Assembly (NCBI GenBank): GCA_963773065.1
Contig: CAVYZN010000009.1
Location: forward strand, 96,001 to 160,000
Direction of reading: 5' to 3'
DNA: 64,000 nucleotides
DNA from: an uncultured Gammaproteobacteria bacterium
GTDB taxonomy: Bacteria; Pseudomonadota; Gammaproteobacteria; UBA9214
Shown piece after piece: positions 1 through 64,000 of the stretch (within the stretch, counting starts at the first letter, position 1; every line of letters starts with the position of its first letter). The notes beneath the pieces were generated by a model. It was given only the letters and a program-made list of their open reading frames with translations, did not search any database and was not told where the DNA came from. The position numbers and the translations under genes are program-made.

Positions 1-334
1 AGATCCACGGGGATATCCATCCGTGCGAGGACTTTGGCGAAGTGGTTTCCGTGCCGTTCCTGTAATACGCAGACACGGGGTTGAAAGCAATCGTTAGCGA
101 GGCTCTGAATGTAAGGGACTGTCAATCTCTCCGCGCCTCCCATGCCTAACCCATCTATCATCCAGACATATCTTTTTCTTATGCATTGGTATCCGCGCCT
201 GTAAATGCCATAGCCTTGTTTGCAATGATGATGTATCACAGTGATGAACCAAACTGCCAAATTTTCCCGATACACCATACCTTATCAGAGGCCATAGGAT
301 GAGGTTTGTTGTTTTGCATCGGGAAATTAGTTCT

Positions 335-372
335 TGTCTTGAATATGGCGACATTGTCTTGAGTTGGAGACA
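335..372. promoter_or_regulatory. Tandem GlrR-type enhancer boxes: TGTC-N11-GACA (335-353) and perfect TGTC-N10-GACA (355-372)
   Basis: TGTCttgagttggaGACA read directly; matches the E. coli GlrR consensus; glrR is encoded in this window. Confidence 0.55.
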
Positions 373-511
373 GTATAAGCTACTGACGTACAGCATTAAA
401 CGACATTTTCAGCAATCACGTCGTCAAAAAGTGACGATTACCTACGGTCATCTATCATTGCCACATGCGCGTTTCTAATTTAACCTGTTGTGTTTAACGG
501 TAAAGATATAA

Positions 512-528
512 TGGCACATTAATTTGCT
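512..528 (+). promoter_or_regulatory. sigma54-like -24/-12 promoter with spacer one base too long
   Basis: TGGCACATTAATTTGCT resembles the sites at 17707 and 21449, but GG-GC spacing is 11 rather than 10; the TTT run could be an indel error. Confidence 0.4.
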
Positions 529-859
529 CTCTAGTGTATCGCAAGACTTGCATCGAGACTTGGATCCATCGAGTAAAGTTTGTACTGTCGTGTCCGATCA
601 GACGAGCCGCAGTAAGCATGAAATCATGATCACATCGGTCATGCATCATTTACGGTTGTACGCATACACGCAACCGCCATGCAAGAATTGTGATCCAGTT
701 CTTGAAGTTGATGGTTATGATGACGATACTTGTCAACACTCAATGCGTGAAATATTATCGAGTCATCCTGATGATGAGGTGTAGGAATGTCTAACACACA
801 ATTCCCGGTACACTACCGAGTCAGTACATCTACTAATCCTTGCATCATCCTCTTGGCGA

Positions 860-1895
860 TTGCGTGATATCTTACTAAGGATGTCACTGGCAATATTCGC
901 ATTGTTGTTTTTCTCTACTGTTGCGGATGCCAGGCCCGCTCAATATGTACGCCCATATGGTCCCGATGCGCCCTGGAACGTCCTGGTCAAGAACCTGCCG
1001 AGGCACCCACAATCGGCAACTTATGCATCACGCCTATGGTCTGGTGTCGGTGGACAATTTCGATCAGCCGTTCAATGATTACACCTATCCCGTCTATTAC
1101 GCTGATGCGACAGGTAACTACACGGTGAATGGTGGTAATGGCACCATCAATGGTAAGCAGATGCCATGGAATCCGAACATGGTCGGCGGCTGGTGGTTCC
1201 GATGCACAAGTCATCGTGCTGGATCCGGCTACCGGGCGGGAGTGGAACTTGTGGCAGGTCAGTGTTTCGCGGAGCACGATCAATGTTCACAAATGGCAGC
1301 CTTGTTGGCCAGCGGAGACACCGTCCAGTAACAGGCACCGGAAACTACCGCACGAAAGAAAATGGCTGGGCGGGATGCTCGCGGGGTCGGCATTCAGTAT
1401 CTAGCCATGCTGGTGCGACCCGAGGAAATCACGCAGGGTGAAATCCAACATGCCCTGTCGATGCCGATCAGCAATCCAAGCAAGGAGCACTTACGTCGCC
1501 CCGGCCACCAAGCTGGAGCATCTGGCACGGATTCAGGCAATGAAGTCCCGGAAGGCATGCGGTTCGCCATGGATATGACCGATGCTCAAATAAATCCTGG
1601 GTTGCTACCAAACCTGCGGCCTACCAGAAAACTGGCGCGTACCGTCGGCCGTGCACTGCGCGATTACGGTTGGTTTATTACAGATACTTCGGGAGCGGAT
1701 AGTTTCAGTTTGAATCTCAGGCATCGGCCGATGCATTGTGGAAGGCGCAGGGGATCGACCCGGCATCGTCTACAGCGCGAACTGCTGGATGGCCTGATAA
1801 CCCAGAGTCGCATTTATACCATCGTGCCAAGCGATCAGTATCCGAACCAGTCGCTCGCGCCACCCAATCCCCCAACTGGACTTATCGTTAATTAA
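860..1895 (+). CDS. Secreted hypothetical protein with several frameshifts, ending in C-terminal APPNPPTGLIVN tail
   Basis: Signal peptide MSLAIFALLFFSTVADA; continuous protein-like sequence across ORFs 860, 921, 1129, 1166 and 1362 (DYTYPVYYA, DAQVIVLDPATGREWNLWQ, LVRPEEITQGEIQHAL, ALRDYGWFITDTSG). Confidence 0.7.
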
Positions 1896-2240
1896 AGGCG
1901 ATTGACAATTCTATTTGTAAGTGCTGCCGTGGTTGGTCGGCCAGAGGGCGCAGTAGGTGGCGCCCCCGCGCCGAAGAGAGACGGGATGGGATCTGAGCAC
2001 CTGTAGAGGCAGGCTGCGGCTGTGCCGCGGGATGAACTCGTCACCGGATTGTCAGCATCCCGAGTCTATTCCATCCCAAGTATTGCTGGTCCAAGTGCTG
2101 GATCAGGCCAGTCTGCAAACCTGCATTGCACTAATGCGCGTCAGAACAGAGGCGTGTTGGCCTGCGACATCCCGTAGAAAGGCATTCGCGTTAATAGCCG
2201 TTTACGTTCCAAACAGAATGCAACACTACAGTAGTGTTAG

Positions 2241-3373
2241 TTAGTTGTCGTCGAGATAGGCCGATATCATTATCTTTACGGCCTCTTGTGTGCTGAATCG
2301 TGCATGGACAAACGCCTGCGCCTGCTGTCCCATGTTAGCTGCCTCGACGGGATCGGCGATTAGACGGCGACAAGCACGCAGCAACTGTTCCAAATCGCCG
2401 GGTGGGTAGAGAATCGAGATATCCTCGCAGAATTTCCTGAAATCACTAACGATGTCTGTGGACACCACCGGTATTCCGGAGGCCAGCCCCTCAAGCACGG
2501 ACAAACCGAACCCTTCACTGACCCCTCTAGAGGTGAATAGAAATATGTCTGCTGCCATTAGTAGTAGGCGGACATCTTCGCAAATTCCCAGCATCCTGAA
2601 GCTGCCTTCTCCTAAATTGAGTTCCTTGGCCCGTGCTAGCATCCGCTCTTTCAAGGGCCCGTCACCCGCAACCAGCACCATAACGTTTCCTGGATTCTCG
2701 TTCAACGCAGCCGACAGATCGGGAAGTATCTCCGTTCCTTTGAATTTCCGTAAATGAGATGTACTCACCAATACACGTTTGGACGGAGGAATCCCGAGTC
2801 TCTCCCGCGCTTCCCGCCGTTGTCCTTCACTAAACCGATACCTCTCCGGCTCAACGCCCCTTTCATGTGTGCATATTTTACTCTCACCATGCGAACTCGA
2901 TATCAAACGGTTCTCAATCATATCAAACTGAGAACAATTTTCCGAGTCAAACGCTGCTAACGGTACTGCCAAGTGCGCAGCCAATACCTCGCATCGACGG
3001 AGTGTTATGTCGTGTCGGGAATCTCGCTTGACCTGCGATAACCTCGCGGCCACGAGCCCAGTATTGAGCGTCCGTGCATGGTGCACATGGAGATGGGTTG
3101 CCCCGACTTCTTTAAGAAGCGTTGTAACGCGGCGGACGAAGCCGGCGTCAAATGCATGTCGTACTGGTGAAGCACAACATGAAACTGGGCAGAAGAGTCT
3201 CGAATAAATTCAGTTGAAAGTGACTGATTCTGGAAAATGAAATGGCTGTCGGCGCCACGATCGCTCAAAGCGTGTGACAGTTGAACAAGATAGCGTTCGA
3301 AGCTGCCATATTGCCGGTTGGGCCATCCCATGAGTTGAACAATCGAAGGTTGTTTCTTAAGGTCTTCGTTCAT
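2241..3373 (-). CDS. Glycosyltransferase family 4 (GT-B), frameshifted
   Basis: N-terminal YGSFERYLVQL in ORF 3005-3409; C-terminal KG..AGDGPL, ADIFLFTS..EGFGLSVLEGLASGIPVVST motif in ORF 2241-3086. Confidence 0.85.
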
Positions 3374-3492
3374 ACCGCCTCTCCTGTAACTGGTGAAAGC
3401 ACTTAGCAATTGAATTCTCGCAGGGGCTTAAGTAAATGTTCACCTTTGCTCAAGCTGCATGCAGGTAACCGGTAACCCACCGGCGTTCTTGT

Positions 3493-5089
3493 CTACGCCG
3501 CGGGTGTGCAAGGGCGAGCGCAGCGGATTGGTGGCGAAGAGCTGCTTCCAGAGTCGCGGCGTGAGTTCGTGAACACGGTTGGCCGGATGCTGACCGACGC
3601 GCTGCAAAACGTCGACGAGGTAGTCGTAAGGATCGATCTGGTGCAGCCGGCAGGTCACGATCAGGCTCTGCATGATGCCGACGTGTTTGGCCCCGAGTTC
3701 GGTCCAGCAGAACAGCCAGTTTTTGCGCCCATGGGGATCGCCCGCAGCGCGCGTTCCAGATGGTTGGTATCGATCGGCACATCCGGATCGTTCAGGTAAA
3801 CCTCCAGCCCCAATCGTCGCTCGCGGGCATAGGCCAAGGCTTTGGTCAGCGGATTGCTCGGCAGCAGGCCCTGCGCCTCGAACTGCTGGTTGACCCAGGC
3901 GAAGAACTGCTCGACGATCGGCTTGGCGTGCAGCAAGCGATAGTCGAGCTTCCTGGCGGCCGCCGAGCTTTGAGCTGCGGATGCGCTCTTCCACCGCATA
4001 GAGGCCCGCCGATCAGCTCCAGCCCCCTTGCCGCCGCCTGCGGTTCGGCGCCTTGCGCCTCGAAGAGCATCCGCCGCGTATGCGCCCAGCATTGGGCGTG
4101 GGTGAGCCCGGTCTTCTGCGCGTATTGGGCGTAGGCGCTGTAGCCGTCCGAGAGCAGGACGGCGCCCTCGGCGTGCGTCAGGCCGAGGGCCTGCTCGACG
4201 TGTTCGGCCCGCCGACTATGCGAAGAACGGGAAGCACACTTCGTCGAGTTCGCCATAGACCGGCCAGAAGTAGGCCGCCTTCAGTTTGCCCGGCTCGCCG
4301 CGCCCGGCCTTGATCGGCGTCTCGTCCATCGCCTTGACGCGGGAGGCCCGGATCGAGTCGAACTGTGCCTCGTAGATCGGCTCGAGCAGCGCGATCCCCT
4401 GCTGCCCAATCTGGGTCAGCCACGGCCGGCTGACCGTGATGCCGCTATCGCCGAGGCGCTGGTGCTGGCGATAGAACGGCAGGTGATAGGCGAACTTGTC
4501 AATCAAGCAGCCCGGCGATGAAACTCACGTCGGCGCGGCTGCCGTCGATCACCCCGGCCGGCGCGCTCGGGCAGACGATGATCTGCGTCGCCTTGAGCTT
4601 GATCACCGGCCGCCGGTAATTGAGCACGACGTAGCTGCCCGGACGCTGGGCGAGCCGGTAGCTCTCCTTGTGGCCGATGACCTCGAAGTCTTCCGGCGCG
4701 AGCCCCTCGGCTTCCGGCGCGGCCAGATCGATGACTTCGACCGGCACCCGCGCTCTCGTCGAAGAAGGGCACGCTGTCATCGCCCGTGTCGGGCTGCTTC
4801 GCCGCCAGCTCGCCGCGTATGCGCGGCGACGGGACGCTCACCCGGGGCCGGCGCTGTGGCGCTCTGCTCCCGATGGATTGCTTCACCCAGGCTCAGCTGG
4901 CCATCGGCACCGTCGATGATCCGCCGCTCGCTCTTCTGGCCGAAGAGCTGGCGCTTGAACCAGTCGAGTTGATGCTTGAGGGTCTCGACTTCCTGGCTCA
5001 GCGAGGACATCAGATCGACGACCTGCTGCGGGCTCAAGGCGGCCGCTTCATCGAGGCTGAGACACGCGCGTCGCGGTCGTCGAATTCAT
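3493..5089 (-). CDS. tnpC: IS66 TnpC DDE transposase, several frameshifts
   Basis: LFGQKSER, DKFAYHLPFYRQ, MDETP, SDGYSAY, QCWAHTRR, IDTNHLERALR, GRKNWLF, DPYDYLVDVL motifs across ORF fragments. Confidence 0.9.
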
Positions 5090-5461
5090 GCAGCGATTAT
5101 ACCGAAGGCATCGCTGCCACGGGGGTGTCTGTAGCGCTTTCTGACGCACTTTCGCTTCGATGCCTTCGAGCAGCAGCTTCAGCCCCGTCCAGTCCATCTC
5201 CCGCGTCGTAACCTCACGCCAGTCGGACAGGAATCTTCCCTGCTTCGAGCCGCTTGCGCCCACAGGCAAAAACCGGTGCGGTCCCAGTAGAGCACCTTCA
5301 TCTGCGTCGCGCGGCGGTTGATGAACACGAACAGTCGGCCACTCGAGCGGATCCTGCCCCAGTTCCTGGCGCGTCAGGGCGTACAGCCCATCGTACGATT
5401 TCCGCATGTCGACGGGCCGACCATACACATGCACCCGCACCTGGCCTTCGGGGAAGAACAT
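5086..5461 (-). CDS. tnpB: IS66 accessory protein TnpB, frameshifted
   Basis: MFFP...PVDMRKSYDGL...LKLLLEGI. Confidence 0.85.
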
Positions 5462-5773
5462 CAGCTGCGCACCAGATGCAGAATCAGACCGTCGCCGAGA
5501 TCGAGCTTGAGATCGAGCCATGGCCTGGGTGACGATGCGGAATTCAGCGTGCCAAGATCGACGAACGCGGGCGTCGCTTGGTGGGGGATCGCCTCCATCT
5601 ACAGAGCGCCCGTCGCTCAGCAGGCTACGCCAGCGGTAGAAGCTCGCCGCACTGATCGCTTCGCGCCGGCAAAAGGCTTCGACGCCCATGCCGCTGCAGC
5701 TAAATCGCGCCAAGAGTGATCGCCACTCGCTCTGGCTGCGCCGTGACCACTTACCCTTCTTCCGCCCTGCCAT
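5461..5773 (-). CDS. tnpA: IS66 TnpA (HTH) protein, frameshifted
   Basis: WRSLLARFSCSGMGVEAFCRREAISAASFYRWR; stop overlaps the tnpB start. Confidence 0.8.
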
Positions 5774-5861
5774 CGCTTCCGCTCCCGTAGGTGATTCGTC
5801 TCGGAAGCCATTCTCGTCATCGCGTGCGCGAAGGGAAGAACGCCATGGGGTTACCGGTTAC

Positions 5862-6025
5862 GCTACAACAACAGCTACCCCTTTCGCTCCAGAACGGCAC
5901 CCCGGCACGCGAGCCCTATGCCAACATCCGAGATCCAGGTAAGAAATGCGGGCGAGCGCAGGGTGGCGGATCATTGGATATCGCGCGAGGGCATGCGCTC
6001 TTCTTGCGACACGTTTGCCCGTCAT
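5862..6025 (-). pseudogene. Probable 5' fragment of a SAM-dependent methyltransferase cut by IS66
   Basis: Reverse strand reads MTGKR...SYLDLGC, then GIG with a 1-nt shift, and ends at the IS boundary. Confidence 0.4.
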
Positions 6026-6087
6026 GCAGTACGCATCCAGACAACGAGGAGGTTAGCTGTTAGCCAAACTCTCTCAAGTTGCTTCCT

Positions 6088-6900
6088 TTAATGATTCACA
6101 ACTGAATGCGTGGCACGAAGTTTCTTCATCCAGATTACCGCGTAGTTGGCGTACGGTCGCAGGAAAGTGAATTTGTCGAGCAGTACGCGATCGGCTTGAT
6201 GTAATCGCGGGAATTGCCAGCGCCAACCGAGTATCCTTTCCAGCATGCCCAAGAGGTGCATCTCCTGCCAGTGGCACTCATCGAACAACAGACACCAAGC
6301 CTGAATGTCGTCGTAGGTTAATGGGTGATCAGTGCCCCGTGGGGACTTCCTAGAGTATGGCACGTGGTCACGTATGAAGCGTATCAGCGGATTGTTGGCC
6401 AATGGCTCGCTGAACACGGCGACACCACCGATCTTGAGGACCCGGTGCAATTCCATCGATGCCAGCTCTACGTCTAGATGATGGAGTATCGCGAGCCCGA
6501 AACCGATATCGAAAGTTTCATCTTCAAAGGGCAAATTCTCTGCGACTGCCACATGGAAATCGATATCATCTGCAACATTGTTGAGTTCTGCGCGTCTCCT
6601 GGCTATGTTTATGGTCCCCGGTGAAATATCGAAAGCCGAGACTGCTGCCCCACTCTTCGCAAGCAGTACCGATAACTCGCCAGTGCCGCAGCCCATCTCG
6701 ATTACTTTTTTTCCTTCTAGATTACCTAGGAGTTCACCGATTCCCAATAGGTAACTTTCCGTTTTGGTGTGCTCGATAAAATTGGCGTGAGGTGGAAGCA
6801 CAGCCGTATCATCAAGATGAATTTGGCTGGATTTAGCATCAAATTTAGTGCGTTCGATCTGGAACCGATCCTCAAGTTCCAATAGCTTTGGGTTTTTCAT
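6088..6900 (-). CDS. Class I SAM-dependent methyltransferase
   Basis: VIEMGCGTGE, AFDISP, AENLPFEDETFD, LHHLD, VLKIGG motifs; alternative start at 6951. Confidence 0.9.
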   Translation of the reverse strand: MKNPKLLELEDRFQIERTKFDAKSSQIHLDDTAVLPPHANFIEHTKTESYLLGIGELLGNLEGKKVIEMGCGTGELSVLLAKSGAAVSAFDISPGTINIARRRAELNNVADDIDFHVAVAENLPFEDETFDIGFGLAILHHLDVELASMELHRVLKIGGVAVFSEPLANNPLIRFIRDHVPYSRKSPRGTDHPLTYDDIQAWCLLFDECHWQEMHLLGMLERILGWRWQFPRLHQADRVLLDKFTFLRPYANYAVIWMKKLRATHSVVNH

Positions 6901-7215
6901 GGTAGTCGACCCATTAAGTTGACGAGAAGGAATTTTACCTGAGGCTCCCATATCATAATGTTATGAGGACTAATTTGTACCACAATTTTGCTGTTTAGTC
7001 ACTTACGTCCTAATGGCAGGATAAAAATCGCCCTTCGCCGCCAGGCCGGGCGCCGGGACGGCGATACCGTCGACTTCCACAACGGCTCCCTAGCTCTGGC
7101 AGAGCTCGCCGAACTTATCTCAAGCTGCAACTCCTGACGCGTCGCTCTGCCTGAACTCTGCGCCCCACCGTCAATCGCACTATCCGGCGCAATACTCAAC
7201 GTCTGTGCGTCGTAA

Positions 7216-7250
7216 GAAATGGACCCCGATTTTTGGACAGCCGTTTAAGT
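7216..7250. mobile_element. Possible isolated IS terminal-repeat remnant (IS3-like end)
   Basis: GAAATGGACCCCGATTTTTGGACAGCCGTTTAAG resembles IS3-family ends from memory; no partner end or transposase seen. Confidence 0.25.
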
Positions 7251-7450
7251 GTATTCTGCCCACACATCATGCGGCCTGATCATGCTGCAGCAGGCCATAC
7301 TGAACAGTCTTCGTACACCTGATCCGGCGTGTGCTTATCTAGGCTCTGATGTCTGCATTCACGGTTGTAGAACCGGAAATAGTTTCCAATATCCGGACGT
7401 GCCTCAGCAACCGAGTCGTATGCCTTCACATACACCTCTTCATATTTTCA

Positions 7451-8476
7451 TTATGGCAGCAGATGATGTACCCGCAGTATAAACGGCAGGATGGCTAGAC
7501 CCGCACCGATGCCATAGCGACACAGTTCCAGTGGCGGAGTTGACATGGTGCTCGGTCCATCACGAGTAGTAACGGCTGCCTCTATGCCAGAGCTTTCCAG
7601 GAACCTTATGACTGCTTCGTTATAGTCACCGGGCTGTCCGTTCGGGTAAGCGAACAGCCTGCATGGCTTGCCGGTAAGCCGTTTTGTGTCTTCTATGCTT
7701 GATGCAATCTCCTGGCTGGCGCGAGCCTCATCAACACGTGAAAGTATGGTATGAGTGGCCGTATGCGCTCCGAATTCGATCAGGTTGGATGCGGACATCT
7801 CCGCAATGGACTGATTGCCAAGCATACGGAAGTGCGAATCCCTGTCCACCTCTGTAGGAGTGTGTATATCCAATTCCTCACGGATTTCAGCCAGTTTTTC
7901 CAAAAGTTCCTGATGCGGAAGATGCTTCAGGAGGGACTGTAGTCTGGCACTGGCCCTTGCCTTCGAGACGGTATTTGACAGGTCATAAACCTGTCCGCTC
8001 CACGAAAGCTTCTGGTGGATCGTTTCGGAGATTGCCTGGTTCAGCGTGCAAAACCAGACGGTATTTGCCGTGTTTATAAAGGCGGTGTTTAGGAAAACAG
8101 TGGCGGGCAGGCCAAAACGGGACAGGATTGGATAGGCCACATCGTAAACATTCTGGTAGCCATCATCAAAGGTTATGACGGCTGTCGGTTCATTAATACG
8201 ATTCTCCCGCAGGTCCTTCGCAGCCTGGGTAAGCGAAACGACCTTGAGATTTCGGTGCAGATATTCCATCTGACGGGAAAAGTTTTGTTCCGAGATAAAG
8301 CACCAATCGGGTACCGCAAGGGGTATTCTCACCACGCCATGGTACATCAGTATGGCGAGTTTCTTCCTGAAGAAGGTACGATGGAGAAGTCGCGGCTGAT
8401 TTAATATCGCAGGACTGATAAGTATCAGTTCCTCGATTGCGCGCCTGATCTGGTTCGGCAAGTCATGCACCAGCAA
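7451..8476 (-). CDS. Polysaccharide deacetylase (NodB/CE4)
   Basis: ILMYHGV, ITFDDGY, PATVF, FGAHTATH, FAYPNG motifs. Confidence 0.92.
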   Translation of the reverse strand: MLVHDLPNQIRRAIEELILISPAILNQPRLLHRTFFRKKLAILMYHGVVRIPLAVPDWCFISEQNFSRQMEYLHRNLKVVSLTQAAKDLRENRINEPTAVITFDDGYQNVYDVAYPILSRFGLPATVFLNTAFINTANTVWFCTLNQAISETIHQKLSWSGQVYDLSNTVSKARASARLQSLLKHLPHQELLEKLAEIREELDIHTPTEVDRDSHFRMLGNQSIAEMSASNLIEFGAHTATHTILSRVDEARASQEIASSIEDTKRLTGKPCRLFAYPNGQPGDYNEAVIRFLESSGIEAAVTTRDGPSTMSTPPLELCRYGIGAGLAILPFILRVHHLLP

Positions 8477-8496
8477 TTAGGGTAATTCAGTCGTAG

Positions 8497-9660
8497 TTAC
8501 GCCGGATTGCCGCGATCCACCTTTTCCCATAGTGTCGTTTGCGTTCGCCTGATAAAACCCCAGAATCCCTCCATAGGGGTCAGGCTGGCGCGTACCACAT
8601 AATAGGCTAATGCAGGTATTTTCCATCGTTGCTGATAGCGCTCGCCGAGCCAGCCGATCATGGCTAGTGTATAAAAAAATGCCTGGCAGAATAGGACCCA
8701 TTTTAACAGCCCGGGCTCCTGAGCCAGAATTACATAACCTATGTTACCCATTAGCGCACCGAACATGAGAGCGGGAAGAAGGAGGCGTAAATACTTGTGG
8801 GAAATGAGTGAAAACATCGCAAATGGCTGGTTCCATGGCCACAGGCTGATTCGAAAAAACAACTGGAAACGCCCGGCATTGATTCGCCGCCGGCGTACCA
8901 CCTCATCACGCATGGATTGGGCGGAAGTTTCCCAGCAGACTGCCTCGGGCTCATAGATGACTCTGTAGCCATTGCGTAAGGCATGGAGGGCCAAGTAAGC
9001 GTCATCGTTGATGATTCCGGATGGTATCGGTGAAAAAACCTTTCTTCGAAACGCAATCATCTCTCCGACCACTGCCGTAGTTGTGCCCAGGCGCGATTCG
9101 CATGTTTTGATGAAGGATTCGTATTTCCAGTATTTATTCTCAGACTCTGTAACAGTTGCTGCAGTGGGCAGTATCGTTTTCTTACCGCTCACACACCCGA
9201 TGGATTGATCAGAAAAATTCCTGAGGAGTTTGCGTAGGACATTATTCCTGTAGAAGGCATTGGCATCGGAAAATATCAGTATCTCACCGGTTGCTTTGTC
9301 AGCCGCACGGTTAATGGCGGCGCTTTTGCCGCCTCTCTCGGGCTTGTGCAGGAGAATGACCCCCTGGTTCTGATAGCCGGCTACGATTTCTGCGGTCGCA
9401 TCACTTGATCCATCAGTAACAACAATGATTTCCAGCAAGTCTCGCGGATAGTCCAATGCCATGGTGTTATCGATCTTCTGGCTGATGACTGCCTCCTCAT
9501 TGTAGGCAGATACAATGAGACTGACCCGGGGCTGGATAGGCTCCCGATGATTTACATGCGGAATCAGCCGGCTCATTACGTAAACGATAAGTGGGTAACC
9601 AACGTAATGGTATGCCAGACCAATAATGCATATCCATGTCATGGAGGAAAAGAAGTCCAT
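8497..9660 (-). CDS. Glycosyltransferase family 2 (PgaC/IcaA-like membrane GT)
   Basis: SAYNEE, DGSSD, GGKSAAIN, FSDAN, NDD, RRRRI motifs; N- and C-terminal TM helices. Confidence 0.92.
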   Translation of the reverse strand: MDFFSSMTWICIIGLAYHYVGYPLIVYVMSRLIPHVNHREPIQPRVSLIVSAYNEEAVISQKIDNTMALDYPRDLLEIIVVTDGSSDATAEIVAGYQNQGVILLHKPERGGKSAAINRAADKATGEILIFSDANAFYRNNVLRKLLRNFSDQSIGCVSGKKTILPTAATVTESENKYWKYESFIKTCESRLGTTTAVVGEMIAFRRKVFSPIPSGIINDDAYLALHALRNGYRVIYEPEAVCWETSAQSMRDEVVRRRRINAGRFQLFFRISLWPWNQPFAMFSLISHKYLRLLLPALMFGALMGNIGYVILAQEPGLLKWVLFCQAFFYTLAMIGWLGERYQQRWKIPALAYYVVRASLTPMEGFWGFIRRTQTTLWEKVDRGNPA

Positions 9661-10296
9661 AAATCATTCCATCTCAATTTCGTAATGCGCCATTACGGCA
9701 GACCAAGTGTTATTGCAGTTTAATAATCACAGATAATCGTTTATGCAAATTGTAAATGCAACACTACTAACCGATATGAATGACAAGTTGCTGCAATTCC
9801 TGGCCTTCTGCTGCGGAGTGCAGGGGAAGCGGGAATATAAGTTTCATACACTGCTTATCCAATAACAGCGTTATCTCGATCGTCCTGACGAAAGCAGACG
9901 GTTGCACCTGGTTTCTGTAATCCAATCCCGTCGTGATCAGTTCCAACCTGGAAAGTGGTATTCAGGCGTACTGATCTCAAAATTGTCCGCCTATTCTTCG
10001 CGGGAGAATATTTGGACGCCATGCACAGGCAACATACATGATGTGTTTCCAGTGACGACCTGAATCTCAATATCAAGATTATGACTGGGTAAGCCGATAC
10101 CCGATTACCCGGGCTATTCAAGATCCATCGTTCTGTCTGAAAGCAGTATCTTCCGTGCCGGCTCTTAGCCTGTTGTTTGTGACGCATCACTCACTCCTAG
10201 TGTGACCCTTGTTATTCAGCCACTGCCGATCAGGCCGATGAATCTACACATTCAAATGCAGAGTTTTGGGTCACTAGTGTGTTGGAGAACAGATTT

Positions 10297-13157
10297 ATGA
10301 TGATTCGTCACTTAATTCAGTCCGGTTTTTCAAAAGTACTGTTATGCGTCATCTTTGCGGTTCAGTTGGTTGCCTGTGGCGGTGGCGGTGGGGGGGGCGG
10401 CAGTACCGGTAGTGGTGCTGCCGACATCGCCAGTGCCGTGGAGGTCAGCGGCAGCGTCGGCGATGGCCCGGTAACCGGCGCCACGATTGTGGTCTATGCA
10501 GACAATGGTGACGAACTTGGCACCATGAGCAGCGACAACACCGCTTCCTTTCAAACCACCGTTAGGGCAAAAGGGCGTGATTACCCGCTGCTCATCAAGG
10601 CCAGCGGCGGCTTTGACCTGGTAACGGGCGATGAACCGGCCTTCGAGATGTTATCGGTGATGATGGGTCCGTTCGGAGCAAGCAGGAGAATATCAATCCA
10701 TTCACGACCCTGATTGTGAAGACGGCGCAATCCCTGCCGGGTGGACTGAATGCGGATAACGTCAGGGCTGCCAAAGACATTGTCATCGACAAGCTGGGAT
10801 TTGGGCTGGACCCGAATCTGGTTCCTGATCCGATTACCACCGCTATCAACGAGTCGAAGGCGGCCAATATCATCAAGGCGAGCGAGGCGCTGGCGGAGAT
10901 GGTGCGTCGCACCCGCGATACGGTTTCCGCCGTTGGGGCGCGGCTTTCGGGTGATGATGTGATGGCGGCGATTGCTGCGGATATGACGGACGGTTTCCTG
11001 GACGGGAAGGGCGCGCGCGGCGCCGATGCGCGTGTGGCCGCCGTGGCCACAGTGGTGTCGTCTCAGGTGCTGGTGGAAGCGCTGGGCAATGCCCTGGAGG
11101 TGGGCGGGGTGGTTGCGACCGGCATGCTGGATGAGGCTATCACCACTACCCAGCCCGGTATTGGCTCATCCCAGCTGACGGACAGTGTGCGCATCAGCGC
11201 GGGCATGCTTGGGCAGACGAAGATTGCGTTGGCGGCCGTGCAAGTGCTGGATTCCAGTTCCCAGGTTGCCGACATCGCGACGAGCGTCAGCGGCATTGCG
11301 CCCAACAGCCTGCCGGCGGACATTGCCGGTGTGTTACCGGCCGATGCCTCGACCTACCTGGACAATGCGGTGGTGCTGTCCCCAACAGCGACGACCGAGC
11401 AAATTGCCGGCATCGGGCAGGCGGTACATGGCACAGGCGGTGGTATCACTCCAGCGCCGGGGAATAACAGTGCACCGGTGATCAGCGGCTCACCGGGTAC
11501 CGCGGTGGTGGCGGGTACGGCCTATGCTTTCCAGCCCAGTGCCAGTGATGCCGACGGGGATACGCTGAGCTTCAGCATCAGCAACAAGCCCGCCTGGGCG
11601 AGCTTCAGCGCCACGACCGGCCGTCTGAGCGGCACGCCCGGGACGGGCAGTGTCGGGAGTTACGGCAACATCGTGATTGCGGTGTCTGACGGGACGGCGA
11701 GCGCGAGCCTGCCGGCGTTCAGCATCCGGGTCGATGCGGCTACTCCTGCCAACAGTGCACCGGTGATCAGCGGCACACCGGGTACCGCGGTGGTGGCGGG
11801 TACGGCCTATGCTTTCCAGCCCAGCGCCAGTGATGCCGACGGGAATACGCTGAGCTTCAGCATCAGCAACAAGCCCGCCTGGGCGAGCTTCAGCGCCACG
11901 ACTGGCCGTCTGAGCGGCACGCCCGGGACGGGCAGCGTCGGGAGTTACGGCAACATCGTGATTGCGGTGTCTGACGGGACGGCGAGCGCGAGCCTGCCGG
12001 CGTTCAGCATCCGGGTCGATGCGGCTACTCCTGCCAACAGTGCACCGGTGATCAGCGGCACACCGGGTACCGCGGTGGTGGCGGGTACGGCCTATGCTTT
12101 CCAGCCCAGCGCCAGTGATGCCGACGGGAATACGTTGAGCTTCAGCATCAGCAACAAGCCCGCCTGGGCGAGCTTCAGCGCCACGACCGGCCGTCTGAGC
12201 GGCACGCCCGGGACGGGCAGTGTCGGGAGTTACGGCAACATCGTGATTGCGGTGTCTGACGGGACGGCGAGCGCGAGCCTGCCGGCGTTCAGCATCCGGG
12301 TCGATGCGGCTACTCCTGCCAACAGTGCACCGGTGATCAGCGGCACACCGGGTACCGCGGTGGTGGCGGGTACGGCCTATGCTTTCCAGCCCAGCGCCAG
12401 TGATGCCGACGGGAATACGCTGAGCTTCAGTATCAGCAACAAGCCCGCCTGGGCGAGCTTCAGCGCCACGACCGGCCGTCTGAGCGGCACGCCCGGGACG
12501 GGCAGTGTCGGGAGTTACGGCAACATCGTGATTGCGGTGTCTGACGGGACGGCGAGCGCGAGCCTGCCGGCGTTCAGCATCCGGGTCGATGCGGCTACTC
12601 CTGCCAACAGTGCACCGGTGATCAGCGGCACACCGGGTACCGCGGTGGTGGCGGGTACGGCCTATGCTTTCCAGCCCAGCGCCAGTGATGCCGACGGGAA
12701 TACGCTGAGCTTCAGCATCAGCAACAAGCCCGCCTGGGCGAGCTTCAGCGCCACGACCGGCCGTCTGAGCGGCACGCCCGGGACGGGCAGTGTCGGGAGT
12801 TACGGCAACATCGTGATTGCGGTGTCTGACGGGACGGCGAGCGCGAGCCTGCCGGCGTTCAGCATCCGGGTCGATGCGGCTCCAGTTCAGACCAGCAGTT
12901 TAACGTTACAATGGACTGCGCCCGTGGCCCGCAGCGATGGAACACCGCTGACCCTGGCGGATATCGACGGCTTCCGCATCCATTACGGGAATTCAGCCGG
13001 TAGCTATACCAATCATGTCACCGTGGCTGATGGTACCGCACAGAAAGTGACCCTGACCGATATCCCCGTAGGTACTTATTACCTGGTCATGACCACCTAC
13101 GATGTGGATGGTCGAGAAAGCAGTTACTCGTCGGTGGTGACCAAGACCATTCAATAG
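10297..13157 (+). CDS. Large surface lipoprotein (paralog A): lipobox, N-terminal domain, 5 putative Ig (He_PIG-like) repeats, C-terminal FN3-like domain; frameshift near 10680-10716
   Basis: VQLVAC-GGGGGGGG lipobox; GSVGDGPVTGA; NINPFTTL bridges the two ORFs; NSAPVISG..SDADG.TLSFSISNKPAWASF..TGRLSGTP repeats; SLTLQWTAP..GFRIHYG..YYLVMTTYD..ES. Confidence 0.85.
11466..12881 (+). repeat. Five near-identical 285-bp (95-aa) tandem repeats
   Basis: Unit starts AACAGTGCACCGGTG at 11466, 11751, 12036, 12321 and 12606. Confidence 0.97.
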
Positions 13158-13165
13158 TCCTTGCT

Positions 13166-13192
13166 TCCGGGCAGCCGCATAGGCTGCCCGGA
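13166..13192 (+). terminator. Stem-loop after paralog A
   Basis: TCCGGGCAGCC-gcata-GGCTGCCCGGA just after the stop codon; weak U-tract. Confidence 0.6.
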
Positions 13193-13836
13193 CAATAATT
13201 TAAACATCATGTTCTGCCCTCCCTCGAAATAGGATAAGACGGAAGCTATTTTTCATATACATATTGGCATTCTCGTTCGGAACCATACCTGAATCCTGGC
13301 TTTCTCCCGAATTAATGTGCTTAGAAAACTGTCTCCAGCACCATCTGGACAGCTTCAACCGGGATCAAGGATAAACGAATCAAAGCGTTGTACATGGTTG
13401 AAGTAGCATGTTCTATCGGGATTTACCCCGGAACCTTTCATGCACGACTCGTCAAGCTTAGTAACCCATCAAGGTTTTGTTATTCGTGGGTGCATCGCTG
13501 TTTTTTGTAGAGCATCACACTGACTGGAAATTTCCGGGGTCACCACTCCTGAATACGCAATTGCAAAATAAAACCGGGGATAAGAAACGATTTACTCCAG
13601 CGGTGTTTGGTGGTGATGTTCATTAATGACCAGGCATACATATTAAGACAAATCAGTATCCAGCACTTGCCTGTAAATATACGTATCAATTGTTCAGCAA
13701 TGACATCATAACCTTTTCTGTTAGACTGTTACGCGCCCAAGGCCGAATAATTTATACCCGCAATAACGCTTCACGTTAGCTGATCAGTGCTCAGCACGCC
13801 AGCATCAGTCCAGTTTAGCTGTATGCACCCCATGCA

Positions 13837-15282
13837 ATGATGCAAATGAATTTCTACCGTCCCAGGTCTATATTGCGATTGATCCTGACCGGATTCTCGC
13901 TGGTGGCCTTGCCGCTGGTAGCCGGATTGGTTATTGCTACTGTCTCGGTCGACCGTTTGGTCGGGCAGAGCCAGAATGCCCTGCTGCAGAGTGTGCTGGT
14001 AACCCAGGGCAGTCAAGTGCTGGTCGAGGCAATTACCGCCATGGAGCGCAATGCCCGTCAGTATCAGGTTCTCGGCGACAAGGTGTTGTTTAATGTCTAT
14101 GAGGAAAAGCACGCGAAATTTATAGATACCGCCCGCTCGCTCGTTGAGCTGGAGCTGGTAGAGGCCCAGCGCAAGCTTCTTGAGGAACTGCGTGCCAAGG
14201 AAGATGAAGTGCATACCGTTCTTAGTAATAATCCTCATGATGCCCGTGCAACCAAAGCCGCTTTAGCCAGGTTCACCGAACTTGCGCAAACGGCGCAACA
14301 GATCCTGGCTGATAATCAAGGACTGATAAACCGTGGAGTTGAACAAATACAGGGCAAAGCAGAGGAGGTTCAGCGAACGCTGGTATTACAGGCAATCGCC
14401 CTGGTCCCGGCTGCACTACTTCTGGGTATATTCTTTACAGTTCTGATCACTCGGCCTATCAACCAGGTCGATCAAGCGATCCGCCGGCTGGGTGATGGGA
14501 AATTCAATGATCCTGCTATCGTTACCGGACCGCGTGACCTTGAACAACTGGGCGAACGCCTTAACTGGCTACGCCAACGACTGCTTGACTTGGAGCAGGA
14601 AAAGGCTAAGTTTCTCCAGCACATATCGCACGAATTGAAAACGCCACTGACAGCAATCAGGGAAGGAGCGGAATTGATGAATGAACAGGTGGTGGGCGAT
14701 CTGAACACCCAGCAACGCGAAATAGCGGGGATCCTGCGAGACAATAGTCTGCAACTGCAGAAATTGATCGAAGATTTACTGAATTTCAGCATTATGCGTA
14801 CCCGCCCATCGAGTCTTTTCCGCAAGCGGCTGGAGCTGGGGAAAATTATTGTAAACGTGCTCGATGACCACAAGGTCGCCCTACTTTCGCGCAAACTGGA
14901 TCTGCGGACATCCCTGCAGTCAGTCAGGCTGCGAGGTGACAAGGAGAAATTACGTATAATGGTAGATAATCTTGTTTCCAATGCCATCAAGTATTCCCCT
15001 GATGGCAGCCCCTTGTGGGTTTTGTTATTCAAGCGTGATACCCATGCGGTCATCGAAGTGGCTGACGCCGGCCCAGGTATTCCTGTTGCAGATCGTGAAC
15101 GTGTCTTTGAAGCTTTTTATCAAGGAGTACCGGCCGACAAGGGACATGTCAGGGGCACCGGGCTTGGATTGTCTATTGCCAAGGAATACGCTCAAGCGCA
15201 TGGGGGGGATATTACTGTGTTGAGTACCGGGAAGATGGGTGCACGACTTCAGGTTGTTTTGCCGTTGGAACAAAGTTCCTGA
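13837..15282 (+). CDS. glrK: GlrK/QseE-type sensor histidine kinase
   Basis: RPRSILRLILTGF N-terminus, MERNARQY, HAMP, SHELKTPL H-box, NAIKYS, DAGPG, GTGLGL; followed by qseG-like and glrR. Confidence 0.88.
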   Translation: MMQMNFYRPRSILRLILTGFSLVALPLVAGLVIATVSVDRLVGQSQNALLQSVLVTQGSQVLVEAITAMERNARQYQVLGDKVLFNVYEEKHAKFIDTARSLVELELVEAQRKLLEELRAKEDEVHTVLSNNPHDARATKAALARFTELAQTAQQILADNQGLINRGVEQIQGKAEEVQRTLVLQAIALVPAALLLGIFFTVLITRPINQVDQAIRRLGDGKFNDPAIVTGPRDLEQLGERLNWLRQRLLDLEQEKAKFLQHISHELKTPLTAIREGAELMNEQVVGDLNTQQREIAGILRDNSLQLQKLIEDLLNFSIMRTRPSSLFRKRLELGKIIVNVLDDHKVALLSRKLDLRTSLQSVRLRGDKEKLRIMVDNLVSNAIKYSPDGSPLWVLLFKRDTHAVIEVADAGPGIPVADRERVFEAFYQGVPADKGHVRGTGLGLSIAKEYAQAHGGDITVLSTGKMGARLQVVLPLEQSS

Positions 15283-15284
15283 TT

Positions 15285-15821
15285 ATGAAGAGATTTATAA
15301 TTCTTCTTGTGATACTTGCAGCTATGTCGACTGCTTGCAGCGAATTGCAATCCTATCGATTTCCCAGGCCCGAGACCGTTATCACAGGCGTGCATGATGT
15401 TGACTATCTATTGATGGAATTGCATGGCACACGCGCCATGAATAAGAGTCAACTGCAACAGACGCTGGAAGCCTGGGAACAGGAATTTCAAGCTGACTCC
15501 AGCCCTGATAATCGGTTGAAATTAGCGCTGCTGTATGCAGCCGGCAAAGAGCCGGTCAGGGACCCTGGACGTGCCCAGGAATTGCTGAATGAGGACGCCA
15601 AAACGCCATCCAATCCCGCGGCACGAGAGTTAGCGGCGTTAGTGCGGGAGTTTCTTGAGGAACAGGTTGAGGTTAACAGGAAGGTCAATGATCTGAACAA
15701 GCAGATAGCCGAGCAGGGCAGGCGCATAGCCGAGCTGGAAGAGCAGCAGCGGGCGTTGATGAGCATTGAGCAGAAGATGCAGCAGCGTGAAGCCCCGGTA
15801 GTGATTGAAAATGACAAATGA
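15285..15821 (+). CDS. QseG/YfhG-like lipoprotein
   Basis: Lipobox-like MSTAC, coiled coil ending ALMSIEQKM, position between glrK and glrR. Confidence 0.7.
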   Translation: MKRFIILLVILAAMSTACSELQSYRFPRPETVITGVHDVDYLLMELHGTRAMNKSQLQQTLEAWEQEFQADSSPDNRLKLALLYAAGKEPVRDPGRAQELLNEDAKTPSNPAARELAALVREFLEEQVEVNRKVNDLNKQIAEQGRRIAELEEQQRALMSIEQKMQQREAPVVIENDK

Positions 15822-17175
15822 CAAGTATCGAGTGCTACTGGTGGATGATGATCCTGGCCTGTTGCGGCTGTTGTCGATGCGTCTTGCGGCGGCCGGTTAT
15901 GCGGTGACGGCGGTGGAGAGCGGGGAGCGGGCGCTGGCCCAGATACCGCTGCTGCAACCGCACCTTATCATTACTGACCTGCAGATGAACGGCATGGATG
16001 GGATGACGCTGTTCAACCAGGTACACAGCCGCAACCCGTCGCTGCCGGTGCTGATTCTGACCGCGCACGGGACCATACCGGATGCGGTTGCGGCGACGAG
16101 TCGCGGGGTATTCGGGTATCTGACCAAGCCCTTTGACAGCAAGGTGCTGCTGGGGCATGTGGCGCGGGCGCTGAAACTTAGCGGGGAGCTACCGGCGCGC
16201 CAGTCCGATGCCACGCTGGCGGAGTGGCGCAAGGAGCTGGTGACGCGCAGCCCGCTGATGGAGAATCTGCTGACGCAGGCGCGGCTGATTGCCGAGAGTG
16301 ACGCCAGTGTGCTGATACAGGGTCAGAGTGGTACCGGCAAGGAGCTGCTGGCGCGCGCGATCCACCGGGCGAGCGAGCGCGCGGCGGGTGCCTTTGTGGC
16401 GCTGAACTGCAGCGCCATACCGGAGTCGCTATTTGAATCGGAATTGTTTGGCCATGTGAAGGGGGCGTTCACCGGTGCGATGCGCGATCACCCGGGTCTG
16501 TTCCGTGCGGCGGCGGGGGGCACGCTGTTTCTGGACGAGATTGGGGACATGCCGCTGGGTTTTCAGGTGAAGCTGCTGCGGGCGCTGCAGGAGCGCAGCA
16601 TACGCCCGGTGGGATCGACCGAATCCGTGGCGATTGATGTGCGCATTATCTCGGCCACGCATCAGGATCTGGAGCTGGGGCTGCAGGAGAACCGCTTTCG
16701 GGAGGATCTGTACTACCGTTTGAATGTGGTGACGCTGGAGCTGCCCTCTCTGGTTGAGCGGCGCGAGGACATTCCGTTGCTGGCCAATCACTTTCTGCAG
16801 CATTTTCCGGATGCCGAGAAGAAGGGGGTGAAGGGGTTTTCGGCCGAGGCGATGGAGGCGATGCTGTCGGCGCCGTGGCCGGGGAATGTCCGGCAACTCT
16901 ACAATGTGGTGGAGCAGTCGGTGGCGCTGTCGACCACCTCGCTGATACCGGTGAGCCTGGTGCAGCGTGCCTTGCGGGGGGAATCGAGTGAAATACCGGC
17001 GTTTGCCGAGGCGCGCAGCGAATTCGAGCGGGATTACCTGACGCGGTTGCTGCAGATCACCCATGGCAACGTGACCCGGGCCGCCGGCATTGCCAAGCGT
17101 AACCGTACCGAATTCTACAAGCTGCTGCAGAAGCATCATCTGAATCCCGCGCAGTTCAAGTCGGCACCCTCCTGA
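15811..17175 (+). CDS. glrR: GlrR/QseF sigma54-dependent response regulator, copy 1
   Basis: Receiver [17 protein letters not shown]; GQSGTGKE; [15 protein letters not shown]; WPGNVRQL; [13 protein letters not shown]. Confidence 0.92.
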
Positions 17176-17261
17176 GGGGGGCCGCGATAGCCAGCCGGTG
17201 TGCACTGAACTGCGGTAATACGCTGAGTGACATTGGGGTGATTGTGTCTCGCGGCGTAAAG

Positions 17262-17480
17262 TGTCGCTGATTGCTGACAGTATTTGTCGGTTCGGCACTA
17301 ACTGGCTGACTTGGGGCGGCTTTAAGTGTTTCCATATAGAGACAGAGGCGATGAGGAACCGACGCCTTGTACAATTCAGCCCATCGTCAAGTCCGTTTTC
17401 CGCGCGTCCTGGAATTTACAGATATAGAAAAAACAAATAGATAGATTGTCTCCAGGGCGATCTGTCGGGCAATGATAACA
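17262..17480. promoter_or_regulatory. GlrR-type boxes: perfect at 17262-17279, one mismatch at 17327-17344 and 17463-17480
   Basis: TGTCgctgattgctGACA; TGTTtccatatagaGACA; TGTCgggcaatgatAACA. Confidence 0.65.
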
Positions 17481-17706
17481 GCGCCGAAACCCACGCCCAC
17501 GTGCTTTGGGCGTCCACTAGCTGACGGCGGGCAGATGGCTGCTTCAGCCTCCTGGTAAGAATGCCGGTCCCCTCGACAAATAACCTTTCTAATACACTCC
17601 TAACACACTGTAACAATAGGATAAATCTATTATCTGCGCAGTCCTGGCAGATCTCCAGATCGCCTCGATAGCCCTGCTACGCCAATTTTCATGTGACCAA
17701 AGCAAA

Positions 17707-17722
17707 TGGCACAGTAATTGCT
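17707..17722 (+). promoter_or_regulatory. sigma54 promoter for paralog B
   Basis: TGGCACAGTAATTGCT, canonical GG-N10-GC. Confidence 0.8.
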
Positions 17723-17951
17723 AATTTGCTAATACAACTTTTCAGCTTGAAAGCCTGCGAACGCCCCATCCGGGAAGTCCGTTTTCTTCCTTCTGAATGT
17801 GGTTGTTGAACTTTAACTGCAGGCCACGTGCCCAGAGCATCGAGATTGTTGCCACATGCAGTTACCTAGCCGGTGTGATTCACCAGCACTTGTAACGCGC
17901 CCTGACTGCACTTGGTTGCCAAACGAAATGGATCTACCGAGGAACTTATTT

Positions 17952-19200
17952 ATGAATGACACCTTAGTCAATTGCAGGATGACCGCTCAGAATTTGCAAA
18001 CTGGACTTGTCAAAGTGCTACTTATGGTCATTCTTGCGATAGCAAGCCTGCCGGCGTTTAGCGCCTCCAACCGCGCGCCGGTGATCAGTGGTACGCCGGC
18101 AGTCTCGGTGGCAGCAGGGAGTGTCTATACCTTCCAGCCCAAAGCGACTGACGCCGACGGGGATACGCTGAGCTTCAGCATCAGCAACAAGCCCGGCTGG
18201 GCGAGCTTCAACCCTGCGACCGGTCGTATGAGCGGCACGCCCGGGACTGGGAGTGTCGGGAGCTACGGTAACATCGTGATTGCGGTCAGCGACCGCAGGA
18301 CGACGGCGCGCCTGCCGGCATTCAGCATTCGGGTCTTGGCCGCCAACCGCGCCCCGGTGATCAGCGGCACGCCGGCCACTTCGGTGGTGGTCGGCAAAGG
18401 CTATAGCTTCCAGCCGAGCGCCAGTGACGCCGACGGGAATACGCTGAGTTTCAGCATCGTCAACAAGCCCGGCTGGGCGAGCTTCAACCCCGCGACCGGG
18501 CGCTTGAGCGGGACGCCCGGGACAGGCAGCGTCGGGAGTTATGGCTACATCATGATTGGGGTGAATGACGGGAAGGTGGCCGTGTTTCTACCGGTGTTCA
18601 GCATCCGTGTCAATGCCGCCACAACTTCCGCCAATCGCCCGCCGGTGATCAGCGGTACGCCGGGCACCGCGGTGGTGGCGGGGAGTGCTTACAGTTTCCA
18701 ACCCAGCGCGACGGACGCCGACGGGAACACACTGAGTTTTAGCATCAGCAACAAGCCCGCCTGGGCGAGCTTCAGCACCACGACCGGCCGTCTGAGCGGC
18801 ACGCCCGGGACGGGGAATGTCGGTACCTATGGCAACATCGTGATTGCGGTGTCTGACGGAAAGGCGAGCGCGAGCCTGCCGGCGTTCAGCATCCGGGTCA
18901 ATACCGCCATAACTTCGGCCACGACTCGGTTCGGACCGGCAGTTTACTTTGAGCTGGACGGCACCCGTTAAGCGCTCTAACGGCACACCGCTGTCGCTGG
19001 CGGATATCGACGGCTTCCGCATCCACTACGGGAAATCGGCCGGTAGCTATACCAATCATATCAACGTGGCTGATGGTACCGCACAGAAAGTGACCCTGAC
19101 CGATATCCCCGTGGGTACTTATTACCTGGTCATGACCACCTACGATGTGGCTGGCCGTGAAAGCGGTAATTCGTCGATGGTTAGCAAGAACGTTCAATAA
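17952..19200 (+). CDS. Secreted Ig-repeat protein (paralog B): 3 He_PIG-like repeats plus FN3-like domain; frameshift near 18930
   Basis: Hydrophobic signal ending ASLPAFSA; three NRAPVISGTP-type repeats; ORF 18949-19200 is a close homolog of the paralog A C-terminus. Confidence 0.85.
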
Positions 19201-19215
19201 ACATTCCGGACTGCG

Positions 19216-19421
19216 CCGCGGCACGAGAGTTAGCGGCGTTAGTGCGGGAGTTTCTTGAGGAACAGGTTGAGGTTAACAGGGAGGTCAATGATCTGAACAA
19301 GCAGATAGCCGAGCAGGGCAGGCGCATAGCCGAGCTGGAAGAGCAGCAGCGGGCGTTGATGAGCATTGAGCAGAAGATGCAGCAGCGTGAAGCCCCGGTA
19401 GTGATTGAAAATGACAAATGA
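19216..19421 (+). pseudogene. 5'-truncated second copy of the qseG-like gene
   Basis: Copy of 15616-15821 with no start codon or signal peptide. Confidence 0.9.
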
Positions 19422-20775
19422 CAAGTATCGAGTGCTACTGGTGGATGATGATCCTGGCCTGTTGCGGCTGTTGTCGATGCGTCTTGCGGCGGCCGGTTAT
19501 GCGGTGACGGCGGTGGAGAGCGGGGAGCGGGCGCTGGCCCAGATACCGCTGCTGCAACCGCACCTTATCATTACTGACCTGCAGATGAACGGCATGGATG
19601 GGATGACGCTGTTCAACCAGGTACACAGCCGCAACCCGTCGCTGCCGGTGCTGATTCTGACCGCGCACGGGACCATACCGGATGCGGTTGCGGCGACGAG
19701 TCGCGGGGTATTCGGGTATCTGACCAAGCCCTTTGACAGCAAGGTGCTGCTGGGGCATGTGGCGCGGGCGCTGAAACTTAGCGGGGAGCTACCGGCGCGC
19801 CAGTCCGATGCCACGCTGGCGGAGTGGCGCAAGGAGCTGGTGACGCGCAGCCCGCTGATGGAGAATCTGCTGACGCAGGCGCGGCTGATTGCCGAGAGTG
19901 ACGCCAGTGTGCTGATACAGGGTCAGAGTGGTACCGGCAAGGAGCTGCTGGCGCGCGCGATCCACCGGGCGAGCGAGCGCGCGGCGGGTGCCTTTGTGGC
20001 GCTGAACTGCAGCGCCATACCGGAGTCGCTATTTGAATCGGAATTGTTTGGCCATGTGAAGGGGGCGTTCACCGGTGCGATGCGCGATCACCCGGGTCTG
20101 TTCCGTGCGGCGGCGGGGGGCACGCTGTTTCTGGACGAGATTGGGGACATGCCGCTGGGTTTTCAGGTGAAGCTGCTGCGGGCGCTGCAGGAGCGCAGCA
20201 TACGCCCGGTGGGATCGACCGAATCCGTGGCGATTGATGTGCGCATTATCTCGGCCACGCATCAGGATCTGGAGCTGGGGCTGCAGGAGAACCGCTTTCG
20301 GGAGGATCTGTACTACCGTTTGAATGTGGTGACGCTGGAGCTGCCCTCTCTGGTGGAGCGGCGCGAGGACATTCCGTTGCTGGCCAATCACTTTCTGCAG
20401 CATTTTCCGGATGCCGAGAAGAAGGGGGTGAAGGGGTTTTCGGCCGAGGCGATGGAGGCGATGCTGTCGGCGCCGTGGCCGGGGAATGTCCGGCAACTCT
20501 ACAATGTGGTGGAGCAGTCGGTGGCGCTGTCGACCACCTCGCTGATACCGGTGAGCCTGGTGCAGCGTGCCTTGCGGGGGGAATCGAGTGAAATACCGGC
20601 GTTTGCCGAGGCGCGCAGCGAGTTCGAGCGGGATTACCTGACGCGGTTGCTGCAGATCACCCATGGCAACGTGACCCGGGCCGCCGGCATTGCCAAGCGT
20701 AACCGTACCGAATTCTACAAGCTGCTGCAGAAGCATCATCTGAATCCCGCGCAGTTCAAGTCGGCACCCTCCTGA
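19411..20775 (+). CDS. glrR: GlrR/QseF response regulator, copy 2 (same protein sequence as copy 1)
   Basis: Translation identical to 15805-17175 in the ORF track. Confidence 0.92.
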
Positions 20776-21020
20776 GGGGGGCCGCGATGGCCAGCCGGTG
20801 TGCACTGAACTGCGGTAATACGCTGAGTAGCCTCCCGTTATCGCGAATAATGTCATTCTGAGCGGCATGTATTTGGTCACCGCAGGGATTGCTTAAAGAT
20901 TGATCAGATAGAGATTCCTCTCAAGGCTCGGCGTGCAGCCCGGGATAGGTCGTATTGATAATATTCTCAGTGGGTTCAACAATCCGTCGTTTGACTCTGC
21001 CTTGCGAATGAATTAAGAAA

Positions 21021-21238
21021 CGTCTCCGAATGGAGACGTATTTGCTTAATATATTACTAACTGGATGATGATAATGATTTGTAGTTGTATCAATATGACG
21101 ACAGCTGCTATGAACAAACGCCTTATCCCTCCGCATAGCTTCTCATCTACGCGCAGTACAGCCGTCCTCTCTGAAGATAAATACCATTGAATTTCTGCAA
21201 TAAATTTTCCTCTTTGTAAGTGTCGGGCAGTGGTGACA
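21021..21238. promoter_or_regulatory. GlrR-type boxes: perfect at 21221-21238, variants at 21021-21038 and 21086-21103
   Basis: TGTCgggcagtggtGACA; CGTCtccgaatggaGACG; TGTAtcaatatgacGACA. Confidence 0.65.
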
Positions 21239-21448
21239 GGTTCCAGCGACACCCTGCCGTTCGTTCTGCAAATATTGCCGATTCTGATTGATTTAATAGT
21301 TTTACCAGCTACCTGCAGGGATGGTTCCTTGCTTGAAGCGTTTATAACAAACTGTTATTACGGGAAAAATAGCCATTTATACAGATCTGGCATGTTCTCG
21401 GGTAGCTTCGGCAAGCGCTTACACGCCTTCATCAACAGCTAAATCACA

Positions 21449-21464
21449 TGGCACAGTATGTGCT
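21449..21464 (+). promoter_or_regulatory. sigma54 promoter for paralog C
   Basis: TGGCACAGTATGTGCT, GG-N10-GC, nearly identical to the 17707 site. Confidence 0.75.
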
Positions 21465-21686
21465 GATTTATTTATACAGCGTTTCTGTTCGAATTCCGCA
21501 AGCCACACGTTATGAAGATTCGACTTCTTAATTTGCGATGTGGCTATTGAGCGTAACCGCAGGGCGGATTTCTTGGGCCTAGGTTTTTCAGACGCTGCCA
21601 GAGTGTTCTGTATCAGCAGGACTTCTAAAGCATCCTGCTTATATAGATCCCCAATTAAAGCCGTCTTACCAGAGGTGTAGATTCTC

Positions 21687-22419
21687 ATGAGAAGCATTTT
21701 ACTCGACGAAAAATTGCTGCCCCGGTTTATTCGCACCGGTATTGTCAAAGCCTTGGTTACCGTCGCTCTTGCAGTCCAGTTAGTCGCCTGTGGCGGTGGT
21801 GGTGGCAGCGACACCGCATCTGGCGCCAGCACCCCCAATGTAACCTCGAACGGCTCTACTCCTGCAACCAGCAACGGCACCCCCAGCACCCCCAAGTAAC
21901 TTCGAACGGGTCTACTCCTGCAACCAGCAACGGCACCCCCAGCACCCCCAGCACCAGCCAGCACCCCCAGCACCCCCAGCACCCCCAGCACCCCCAGCAC
22001 CGCCAGCACCCCCAGCACCCCCAGCACCGCCAGCACCCCCAGCACCCACAGCACCCCCAGCACCCCCAGCACCCCCAGCACCCCCAGCACCCCAGCACCC
22101 CAGCACCCCCAGCACCCCCAACAGCAACAGCAGTGCATCATCCGCAACCGGCACTGGCAGCCTGAGTTTGAATTGGGTTGCTCCCACTACCCGTGCCGAT
22201 GGAGCCCCGCTGTCCCTGGCGGATATCGATGGTTTTCGTATCCATTACGGGATATCAAGTGGTAACTATACCAATCACGTCAATGTGGCTGACAGTACCG
22301 CACAGAAAGTGATCCTGAATAATCTTGCCGTGGGTACCTACTACATCGTCATGACGACATACGATATCAATGGGCTGGAAAGCAGCTACTCGGTGGTCGT
22401 TAAAAAGACGGTCTCCTGA
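21687..22419 (+). CDS. Lipoprotein (paralog C) with Thr-Pro-Ser stalk and C-terminal FN3-like domain; frameshifts within repeats
   Basis: VQLVAC-GGGGG lipobox; TPS repeats; GSLSLNWVAP..GFRIHYG..YYIVMTTYD..ESSYS. Confidence 0.8.
21934..22121 (+). repeat. About 20 copies of 9-bp ACCCCCAGC (Thr-Pro-Ser) VNTR, preceded by a short duplicated block (about 21828-21950)
   Basis: Directly visible; two units have CCCC instead of CCCCC. Confidence 0.92.
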
Positions 22420-22593
22420 AGGCTCATGCCGGTGATGGCGGTGTGCATTCCCCCGGGGCGTTGCTGACTGATGTGATCGGTAAACCCGGAGAATTCAGCA
22501 ATGAGCTTCCCCTGTAGGGTGCGGCTGAGGTTTGTCTGGTATTACCTTGCGCCTTTGCGGTAAGTAGTGAGTTATCACGTTTGAATCAGACTC

Positions 22594-22716
22594 ATGCTAT
22601 CAGCAAATGCCATTTCTCTTGCCATGACCGGCGCTTCCGGGGCGACGTACGGCATGCGTCTGCTGCAGTGCCTTCTGGAGGCGGGCCGTACGGTTTATCT
22701 CATGATCTCCGCACCC
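22594..22716 (+). pseudogene. ubiX: N-terminal fragment of flavin prenyltransferase UbiX
   Basis: [36 protein letters not shown] is a typical UbiX start; it runs straight into the antisense of the next gene. Confidence 0.75.
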
Positions 22717-24729
22717 GCGCCGGCCTCCCAGCCAAGCAACACTTCGCCATGCCATTCCAGTCCGACCGGTGCAACGACATCTCGTTTGACCATTTTCACA
22801 GGCGTACTTTCCTCGAGTGCATCGAGCATGGCTGCCAGCGGCGAGTCAAAATCCGGCGCGGTTCTGAGATAGGAAATCATCGGCAGGGACTGATCGACAT
22901 ACAGGTAGGAGACGGTGCCTATCCAGATGCTGGTCGCATGGTCGGTGGTTTCCACGTTGGCGGGCCAGAGCCTCAGCACCGTCATCCGGTCCGTGCCGTC
23001 GCCTTTCCTGACCAGCAGCAGTTTCTGATACTGGCCGTCATGCACCTGGTAGAGGATGGGAAGACTCGCGCTATCCGGATGCGGGGCAAGCCAGTTCATG
23101 GCACGTAGCACCCCGAATTCCGGCGCCGGTTGCCATCCCTGCTTGCCGAGTATTTCCTGCAGGTAGGCCAGTGAGCCGGCCCACTGGAAATTGAGCGGCT
23201 GTCTGTTCACGCCCTCGATGTCGATCCGGTAGACCGGCAACTCCCGCCAATAGCCATCCCGCCAGTCCGTCAGGGTGACGGTTTCCATTTCCATGTGTGG
23301 TGCATAGTGCGCGAGATCCTGCTCGTACCGGAATTGCATCTGCCAGGCGCCCGCCGACAACAGGACGGCGAATACAACCGCCAGCAGCCGTTTCAAGGGT
23401 AACGCGGGCGCCGGATGCCGGTCGTAGGCAATGCCGAACAGGGTGACCCAGAACAGTCCCACGCTGGCGCCGCCCAGGACGTCGGAAAGCCAGTGCACGC
23501 CCAGATAGATGCGGGAAAAGGCCATGGCGACGACCAGGATGCCAGCCATGGTGTAGGGCAGCCAGCGGCGTCTGAACGGGAGTTCACGGGCAATCAGCAG
23601 CGCCAGGAATCCAAAGACGGCAAGGCTCATGCTGACGTGCGCACTGGGGAAGGAAAAGCCGCTCTGGAAATCCACCGGGCGTTCCATCCTGGTCGAGTAT
23701 TTAAGCGTATAGGTCATGATGCCGGTGCAGACATACGCCGCCAGCCAGTGGAGGGCGGCCTTGCGATAGCCTTTCCAGAGCAGCCACAGGCTCCCCGTCA
23801 CCAGCATGATCGCCAGCAGCGTTTGCTTCCCGAAAAGGCTGACAAAGGTCATTACCTGGTCGACCCCCGGCGTGCGCAGATTCTGCAGGAAGTGGAAGAG
23901 GTAATTATCCAGATCCCCCATGAATCGCCCCTGTAGGGTCTGGCGGGTGACGAGGAGCAGTACCCAGAAGGCCAGGAACAACAGGCCGAGGAGTATGGCG
24001 AGGCCGCGTGCCTCAGGGTGATCAGGATCAAGCAATGAGCCCGCCAGAGGGCGTATACGCGGGTGTTTGCGGCTCCAGGTCAATGCGCTCTCCACGGCGG
24101 CCGAGGCGTGTGGCTGCAGCAGGCGCCAGATGCCGCGTATCAACGAGATGCTCAGCCAGATGATCACCACCAGCATGACCAGCAATACGACCAGGCGACC
24201 TGCCACCTCGGCTGCCAGTCCCAGCGAGGCGCCGAATGCTACGCCGGGCAGGATACAAACCGGCGCCCAGAGCAGGGAGGCGATGACATCCACCAGCAGG
24301 AAGCGGCCGATGCCCATGTCCATCATGCCGGCAATGGCCGGAACGATGGGCCGCACCGGGCCGATAAAGCGCGCCATGAATACGCTTTTCCCGCCGTGGA
24401 GGCAGAAAAACTCTACACCCCGATTCACCAGTGCGGGGTAGCGCTTCAATGGCCAGACGTCACGCAGTCGTTGATGAAAATGGCTGCCGATCAGAAAACT
24501 GATAGTATCGCCGGTGACGGCGCCGATGGCCGTCCATATAATGGTAGGTATCAGTTGCAGCGCCCCGGTAGTGATCACGCGCGCCCATACCGAACAGCAG
24601 TATCGAGCCGGGGATCAGCAGGCCGACGACAAGCAACGATTCCAGCAGGGCAACCACAAAGACCAGCGCAGAGGAAAGATACGGGTGCAACGCTATCCAG
24701 GCGAGCAGATCCTGCAGTAGGTTATCCAT
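22695..24729 (-). CDS. Bifunctional DedA / PAP2 phosphatase membrane protein (LssY-like C-terminus); frameshift near 24580
   Basis: [29 protein letters not shown] (DedA); [25 protein letters not shown] (PAP2); QPLNFQWAG. Confidence 0.88.
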
Positions 24730-24776
24730 ATCAACCGGCTTCCTTTCGGTAAGCTGCGCGTGCGATGATTCTGGTC

Positions 24777-26061
24777 TTATCGCAGAGTTCTGAATACCTG
24801 TGTCGCGGCACTCCAGCGTCGCATCGATTACGCTGTCGGTATGGCTTGACGAGACAAAACCGGCTTCATAGGCCGACGGCGCCAGATACACACCGGCCTG
24901 CAACATGCCGTGATAGAAGCGCTGGAAAGTCGCCAGGTCGCAGCGGGTGACCTGGTCAAAGCGGGTAATGGGTCTTTCGATGGTGAAGAAATATCCGAAC
25001 ATTCCGCCGACCTGGTTGGTGCTGAATCCTATGCCGGCGGCATCGGCCTGCGCCTGCAGCCCCTCGACCAGCCGTTTTGCCGCGGCATTCAGTCGCGCAT
25101 GAAACCCCTCGGCCATGGACAGTTCCAGCGTGGCCAGTCCGGCCGCCAGGGCCACGGGATTGCCGGAGAGTGTCCCGGCCTGATACACCGGTCCGAGAGG
25201 CGCGATCCGTTCCATGATGTCCCGGCGTCCGCCAAAAGCTCCGACCGGCAGGCCGCCCCCGATGATTTTGCCCAGCGTGGTGAGATCGGGTCTTATGCCG
25301 TAATACGCCTGCGCGCCGCCGGCCGCGACCCGGAAACCGGTCATGACCTCATCGAAGATCAGCACGCTGCCATGCCGGTCACACAGCTCGCGCAGGCCTT
25401 CGAGAAAGCCTGGCACCGGCGGGATGCAGTTCATGTTGCCCGCCACCGGTTCCACAATCACCGCGGCGATTTTTTTTCCGGCCAGTTCGAATGCCTGTCG
25501 AACGCCGTCGATGTCGTTATAGGTCAGCGTCATGGTGTGTTCCGCGACTGAGGCGGGTACCCCCGGCGAAGTCGGCACGCCGAGCGTCAGCGTGCCGGAG
25601 CCCGCCTTGACCAGCAGCGCATCGGAATGGCCGTGATAGCAGCCTTCAAACTTGACGATCTTGTCACGCCCGGTAAAGCCGCGGGCCAGACGGATCGCGC
25701 TCATGGTCGCTTCGGTTCCCGAGCTGACCAGGCGCACCATGTCCATCGAAGGCACCAGGGCGCACAGCCTATTCGCCATGCGCGTCTCGATCTCCGTGGG
25801 CGCACCATAGCCCAGACCCCGCGCGGCGGCCTCCTGTACGGCACGGATGACGGCCGGATGGGCATGACCGGCGATCATCGGCCCCCAGGAGGCGACGTAG
25901 TCGATGTAGCGTTTGCCATCGACATCGACCAGGTAGGGTCCCGCGCCGCTGGCAAAAAACACCGGTTCGCCACCGACGCCGCGGAAGGCGCGTACCGGCG
26001 AGTTCACGCCGCCCGGAATGCGCTCACAGGCCGCCTGGAAATCGTCATGAGATCGGGTCAT
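24777..26061 (-). CDS. hemL: Glutamate-1-semialdehyde 2,1-aminomutase; frameshift near the 3' end
   Basis: [59 protein letters not shown]. Confidence 0.96.
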
Positions 26062-26147
26062 GTGTGGGGTCCTTCTTTCTTGTTTATCACCGGGCCAAGC
26101 TTACCTGCCGTCGCGGGCCGGGCAAACAGCAATTTTATCAGCAGGGT

Positions 26148-26787
26148 TCAATGCTGAAAGGTGAAGAGTGCGGCATACGCCTGCGCCGCCGCCTTGATAT
26201 CGGGCTGGCCAAACACGCCGTGGATGACGGCCAGCAGGTCGGCGCCGGCATTGATGAGTTCGGCGCCGTTTTCCGGAGTGATGCCGCCGATGGCGGCGAT
26301 GGGCAGATCGATCTCCTTGCGCGACTGCGTGAGCAGCGCCGGCTGCGCCGCGTACGGTTTCCGGTTTGGTACGGGAGGGGAAGAACCGCCCGAAAGCCAC
26401 GTAGCTGGCGCCCATGCTGGCGGCCGCTCGGGCGCGCTCCAGTTGGTTGTAGCAGGAAACACCGATAATCGCTTGTGGTCCCAGCCGCCGCCGCGCCTGA
26501 CCGACAGGAGCGTCATTCTGCCCGAGATGCACCCCGGCGGCGGCGCTTGCCGCGGCCAGTTCGATATCATCGTTGATGATCAAGGGTATTCCCCTCTCGC
26601 GACACAGCATTACCAGTGTCTGCGCTTCACGGCCGCGCTCCTCCCGGGAGAGGAATTTCTCGCGGTACTGTATCAGCACGGCGCCCCCGTCGATGGCCTG
26701 TGCAACCCGTGCGATCAGGTTCCCGCGGGGGATCCGTTCACTGTCGGTAATGGCATACAGCCCGCGGGGCAGCGCCGATCCGCTCAT
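26148..26787 (-). CDS. thiE: Thiamine-phosphate synthase; frameshift near 26350
   Basis: GLYAITD, QYREK, LIINDD, GVHLGQND, GVSCY, FPSRTKP, AIGGI. Confidence 0.92.
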
Positions 26788-27594
26788 TCAGTCCTCGTCG
26801 TTGCCGGCCCAGAAGAAGCGATGGGGGAGGTGCTGGCCCAGTCCCGGACGGTAACCGTGGCGCAACGCATTCCAGGTATAGTCCTGGGCCTCGTGTATGG
26901 CGGAAAACGGTTCCAAGCCCTGCGCCAGCAGGCCGGCGATGCTCGCCGCCAGGGTACAGCCGGACCCGTGGTAGCTGTGCGGCAGGCGTTCCCAGGTAAA
27001 GGTCTCCAGGAGCCGCTTGCCGCCGTACAGGCGGTTGATGACGTGGGGTGTGTTTTCGTGGCTGCCGGTCACCAGCACGTAGTCGACGCCGTGGTCCAGC
27101 AAGGCCAGACCGCAGGCTTCCAGGGTATCCGCCTCGGGGGCCAGGGCGCGCGCCTCCGGACCATTAGGGGTGAGGATGGTGGTGACCGGAAGCAGCAGCG
27201 CCTGCAATGCCTCGATCAACTCCTGACCGCCCAGATCCGTTCCATGCCCCGAAGCCAGCACCGGGTCGAAAACGACCGGTATTTCCGGGTAATCCATCAG
27301 GATGCTATGGACCGCTTCGGTATTTTCGATGCTGCCCAGCATGCCGATTTTGAATACGGCAACCGGCATGTCTTCCAGTATCGCACGCGCCTGGGCGATG
27401 ACCTGTGTGGCATCCACGGCCGTGAATCCGGACACGTCCTGGGTGTCCTGGACCGTCAGCGCCGTGACCACCGTGGCCGCATGACTGCCCTGGCTGGCGA
27501 CGGACTCGATGTCGGCCTGCAGGCCGGCCCCGCCGCTCGGATCATGACCGGCGAATACCAGTACGACGGGGATAGGTCTCGTGGTGGATGTCAT
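26788..27594 (-). CDS. thiD: Hydroxymethylpyrimidine/phosphomethylpyrimidine kinase
   Basis: AGHDPSGGAGLQAD, KIGML, DPV, LTPN, HGSGCTLA. Confidence 0.92.
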   Translation of the reverse strand: MTSTTRPIPVVLVFAGHDPSGGAGLQADIESVASQGSHAATVVTALTVQDTQDVSGFTAVDATQVIAQARAILEDMPVAVFKIGMLGSIENTEAVHSILMDYPEIPVVFDPVLASGHGTDLGGQELIEALQALLLPVTTILTPNGPEARALAPEADTLEACGLALLDHGVDYVLVTGSHENTPHVINRLYGGKRLLETFTWERLPHSYHGSGCTLAASIAGLLAQGLEPFSAIHEAQDYTWNALRHGYRPGLGQHLPHRFFWAGNDED

Positions 27595-27709
27595 GTTCTG
27601 AACGTCAGACGCAAAGCGTGAACCGTGGAACGCCATGCCTTACAAATAGCCATGGCATGCGCTGAATAATACAGTATCCGCATCGAGTCAAATCCGGGCA
27701 TTGCACTGA

Positions 27710-27886
27710 GAGCCTGTGAAAATATCGCCAGCCTGCTGCGGACGCCGCTTTGCGGCTGCGGCGGCGTTGCGCCACGCGAAAACTTCGGTCATTTGGCTCG
27801 CCAAACTCCCTTGTTTTCGCGCAGCGCGCCTTGCCTCGCACGCCAATCGACGCCCTCGCGACGGCCGTCGATATTTTCACAGGCTC
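27710..27886. mobile_element. 177-bp non-autonomous MITE, probably IS5-related
   Basis: Perfect 18-bp terminal IR GAGCCTGTGAAAATATCG flanked by TGA on both sides; no coding capacity. Confidence 0.8.
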
Positions 27887-28035
27887 TGAGCCGTATACAC
27901 CCGCGTCCCATGCCGATTGTATGAGGCTGTTCCTAATTCTAGCACCGCGGGTGTGTTGTTTTTCCGGTTCCATAGGAGGTATACAATGCCCGGCAAGGCG
28001 GTATCCTGCCATGAATCCAGATGAGGTTATGTGTA

Positions 28036-28209
28036 ATGAGTTTGCCCAAGGAATACGTGTGTGTCGTATGCGGATACGTCTACAGTGAAGCCGACGGTCT
28101 GCCCGATGAGAGTTTCCCGCCGGGGACCCGTTGGGAGGATATCCCGCCGAACTGGGTGTGTCCGGAATGCGGCGCCGCCAAGGAAGATTTTGAAATGGTC
28201 GAAGTCTGA
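28036..28209 (+). CDS. Rubredoxin
   Basis: CVVCGYVY...[25 protein letters not shown]. Confidence 0.95.
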
Positions 28210-28319
28210 GATCTGGCAGGCAGCGATTTTTTTACTAGAATCATTGGTACTCACTCCCTATGAATAGGTATTGGCGGCAGATTGACTGCAATGACCGGAG
28301 TCCTCGCGGATATGACCTG

Positions 28320-28832
28320 ATGTTGACCATTTCTGAAAAACTGACTGAAATGGCGGGAGCCGCGGAAGCGTACTGCGGTTTGATCGAAAACCACCAATAT
28401 ACCGATGGGCGCTGGCTGGTCGATTTATGCAGGATCCTACCCCGGCTGCATTCTGCGGTCATGGCGTTGAATGCCAATGATCACGATGAGGTACTGGGTC
28501 CCGAGGTCGATCTGGATGAACGTTTCGAGCTTTACACCCGTTTGCGCCAGACTTTGGGCGAACGCGACAGATATTGGCTCGAGTTTGATGAATCTCCTGA
28601 CCGGTTGCACATGTCCGGCAGTCTGGCGGATGATCTGACCGATATCTTTTTCGATCTGCAGTACGGGCTTGACTTGCTTGAGGAGGCATGGCCGCAACGT
28701 GCCGCCCAGGTCTGGCAATCGACCTACCGCCGGCATTGGGGCCAGCACCTCGTCGACGCCGAACGTCATCTTTATGCGCTCAAGGTTCGTAATCAGTTGA
28801 CCCCGGCTGATTACCCCCTGGAAATGGGATAA
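28320..28832 (+). CDS. DUF5063-like hypothetical protein
   Basis: GSLADDLTDIFFDL..GL, HWGQHLVDA motifs recalled from that family. Confidence 0.6.
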   Translation: MLTISEKLTEMAGAAEAYCGLIENHQYTDGRWLVDLCRILPRLHSAVMALNANDHDEVLGPEVDLDERFELYTRLRQTLGERDRYWLEFDESPDRLHMSGSLADDLTDIFFDLQYGLDLLEEAWPQRAAQVWQSTYRRHWGQHLVDAERHLYALKVRNQLTPADYPLEMG

Positions 28833-29123
28833 ACGCCTGTCAGGATATCCCGTCAGGATATGATTGATCCTGGCAAGAAGCGTTGGCGTCGGGTCGTATG
28901 CTTGTACCGCAGAGTAACAGAGACTTCCCCACGCCTCCGCGTCGCCCGGACGGAAACTGGACGTGTGAAATAAGAGGGTTTCCGCACTGTCAGGATCTCG
29001 TCATTCCCCGCGCACTGCATGATGTTGCTGACCGGACCTGAAAATAGACCCGGAAATAGCGTATATTCTACCCATCGCGAGTGCGTGACGCAGAACATAG
29101 GCGAAGGCAAGGTGAAGAAGCAT

Positions 29124-29546
29124 ATGATGAGAAAATTACCCAATGAACAGGGTTTTACATTGATCGAGGTAATGGTGGTCGTGGTCATCCTCGGGATACT
29201 GGCCGCGATTCTGGTGCCGAAGGTGATGGATCGCCCGGAGCAGGCGCGCATGACCAAGGCGCGCCAGGATATCCGGGCGTTGGAGGCCGCGCTCAATCTC
29301 TACAAGCTGGATAACTATGTTTATCCAACTACCGACCAGGGACTGGAAGCCCTGGTAGAGAAGCCGTCCTCACCCGAACCGCCGAACTGGAAGGAAGGCG
29401 GCTACGTGGACCGTCTGCCGGTCGATCCCTGGAAGCAGCCTTACCAATACCTCAGTCCGGGTGGGCACGGGTCGATCGACATCTATTCACTCGGGCCTGA
29501 CCAGACGCCCAGTGAGGATGACGTCGGTAACTGGGAACTGCAATAG
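29124..29546 (+). CDS. gspG: T2SS major pseudopilin
   Basis: GFTLIEVMVVVVILGILA, YKLDN..YPTTDQGLEALV, LPVDPW. Confidence 0.95.
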   Translation: MMRKLPNEQGFTLIEVMVVVVILGILAAILVPKVMDRPEQARMTKARQDIRALEAALNLYKLDNYVYPTTDQGLEALVEKPSSPEPPNWKEGGYVDRLPVDPWKQPYQYLSPGGHGSIDIYSLGPDQTPSEDDVGNWELQ

Positions 29547-29789
29547 AGACTCGTAGTCAATCCAGGTGCCGTCCGGGTCAAGTGCTTGAAGCATGCAAAC
29601 GAGCCCGTTCCCTTTGGGGGAAGCTGGCCGTGAGTGAGGGGATAAGATCACTCAAACGACCCTTAAACGCACCATGGGTGTTCCTGGGGTAGAGGGATGC
29701 CAGCCATGCTGAAACAGATAGCCACATCCCATGCGCCACGATCGTTTCCGTCCACTCGCCGCCTGCAGATCCTGGTAAAGGGTGGGACC

Positions 29790-30311
29790 GGGTTTTCCGG
29801 TTCAGTCGCGGGTTTACCCTGCTGGAAATCATGGTGGTTCTGGTTCTTATCGGGATCATTTTCAGCTTTGCCGTCCTGTCCCTTGGCAGGAATGATCTAG
29901 CCGAGGCGATGGAGCGTGAAACCCGCCGGCTCGTGACGCTGATCAACTTGGCCAATGATGAGGCCGTGATACGCGGCGAGGAACTGGCCATCCATTTTAC
30001 CGAGAAAGGTTATACCTTCCTGGTCTTGCAGGCCGAAGGCTGGCGGGAGCTCGAGGACGATCGCTTGCTGAAGTCCCACAAGCTGCCCGCGGGAATCAGC
30101 GTTAAGATCGAGGTTGAAGGGGATCCTCCGGCTATGGGTCAACCGAAGAAGAAAAGCTGAGGAGAGTGAGACCCCGCAAGTCTATATCCTTTCGAGCGGC
30201 GAGATGACCCCGTTCTCGGCCACCATCGCGGCGGAGCAGAGCCAGCGGCGTTACCACCTTACGGCATCGATGCTGGGCGTGCTGGACTGGGAAGCGGAGA
30301 AGACCTTTTGA
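29790..30311 (+). CDS. gspH: T2SS minor pseudopilin H; start uncertain, frameshift near 30155
   Basis: RGFTLLEIMVVLVLIG N-terminus; PQVYILSSGEMTPF C-terminus in the shifted frame. Confidence 0.88.
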
Positions 30312-30688
30312 GGCGGCGGCGAATCAGGGGGTTTACCCTGCTTGAGGTCATGGTCGCCCTGGCCGTTCTGGCACTGACCATGGGGGCCGTGATCAAGGCC
30401 GTCGGGGGCTACACCGGCAATCAGGCGTATCTGCGTGACCGGACGCTGGCCACCTGGGTTGCCCGCAATGTTCTGGTCGATCAGCAACTGAAAGATGCCT
30501 GGCCCAGCGTGGGTGAACTCAAGGGTACCACCGAGATGGGTGACCGGGAATGGCGCTGGCTTGCGACCGTTTCCCAGACCGATGAGGAGGATCTGCGCCG
30601 GCTGGATGTCGAGGTGCGGCCGATCGATGCGCAGGACGCCGGGCCGATCGCCGTGCTGGGCGGTTTTCTCCGGCGGCCCGAACAATGA
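30308..30688 (+). CDS. gspI: T2SS minor pseudopilin I
   Basis: GFTLLEVMVALAVLA, LRDRTLATWVARN. Confidence 0.92.
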   Translation: MRRRRIRGFTLLEVMVALAVLALTMGAVIKAVGGYTGNQAYLRDRTLATWVARNVLVDQQLKDAWPSVGELKGTTEMGDREWRWLATVSQTDEEDLRRLDVEVRPIDAQDAGPIAVLGGFLRRPEQ

Positions 30689-31302
30689 CACAAGTCATCC
30701 GGAATAAAACCCCCGCGGGGTTTACGCTGCTGGAACTGCTGGTGGCGCTGGCCATCTTCAGCCTTATCGCGGTGATGGCTTACGGTGGCCTGGAAACGGT
30801 GTTGAAGCAGAAAACCTTGACCGAGGAAAACGCGAACAGCCTGGCGACGCTGCAGAAAACCTACCTCCTCATGCAGCGGGATATCGAACAGGCCGTGCCG
30901 CGCACGATCCGGGATGAATTCGGCGACCAGCAGAGCCCCTTGATCGGTACGACCCAGTTTCAGTTCACCCGGGGCGGCTGGAACAATCCCGCCAACCATA
31001 CGCGCAGCACCCTGCAGCGTGTCGGTTACGCGCTGCAAGACCAGCAGGTGAACCGGTATGCCTGGCAGATGCTGGATCGTGCGCAGGACAGCGAGCCAAC
31101 GCGCCAGGCCCTGACCGGCGACATCGAGAGCATGCAGGTGCGCTATCTCAATGAAGCGGGCGCCTGGCAGGAGCAATGGCCCCCCACCATCACCGAAAAC
31201 AATCCCGACGCCAATCCGATGGATTTCCCCCGGGCCATTGAAATCACGCTTAAGCATCGGCGATTCGGCACCCTCATCTGGTTATTCCAATTGCCGCGAT
31301 GA
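30685..31302 (+). CDS. gspJ: T2SS minor pseudopilin J
   Basis: GFTLLELLVALAIFS, TRGGWNNP, RSTLQRVGY. Confidence 0.93.
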   Translation: MTQVIRNKTPAGFTLLELLVALAIFSLIAVMAYGGLETVLKQKTLTEENANSLATLQKTYLLMQRDIEQAVPRTIRDEFGDQQSPLIGTTQFQFTRGGWNNPANHTRSTLQRVGYALQDQQVNRYAWQMLDRAQDSEPTRQALTGDIESMQVRYLNEAGAWQEQWPPTITENNPDANPMDFPRAIEITLKHRRFGTLIWLFQLPR

Positions 31303-32300
31303 GCCGCCTATGCCAGATCGCGGCTGACCGGCCGTGCGGATCGCGACAACACGGTGTCGCCCTGGTCACGGCCCTGCTGGTGGTGAGCCTGGTCACGGTG
31401 CTTGCGGTGGCCATGGCCACCCACCAGCAAGTCGACGTTCGGCTGACCGGCAACCTTGTGCACGGGGAGCAGGCCTATGCCTACGCCCTGGCCGCGGAAA
31501 GCTGGGCGCGGGTCATCCTGCGCCGTGATGAGAGCGAAAGTGATCATGATTCGCTGGATGAGGACTGGGCCACGGCCTTGCCGCCCATCGCCGTGGAGGG
31601 TGGGCAGGTGAGCGGCAAGATCGAGGACCTGCAAGGGCGTTTCAACATCAACAATCTGGTGATGCCGGACGGCACAGTCAGCGAGGCGGACCTGGCGTAT
31701 TTTCAGCGTCTGCTGGAAATCCTGAATCTGGAACCGACGCTGGCGGATGCCCTGATCGACTGGATCGACGCTGATATCAATGTCAGGTTCCCCGATGGCG
31801 CCGAGGATGAGAATTACCTGAACGGGGCGGTTCCGTACCGCACGGCCAACCGCCCCCTGGTCAGTAGCAGCGAGTTGCGCCTGGTGAAGGGATTCGATCA
31901 AACTGCCGTGCAGTTACTCGCGCCCTACGTGACGGCGCTGGCGCAGCGGACGCACCTAAACGTGAATACGGCGCCGCCGCTCGTGTTACTGGCATTGCAT
32001 AAGGACTTGACCATGAGCGATGTTCAGGCGTTGATAACCGGCCGCGGGGAAACCGGATACCCGACCACCGAGGCTTTCCTCGGGCAGGAAGCGCTTGCCG
32101 GGCGTGAGCTGAATGTGTCGATTGCCGTCAAGAGTAATTACTTCCTGGTCCACACCGATGTGCTCGTGGGCGAGAGCCAGGCACACCTTGAGAGTCTGCT
32201 GGCGCGTGATAAAGGCAAGACCCGGATTCTGTATCGTCTCAGGACGCCGATCCGGGTTGAGCAGGCGCCGCAGGGCGATTCGCCCGGTATGCACGAATGA
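31299..32300 (+). CDS. gspK: T2SS minor pseudopilin K
   Basis: GVALVTALLVV, DLQGRFNINNL, DWIDAD, SELRLVKG, LNVNTA. Confidence 0.93.
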   Translation: MSRLCQIAADRPCGSRQHGVALVTALLVVSLVTVLAVAMATHQQVDVRLTGNLVHGEQAYAYALAAESWARVILRRDESESDHDSLDEDWATALPPIAVEGGQVSGKIEDLQGRFNINNLVMPDGTVSEADLAYFQRLLEILNLEPTLADALIDWIDADINVRFPDGAEDENYLNGAVPYRTANRPLVSSSELRLVKGFDQTAVQLLAPYVTALAQRTHLNVNTAPPLVLLALHKDLTMSDVQALITGRGETGYPTTEAFLGQEALAGRELNVSIAVKSNYFLVHTDVLVGESQAHLESLLARDKGKTRILYRLRTPIRVEQAPQGDSPGMHE

Positions 32301-32358
32301 TTGATCCGGAAGTGTTTTTTGGTAGGATGGGAGACCTTGTGGAAAGGGGGCACCGGTA

Positions 32359-33576
32359 ATGCGTAATACTCTGTTGATACGCGTTGGCCAGGATTGGGGC
32401 GGGAGCTGTGAATGGTTGCCATTGGACGTTACCGGTCAGCCGGTCGGGCGGGTACGCCGCGGTGACCTGGCCGCTGCCGCCGGTGAAGCAAACGGCCTGC
32501 GTGTGGTTGTGCTGATCCCCAGCATCGACTGTCTGCTGACACAAGCGACCATCCCGGGGCGTAACCGGCAGAAACTGCTCCGCGCCGTACCCTACGCACT
32601 GGAAGAGCAACTGATAGAGGACGTCGAGAACCTGCATTTTTCCCTGGGTACCGCGCTGCCGGGGGGAGGATACCCGGTTGCCGTCATCGCCAACCGGCGC
32701 ATGGATGCCATCCTGGATGCCTGCCGGAGCGCCGGTCTGGATGTGAATCAACTCATTCCCGACCTGTTGGCGGTGCCGTGCGCCGGCGACGCGATCTGCG
32801 TGGTGATCGACGGGGATGTGGCTCTGGTGCGCACCGGAGCGTATTCGGGCTTCGCGGTGGATACGGAAAACCTCGGACTGATACTCACCGGCCTGCCGCA
32901 ACCGGAGGATGCGCCGGGGCGACCCGTGTCTGTGCAGGTGCCCACCGGCCATGTGCTGCCGGATCTCGGCGGGGTTGCGGCGGAGGCGGACATCAAGCAC
33001 TACGAAGGCTCCGTGCTCACGCTGCTGGCGCAGGGGTTGAGCGGTCCCCTGATCGACCTGCTGCAGGGCGTCTACAGCCGCACCCAGGAGTGGGGCAAGA
33101 TCTGGCGGCTGTGGCGCGCGAGCGCCGCGTTACTGCTGGCGGGGATACTGCTCAGCAACATCGTCACGGGCGTCGACTATTTCCGGCTCAGCCGTGTACA
33201 GGATGAGCTGAATACCCGCATGGAGAGCGTCTTGATGGAGGCCTTTCCCGGGACCAAGCGGGTTGTCGATCCCCGTGTCCAGATGCAGCAGCAACTCGAA
33301 CAGTTGCAGCGCCGGGCGGGCGCCGGCGCCCGGTTCCTGTCCCTGCTGGCGCGCTCCGGCGATGTGCTGCGCGCGGCGAAGGATATCGAGATTTCCGGGG
33401 CCAGTTACCGTGCCGGCCGGCTTGACGTGGATCTGACCGCCGCCAATCTGCAGGTTCTGGATGAATTGAAACAGTCCTTGTCCGCGCGCGGTCTCACGGT
33501 CGAGATCCAGTCCGCCGCGGCGGATGCCGGGCAGCGCGTGAAAAGCCGTATGCGGATTGAGGGGAATGAAGCATGA
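32359..33576 (+). CDS. gspL: T2SS protein L
   Basis: AVPYALEEQLIEDVENLHF, PDLLAVP, DLLQG, single TM helix; operon position. Confidence 0.92.
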   Translation: MRNTLLIRVGQDWGGSCEWLPLDVTGQPVGRVRRGDLAAAAGEANGLRVVVLIPSIDCLLTQATIPGRNRQKLLRAVPYALEEQLIEDVENLHFSLGTALPGGGYPVAVIANRRMDAILDACRSAGLDVNQLIPDLLAVPCAGDAICVVIDGDVALVRTGAYSGFAVDTENLGLILTGLPQPEDAPGRPVSVQVPTGHVLPDLGGVAAEADIKHYEGSVLTLLAQGLSGPLIDLLQGVYSRTQEWGKIWRLWRASAALLLAGILLSNIVTGVDYFRLSRVQDELNTRMESVLMEAFPGTKRVVDPRVQMQQQLEQLQRRAGAGARFLSLLARSGDVLRAAKDIEISGASYRAGRLDVDLTAANLQVLDELKQSLSARGLTVEIQSAAADAGQRVKSRMRIEGNEA

Positions 33577-34064
33577 AGGGATGGCTGGCTGGTCTCGATG
33601 CGCAGCAACGCCTGCTGGTCTATGGTGTCGCCGCTTTGCTTGCCGTGCTACTGCTGTATGCCGTGCTGGTGCATCCGTTTCATGTCAGGTATGACGAGCT
33701 CAGGGATGGCGTGGAAGAACGGCGCGCAACCCTGCAGTGGATGCAGGAAAGCGCTCTCAAGGTCAAGCAACTGAAAGGGGCGAATCCTGCCGCCGGCAAG
33801 GGCATGGAAGGACGTTCACTGCTTTCGGTTACCGATGATTCGGCGCGCTCGGCCGGTCTGGGAGCCGCGCTGAAACGGGTGGAGCCGGATGGCAGCACCG
33901 GCGTGCGCGTCTGGCTGGAGGATGCGTCATTTGATTCCGTTGCCGGCTGGCTGAGTGTGATGGATACACATTACGGTGTCGATGTGGACAGCGCCACCCT
34001 GGAACGCGCCGCTACGACAGGGCGGATTAACGCGCGACTGAGTCTGCAGGCCTCAAAGCCTTGA
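33573..34064 (+). CDS. gspM: T2SS protein M
   Basis: N-terminal TM, LQWMQ, VRVWLEDASFD; operon position. Confidence 0.9.
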   Translation: MKGWLAGLDAQQRLLVYGVAALLAVLLLYAVLVHPFHVRYDELRDGVEERRATLQWMQESALKVKQLKGANPAAGKGMEGRSLLSVTDDSARSAGLGAALKRVEPDGSTGVRVWLEDASFDSVAGWLSVMDTHYGVDVDSATLERAATTGRINARLSLQASKP

Positions 34065-34807
34065 AGGCTTACTGGCGTCTTGCGGCGGCAGGGGCCATTG
34101 CCTACCTGTTGATCCTCCTCGTCACCTTCCCGGCGGAGCACGCGGGAAAATTGCTGGAGCAGAGCGTCGACGGCCTGGATCTGCAGTCCGTGAGCGGGAC
34201 GGTGTTTTCCGGGAAGGCGCAACGGTTGGTGATCAAGGGTCTGGGTCTGGGCCCCGTCAACTGGTCTCTGCGTCCTGTCACGCTGCTGCTGGGACGGCTG
34301 GAATACCATGTTACCCTCACCGACCCGGCATTCCAGGGTGAGGGTATCGCCGGCATGGGCCTGGGCGGACATGTTTATCTCGACGGGCTGAGGGCGGTGT
34401 TGCTGCCCGATCAACTGGTTAATCATTTCTCACCCCTGCCGGTACAATCGTCCGGGGGCGTGACCTTGCTGATCGAGTCGATGAAGATCGTTGACGGTTT
34501 TCCGCGGGAATTCTCGGGTAGAATGGACTGGGCCGATGCGCATATCATCGAGCCGGTGGAGTTGTCGCTGGGTCACGTCGAGGCAACGTTGCACAGCGAG
34601 GCGGATACCCTGGTCGGCCGCGTGAGCGGTTCCGGCGACACCGCGTTAACGGGCGATTTCTCGTTGACGCCGGCGGGCGATTACCGGCTTAACCTGCTGT
34701 TGACGCCGGGACCGGCGGTCTCACCGGATATCGTCGATGGACTGAAGACCTACGGACAAGCCCGGCCGGGCGGGGCCTACCTGATTACCGATTCCGGCCG
34801 GTTCTGA
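34061..34807 (+). CDS. gspN: T2SS protein N
   Basis: LLVTFPA, SGTVFSG, WSLRPVTLLLGRL; operon position. Confidence 0.85.
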   Translation: MKAYWRLAAAGAIAYLLILLVTFPAEHAGKLLEQSVDGLDLQSVSGTVFSGKAQRLVIKGLGLGPVNWSLRPVTLLLGRLEYHVTLTDPAFQGEGIAGMGLGGHVYLDGLRAVLLPDQLVNHFSPLPVQSSGGVTLLIESMKIVDGFPREFSGRMDWADAHIIEPVELSLGHVEATLHSEADTLVGRVSGSGDTALTGDFSLTPAGDYRLNLLLTPGPAVSPDIVDGLKTYGQARPGGAYLITDSGRF

Positions 34808-35008
34808 CGCCCGGTAAAATTGCTCGGCTTCCTTGGGCGTAGTCACAGACCGGCGTCGCGAAAAGTTGCTATTATTGCGTTGGCCCGCTAACCGGGTGTT
34901 TCAATATCAACTGCTACGCGAGCGCCCGATTAGTCGCCGGGCACAAGTAAGCTCATTCCCGCGATAACTTCGTTTCGAATTTTCCGGGCGCCCGATAAAA
35001 TTTTCGCG

Positions 35009-36541
35009 ATGGAACCCCTGACCCTCACCACACCCGAACAGCATGACTATAACGATCCGACGGTGGAGCGGGATGCAGAACGACTGCGTGCCTGGTTGTC
35101 CAACCTGCCCATTATGGATGTGGTTCAGGCCCTGCGTCTGGTGCAGGGTGCGCTGGACTCACTGAATGAACAGAAACTGGAGCCTGAAAAACGTTATCAG
35201 TTGCTGGATATGTTCCGGCACACGACCGAGCGGCTGTATGTCACGGTCGATCCGCTGCGTATTCGGCAGCTCAGCCTGACCAAATCGCAACGGGAACAGG
35301 CCACCAGGGGTGTTGAACGGTTATCGCTGGCCATGGCCGGTGGCTACAAGATCATCGTCAAGGCACTTTACGAAGCCGCCGCGCAACGGCCGCCCGGTAA
35401 TCTGTTCGGACTGGCAATCAATCGCGCCATTGAACAACTGGGCTCGATATTGTTCGACGGCTATCGTTTCTACCGCGCCGCGCAGGAATCCCTGTTTGCC
35501 GAACTGCACCAGCTCTATCGACTGGCGCGGTATTTCGGTCTGCTTGCGATTTCCGCCGCCAATGAAGGCTCCGAGCGGCAGCTCGGTATTGCTGAGAGCT
35601 ACCACGCCATCATGCTGCTTACGTTGACCGACCCGTTCCGGCTGGCAGAAGGGGAGGCGGGCCTGCTCTATGATGTCCTGAAACAGCATGCCGGGCAGTG
35701 TCGCGTCATCCCGGGCAGTCACTGGTCAGTCGTCCCTGATGGCCTGTACCTGCTGGATCTTAAAAGTGATACCCCGCCTGAACGTTGTACACAACTGGGG
35801 CAGCAGGTGGCAGTTGCGCGGGAACCTTATCTGCTGGATGCGCGTGAGGCGCTGCATGCCATCCGCGAGCGCCTGGAGCTCACGCCGGTCAAGGTGCGAG
35901 GGCAAAGCCCCGAAGCCATGCTCCTGCGGCGGTTGCTGCCGGAGGAGTCGATTACGCAGCGCAGGGAATCGCGCCACCCCGACAACCGCGGCACGCACCT
36001 GGTTGCGGGGCTGGATGCCATACACACCTATTTGCTGCACGTGCCCCTGGGGGGCGTGGCGGCTGCCGAGAGTGCGATCAACAACGTGCCGGTCAAGCCA
36101 TCGCCCTGCCGTATCGTCGATAGCAGTGAACACGGCATGCGTCTGGCCTGGGATGAGGGCATCGCCGGTGATGCACGCGTGGGTGACCTGTTGGGCATCG
36201 TCGACGATGGTCAGTCTCTGCAACTGGCCATTGCCCGCTCGGTGCAGATTCACCCGATGGGGGGTATGGAAATCGGCGTCGAGATAATGCGCGGCAACTG
36301 CGGTCCGGTCTACTGCCACGCGCAAGCGGACGATGAGGCGAAGCCGATCCGCGCGCTGTTCATGCTGTCCAGCGGGGAAGATGACTTCGCGGCCACCCTG
36401 GTAATGGCCAAGGGGTACTATGAACCGGGCAGGCGCCTGCTGATCGATAGTTCCGGCAGAGAGGTGCGAGTTCGTGCCGGACACAATGTTTCCGACAGCC
36501 CGATGTTTGATCGTTTCGAGTTCGCCGCGGATGATTCGTGA
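35009..36541 (+). CDS. Conserved hypothetical protein with PilZ-like C-terminus (possibly FimW-like)
   Basis: WLSNLP, LHQLYRLA, DPFRL, RRESR and DSSEHG (RxxxR / DxSxxG PilZ-type motifs). Confidence 0.55.
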   Translation: MEPLTLTTPEQHDYNDPTVERDAERLRAWLSNLPIMDVVQALRLVQGALDSLNEQKLEPEKRYQLLDMFRHTTERLYVTVDPLRIRQLSLTKSQREQATRGVERLSLAMAGGYKIIVKALYEAAAQRPPGNLFGLAINRAIEQLGSILFDGYRFYRAAQESLFAELHQLYRLARYFGLLAISAANEGSERQLGIAESYHAIMLLTLTDPFRLAEGEAGLLYDVLKQHAGQCRVIPGSHWSVVPDGLYLLDLKSDTPPERCTQLGQQVAVAREPYLLDAREALHAIRERLELTPVKVRGQSPEAMLLRRLLPEESITQRRESRHPDNRGTHLVAGLDAIHTYLLHVPLGGVAAAESAINNVPVKPSPCRIVDSSEHGMRLAWDEGIAGDARVGDLLGIVDDGQSLQLAIARSVQIHPMGGMEIGVEIMRGNCGPVYCHAQADDEAKPIRALFMLSSGEDDFAATLVMAKGYYEPGRRLLIDSSGREVRVRAGHNVSDSPMFDRFEFAADDS

Positions 36542-36549
36542 GACGTTAA

Positions 36550-36790
36550 ACGTGAGAAGTAAGAAGTGAGAAGTAAGAAGTGAGACGGAATTCAATGGCC
36601 ACGGGTCGCTCCCGGCTTCCTCGGCAATTGCTCCTGCATTGCCCTATCTCCTCGGTAACTGCTCCATGCGTTACCCTACCTCCTACATCCCTGTAGTCGT
36701 GCATCCCTGCAGTCGTCGGCAATTGCTCCTGCATTGCCATAATTTCTCGGTCCCTGCGTTTCCTTCTCACGCTTCACATCTCACTTTTTG
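36550..36790. repeat. Composite intergenic palindromic element with 7-bp periodic flanks
   Basis: GTGAGAA/GTAAGAA tandem; GGCAATTGCTCCTGCATTGCC occurs twice; related inverted copy at 46145-46262. Confidence 0.7.
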
Positions 36791-36930
36791 AATTCCGGTA
36801 GGGTGCGCCGTGCGCACCGCTGCCTGGCCGTGTTTAAAGACAGAATAAGGTTGCCGTGTTAGGCTAATGTCCCACGTACACCGCTTGACCGGAACGCCGG
36901 CTGTTCTTGTTGACCGAAAGTGTTGACGCC

Positions 36931-37347
36931 ATGGAAAAGAAAATACCCATTGATATCAAGATCACCCCGGAGAACAAATGTGGCTTCTGCACGAATTCGA
37001 AGTGCTGCACTTATATCACCGAGCAACTGACCACGCCGCGATCGATGCATGACTTCGATCACCTGTTGTGGCAGTTGTCACATAAGGACGTGCAGGCCTA
37101 CAAGGATGAGGACGGCTGGTATCTGCTGGTGAACAATCCCTGCACGCATCTGCTGCCGGATGGGCGTTGCGGCATCTACGACGACCGCCCGCGCATCTGC
37201 CGTGAATATACCAATGATTATTGCGAATATGATGAACCGGCCGAAAACGGTTTTGCTTTGTTTTTCGACGGCTACGACTCCCTGCTCCGGTATGTCCGCA
37301 AACGCTTCAAATCCTGGGACAAGTACGCGGCGAGCCGCGATAGCTAA
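36931..37347 (+). CDS. YkgJ-family cysteine-cluster (Fe-S/zinc) protein
   Basis: CGFC..SKCC, CTHL..DGRCGIYDDRPRICREY. Confidence 0.85.
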   Translation: MEKKIPIDIKITPENKCGFCTNSKCCTYITEQLTTPRSMHDFDHLLWQLSHKDVQAYKDEDGWYLLVNNPCTHLLPDGRCGIYDDRPRICREYTNDYCEYDEPAENGFALFFDGYDSLLRYVRKRFKSWDKYAASRDS

Positions 37348-37425
37348 CCGTTTCCCGGAATAGAACCGTAGGGTGCGCCATGCGCACCGATATATTCCGA
37401 TTGATCACGGTGCGTATGGCGCACC

Positions 37426-38094
37426 CTACTGACGCGGGTTGTGCGCCGGCATGATTTCCTCGAAGCTGTCGATTGCGGGGAATTCATCGATTTCCCGGGG
37501 CGGCGACCGGCTGTCCGGACGGCGCACCGCCAGCAGGTGACGGATGCCATAAATGCGCGCCGTGCGCAGCACCGGCAGGCTGTCATCGACAAACAGGGTC
37601 GATTCCGGATCGAAGGGTTCGCACTGGCCCAGCCGTGCCCAGAAGCGCAAATCCTCTTTCGGGTAACCGAAGTCGTGCGCGCAGATGAGCGCGTCAAAGT
37701 GATCGTTAAGGCCGGTGCGCGCCATCTTCAGCGCCAGGCTCTTGGAATGCGCGTTCGTGACCAGCACGGTGCGTTTGCCGGCAGCGCGCATGGAATCGAG
37801 AAATTCGATGACGTGGCCGTGCACCGCGATCAGATGGTCGATTTCCTCCTTGAGACCGGCGATGTCCAGGCCGAGCTCGCGGCTCCAGTATTCCACGCAG
37901 TACCATTCCATGGTGCCCTCCTTGTCGCGGAATTTGGCATACAGATGCGACTTCGCCGTTTCCAGATCAAGCCGGTTGGACTCGGCATAGCGCGCGGGCA
38001 CGAGTTCGCGCCAGAAGTGATTGTCGAAATGCAAATCGAGCAGGGTCCCGTCCATATCGAGAAACACCCTGTCGATTTCGTGCCATGGGACCAT
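37426..38094 (-). CDS. yrfG: GMP/IMP nucleotidase (HAD family)
   Basis: LDMDGTLLDLHFDNHFW, LVTNAH, GYPKED, LFVDDS. Confidence 0.9.
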   Translation of the reverse strand: MVPWHEIDRVFLDMDGTLLDLHFDNHFWRELVPARYAESNRLDLETAKSHLYAKFRDKEGTMEWYCVEYWSRELGLDIAGLKEEIDHLIAVHGHVIEFLDSMRAAGKRTVLVTNAHSKSLALKMARTGLNDHFDALICAHDFGYPKEDLRFWARLGQCEPFDPESTLFVDDSLPVLRTARIYGIRHLLAVRRPDSRSPPREIDEFPAIDSFEEIMPAHNPRQ

Positions 38095-38233
38095 AATCTG
38101 AGTAACATGGGTTGCCGGTGAGGCTATGTTAGCAGATATGTAGCTGACGGAATGTCGTGGGCGGCGGCACTGTTACCGCGACAGCGTGACGGTTATTATT
38201 CCCCGCATGTCAGGATCGAGATAAGGAAAGAGT

Positions 38234-39046
38234 ATGAATGCAAGCGAACACAGCGCCGCCCCGTCTTCACTGCTCGAACCCGTGGCCGGACTGGCGCGCG
38301 CGGCGGGTGAGAAGATACTCGCGATCTACGACAGTGATTTCGCCATCGAGGAAAAGGAAGACCGCTCGCCGCTCACCGAGGCGGACCTGGCCTCGCACCA
38401 TGCCATCGTCGCCGGCCTGAAGGAGCTGACACCCGGGGTACCGATACTGTCGGAAGAGTCATCCAGCCTGCCCTATGCCGAGCGTTCACTCTGGCAGCGC
38501 TACTGGCTGGTCGATCCGCTCGACGGCACCCGGGAGTTCATCAAGCGCAATGGGGAATTCACCGTCAATATCGCCCTGATCGAAGCGGGTGTCCCGGTGC
38601 TGGGCGTGGTGCATGTGCCGGTCAGCGGCGTGAGCTACCTCGCCTGCCGCGGCCGAGGCGCGTTAAAGCAGGAACCGGGGCGCAAACCCCGGCCCATCAA
38701 GGTGCGCAAGCTGGCGGATGGTCCGGTCATGGTCGTCGGCAGCCGATCACACCGCGGCGATTCACTCAATCGCTTTCTTGAGAATCTGGGTGAGCATGAA
38801 ATGGTCGGCATGGGCAGTTCCCTGAAACTGTGCCTGGTCGCGGAAGGGGCCGCCGACATCTACCCGCGCCTGGGACCGACCTCCGAGTGGGATACCGCCG
38901 CGGCGCAATGCGTGGTCGAACAGGCCGGCGGCCATGTCACCGACACGGACATGCAGCCGCTGCGCTACAACACCAAGGACTCCCTGTTGAATCCCTACTT
39001 CCTGGTGTTCGGAGACGACAGCCGCGACTGGTCGGTGTATCTGTAA
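38234..39046 (+). CDS. cysQ: 3'(2'),5'-bisphosphate nucleotidase
   Basis: SPLTEADL, LSEE, WLVDPLDGTREF, GSSLK, EWDTAAA. Confidence 0.95.
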   Translation: MNASEHSAAPSSLLEPVAGLARAAGEKILAIYDSDFAIEEKEDRSPLTEADLASHHAIVAGLKELTPGVPILSEESSSLPYAERSLWQRYWLVDPLDGTREFIKRNGEFTVNIALIEAGVPVLGVVHVPVSGVSYLACRGRGALKQEPGRKPRPIKVRKLADGPVMVVGSRSHRGDSLNRFLENLGEHEMVGMGSSLKLCLVAEGAADIYPRLGPTSEWDTAAAQCVVEQAGGHVTDTDMQPLRYNTKDSLLNPYFLVFGDDSRDWSVYL

Positions 39047-39082
39047 GTGCGTGATGGATCGCAGGGTAGCTACGCCAGGCGC

Positions 39083-39466
39083 TTATCCCGGATCCTGAAT
39101 GCGCGGCTTGATCACACGGGCGAACAACCATACACCCAGCATGCCACCCACCGCATCGGCCATGACGTCATAGATATCCGGTGTCCGGCCGGGTACAAAA
39201 TGCTGGTGAAATTCGTCCAGCACGCCGTAGCCAATCACCAGGCCAACGGCAAGCCAGAGCTGGAACACACGATAGCCCTCCACCGTGGTCTTCATGGCGC
39301 CCAGCGCGAAAAAACCGAGTATGCCGAAGACGATGGCATGGAAGAGCTTGTCCTTGCCGAAAAACAACGGCGGAACATCCACTCCGGGCAGGTGTGAAAG
39401 GTAGAAAATCACGGCTGCCCAGCCCAGGGCGCAGAGCAGGAACAGGTTACGCAAGTTATTTGGCAT
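39083..39466 (-). CDS. VanZ-family membrane protein
   Basis: DKLFHAIVFG, YGVLDEFHQHFVPGR..D..AD. Confidence 0.9.
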   Translation of the reverse strand: MPNNLRNLFLLCALGWAAVIFYLSHLPGVDVPPLFFGKDKLFHAIVFGILGFFALGAMKTTVEGYRVFQLWLAVGLVIGYGVLDEFHQHFVPGRTPDIYDVMADAVGGMLGVWLFARVIKPRIQDPG

Positions 39467-39540
39467 GGCGTTATCCGGATTTATCGCACGACCATAAGCA
39501 TATCGATCCGCGGGTGCATGTTACGCCTCGTGACTGCTCA

Positions 39541-40524
39541 TCACCGTGCTTCCTTACGGTGCCAGTCCCAGGCCGTGCGGATGATGTCATCGAGGCGTTC
39601 ATAGCGCGGTTTCCAGCCCAGTTCCGCGCGAATCCGGCCGGAGTCGGCGATGAGAATGGCCGGGTCGCCGGCGCGCCGCGCCGCGGCAAGGGCCGGGATC
39701 GGATGGCCGGTAATCTCCCGCGCGGTATCGATGACCTGCCGGACGGAATAGCCGGTGCTGTTGCCCAGATTGTAGGTCGTATTGCCTCCGTCCTCGAGCA
39801 GGGCTTCCAGCGCCAGCAGGTGCGCCTGAGTGAGGTCGGAGACATGAATATAGTCGCGCAGGCAGGTGCCGTCCGGGGTGGGATAATCCTCGCCGAATAT
39901 GCTGATGGCATCCCGCTCGCCCGTGGCCACCTGGAGCACCAGCGGAATCAGGTGGGTCTCGGGCCGGTGGCGTTCCCCGATGGCCCCGGCGGCATCCGCG
40001 CCCGCGGCATTGAAGTAACGCAGGATGCTGAAGCTCATGCCGGCGGCCGCGCCGACGTCGCTCAGCAGGCGTTCCACCGCGAGCTTGGTCGCGCCATACG
40101 GATTGGTCGGCGCGCAGGGATGCGCCTCGGTAATGGGAGTCCGCCGCGGTTCGCCATACACGGCGGCGGTGGAGGAAAAGATGAAGCGTCTGATGCCGTG
40201 CCGCTGCATCGTCTCGAGCAGGGTGATGGTGTCGGCGACGTTGTTGCGATAATACGCCAGCGGCTTCTCGACCGATTCCCCGACCAGAGACCAGGCGGCG
40301 AAATGCATGACCGCCGCGACCGGATACCGGAGGAAGACCGCGTCAAGATCGGCAGGATTTCCTAGATCACCTTGCACGAAGTCCCCGCCGGGCACCAGCT
40401 CGCGATGGCCGCGGGAAAGGTTGTCCAGTGTGATGACGGGATAACCGGCCCGCAGCAGGTCGAGCACCATGTGCGAACCGATATAACCGGCGCCGCCGAT
40501 GACCAGTATGGCGGGTTTGCTCAT
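39541..40524 (-). CDS. galE: UDP-glucose 4-epimerase
   Basis: GGAGYIGSH, HFAA, SSTAAVYG, YGATK, LRYFNAAGA, DGTCLRDYIHV. Confidence 0.95.
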   Translation of the reverse strand: MSKPAILVIGGAGYIGSHMVLDLLRAGYPVITLDNLSRGHRELVPGGDFVQGDLGNPADLDAVFLRYPVAAVMHFAAWSLVGESVEKPLAYYRNNVADTITLLETMQRHGIRRFIFSSTAAVYGEPRRTPITEAHPCAPTNPYGATKLAVERLLSDVGAAAGMSFSILRYFNAAGADAAGAIGERHRPETHLIPLVLQVATGERDAISIFGEDYPTPDGTCLRDYIHVSDLTQAHLLALEALLEDGGNTTYNLGNSTGYSVRQVIDTAREITGHPIPALAAARRAGDPAILIADSGRIRAELGWKPRYERLDDIIRTAWDWHRKEAR

Positions 40525-40688
40525 GTCGGTCGTTCCTCAACCCGGCTGTGGTAGGGTGCGCCATGCGCACCACGTGCCGCGCACAGGGGTTTTCACGGTG
40601 CGCACGGCGCATGCCACGAAAAAGCCAAACACCTGGACGGTTCCGCAGCGACCATGGTGCGCACGGCGCACCCTACTGGATAAAGCCG

Positions 40689-41957
40689 TCATGTGGGATC
40701 ACGAATCAATAACGCGGAAATCTGCTCCACCAGCAGGCGGCCGAATTCCGGATTACCCCGTCGCAGACTGAGCTTGGTAGCCATGGAGTCGTTTAACAGC
40801 ACCGGTTTGGGCCAGTGATCGAGCAGTTTGCCCAGCGTTGCGGGTAACGGTGTCGCATCCTCGCACCGGTCGATAAGAAGCACATCGTGTTCGGTCAATT
40901 CAAGGCCGCCGAGGAATTGTTCGTTCAATGGGCCGGCGCTGACGACATCGATCCCGTAACTCTCCAGCAGTCTGTTCAGGTACCCGAGCAGTTCCGGCTG
41001 GCCGGCAGCCAGCGCTAGGCGAGCCCTTTTTTTTTAGTGACATCATGGTCCGGTGGTAGGGCGGGTTGCGGATGGGTCTGTGGCGCCGGTTCCGCCCGTG
41101 TGCTGGCGCCGGGCGCCGCGGCGGGCCCGGCGGGATGAAAGGTTGGAAAGATCCCCCCCTGCTGTTTTTCACGGGCCACGTCGGTTACCAGGGCGCTGTC
41201 GATCCGCTCGCACTGCTCGGCATAGCCATAGACCAGCGCCGTATCGCAGAGGAGGTTGATGAGCCGGGGCACGCCATTGCTATAGCGATACACGGCCCGG
41301 CAGGCGGCCTCATCGAACAGGGAGGGGTTGCCGCCCGCGACATCCAGACGGTGACGGATGTAGTCAACGGTTTCCTCCTCCGACAGCGCTTCGAGATGAT
41401 AGTCCACCGCGATACGCTGGGCGAACTGGACCAGATCGGGGCGGCGCAGCGTGTCCCGCAGTTCACGCTGGCCCACCAGGATGACCTGCAGGGCCTGGTC
41501 CTTGTCGGCGTTGACGTTGGAGAGCATGCGCAGTTCTTCCAGCGTGTCGGCGGCCATGTTCTGGGCCTCGTCCACGATCAGCACCACGCGCCGGTTGTGA
41601 GCGTATTCATCGATGATGAAATCGATGAAGCGCCGGTACATCTCGACCTTGCCCAGATTGGCGTGTTCGAGGTTGTAGGCCAGCAGAATCCACTGCAGCA
41701 GTTCGCCAAAGGAACGGTGGGTATTGGTAGATGAGACCCACGGTGTGTTCCCGGTCCATGTGGCCGAGCAGGTGGCGGATCAGCGTGGTCTTGCCGGTGC
41801 CGATATCCCCGCTGATGACCGTAAAGCCGGCCTGGTTTATCAGTCCGTACTCAAGCAGGGTGAGCGCCATGCGGTGCTTGTTGCTCAGAAAGAGAAAACC
41901 CGGATCCGGCAGCAGCGTGAAAGGCTTTTCCCTCAGCTTGTAGAACGACTCGTACAT
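40689..41957 (-). CDS. ExeA-family AAA ATPase with probable C-terminal receiver-like domain; frameshifts near 41730 and 41030
   Basis: PFTLLPDP, GDIGTGKT, DEAQN, LVGQ, GVPRLINLLCD; one extra A in the A9 tract at 41027-41035 joins ORF 40689-40928. Confidence 0.85.
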
Positions 41958-41977
41958 GGCGTTGGTAATTGTCTCGC

Positions 41978-42772
41978 TCAGGATGTCTTCGATTCGGCCT
42001 TGTTCAGCACCGTGCCCACGATATTGATGTTGCTGAGGAGTTCGACGGCGCGTTCGACATCCTGCTTTCGCGTCAGGCCTTCCTCGATCACCAGCAGGGC
42101 GGCGTCCACGTAGGGCGAGAAGGCCAGCGCATCCGCCGAGCTCAGGACCGGCGGCAGGTCGAAGATGATAATCCGGCTGTGATAGCGGGATTTCATGTCC
42201 CTGACCAGCCCGGCCATCTTCGGGGAGTTCAGCATCTCCGCCGAATTGGCCAGCGGCTTGCCGCCCGGCAGCAGCACCAGGTGCTCGACCCGGCTCGGCT
42301 GTATCAGCAGTTCCGCCAGGGGGACATCGCCGGTGAGGTAGTCGCTGAGACCCTTGCGCTGGGAAAGGCCGAAATGTTCCAGCATCCAGGGGTGGCGCAG
42401 GTTGGCATCGACCAGCAGCACCGTGTAGTCGACCTCACGGGCGATGCTGATGGCCAGGTTGATGGCGGTAAGCGTCTTGCCTTCACCGTTTCCCGGACTG
42501 GTCACGGCCAGCACATTCCAGTGGTTCTCCTTGAAGCGCTGCAGGATCTGGGTGCGCAGAATGTTGTAGGACTCGGTGAAGGCGCTCGGCTCCAGACCGG
42601 TCACGATGCGGTTTTCGCGTAACACGTCATCATCCAGGGTGATGGACTGGGTCTCGGCGTACTGGATGTCGCCGCTCCCGGTCCGTTGGCCCATGGCCGG
42701 GCCGGGCGCGGCGCCTTGCCTGATCGCGCGCTCCTGGCGCGCCTTCTCCAGGGCCTGTTTGATGCGTTCCAT
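41978..42772 (-). CDS. CpsD/CapB-type polysaccharide tyrosine autokinase
   Basis: TSPGNGEGKT, LLVDANLR, IIIFDLPP, GTVLNK. Confidence 0.92.
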   Translation of the reverse strand: MERIKQALEKARQERAIRQGAAPGPAMGQRTGSGDIQYAETQSITLDDDVLRENRIVTGLEPSAFTESYNILRTQILQRFKENHWNVLAVTSPGNGEGKTLTAINLAISIAREVDYTVLLVDANLRHPWMLEHFGLSQRKGLSDYLTGDVPLAELLIQPSRVEHLVLLPGGKPLANSAEMLNSPKMAGLVRDMKSRYHSRIIIFDLPPVLSSADALAFSPYVDAALLVIEEGLTRKQDVERAVELLSNINIVGTVLNKAESKTS

Positions 42773-42933
42773 AATCTGTCTTTCCTATGAGCCTGTTTTT
42801 ACAGGTAGATAATCTTTATATCCCAGCCACTGATGGCTGTCACGCGCTGTTCGCAAAACGTATCGAAAATCTTAGATGGACATCCTGGTTTTGTGGGTGG
42901 ATTACCTGCAACGATCGTGTTCCCGATAATATC

Positions 42934-44688
42934 CTAACCACCCACGATCGTACCCATCTTCCGCAACACCCGGAACCACAGAACGTCCAGTGGGGAGTAC
43001 AGGAAGTGGATCAGCAGCAGAACAAGAACGAACCCCCCGACTACCCCGGCTAGCATGAGATGCCGTCGTTTGCTTTTGTGACTGATATCCGCGTCACTGG
43101 CGAGGTAGGGTATGACCGCCAGCGGCGCCGTATTGAGGATGGAAACCACCCCCTTGGCGCCCCTCACGGCGGAGTCCATGTTCTCCGCCGTAGCGGCGGA
43201 TCCGATGCCCGCGCCCAGCGCCAGCACCAGGGACAGGAAGATGATGGCGGGACGGTTCGGGCTGACGGGTTCTTCCGGCAGGATGGCGGGGTCGATCAGG
43301 GTGAACTTCTCGCCCTTGCGCTCCTTTTCCATGGACTGCGCGACCTCCGCCGACATCTGCTTGTCCTTGATCTCCTGGTAGCGTTTGGTGTTATTCTCAA
43401 AATCACGGACGAGTCCCCGGTATTCGCGTTCAACCTGGGGGGTCTGTAGCAGGCGTTGTTCATATTCGGCCAGTTTATCGCTGAGTGTTGCCCGCTTGGT
43501 TTTAAGCGCAGTGATATCGCTGTTGGTGGCTTCCAACTGTGACTGCAGAGTAATATACGCGGGATTGTCCGGGGTTACCGGCGCTGCTTTCGGTGCCGCC
43601 TTGGCACCCGGCTTGCGGAGTATCTTCTTCGAGCGAGGCAATCTGGCGTTTCAGGCTTTTCACGTCCGGATGTTCGTCCGTGTAGGTTTTTTCCGCGATG
43701 ACCAACTCCTTGCGCAGCGCATCCAGCCGTGCAGCGTTTCTCCGACGATGTTTCGGTGATGCCGGTTTCCTTCTCCAGCGCCTCGATTTCCCGCTTTTGG
43801 CTGATGCACATCCGGATGGTTGGGCGAATAGCGGCTGGCATTACTGATATATTCCGTGCGCAATTCCGCCAGTCTGGCGCCCGGACTCTGGACGGTGCCG
43901 GAACCGTAGGGGTCGAGGATGGCCAGTTGTCCTTCCAGGTAGGTTTTCCGCTCCTCCAGTGAGCGCATCTGGGTATCATTATCGCTGATCTCGTTTTCCG
44001 TACGCTGGAGGACCTGCGTGTTCAAGTCCCTCAGTTCAGGCAACTTGTTGGCATTCTTTTCCTTGAATTCCGCCAGGGCGGTTTCCAGGCGGGAGATTTC
44101 CGCGCTCAGACGCTTGGCCTCTTCCGTCAGGAAGGTGGTGGTTTCCTCCGCCTTCTCGGTGCGCGTCCTCAGGTTCTCATTCAGATAGAGTGTCGTCAGT
44201 TCATTGGCGACTTTCTGCACCAGTTGGGGGTCTTTACCTTTAAAGCCGACCGTGAAGGCGATGGTGGCCGCCGTCGGGTGGCCGGTGCGCGGGTCCATCA
44301 CGTCTGCGTTGATCATGTCGAGCTTGATGTCATCGCGCATGTCGGCAAGGACTTCTTCCGTCGTTTCACGTTTGCGCTTGCTCTGGTACAAACCGTATTT
44401 ATCCATGATTTCCAGAAGATTACTGCGGGTCATGACGCGCTGGCTGATGACCTGGATACGTTCCGAGGCATAGCTGGTGACGGTGGACTGGATCAGTTCA
44501 GACGGAATTTCCTGTTCCTCGATCAGGATGGTGGCCGATGATGCATAGGTGGGCGGCCAGACAAAGGCGGTGATGAGTCCCAGGATGAAAACGATCCCGG
44601 CGATCAATATGATCATGCCCCGCCGGCGGCGAAAGGCGTCGAGGTAATCCCCGAGATCCAGTGTCTGTTCGAGTGCAAGTTCAGCCAT
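42934..44688 (-). CDS. GumC/Wzz-type polysaccharide co-polymerase, frameshifted
   Basis: PPTYASSATILIEEQEIP, YSPNHPDV, YTDEHPDV, GEKFTLIDPAILPEEPVSPNR plus TM helices. Confidence 0.9.
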
Positions 44689-44761
44689 GGGTGTCTTGTC
44701 CAGCATCAGGTGTAATGGCAGGTATTTCGGGATGATCCGGAAATACCTTGGAAATAAGAGG

Positions 44762-46040
44762 TTAACGGGAGGTGAATATCTTAGTAGGTCGGTAGGTGAG
44801 CGTCAAATAGACCGCATTTTGCGTAGCGGCATCGCCGTTGGTGTTTTTACTCTCGGAATACTGAGTACTCACCGTCCAGTGTCCACTGTGGTTGCCATTG
44901 CCAGGCGATACTGGGCTGGATTCTGAAAAAATTATTGGGTTTTGTCTGCAAGTTGCCCCCCGATGAATTGACGATGGTATCCTGCTTATAGTAATCGACC
45001 GACAGGCGGGAGGTCAGGGTTTCCGTGAAATGGTGCTCCCCGGTCAGGGATAGATGCGTGGTATCGAGGAGCCCTCCGGTGCCGCTCGGTGTGGCAAGAC
45101 GTGACGCGGAAGCGCTCAGACTGCCTCGTTCCAGTGACTTGGTAATACTTGCCGAGTACACCGCGCCGGTGTTATTGACTTGTTCCGTGTCCGTTCCCGT
45201 CTGAACGGGAAAGCCGCCATTACATTTCGGGAAACTGGCGCCGGGGTCCGCCCCCACACAGAATCCCGTCGGTATCAGGGTATCCGAGGTGGTCTGGCGC
45301 CAGCCCGCCAGCCACGAGGTGGACACTGTCTCGCTATGTTGCCTGGTTAGGCCGACCTGAATCGCATAGGTATCGGAGTTGAGGTTTGTTTCCGGTAGAT
45401 AGTGGCTGAATGATGTCGATACGGTCCCTTGAGTGAGCGGCGTGAACTGACGAATCAATGACGCAGAGGCGGTATTGAAGTCATAGTTGACCAGGCTGGA
45501 CTGTCCGACTATATCTGAATAGTCGACCCGGTTGAATGCGTAGTCCAGATCCAGTTGGGTCTTTTCATTGAGGCTTCTTGTCCAACTGGGATTCAGGACG
45601 GTGCTCAAGCGGGTGGCAATATTTTCGATCACCTGGCCAGTCTGGGTCAGTTCCGAGTCGAGCGTGCTGTCCTGGGTGATATCCACATTGGCCCCAAAAT
45701 TATTGCGCTCGGTCTGTTGATAGGAGTTGACATTCAGGTGATAGTCCTCCCGGTCCAGCAGGTTGCTGCTGGTATCGCCGCTGCCGCCATAGAAGCGCAC
45801 GATCGAGACGTCCGCGTTTCCGAACAAGCCCCTGGTTTTCGTTTCTACGCCAAATTTGACGGCGGGCGTAAGGTCCGCTTCCCACACCGAATCATGAGGC
45901 GCCGTGGTCAGCCGGTAGTTGTCGTTGTAGCCAGAGCGCAGGGAAACCGTCGGCTCCGCCGACCATTCCGCCGCCCACACGGATTGCGACAAGGCCAACA
46001 GCAAGGTCAGTGGCAGGCTTGGAACATAAACGATGCGCAT
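44762..46040 (-). CDS. Outer-membrane beta-barrel of the EPS export cluster; frameshift near 44860
   Basis: Signal peptide, YNDNYRLT, alternating beta-strands, C-terminal NAVYLTLTY in the shifted frame; lies between wza and the co-polymerase. Confidence 0.75.
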
Positions 46041-46144
46041 CAGCTAGATCGATTTCTTGGCCAGAAAACGTTTCTATGCAATGGGCGAATCTTGTGTCTT
46101 TGTTCATCCCTGAAAATATCTGTTTTCCGTGTATTTCCGTGTGC

Positions 46145-46262
46145 TTCGAAGTTCAGGGACGAACAAGTGTCGCGGGAGGCAGGAAGCCGGAAGCGACCCG
46201 TGGCCATTAAATTATCTTTTCTCGCATATCACTTCTCACTTCATTACCTCTTACTCTTTCCT
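46145..46262. repeat. Second, inverted member of the 36550-36790 intergenic element family
   Basis: GGAAGCCGGAAGCGACCCGTGGCCATT is the near reverse complement of 36594-36620; followed by CTTCTCA-type periodicity. Confidence 0.7.
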
Positions 46263-46264
46263 TC

Positions 46265-46839
46265 TCACGGCACCACCACCACATCCCCGCTCTGCAGGAT
46301 GATGTTCTGCTCCAGGTCCTCTCCTTTCTCGATATCGCCATAGCGGAACGGGATTGATACCTCTTTCCCATTTTCCCGGCGCAGCACGATAATCTTGTTG
46401 TCGGCGGCATACGGTGTCATGCCACCCGCCACACTCAGCGCCTGCACGACGTCCATATACCGGTTAGCCAGAAATTCTCCAGGTTTAGTAACCTTTCCGA
46501 TCACGTAGATCTTATTGCCATCCAGCTTCAGCATGGCCACCGTCACAACCGGATCCGGAATATATTTCGTGAGCCGTTCGGTAATCATCTCCTGCAGACT
46601 CCGCAACCGATTTGCCCGCGGCCTGAATGTCGCCCGCCAGGGGAAACGACATGCCGCCATCGGGTCTGACCATGACCTGCTTCAGAAGGTCTTCTTCTTT
46701 CCAGACGGAGACTTCAAGAATGTCTCCGGGTTGTATTTTGTAGGTTGTTATCACCAGCAGCGCCATCATCGGCCAGGGCGAGCTGAAGTGACTGGAATGC
46801 CAGAATCGCAATCAGTAATACCGTCGGTGATTTAGCCAT
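46265..46839 (-). CDS. Polysaccharide export protein (Wza/Poly_export plus SLBB), frameshifted
   Basis: YKIQPGDILEVSVWKEEDL, VRPDGGMSFPLAG, IYVIGKV, QALSVAGG, LQSGDVVVVP. Confidence 0.9.
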
Positions 46840-47177
46840 CATTGGATCCCAAATTTCCCCAGGGTGGATTGCAGATAACCATAGATCGTTTCAGTCTGGG
46901 TCGATAGTATCGTTTCTTTATCGATCAGTGGAGTGAAACAATTGCTGAATTTTAATGATTCAATCAAATAGTCCCATGCCCGTCAACCTAAATGACGGAT
47001 TTCCTGGGATTGTATCGTTTTCCGTGTGTGGGTGCGTGTACCTCCGGGCCTGTTTCAATGGCTACACCTTTGGTGAACTTCTGTCCGTGCGATTTGAATG
47101 AACTGGCCTGAATTCATCGAGTCCGCGTTTTGCAACCGCTGATGGTCTCTGAGTGGCGGTAATGAACAAGAGTAATT

Positions 47178-49472
47178 TCATGCCTCCACGACGATATGAG
47201 TTGGGGACAACCCGGACTGATACCGTGCATGCATCTTTCTATAGGCCGCTTCGATGTGGCGGGTGAAGCGCGCCGTGTCAAAGAGCGGCTGAGTGGTTCT
47301 GTTGACCGCCAGCTTCTGGCGGAGGGCGGCAAGCTGTTCCGGCCGGGTCGCCAATGCCAGCGCCAGTGATTCATACTCGGCATGGCTATGTGTGATCAAT
47401 TCGGGCAGACCCACGGCAGTGAGCAGACTCGCCGCGACCCGTCCCGCGAAGGTGTCGCCCAGACAGGTCAGCACGGGCAGGCCGGCCCACAGGGCATCGC
47501 TCGCGGTGGTGTGGGCGTTGTAATAAAACGTGTCCAGAAACAAATCCGCCTGGCGCTGGCGGGCCAGATGATCCGCCAAAGCCATGCGTGGGGCAAACAC
47601 CAGTCGTTCCGGCGCGATACCGCGTTTCCCGGCTTCAAGACGCAGGTTCCTGGCGGCGGTCGCGTTTCCTTCCAGCAACCAAAGCACGCTTCCCTCAACC
47701 GTGTGCAGCAGGCGCATCCAGATGGCGAACAGATCCGGGGTGATCTTGTAGCTGTTGTTGAAACAACAGAACACGAAGGCATTCTCGGGCAGACCCAGCT
47801 CGGCGCGGCTGAAGGAGCCTGTCCGAGATCACCTTGGTCGAATCGTTAAACCTGATAGGAGTGCGGCAGATAGACGATCTTTCGTGTAATACGGCTGGTG
47901 TTCCGGCGGGATCAGCATGGGGTCGGCGATGAGATAGTCGATGTAGTCGGCGCCATAGTGCCAGGATATCCCAAGTAATTCACCTGCACGGGTGCGGGGC
48001 GCAAGGCAAAGACCGCTGTGCGGGCATTTGCCGTATGTCCATTAAGGTCAATGGCGATATCGATTTCCAGTTCCGGGCAAGGCGGCGATTTCATGATCGT
48101 TCCGGGTCCTTACATCGATGAAGCGGTCAAAGGAATTTTCCAACGCTGGCGCATAGGTGTCATCCGACTGGGGGTCCGAAAACGAAAATCCGATAATTTC
48201 GAACTTTGAATGATCATGGCGTTCAATGAGTTCGGCCATCAGGTGGCCAGTCGCATGATTACGAAAGTCGGCAGAGAAATAGCCAATTCGAATCGCGGTC
48301 ATGTGTGCATAGCGTTCGTCCGTGCCACAGGGGTGTGGAACTGGCTGGAAATTTGTCGGTGAGGTAAGTCTGGGCGCAGTGATGTTGCTGGGCGGGACGG
48401 GAGGGGATTGCCAGAAAAAAAATGGAGATCGAGGCTTTTTCTCCAAGATCAACCGCATGGATAATCCTGGCGTAGGCATCTTCGAGGTCACCCCAATCAC
48501 AACAGTGCATTTTGCTGTGCAGCCAGGAGCCAAGGACGTAAGGCAAATCAGGGCTGATGGCAATCGCCTTGCTATAACTCGTCAAGGCTTCATCGTATCG
48601 ATTCAGGTCCTGGAGAACATTCCCCGGTTATTATACGCATCGGCGAAATCCGGCTTGAGGGCGATGGCGCGGTCATAGCTCGCCAGGGCCTCGTCCGGGC
48701 GTTTGAGGTCCTTGAGCGCATTCCCCCGGTTGCTGTACGCCTCGGCGAAATCCGGCTTGAGGGCGATGGCGCGGTCATAGCTGGCCAGGGCCTCATCCAG
48801 GCGTTTGAGGTCCTTGAGCGCGTTGCCCCGGTTGTAGTGCGCTTCGACGAAATCCGGCTTGAGCGCGATGGCGCGATCACAGTTGACCAGGGCCTCGTCC
48901 AGGCGCTTGAGATCATTAAGCGTATGGCCCCGGTTGTAGTACGCTTCGGCGAAATCCGGCTTGAGGGCGATGGCGCGGTCATAGCTGGCCAGGGCCTCGT
49001 CCAGGCGTTTCAGTTCTTTGAGCGTATTGCCCTGATTGTAGTACGCCTGGACATAATCCGGCTTGAGGGCGATGGCGCGGTCATAGCTGGCCAGTGCTTC
49101 GTCCAGGCGTTTGAGGTCGTTAAGCGTATTGCCCCGGTTGTAATACGCCTGGGCGAAATCGGGTTTGAGTGCGATGGCCCGGTCATAGCTGGCCAGGGCT
49201 TCGTCGGGGCGCTTCAGGTCTTTGAGCGCATTGCCCCGATTCATCTGCGCGTTGGGTTGATTGGGGTTAATTGCCAGCGACCTCCCGATCAACCCGATAC
49301 CTTCCTCGAGATGGCCCTGTTGCAAATGAAGCGTGCCGAGATTGGTAAGGGCGTTGACGTGCCTGCCATCCCTGGCAAGGATTTGTTCATAGAGGGCTTG
49401 TGCCTCGACTAGCCTGCCCGCTTGATGCTGCGCCAGGGCTTGTGTGAACAAAGCGGTCACATTTATGCTCAC
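47178..49472 (-). CDS. TPR + GT41 O-GlcNAc-transferase-like (SPINDLY family) protein, copy 2; several frameshifts
   Basis: 34-aa TPRs; [67 protein letters not shown]. Confidence 0.9.
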
Positions 49473-49500
49473 GATTACATGCCCTTCGCCCCGGTTCTTC

Positions 49501-51778
49501 TCATGCCTCCACGACGATATGAGTTGGGGACAACCCGGACTGATACCGTGCATGCATCATTCTTATAGGCCGCTTCGATGTGGCGGGTGAAGCGCGCCGT
49601 GTCGAAGAGCGGCTGAGTGGTTCTGTTGACCGCCAGTTTCTGGCGGAGGGCGGCAAGTTGCTCCGGCCGGGTCGCCAATGCCAGCGCCAGTGATTCATAC
49701 TCGGCATGGCTATGTGTGATCAATTCGGGCAGACCCACGGCAGTGAGCAGACTCGCCGCGACCCGTCCCGCGAAGGCATCGCCCAGACAGGTCAGCACGG
49801 GCAGGCCGGCCCACAAGGCATCGCTCGCGGTGGTGTGGGCGTTGTAATAAAACGTGTCCAGAAACAAATCCGCCTGGCGCTGGCGGGCCAGATGCTCGGC
49901 CAGATTTTCCATGCGTGAGGCAAACACCAGACGATCCGGCGCGATACCGCGTTTGCCGGCTTCAAGACGCAGGTTCCTGGCGGCGGTCGGGTTTCCTTGC
50001 GACAACCAAAGCACGCTTCCCTCAACCGTGTGCAGCAGGCGCATCCAGATGGTGAACAGATCCGGGGTGATCTTGTAGCTGTTGTTGAAACAACAGAACA
50101 CGAAGGCATTCTCGGGCAGACCCAGCTCGGCGCGGCTGAAGGAGCGGTCCGAGATCACCTTGGTCGAATCGTTCACCTGATAGGAGTGCGGCAGATAGAC
50201 GATCTTCTCGTCGTAATACGGTTGGTGTTCCGCTGGGATCAGCGTGGGGTCGGCGATGAGGTAATCGATGTAGTCAGCGCCGAGCGTGCCTGGATAGCCC
50301 AGGTAATTCACTTGCACCGGTGCAGGACGCGGTGCAAAGACGCCCGTGCGGGCATCCTGGGTGTGTCCATAGAGATCAACCGCAATATCGATCTCCAGTT
50401 CACGCGCCAGGGTGGCGATCTCCTTGTCTGTCTGGGTCCTTACATCGAAGAAGCGGTCAAAACTCTTCTCCAATCGCTGACGCCATGTGTCATTTGCAGG
50501 CGGTCCCAAGGAGAAACCGATAATTTCGAACTGTGTGCGGTCATGGCATTCGATAAGGTGACTTATCAGATGGGCTACGGGGTGATCACGAAAATCAGTG
50601 GAGAAGTACCCAATACGAATGCGGTCATGGATATAGCGTTCACCCTGCCACAGTTGTGTGGAACTGGCGGGATATTTGTCGCGGATGTAAGTCCGTGCGC
50701 AGTGTTGTTGCTGGGCGGGACGGGAGGGTAGCGCTAAAAAAGCAAAGGGGGATGCGACATTTTTGCCAAGATCAACCGCATGGGCAATCCTGGTGTAGAC
50801 GGTGTCAAGATCTTCCCAGTTACAACATTGCATCTTGCTATGCAGCCAGGAGCCAAGAGTGTAAGGCAAATCAGGATTGAGGGCGATGGCGCGGTCATAA
50901 TTGGCCATGGCCTCGTTGAAGCGTTTGAGGTCGTTGAAGGCATTGCCCCGGTTGCTGTAGGCATCGGCATAATCCGGTTTGAGGGCGATGGCGCGGTCAA
51001 AATTGGCTATTGCCTCATCGTAGCGCTTGAGGTCGTTGAGCACATTGCCCCGGTTGCTGTACGCCTCGGCATAATCCGGTTTGAGGGCGATGGCGCGGTC
51101 AAAACTGGCCAGGGCCTCATCCAGGCGTTTGAGGTCGTTGAGGGCATTGCCCCGGTTGCAGTACGCCTGGGCGAAGTTCGGATTGAAGGCGATGGCGCGG
51201 TCAAAATTGGCCAGGGCCTGGTCCATGCGTTTCAGGTCTTTGAGTGCTATGCCCCGGTTGTAGTAGGCCTGGAAGTAATCCGGCTTGAGGGCGATGGCGC
51301 GGTCATAGCTGGCCAGCGCTTCGTCCAGTCGATTGAGTCCTTGGAGCGCATTGCCCCGGTTGTAGTACGCCTCGGCATAATCCGGCTTGAGGGCGATGGC
51401 GCGGTCATAGCTGGTCAGGGCTTCGTCCAGACGCTTCAAGGCTTGGAGCGCATTGCCCCGGTTGTTATGCGCATTGGGTTGATTGGGATTGATTTCCAGC
51501 GACCTCCCGATCAACCGGATACCTTCCTCGAGATGACCCTGTTGCAAATGAAGCGTGCCCAGATTATTGAGGGCGTTGATGTGCCTGCCATCCCTGGCAA
51601 GGATTTGTTCATAGAGGGCTTGTGCCTCGACTAGCCTGCCCGCTTGATGCTGCGCCAGGGCTTGTGTGAACAAATCGGTCGCATTGGTTTTGGCCGGGGA
51701 GAATGATTTAGGGTTTTTCTCGCTGCCGTGTGCCGACGGCTTAGGCGACGGCGGTTTTGATCTACTTCTTTTCTTCAT
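49501..51778 (-). CDS. TPR + GT41 O-GlcNAc-transferase-like protein, copy 1; frameshift near the 3' end
   Basis: TPR array; [52 protein letters not shown]. Confidence 0.93.
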
Positions 51779-51965
51779 TTCTCAGCGTGTCGTCAGTATA
51801 TTTCCCCGGACAGGGACATCGTATCTACCGACGGTTATTCATGAAGGACGACGGCATCCCGTTACCTAACGAACCGCCAATGTCGCTCTTGCCTCTTGGA
51901 GGAACCCAATAGACATATCGCCAGTAACACTGCCTGGTTGTCAAACGGAATCCAGCATTACCCTC

Positions 51966-53192
51966 TCACTGTACATCGACCGTGGCCGATCCGCTCGAAT
52001 TGTTATCGCTTGCATCGGAAGCCGTCACATCCAGTCTGATACGCTGATGAAACTGATTCAGATTGGTTCCGGCATTTGGCGTCAGCACCAATGCATACCC
52101 ATCCACGACATCCAGCGCCTGTGTCGGGGTCAGTACCGCACGGTATTCCGATGCCTCATCGCAGGCATCCTGTACCACGATATGGGTTATCACGCGCTGG
52201 CCTTTCCCGACGACCGTTACCGTCTGACTGCTTGCCGTACTGATGAACCCCGCCTCGATGGTCGGGGGGGTCGTATCCTGTACCGTGACAATTAAAGAAT
52301 CATTCGCCGTCAGGCCATTCTTGGTTTCGAGTATGGCAACTACCGTGTGCGAACCCAATGCAATGAAAGGTAGTATCGTTGTTCCACTGCCGCCCGCTGT
52401 GCCATCGACGAGCCAACTGATCGACGCGACCTGATCCCCGATTGGGACAACCGTGTTGGCGGTCATCTCGACATTCGATCCACCGGGTGACGCACATTCC
52501 TGCACTTCTCCGCCGGTCACTTCGATATTGATCTTCAGGATGGGCGGCGGAATTGCGACCGTACCTTCAAGGTGCAAGCGGTACCCGACGCCTCCGAATC
52601 CTGACGGATCACCCGCTGGTACGTGGGCCTGGTAGTTGAGCACGTAGCTATCCCCGATCTGGCAGGCCGGCGAACTGCAATTCAGAATCGCTACTCCAGT
52701 ATCCGCGGGGATATGTGCCGGATCACCGCCCAAGGGAATATTCGGAATGCCGTTCCAAGTCATACCCCAGGCGGTGAATGCCAGTGTGTAATTGCCGGTT
52801 CCGTCATTATTGATGACAGTGACGCCGTTGCTACTCGCGAGCGTCTGATGCATACCGGTGTTCCCGAAAAACGCCCAAGGTTCGTCGACATCGGGGGATT
52901 CGCTCCCATCCGGTCCGCCGGGATGGCTCCCGGTTGCCGCTTGGGCCTGACCCAGGACGATACCGTTAAAGGATTTTATCGGCGTAGACACGAAGAGATT
53001 TGGTCCTACCTCGAATGCGAAGTAGGAGCCGGACGCCGGTAGTCCAAGCCCCTCCACTGGTTCCGCGGGATCAAACACCAGCGCATCGCCGTTGGATAGC
53101 GCCCAGGCGGATGCAGACAGATGGGAGCCAAGCACCAGGAACAGCAGGTTGAAACAGAATCTTATAACGGGTTTCATGGTTTTATACCTCAT
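51966..53192 (-). CDS. Secreted protein with an unrecognised N-terminal domain plus PKD/Ig-like modules
   Basis: Signal peptide ending ASAWA; domain shared with the 53734-56211 gene; GSHTVV...VTVQDTTPPTI. Confidence 0.75.
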   Translation of the reverse strand: MRYKTMKPVIRFCFNLLFLVLGSHLSASAWALSNGDALVFDPAEPVEGLGLPASGSYFAFEVGPNLFVSTPIKSFNGIVLGQAQAATGSHPGGPDGSESPDVDEPWAFFGNTGMHQTLASSNGVTVINNDGTGNYTLAFTAWGMTWNGIPNIPLGGDPAHIPADTGVAILNCSSPACQIGDSYVLNYQAHVPAGDPSGFGGVGYRLHLEGTVAIPPPILKINIEVTGGEVQECASPGGSNVEMTANTVVPIGDQVASISWLVDGTAGGSGTTILPFIALGSHTVVAILETKNGLTANDSLIVTVQDTTPPTIEAGFISTASSQTVTVVGKGQRVITHIVVQDACDEASEYRAVLTPTQALDVVDGYALVLTPNAGTNLNQFHQRIRLDVTASDASDNNSSGSATVDVQ

Positions 53193-53509
53193 TGTTATCG
53201 CACGCCAGGATAGTTGAAACAGGTCGTGGCTATGTTGTGGCTATGTAGTTATTAAAGATGATCTGGTGGCGGGATGATGCACCCCGATTACGCGCTTGGT
53301 TCCCCCGACTCCGGATTATTGTGTGATTACGCTTGTAATGAAACAAACATATCCGAACATCGCCAACATAACAACTCCCGATGTTAAGGTGGGGTAGTTT
53401 CAAGTGTCTAAGAAGCCGGGCAAGCGCGCTTCTTCGAACTTGGTGGGGTTGAACTCTACCCGACAGGTTTTCGAAGGATACAGTCTATCCATCTGACCAG
53501 GGGTAGATC

Positions 53510-53666
53510 CGAATGGCACATACTTAAGACATTTTCCGGCCATTCGTCATTCCGGCCGGAGCGAAGCGCAGAGCCGGAATCCAGAAATTCATGAACCTTC
53601 CTGGATTCCCGCTTCCGCGGGAATGACGAAAAATGCGGGACTCTTGCCTTAAGTATGTGCCATTCG
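53510..53666. mobile_element. MITE-like element: 19-bp terminal IRs enclosing a CGTCATTCC...GGAATGACG palindrome pair
   Basis: CGAATGGCACATACTTAAG at 53510-53528 and its reverse complement at 53648-53666. Confidence 0.7.
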
Positions 53667-53677
53667 TGTAGCCCCAT

Positions 53678-53711
53678 AAAAAACGGCGTAGCCATTTCTG
53701 GCTACGCCGTT
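53678..53711 (-). terminator. Rho-independent terminator of the JDVT-CTERM-like gene
   Basis: AACGGCGTAGCCA / TGGCTACGCCGTT stem with an A-tract on the left. Confidence 0.8.
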
Positions 53712-53733
53712 GCCAATCATACAGACAGGTTAT

Positions 53734-56211
53734 CTAACGACAAGTCCGGCTGCGTCGGCTCCACCCAAGCCAAACAATAAAACCTGCCAGCAACCACCAA
53801 TCACCGCGATGCGACGGGTTGGCGCTACTTGCCAGGGTGCAGCCGCCGCTGTTGGTCGTGCGGTTGTCGACGAAAACCACACCGCCGCCGGCGCGCCGCC
53901 GCCGCCCATTCCGCGGGATCGGTGATCGTTCCAACTGCCGGGTCCTTGTCGTTGGGACCGTTGTCCTGAATGGTCAGTTGCAGACAGAATGGCCGGTAGT
54001 CAGAGGCCCATAGGCCGGACTGCCCGGGTCCGGGCACTGCGTGTCTCCGGGTACGAAGGGGGCGGACAGAATGGTATCGCCCTGGGTCGTATCGAAGCTG
54101 ACCCAGTCTGTATTAAAAATGCGCCAGACGGGTTTATTTGGAACACCGCCCGCCAGTGGAATCACAACGGAAACACTGGGGGTGGTGACATTGCTGACGG
54201 TGAAGTCAAAGCAATCGCCGACACACTGCTGATCAACCTGGGTGTCGGCGCGTTACCTGATCGACAGTCAGCCTGTTTGCCGAGGTAAGGGTGCCATTGC
54301 TGGTCTTCAGGTTGCCATCGAGAAAACCCACCACGCCATTGAGGAACAGCGTATAGGGCACCCCGTTGAAACCGGATGGTTCTCCCGGAAGATCCTGTAC
54401 ATGGGCGGCGTAATTTAATTCAAACGTCGATTGATCCGCGCAGGGCGCCGGTGTGCAGGTAATCAATGCGAAGCCAAGGTCCTGCGGGAAGTCGCTGCTG
54501 CCCCCCAGATTGATCGCGGCAATTCCGTTCCAGCCAACGAACCACTTGGTGATAAATTCCAGAGTACCGTCAGGGTTGCCGGTGACGCCATTGTTCCGGG
54601 TCAAATGGAAACCGGTATTGCTGAAGAAACTCCAGGCCGCGTCGAGTCCTGTTTGTTCGTTGCCGTTGGGAGCCCCCGTATGCGAGCCGGTGGCCGGCTG
54701 GGCATGTCCAATCACAACCCCGCCGGCGGGTCCGGGCGTCATCGTCGTATAAATGAGGGTGGTCGGGGTCACCTGCATGGTGAAATAGGAACCGGATTTG
54801 GCGGCACGCTTGAATTGGTTGGATCCCCAGGGACACCCGCCTCGAAGAACAGCACCGGGATGATGTCAGGGTCCAGCGCCGGGGGCCAGTCGGAAGCAAT
54901 TTCTGTGACATCGATAGTGACCGTGGCGATGTTGGATTGTAGCGGGGGGTTGAAGGTATCGATATCGCTGACCTGGTAGGTGCAGGAGAATTGCCCGGAT
55001 GCCGAGGGCGGTGTTTGTGAATAGGTAATGGTCCCGTTGGCGTTGGCGATGCAACTGCCCACTGCCGGCTGGGTCAATACGGTCACCGACGCGGGGTTGA
55101 TCCCGCCCGGCAGGCCCGGGGCGTTGTTTGCATCCGTGTCGTTGGCCAGCACATCGATGACCAGGCTGCCGCCGGCATTATCCAGAGCGGCGGTATTTGT
55201 CTGAGCGGAATCATTGCCTGCCACCGGCGCCACGTTGGCCTGTACATCGACTGAAACCGTCGCCGCATTGGAAGTGCCGAAGGCGTTGGCGACGGTGTAG
55301 TCGAAGGCGTCCGCGCCCTGGAAAGGCGTACCCGCGGTGTTCGGTGTATAGGTGGCGGTGTTGTCCGCGTTGCCGATGGCCGTGCCATTGGCGGGCGGGG
55401 TCGTTATGGTCACGGAAGCCGCGTGTAAACCCGGTGGCGGAACTATCGTTGGCCAGGACATTCACGGTAACGGGATTGCCAACGATGGTCTTGGCCGAGT
55501 CGGGATTGGCGACCGGGACCGCTCCTGACTGGTTGACGACGCCCTCCAGGTGCAGCTCGTAATTGCACGCCACCGAAGCCGGAGGGATCGCCGACCGGCA
55601 CGGTCGCACGGTAGTCCAGGCTATAGGCGTCGCCATACACGCCGTCCCAGGTGAAGTTGCCCACGCCATTGGTGAAGGTGCCCGTGGCGCCGGTATGGCC
55701 GGCGCCGGTGCCGGTCGCCCAGGCGCCGGTACCCATGGGGATAGCGGGGATGCTGTTCCAGGTCACGGTCCAGCCGCTCATGTTCAGGCCGGCGGTGGTG
55801 CTGCCGGTGACGCCGACGGTCGTGTAGTCGCTGCCGGTGTTGTTAAAGAAGAACCACGGGGCATCGATGGCATTGGTGTCGCCCGCGGTCGGCGCGCCGC
55901 CATGGCTGGCGCCGGCCGCGGTGGTCGTGCCGATGATGAGACCGGTGGTGCCCTGCTGAGAGCGGGACTTCTCGGTCTGTTGAATCTTGGAGTTGCCGTT
56001 GGTGTCCATCGCGAAGTAGGAACCGGTAATCACCAAGGCGTTCGCTGCCGGTGTTGGTGCCGGTGATGGTCAACTGATCCCCGTTGTTGGGCGTAGCGGC
56101 CTGCGCGCCGATCGCGGTAAAGCCCATGACAGCCGCCAGAGCGGCGCTAAGTACGGTTTTTTTGATGTTGCCGGCGGACCGCGCTTGGCGAGTGTTTTCA
56201 AATTGAAACAT
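53734..56211 (-). CDS. Large surface protein, heavily frameshifted: signal peptide, two copies of an unrecognised domain, two Ig/cadherin-like (Big_9-type) domains, choice-of-anchor-like domain, JDVT-CTERM-like sorting tail
   Basis: AIGAQA signal; PVANPD..VNVLAND and APVAGND..IDVLANDTD; CLQLTIQDNGPNDKD..GTITDP; tail NSGGCTLA...GDWWLLAGFIVWLGWSRRSR; RBS GAGGAGG. Confidence 0.75.
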
Positions 56212-56337
56212 GGGAAACGACCTCCTCATCTACAGAATAATTATCATGCGGCCTTGCCGGGCAGGTATGTCAGTGCCGAGGGTTCCGCGACTGTTGTTCG
56301 TATGTTCGGGGCAGTTGCGATGTGCAAGGTATGCCTG

Positions 56338-57645
56338 TCAAAGCTTGTACCCGAAGCTCACCCCGAATGCATCCTGGTGCATTTTCAGTTTCGCGGTATT
56401 GCCGATCAGCGTGGGACCTTCCTCCTCATGCTCGAAGGCATGCACGTAGGAGAAGCTCCACTCCACCTGTTTGCTGGGACTGTAGGTCGTGCCCAGGGTC
56501 AAATGGTTCTGGACCACCGCGGGCGCCACGATGCCAAACAGCAGCGGGCCCCTGGCGCCGGAAAGGTTGGGATTGTCGCCGTTCGTTACCTCGCGCATCG
56601 GGCTCTTGCCGTAGTCCCAGCCGGTGCGGAAGGTCCACTCGCTGTTGTAGTCGTAAAGTATGCCGATCTTGAAGACCGTCTGGTCGCGCCACTCGAAGCC
56701 GAGGCCGTCATCCTGCCCCAGGGCATTTTGCTGCTGGCTCTCCGGGAAGGGCGAGCCGCTCACGTTGACGGTTTTGTTGCCGATGGCGGCGACGTCCGAG
56801 TAGAGGGTGCGGGTCACGTCGAAGCCCACGGTGAGTTTCGGCATGAACTTGTAGGCGATGCCCACGCCGAAATTCGCCGGCGTGTCCAGATCGCCCTGCT
56901 CGGCAAACAGGTCCTCGTAGTCCTTGAATCTCGTCATATAGATACGGGAGGTGTAGACGGCGCCGAGTGACAGTTTCTTGTCAAGAAATTCGCCCATCCA
57001 GCCGAAGCGGGCTCCCGCGCCATAGGCATAGTCGTTGCCGTTATTGGTCAGCTTGTCGGTAAACAGGCCGGTGCTGGTGAAGTTGGAGAAATAATCCAGG
57101 CCGAACGCGCGGAATTGCTGGATGCTGATGACCGGCGACAGGCCGATGGTGTTCTCCTTGTTGATATGGTAGGAAACCGTCGGGGCCATCTGCAGGATGG
57201 CGAGGTTGACGCCCAGGGTCTTGTTGACGTCGGCGCCCGTCAGATTGTTGTACAGGTTGGTGTTGTAACGGCTGCCGCCGCCGCCGGCCGGGATACCGGA
57301 AAAGCCGAAGGACAGCTTGCGATTGAAATTGTAGACAAACGCCATCGCCGGAAAGGCATAAAGATCGGCGGTGCTATTTACCTTTAACCCGCCGAGCTCG
57401 GCCGAGGCTTTGGGTATGAAGATATCCATGCCGGCATCGACGCGGCTATCGACAAAACCGATGCTTGCCGGATTGACGGCCCCGGCAACGGCGTCCTGCG
57501 GCATGGCGATGGCGACGCCGCCCGCTCCGCGCGCCTTGGTGCCCTGGCCGATCAGGAACATGCCGTTGGTGGCATGGCTTGCGGTCGGGAAGGCAATTGC
57601 GGCTACGATCGTTATCGTCGGCAGCCATTTGTATATTGGTTTCAT
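56338..57645 (-). CDS. OmpP1/FadL/TodX-family outer-membrane transporter
   Basis: ATNGMFLIG..GAGGVAIA, NPA hatch motif, FAEQGDLDTP, C-terminal GYKL. Confidence 0.88.
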   Translation of the reverse strand: MKPIYKWLPTITIVAAIAFPTASHATNGMFLIGQGTKARGAGGVAIAMPQDAVAGAVNPASIGFVDSRVDAGMDIFIPKASAELGGLKVNSTADLYAFPAMAFVYNFNRKLSFGFSGIPAGGGGSRYNTNLYNNLTGADVNKTLGVNLAILQMAPTVSYHINKENTIGLSPVISIQQFRAFGLDYFSNFTSTGLFTDKLTNNGNDYAYGAGARFGWMGEFLDKKLSLGAVYTSRIYMTRFKDYEDLFAEQGDLDTPANFGVGIAYKFMPKLTVGFDVTRTLYSDVAAIGNKTVNVSGSPFPESQQQNALGQDDGLGFEWRDQTVFKIGILYDYNSEWTFRTGWDYGKSPMREVTNGDNPNLSGARGPLLFGIVAPAVVQNHLTLGTTYSPSKQVEWSFSYVHAFEHEEEGPTLIGNTAKLKMHQDAFGVSFGYKL

Positions 57646-57961
57646 CAAGCACTCCTCCGGATATTTAGGGTCTTTTTGGGACTTATTCATCCATCGTCAA
57701 GCCGGCAGACTACGCATGTGACCGTAACCTGGGTGACTCCATATCAGTATCAAACCAGGTGTTTATTTCCTCGACTCGAGGTTTTTATGCTGAATTTTGG
57801 TATGGTTCTCTTTAAGGTCCTTTGTTATCAAGCTGGTTCTTTCTTGGTTTGTTATTTAGACCTTAAGATAGTGACAACGAATTATTAGGATGCAGGGATA
57901 GTGTATAGGCGGTCGCGTTTTGTCAAGGCTGCCGGCGGAATTTATCGTTAGAGCATATCGT

Positions 57962-59485
57962 ATGCGGCCAAACAGACCATCCTGCCCCTGCGGCAGCGGG
58001 AAACCCTACCGGAAATGCTGCGGGAAGGGGACGCCGGTACCCGGCGCCAAGCCGCGTCTGGTCGCATCTGCCGGATGGCCGGCGCCTGCCGGCAGCGCAG
58101 GTGATCCAGGAAGGCATGGCCTTGCATCAGGCCGGGCGCGTGCGCCGCGCCGCCGAACTCTACCGGCTCGCCCTCGAAGTCGAGCCGCGCCAGGCCGACG
58201 CGCTGCACCTGCTCGGGCTGACGGAGCACCAGCTCGGTAATAACGCCCGCGCGGTCGAACTCATCCACTCCGCCATCGAGATCAATCCCCGGGTGGCCAT
58301 GTTCCACAGCAATCTCGGCGCGGCGTATCGCGCCCTGGGCGAGGCGGCGCCGGCCGAGGCCGCCTGCCGTCGCGCCCTCGACCTCGATCCGTCGCTGCCG
58401 GAGGCCCATCTCAATCTTGGCGGGGCGTTGCTGTTGCGACAGGAGTTCGATGCCGCCTTGGCCGCCTATGCCAGGGCGCTGGCGCTGCGGCCGGGCTATG
58501 TCGATGCCCTGCTGGGACAGGGCGATGCCTTTCTGAGCAGGGACAGGCACTCATCGGCATTGCAGAGCTATCGACAAGTCCTCGAGGCGCAACCCGCCAA
58601 TGCCGCCGCGCTGACCCGCATCGGCATCACGCTGCGCAAGCAGGGGCGGATGGAAGACGCGATCCGCCACTACGAGGAGGCGATCCGCCGCTGCCCGGCA
58701 ATCCCTGAATTGCACAATAACGTCGCCATCCTGTATCAGCGTGCCGGGCGCCTGGAGGATGCCGCGGCCAGCCTGCGCCGCTTGCTCGAACTTACCCCGG
58801 ACGACGCCACGGCACGGCACCTGCTGAACGCCGTGGAAGGCACGACCACGGCGGCGTGCCCCGGCCGGGTATGTGCGCGATGTCTTCGATGGCTATGCGG
58901 AGAATTTCGAATCGCACCTGGTGGAAAAGCTCGGCTATCGCGTTCCTGAGCAATTGGCCCAGATCGTGAAACAGAGCTGGGGTGAGGGTGCGGCTGAAAA
59001 GACAGCGTTGGATATGGGGTGCGGCACTGGTTTGTTCGGGGCTGCCATTGCCGATGCGTGTCAGCGGTTGGTTGGTATCGATATAGCGCCAAAGATGGTG
59101 GCCAAGGCGCGGGAGAAGGGCATCTATACGGAGCTAGTCGTTGCCGACATCCTGTTGTCTCTACAAGAATTGTGCGGCGGCAAGTTTCGATCTGGTTGCG
59201 GCAACGGATGTATTTGTTTACATGGGCGACCTGGCGGCGATATTCATGGAGACTCGTCGGGTACTGCGCTCAGGCGGGCTTTTTGCGTTTTCTGTTGAGT
59301 CCGTATCCGATGGTGGTTCCGATTATGTGCTCGATATTACCGGACGTTACCGGCAATCGGAAACCTATCTGCGCCGGCTTGCCGGGAACTGTGGTTTGAG
59401 GATTGCGCATATCGCACCTGTTGTCATCCGCCACGAAGCAGAGCAACAAGTCTGCGGTTATCTCTGCGTGTTTGTCGCCCCGTAA
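57962..59485 (+). CDS. SEC-C motif + TPR + SAM-dependent methyltransferase, frameshifted
   Basis: CPCGSGKPYRKCCG; TPRs; VRDVFDGYAENFESHLVEKLGYRVP; LDMGCGTG; DVFVYMGDL; FAFSVE. Confidence 0.85.
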
Positions 59486-59642
59486 AATTTGCATGTGAGC
59501 TATCGAAATGCACTGGCAATTTAGCGGCGTTCCACGGGGCGGGTGCATAGGCCGCAGCTCGTAATGCACTGGTTATTTTTATCATCTGAGGGCTAGTGCC
59601 ACAGTCAGTTACGCATTGCCAGTGCACCAAGCTTCCCACTTT

Positions 59643-61740
59643 TCAGTGTAGCATCTTCTCCAGGTTGCGGGTGAGGAGAAGGGCGTCTGTGAGCGGTGAG
59701 TTTTCCATTCTCGTTCGAAGTCCCTGACGAATTCCATCCAATTTTACCCAATCAGTAGCCAGTCGGTTGGCGATCGCAAGGTACTCCTTGTTGCTGTGGG
59801 CAATGAGCTCTGGCATGCCCAGATTACTGAGTTGACTGAAACCAACTCGAGATACATGGGTGTTCCCTTCGAGTGTAATGACTGGCACACCCATCCACAG
59901 TGCGTCACAGGTCGTAGTGGTGCCGTTATAAGGGAAGGGGTCGAGCCGAATATCGATGTTGTTGTAATGTGCGAAATGTTCTTCGGACGAAGTGCTGTGG
60001 CAAAGCAGGTGCAATCGCCCCTCGAGTGGGGCATGTGAAAAGAAAGCGTTCTGCAGTGCCTGACATCTGGCGGGGTCATCAAGGGCATTGGTCTTTAATA
60101 CCAGGCGGGAATCGGGTGTTGAATCCAGAATCCTGGCCCACAAGGCGATGACTTCCGATGTGATCTTGGTCAGATTGTTGAATGAGCCAAAGGTTATGTA
60201 GCCATTTCGGAAAGCTGGGAGTTGTGCAACCCGGGGGTAGTTGTCGGGGGGTTGATAGCATGAGAATGAGTGCGGCAGTCTGATTAGTCGCTCGCTATAG
60301 TACTGATCTGTAACGCCAGTCAGGGTCCGAGTATTCGTCCGTGATGCGGATATCCATCGAAGACAGCCCGGTCGTGTTTGGATAGCCTATCCATGTTATC
60401 TGTATAGGTGCCGGCTTGCGAGCAAAAACCAGAAGTCGATTGCCGCCTGTATGCCCGTTCAGATCAATCAGGATATCAATCTTGTCGTCACGTATCTGCC
60501 GTGCTGCTGCGTCGTCTGACAGGCGGGCAATGTTGCACCACGTTCCGGCGTAATCCTGGATTCGGCGCGTTACATCATCTTCAGTGAGCGAATTTGAATA
60601 GCAGAAAATCTCGAATTTGTTACGATTATGATTGCGTAATACGGGCTCGATGAAGTGGGCAACCGCGTGCTTTCTGAAATCGGAAGACACGTAGCCTATC
60701 CTGATCCGCCTATCGGCTGAGCGGTCATTGTGATGGGGATGGACAGATGAAAGTAACGGTGTTTCAAAACGTTGCGCGAATTTCAGATGCTCTAGGTATA
60801 TGGCCTTGGCGTCTTGGTGAGTCAGGTAATTGAGTGCCATCAGCAGGCTGCTGTTTGTGTCTGCGTAGTTTGGCGCGAGTGTCTGCGCCTTTTGATAGTG
60901 TGTAATAGCTTCCTCGGCGCGACCTAGAGAGGCGAGTGCGTTGGCAAGATTATTTTCTGCCTGAGCGAAGCTGGGGTTGCGCTCTAATGCGAGCTGATAA
61001 TGTGTGATCAGGTCGCTGGTGCGATTCAGCTTTAACAGTGCAATTCCAGTTGCGCAGACCAGCGTTGGATTGTCCGGATAGGTGATTATTGCCTTTTGGC
61101 AGATGGCTAAGGCTACATCCGCTCGATCCTGTCGATACAGAATTTCAACGAGGGTCGGGTAGGCGTTGAAGAAATCTGGTTTGGATTCCAGTAGCCGTGT
61201 TATGAAGTGAGCTGCATCATCCGGTTTGTTTTCCGCAAGTAACGCATTCGCCATGAGGTAGAGTGATTCAGGCATGTCCGGTTGCAATGCCAGTGCTTTT
61301 CCGCAGGCCATCGTGGCTTTGTGATGCATGTGCAGCGCCAGATAGATTTTAGCCAGATTATTGTAATAGATGGCGATGTCTGAATTTATCCCTATAGCAT
61401 TCTCGACCAAGGTGGCGGCGCCCTGATGATTTCCCATCTGATGCAAGATCAGGCCCTTCAGGTGTAGTGCGTCGCTATTGCCGGGAACGACCTGCAGTAT
61501 GAGTTCGTAAATGGCCAAAGCCTGCCCAAGCCGTCCGGATTGATGGAGTTGAACGGCGCACTGAATAGCTGCCGGGACTGGGGTGACCGTGCCATTTGGA
61601 AGCCTGACTGTGGCGTTGGTTGCGCCGTCTTTTATCCGCTTATCCTTGCTGATTTGTTGTCTTGTGCCTATTCTGCCGCAGCAGTTTTTGAATTTTTTGC
61701 CGCTGCCACAATGACAATTCCTGCTGCGTTCAGAGTTCAT
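59643..61740 (-). CDS. SEC-C motif + TPR + GT41 (SPINDLY-like) protein, frameshifted
   Basis: CHCGSGKKFKNCCG; TPRs; RIGYVSSDFRKHAV, DLNGHT, WIGYPNTTG, LDPFPYNGTTTTCDALWMGVPV. Confidence 0.9.
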
Positions 61741-61788
61741 TGTTAATATCAGGCAGGCTGCAAAATGCCAACGATCTGGGTTGGGGAG

Positions 61789-63595
61789 TCAGCTTTCGCT
61801 ATATCCAAAATAATCAATGTAGCGTTCTAATACCGGTAGCACTGGTACCATATATTCCTCGTAGCGTTTCCAGCGATACTTGGCATGCTGATAAATGGGT
61901 TGCGTTACCTGGTGATAACTCGGCGTATGGATGTGGTGCGTCCGTGCATGCTCGTCGTGGTGCATCACCCTCTCGTCCCACTCCAGCCCAAGGAAATCCA
62001 GCAAGCGCCGCGACTCTCCGGCCGGGTCCGCCACTAGATCCTCGTAGCGGATGCGATGGTAGTCGACCGGCAGCACCGCGATATATTCCCGCCACAGCGA
62101 CATCACGCCGGCATAGGCCGCGGCGGTTTTTTCCAGGGTAAAAAAGGTCGACATCGCATTGTTGATGACGAAATTCTGCATGAAACAACTGAAGGTAACA
62201 TCGCAGGGGTGGCGTATGGCCAGGATGCACTTGGCCCTGGGGAAAAGCCGCCAGATCAGCGGGACCTCCACGGTGTTGAGCGGCATCTTGTCGACGAGGA
62301 TACGGTTCGGGTCGCGCCGCACGAAGCGTGCCGCGGCATCGAAATATACCTGGCGCAGCCGGCGCACATCATCCAGGGCCAGGGAGGATAGCGGTTTTCC
62401 CTTCAACGCTAGTTCGACCTCCGCGATAGTGGGTTTTTCCGGAATGGCCTGGAGGCGCGGATGGCTGTCCAGTATCTGCTCCAGCAAGGTGGTGCCGGAA
62501 CGCGGGAAGCCGAACAAAAAGATCGGGTTGCCGGTGCAGTCGTCATCCGGGAAGGACTGCCAGGTTTCGGGGTGATCGGCATGGAATTGCCGGCGCTGTG
62601 TTTCAATATGTGTCAGATACTGTTCACTTGCCGTGACGTCCGATAGCATGGAACGGGCCTTGAGGCGGTTGCCTTCGCTCAGGCAACGGAAGGCGCGCGC
62701 CGTCTCCTTTTTCTTGTCGTACAACTGTCCGAGCAGTAACAGGATGTCATGTTGCACCGATTCGGGGATCCGGGTACGGAGTTGTTCCAAACGGGCGATG
62801 GCCTCGTCGGTACGTCCTTCATGGCGGGCGATGCGCGCAGCGGCCAAATTCATGGAAGGGGAGTCTGGGTCTATAGCGAGTCCGCGCTTGACCCAATCCT
62901 TTGCATCGTCATACTGATTGGATTTCTCGTGCAACTCCGCCAATATGATCATGGCATCCAGAAAATTCGGGTCCCGCCGCAAAGCCTCCCGGCAATAAGC
63001 TTTTGCCTCGTCATAATCACCTTGCATCTGATTTAGCACGGCGAAATTGCACAATACCTGCGGCGGCCCGGGTTGCAGCTCATTGGCGCGCTGTAAACAC
63101 CGCGCCGCTTCCTCGATATTTCCCAGGGCGAGCAGGAGCGCGCCCCGGTTACTCAGTGCCTGCAAGGTAGTCCGGCTGCAGCTCGATCGCCCGGGCGTAA
63201 CTCACGTCCGCCTCCACGCAGGCGCCGGTCTCGCGCAGGGCGTTGCCGAGCAGGTAATGGGTTTCGGCGACCTCCGGCTGCAGACTCAATGCCTTGCGAT
63301 AGCAGCCGATCGCCGCCGGCAGTTGTCCCTGGTATTGCAGCGCCGTGCCGAGGATCTGGTGGGCGGGTGCAAAATCCGGGTTCACGGACAAGGCATGCCG
63401 GGCCGCCTGTTCAGCCTCGATATAATGACCGAGCTTGCGCTCGATCAGTCCCAGCAGGGTCCACGCCTCGGCGTCCCTGCGGTCGGCCTGGCAGACCTGA
63501 GTGCACAAGCGGTGAGCCTCGGCGAATTGGTTGCGGTTGAGCAGTTCCTCTGCCTTGAGTTTCTTGGAGCGGGTCAGGATGTTTTTCTTGCTCAT
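61789..63595 (-). CDS. TPR + sulfotransferase; frameshift near 63160
   Basis: TPRs; PIFLFGFPRSGTTLLEQIL (PAPS loop), DKMPLN, RHPCD..SCF, RYEDLV, TPSYHQV. Confidence 0.92.
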
Positions 63596-63648
63596 GGGTC
63601 ACGATTCTGTGGGGTGCGATAGAGATTGTGTCGATTCATAAAACCCAT

Positions 63649-63738
63649 TTTCACCGCAGAGACGCAAAGATCGCAAAGGAATTCTTATAAATAAAAACAA
63701 TTAACCAGCTTTGCGATCTTTGCGTCTCTGCGGTGAAA
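63649..63738. repeat. 30-bp perfect inverted repeat with AT-rich spacer
   Basis: TTTCACCGCAGAGACGCAAAGATCGCAAAG and its reverse complement at 63709-63738. Confidence 0.85.
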
Positions 63739-64000
63739 TATAGTGTATTAGGTGGGCACTAGAATCGTGCATCCTAAAGAACCGCTGCTCAATTGACAAT
63801 TTATCTGACAATTCATCACCTTCGCATGTGGCGGACAGGATTCTTGTATCTGACTGATAAATAATGATAAAGGCATTTGTCGGGTTTACTTACAATTAAA
63901 TGTAGAAGTGAATATTCACGCATTACAATAGCTTATATTTGATTGCAGCGAATTCCGCACCCATGACAGATCTGTAGGCTGCGGATTTTCTGTCGGTTGA

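Follow-up and report, generated by a model that had tools for sequence, protein, structure and literature searches.

Results

Organization of the locus

The window, by which we mean the whole 64-kb stretch of DNA analyzed, contains near its start a gene for a secreted protein, referred to here as the cargo gene (860–1895, + strand). Three-frame translation and comparison with homologues gave a signal peptide followed by a domain of about 340 amino acids that could be assigned to no Pfam family. The initial annotation had treated these positions as one secreted-protein gene; when we compared the translations of the three frames with a metagenomic homologue, we read about eight frame changes in them and no single open frame. 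Judged from these frames, the cargo gene in the window is broken or badly assembled. Its last segment (1851–1895, + strand) encodes an orphan C-terminus resembling strand A of an FN3 domain and closes the gene at 1895 with SLAPPNPPTGLIVN-TAA. None of the three + frames downstream of 1895 contains an FN3 body, in agreement with the annotation, which had described a protein ending in SLAPPNPPTGLIVN and a stop; the outcome it had set against its own proposal, a tail frame running on into a full FN3 domain, is not what the sequence contains.

A total of 413 homologues of the cargo domain were found. A Pfam scan of the cargo pieces and of the homologue P0241 found no family, dockerin included, and a Foldseek search with the domain gave no match at an E value of 0.001 or better. 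MltA-type chains were the top six fold matches (Z 4.8–3.9, 167–185 residues aligned, below the trustable level), and in its fold the modeled domain bears a weak resemblance to MltA-type lytic transglycosylases (double-psi beta-barrel, DPBB). The homologues bear many different C-terminal modules, among them CBM96, PKD, K319L-like PKD, and cadherin-like domains. An FN3 domain of the strand-less subfamily described below followed the core in none of the 150 homologues listed, and a search for an enzyme fused to a complete FN3 found none.

Three paralogs on the + strand of the window, A, B, and C, end in FN3-like domains, as the annotation had proposed. Paralog A (10279–13157) comprises a lipobox, an N-terminal region, five He_PIG repeats, and the FN3-like domain (12891–13157), where the C-terminus reads ...RVDAAPVQTSSLTLQWTAP..., and contains one frame change near 10660–10716. 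Paralog B (17856–19200) has a plain signal peptide, three He_PIG repeats, and an FN3-like domain at about 18934–19200, with one frame change near 18925–18950; its domain starts with QFTLSWTAP and not with the SFTLSWTAP given earlier. Paralog C (21687–22419) consists of a lipobox, a stalk of Ser/Thr/Pro repeats with at least one frame change within them, and an FN3-like domain (22156–22419). The low-complexity sequence already noted before this domain was seen as Ser/Thr/Pro/Ala, after which the protein reads ...STPNSNSSASSATGTGSLSLNWVAP.... A fourth, intact copy of 415 amino acids, D, lies on contig C17. The lipobox (LVACGGG) is present in A and C only, B and D having plain signal peptides, and B, not being a lipoprotein, speaks against the suggestion that stalked lipoproteins act as catchers. 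Because the cargo gene is broken and each of the three paralogs has one or more frame changes, the pair of cargo and catcher is probably not working in this window.

Regulatory sites

The 64-kb window contains only three exact copies of the palindrome TGTC-N10-GACA, all on the + strand, upstream of the cargo gene (355–372), B (17262–17279), and C (21221–21238). The motif is a putative GlrR-type box. The boxes at 17262 and 21221 stand upstream of sigma-54 −24/−12 sites, as in GlrK-GlrR sites: the site of B (17707–17722, +; TGGCACAGTAATTGCT, TGGCAC-N5-TTGC) matches the consensus with 0 mismatches, and that of C (21449–21464, +; TGGCACAGTATGTGCT) with 1 mismatch. A sigma-54-like TGGCAC-N6-TTGC was read from the sequence before the cargo gene (511–527, +); it is one base wider than the consensus and absent from the matches with two or fewer mismatches in the window. 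The boxes and promoters earlier said to be common to the cargo gene, B, and C are therefore present as boxes at all three and as promoters at B and C, the cargo promoter being mis-spaced. Between A and B lie genes for a histidine kinase, a 178-aa protein, and a sigma-54-dependent response regulator (13837–17175, +). The GlrR model matched this regulator best, at 627 bits against a curated cut-off of 763, with NtrC next at 415 bits. A second copy of the GlrR-type regulator (19405–20775, +) is part of a 1.6-kb duplication. The apparent co-regulation of the cargo gene with B and C, as far as these sites indicate it, is consistent with a function that they once had in common.

An FN3-like domain that starts at strand B

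The domain begins at strand B in A, B, C, and D. The same start was observed in all 120 listed homologues, with either an Ig repeat or a linker of Ser/Thr/Gly immediately before it, and none of the 120 had an A-like motif in the 40 residues before the domain. The AlphaFold2 model of D (pLDDT 95.3) contains six strands, the first being the conserved Trp strand, and lacks the full set of seven strands (A-B-C-C'-E-F-G) of an FN3 domain. Its fold is nevertheless that of solved FN3 chains: residues 91–179 superimposed on them with Z 10.8–9.2 and an rmsd of about 2.0–3.0 Å over 75–82 residues. AlphaFold2 folds the six-strand domain confidently alone, an observation that counts against a need for the tail.

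Scans with the Pfam fn3 profile (PF00041, gathering cut-off 25 bits) gave scores below the cut-off for A (22.6 bits) and C (15.8 bits) and no match for B. Among lipoproteins encoded beside tailed genes in other genomes, five of the PA14 type scored 26.3–38.1 bits, and the small FN3 protein of locus L093 (20.4 bits) stayed below the cut-off, as did L032 (17.4 bits). The match started at about position 10–13 of the profile in five of the six PA14-type and small FN3 neighbors scanned; the exception, L050, matched from position 2. Small lipoproteins that consist only of a lipobox, a linker, and the FN3 domain occur in many Marinobacter-family genomes as open frames of about 137–182 amino acids. 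Strand A is thus missing from this FN3-like family.

Distribution of the tail

The tail comprises ten residues of the form P-x-P-P-x-x-hydrophobic-x-hydrophobic-x-COOH. The canonical strand A of FN3 domains likewise has an alternating pattern and a proline start. Three of the 150 listed cargo homologues, about 37% identical to one another, end in it. An unrelated, PL14-like secreted protein from Marinobacter relatives has the tail as well, in 79 of its 103 homologues. Exactly six residues follow P-x-[PAS]-P in 70 of these 79 tails; where exactly six follow P-x-[PA]-P (n = 61), position 3 is I, L, V, or F in 60 and position 5 is V or I in 59. A beta-helix protein and two more secreted proteins also end in the tail. 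The Marinobacter PL14-like protein had no match in a Pfam scan; its comparison with PF21294 clusters (Atlas structure TM 0.53–0.57, feature scores 0.94–0.96) provides leads only.

A count of such tails in the rest of this genome, which the annotation had suggested, found the motif in one of 15,563 stop-ended open frames of at least 100 amino acids, the cargo gene itself, a rarity that speaks against a chance match. In the model of P0241 the tail is free, with pLDDT below 50 at residues 374–379. A single soil contig covering the tail at a depth of 2.4, which is weak evidence, differs at 1881, 1883, 1885, and 1888, and in our translation these changes preserve G-hydrophobic-x-A-N-stop. By sequence comparison, at least five families of secreted proteins, unrelated to one another, share the tail as a conserved and portable C-terminal module; it appears to be under selection and not a product of truncation.

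Genomic association of tail and domain

In five of 12 PL14-like loci, a lipoprotein ending in the strand-less FN3 domain is encoded within about 0.05–4 kb of the tailed gene. These carriers have two architectures (PA14 ×2 or Golvesin_C) in at least three gene arrangements, and in genomes G144 and G151 the adjoining carrier is the sole FN3-family match. A sixth locus, belonging to another tail family, has a gene for a strand-less-FN3 lipoprotein about 4 kb away. The fetched stretches of the other seven PL14-like loci contained no FN3 gene, and the adjacency may reflect only a shared polysaccharide pathway.

Across genomes, the co-occurrence proposed for phylogenetic profiling is uninformative: all 13 Marinobacter-family genomes with the PL14-like tail family contain the FN3 family, as do 109 of 121 such genomes overall. 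Among 24 same-family relatives of the present genome, 12 contain the FN3 family and none the cargo domain, and the strict tail pattern was absent from the 40 relatives searched. Twenty FN3 neighborhoods from nine relatives (353,711 bases, 1,285 frames) yielded no real tail; two regular-expression matches in them were both judged spurious. Another 20 neighborhoods, of FN3 proteins of 620–690 amino acids in other genomes, yielded one real tail. Every tail found is much rarer than the FN3 domain, which speaks against obligate pairing.

Model of the tail-domain complex

Complex prediction gave a score of 0.68 for tail plus FN3 domain, compared with 0.02 for the best of three controls. Of 80 solved complexes, 58 attained that mark, as did 2 of 110 mismatched pairs. 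The runs shared at least 96% of contacts, with a partner pLDDT of at least 55. The model places the tail at the position of strand A, residues 171–176 pairing antiparallel with FN3 residues 97–100. Because a strand-A-like peptide on an FN3 domain resembles many solved structures, the pass shows likeness and not binding, and part of it may stem from the predictor having learned the canonical FN3 fold. The claim that the tail completes the domain in trans thus gains from the portable tail, the adjacency in five of 12 loci, and the complex model; binding itself is only predicted, and the FN3 domains far outnumber the tails.

Discussion

We propose a natural tag-and-catcher system working by strand donation, a reading that is plausible and unproven and falls just short of probable. 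The tail would be a portable C-terminal tag of secreted enzymes, mostly of glycan-cleaving type, and would serve as the missing strand A of the FN3-like domain. Outer-membrane lipoproteins and secreted multi-Ig proteins would present this domain, the catcher, at their C-terminus; strand B is its first strand in the whole family. The tag would lie antiparallel along strand B, with its prolines against the BC and FG loops and its chain ending at the place of the A-B turn, and the enzyme would be tethered without a covalent bond to a carrier that is stalked and binds sugar, in or near exopolysaccharide loci. What the data show is the absent strand, the conservation of the tag, the neighboring genes in other genomes, and the boxes in common; the binding and its purpose are inferred. 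Stated generally, and with the same hesitation, Gram-negative bacteria may possess a natural non-covalent tag-and-catcher in which stalked lipoproteins catch a ten-residue tag on at least five unrelated secreted enzyme families, a cohesin-dockerin system in miniature.

Alternatively, the six-strand domain could be self-sufficient, as a carrier, adhesin, or matrix-binding module, and the tail a tag read by some sorting, export, or retention factor, their likeness and nearness reflecting a shared polysaccharide locus. We consider this possible, on the doubtful side. It agrees with the high-confidence monomer model lacking strand A, with the many genomes and neighborhoods that have the FN3 family and no tails, and with the seven of 12 PL14-like loci without an FN3 gene in the fetched stretch. 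It sits less easily with a tail that has the alternating pattern and proline start of strand A (compare the Pfam profile offsets), with the fixed six residues after P-x-P-P, which fit a chain stopping at the A-B turn, or with a complex model that passes its controls; no other candidate receptor was seen.

The open edge of the domain might instead normally be filled by, or paired with, another partner, such as a second copy of the domain edge to edge or an outer-membrane protein, the tails being occasional mimics. The excess of FN3 domains over tails and the recurrence of the small lipobox-linker-FN3 lipoproteins in many Marinobacter-family genomes suit this account; as no such partner was identified and the tail-to-FN3 model already passes its controls, we regard it as unlikely. 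It is very improbable that the tail is a functionless vestige, the first strand of an FN3 whose body was deleted. Proteins that share only about 37% of their residues have the stop at one and the same position, an equal tail of fixed length closes 79 of 103 members of the unrelated PL14-like family, this FN3 subfamily stands behind the core in none of the 150 listed cargo homologues, and the soil-contig changes (depth 2.4, weak) retain the G-hydrophobic-x-A-N-stop ending. The variety of C-terminal modules among cargo homologues and the decay of the cargo gene in the window would be in keeping with such a loss.

Strand donation by the tail would have parallels in known systems. In chaperone-usher pili, an Ig-like sandwich made without one edge strand is completed from another polypeptide; here too an Ig-like fold is incomplete, and its completion in trans is modeled (0.68 versus 0.02). 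A pilin lacks its C-terminal G strand, which a chaperone or the N-terminal extension of the next pilin supplies, and a polymer results, whereas here the N-terminal A strand is missing, the donor would be the last ten residues of an enzyme, and a one-to-one tether is proposed. Type V (FimA/Mfa) pili of Bacteroidia are reported to have lipoprotein carriers and a C-terminal strand of one protein that fills a groove in another Ig-like domain (PMC4789730, PMC13655056). Lipoprotein carriers and a C-terminal donor strand are also what we propose here. In Type V pili, a protease first removes an N-terminal strand and the subunits then polymerize; in the present family the gene itself does not encode the strand, and the donors would be unrelated enzymes.

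Cohesin-dockerin systems, like the pair proposed here, use a small portable C-terminal module to dock unrelated glycan-active enzymes onto a cell-anchored carrier domain. A dockerin folds into a domain that binds calcium and has about 70 residues, whereas the present tag has about ten and would join the fold of its receptor; Pfam detected no dockerin calcium-binding repeat in the cargo pieces, P0241, or the Marinobacter protein. A short peptide also completes a split Ig-like domain in SpyTag/SpyCatcher, which is engineered and covalent through an isopeptide bond; the present pair, if real, is natural and non-covalent. PDZ domains also gain a strand from the free C-terminus of a partner; it extends a sheet of a fold that is already complete, whereas here the donated strand would take a position that belongs to the canonical fold.

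If the proposal is false, unrelated secreted proteins still share the tail as a conserved, portable C-terminal module, whatever its use. If it is true, a common, unannotated C-terminal domain of proteobacterial lipoproteins would gain a function, explaining a very widespread class of C-terminal "FN3" domains, and the retention of some secreted polysaccharide-active enzymes on the cell, displayed at its surface, would be explained. Fold completion by a donated strand would extend from pilus assembly to enzyme docking, and protein engineering would gain a natural peptide tag of very small size together with its receptor of 85 residues.

The FN3-like domain lacks its first strand

Paralogs A, B and C of the window, each ending in an FN3-like domain, have a fourth copy, D, on contig C17 of the same genome (3.84 Mb, 33 contigs, 90.9% complete). 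In paralog A (10279-13157), a lipobox is followed by five near-identical He_PIG repeats (Pfam E 1.1e-55) and by a final domain containing ...RVDAAPVQTSSLTLQWTAP...; the repeat region at 11466-12905 consists of five tandem 285-base units with 93-99% DNA identity. Paralog B (17856-19200) carries a plain signal peptide, and its three He_PIG repeats lead into ...QFTLSWTAP...; in paralog C (21687-22419), a lipobox and a stalk encoded by 9-base repeats precede ...TGTGSLSLNWVAP.... This stalk is a run of CCCAGCACC-like repeats at 21911-22163, interspersed with irregular 8-base units that put it out of frame. Each of A, B and C has one frame change or more; D is intact, with 415 residues and a plain signal peptide. 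The initial annotation had described the three paralogs as lipoproteins, which holds for A and C but not for B.

Of 276 candidates from a search with the last 101 residues of D, 139 proteins had E of 0.001 or better. In all 120 proteins listed, the conserved L-x-W-x-x-P strand came immediately after an Ig repeat's final strand or a Ser/Thr/Gly linker, and the FN3-like domain formed the C-terminus; the pattern P-x-P-P-x-x-hydrophobic-x-hydrophobic was found within the 40 residues before the domain in none of the 120. An AlphaFold2 model of the last He_PIG repeat and FN3 domain of D (alignment of 30 rows, pLDDT 95.3) contained six FN3 strands (92-98, 118-124, 132-136, 143-150, 152-161 and 174-178). 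Residues 91-179 superimposed on solved FN3 domains with Z of 10.8-9.2 and an rmsd of about 2.0-3.0 Å over 75-82 residues, and single-domain targets of 93-102 residues were matched across about 79-88 of their own residue numbers, which fits the absence from D of a counterpart to their first strand. Likewise, the Pfam fn3 match began at about position 10-13 of the profile in five of six neighbour proteins (from position 2 in the protein of locus L050). The domain truly lacks strand A, as had been proposed for the window paralogs.

The cargo gene and its tail

The cargo gene (860-1895, + strand) begins with a signal peptide and ends in SLAPPNPPTGLIVN-TAA, and an FN3 body was absent from all three + frames past the stop, so the orphan strand-A-like tail was confirmed. 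Its description as a single secreted-protein gene stands for these two ends, but the gene is broken: reading three frames against a metagenomic homologue revealed about eight frame changes within 1 kb. Frame errors are not general in this assembly, because 78.6% of its bases lie in open frames of 200 aa or more; the gene either has decayed into a pseudogene or lies in a stretch of locally poor assembly. Soil contigs from one study covered only about 1800-2235 and left the frame changes uncovered. Within the tail codons (1881-1888), one soil contig of low depth has four differences; its translation keeps the stop and a hydrophobic pattern. The neighbours are a truncated GT4 glycosyltransferase, IS66 remnants, a methyltransferase, a polysaccharide deacetylase and a GT2 protein. 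The GT4 gene (2241-3086) is without its N-terminal part and adjoins the IS66-family remnants at 3000-5800 (IS66 C-terminal element, TnpB_IS66), a region of 57-68% G+C with many short overlapping frames.

A search with the 177-residue last piece of the cargo protein against 1.84 billion representatives gave 413 relatives with E no higher than 0.001. Their common core ends ...LLDGL-x-T-x-x-RIY-x-x-VPSDQYP and is followed by varied modules or by nothing; the ending LAPPNPP[ST]G[LI]x[VA]N-stop occurred in three of the 150 homologues listed, namely the window protein and P0208 and P0241, both about 37% identical to it. P0241 is full-length (379 residues) with a signal peptide, and its AlphaFold2 model (pLDDT 84.1) leaves the tail unstructured, pLDDT falling below 50 at residues 374-379. 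Foldseek gave no match for the cargo-domain fold, and a wide structure search gave weak MltA-type rows only. Related loci were sought with alignment A2 in a contig search, which found no relative, and in a metagenome scan, which found two loci with the tail missing at the end of both.

The initial annotation had also claimed shared upstream boxes and sigma54-like promoters. The window has three exact TGTC-N10-GACA sites, all of which precede the cargo gene, B and C, and the sigma-54 promoters of B and C are near-perfect, but the spacing in that of the cargo gene is one base too wide. A sigma-54 regulator, with GlrR as its best match, is encoded twice at the locus; the entire gene lies in a 1.6 kb direct duplication (15616-17228 and 19216-20828), whose copies show four differing positions between 15616 and 17228. 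The sigma-54 scan incidentally picked up a 16-mer, TGGCGCGGTCATAGCT (TGGCCCGG... in one copy), at 48665-49190 and 51295-51412 in steps of 102 bases or a multiple, which suggests a tandem-repeat gene or element.

The tail is a portable C-terminus

Of the 15,563 open frames of at least 100 aa in the window genome, only the cargo gene ends in the tail motif, which answers how many such tails lie elsewhere in it. A strict DNA pattern with the final Asn required (PP-x-PP-x-G-x-x-x-N-stop) had no match in 40 relatives, and a variant with the third codon also Asn gave 12 stretches, one of them real, in a collection of 185,579 species with one genome each. That match, from an uncultured Marinobacter, is a secreted protein of 379 residues ending AAPPNPPGGVGVN, in which no Pfam family was found; Atlas likened it in features and structure to PL14 and heparin-lyase-I-like proteins, as a lead only.

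The tail ends 79 of 103 homologues of this PL14-like protein, with exactly six residues following P-x-[PAS]-P in 70; about 15 of the 103 stop directly past the core. Among 61 homologues ending exactly six residues past P-x-[PA]-P, position 3 was I, L, V or F in 60 and position 5 was V or I in 59. The final residue is variable, and the blanks obtained with the strict pattern therefore apply to the strict form. P0360, P0366 and P0371, in the tail-less branch of the family, carry an ordinary-looking N-terminal FN3-like domain.

A relaxed DNA pattern gave 15 matches in 121 Marinobacter-family genomes, against 6 for the reversed-pattern control; nine of the 15 were at true stops, of which five were the PL14-like gene and two were judged spurious. 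The matches at true stops included tails on a secreted protein with a 364-residue open frame (PPNPPARIDIQ) and a small one with a 204-residue open frame (PNPPSNMVVQ), and a secreted beta-helix protein was found to end in PPMPPTDLQIVQ. Regex matches were rejected as spurious at L059 (an antisense-looking frame), L075 (by eye), L096 (the last strand of FN3 itself), L112 and L113. We conclude that the tail is a real, portable C-terminus.

Predicted complex of tail and FN3 domain

The FN3 domain of D (residues 83-179, alignment A1) was folded together with the C-terminal 38 residues of the cargo protein. The complex scored 0.68 (runs 0.69, 0.66 and 0.68) against 0.02 for the best of three controls, with contact agreement between runs of at least 96% and a partner pLDDT of at least 55. 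Among solved complexes, 58 of 80 attain the 0.68 mark, as do 2 of 110 mismatched pairs; these counts are rough because of the custom alignment. Only partner residues 165-177 touch the FN3 domain: residues 171-176 of the tail pair antiparallel with FN3 97-100, and its prolines lie opposite residues 104-105 and 158-160. The model thus places the tail in the canonical strand A position with the chain end at the would-be A-B turn, which would explain the fixed tail length. FN3 is among the best-known folds, and the strand-A-like peptide may have been placed from the model's memory of it; as a prediction, the pass shows likeness and not binding.

Genomic linkage and alternative readings

The FN3 family is present in all 13 of the 121 Marinobacter-family genomes that carry the PL14-like gene, but this overlap is uninformative against a background of 109 of 121. 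Adjacency of the two genes is informative. A strand-less-FN3 lipoprotein gene lay close by in five of 12 PL14-like loci (L030, L048-L058): 147 bp upstream on the same strand in L048, 51 bp upstream in L055, divergent in L051, and separated by three genes and about 4 kb in L049 and L050. By chance, about 0.1 FN3 genes would be expected in the roughly 140 kb covered (roughly three copies per 4 Mb genome); the five are not independent events, since the loci are related to one another. Four of these neighbours carry two PA14 domains (with TSP3 repeats also scored in two) and one carries Golvesin_C, and the genomes G144 and G151 have no FN3-family match other than this neighbour. The genome of the 379-residue Marinobacter protein encodes three lipoproteins ending in strand-less FN3, one of them a lipobox, a linker and FN3 alone. 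The tailed beta-helix protein is separated by 4.3 kb from a PA14-FN3 lipoprotein, at a locus with two FN3 proteins; the same locus encodes a protein (L093:17668-18288, - strand) ending VPEPGTLVLLGIGLAGLGVARRRQRA, which we take to be a PEP-CTERM-type end.

The main rival is that the FN3-like domain is self-sufficient and the tail is read by something else, and the frequency of the family where tails are missing speaks for it and against an obligate pairing of tail and domain. Among 24 same-family relatives of the window genome, 12 carry the FN3 family and none the cargo domain, and 20 FN3 neighbourhoods from nine relatives held no real tail. Around FN3 proteins of 620-690 aa in Marinobacter-family genomes, 20 neighbourhoods yielded the beta-helix case as their sole tail, and seven of the 12 PL14-like loci had no FN3 gene within the fetched stretch. 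A class-level search of 400 genomes found the PL14-like gene in one more, G183 (L100:463-2451; 662 residues, two tandem PL14-like domains, without tail), where the strand-less FN3 family was unmatched, a single case in which absence is expected by chance. Fused forms were not seen: the Marinobacter protein had no homologue of 665-2000 aa, and the FN3-subfamily motif was found in none of 253 cargo or PL14-like homologues. We consider the rival possible, and somewhat less probable than strand donation.

Strand donation by the tail to the FN3 domain, as first proposed, is advanced by the portable tail, the adjacency and the complex model, but its binding step is a prediction; we hold it tentatively, as a close call. 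In the literature listings searched, no paper described an FN3 domain without strand A completed in trans. The donor-strand reading is plausible, and better supported than it was from the sequence alone, with binding predicted. Because FN3 domains of this family often occur with no tail nearby, the domain must usually act without tails or with unrecognised donors.
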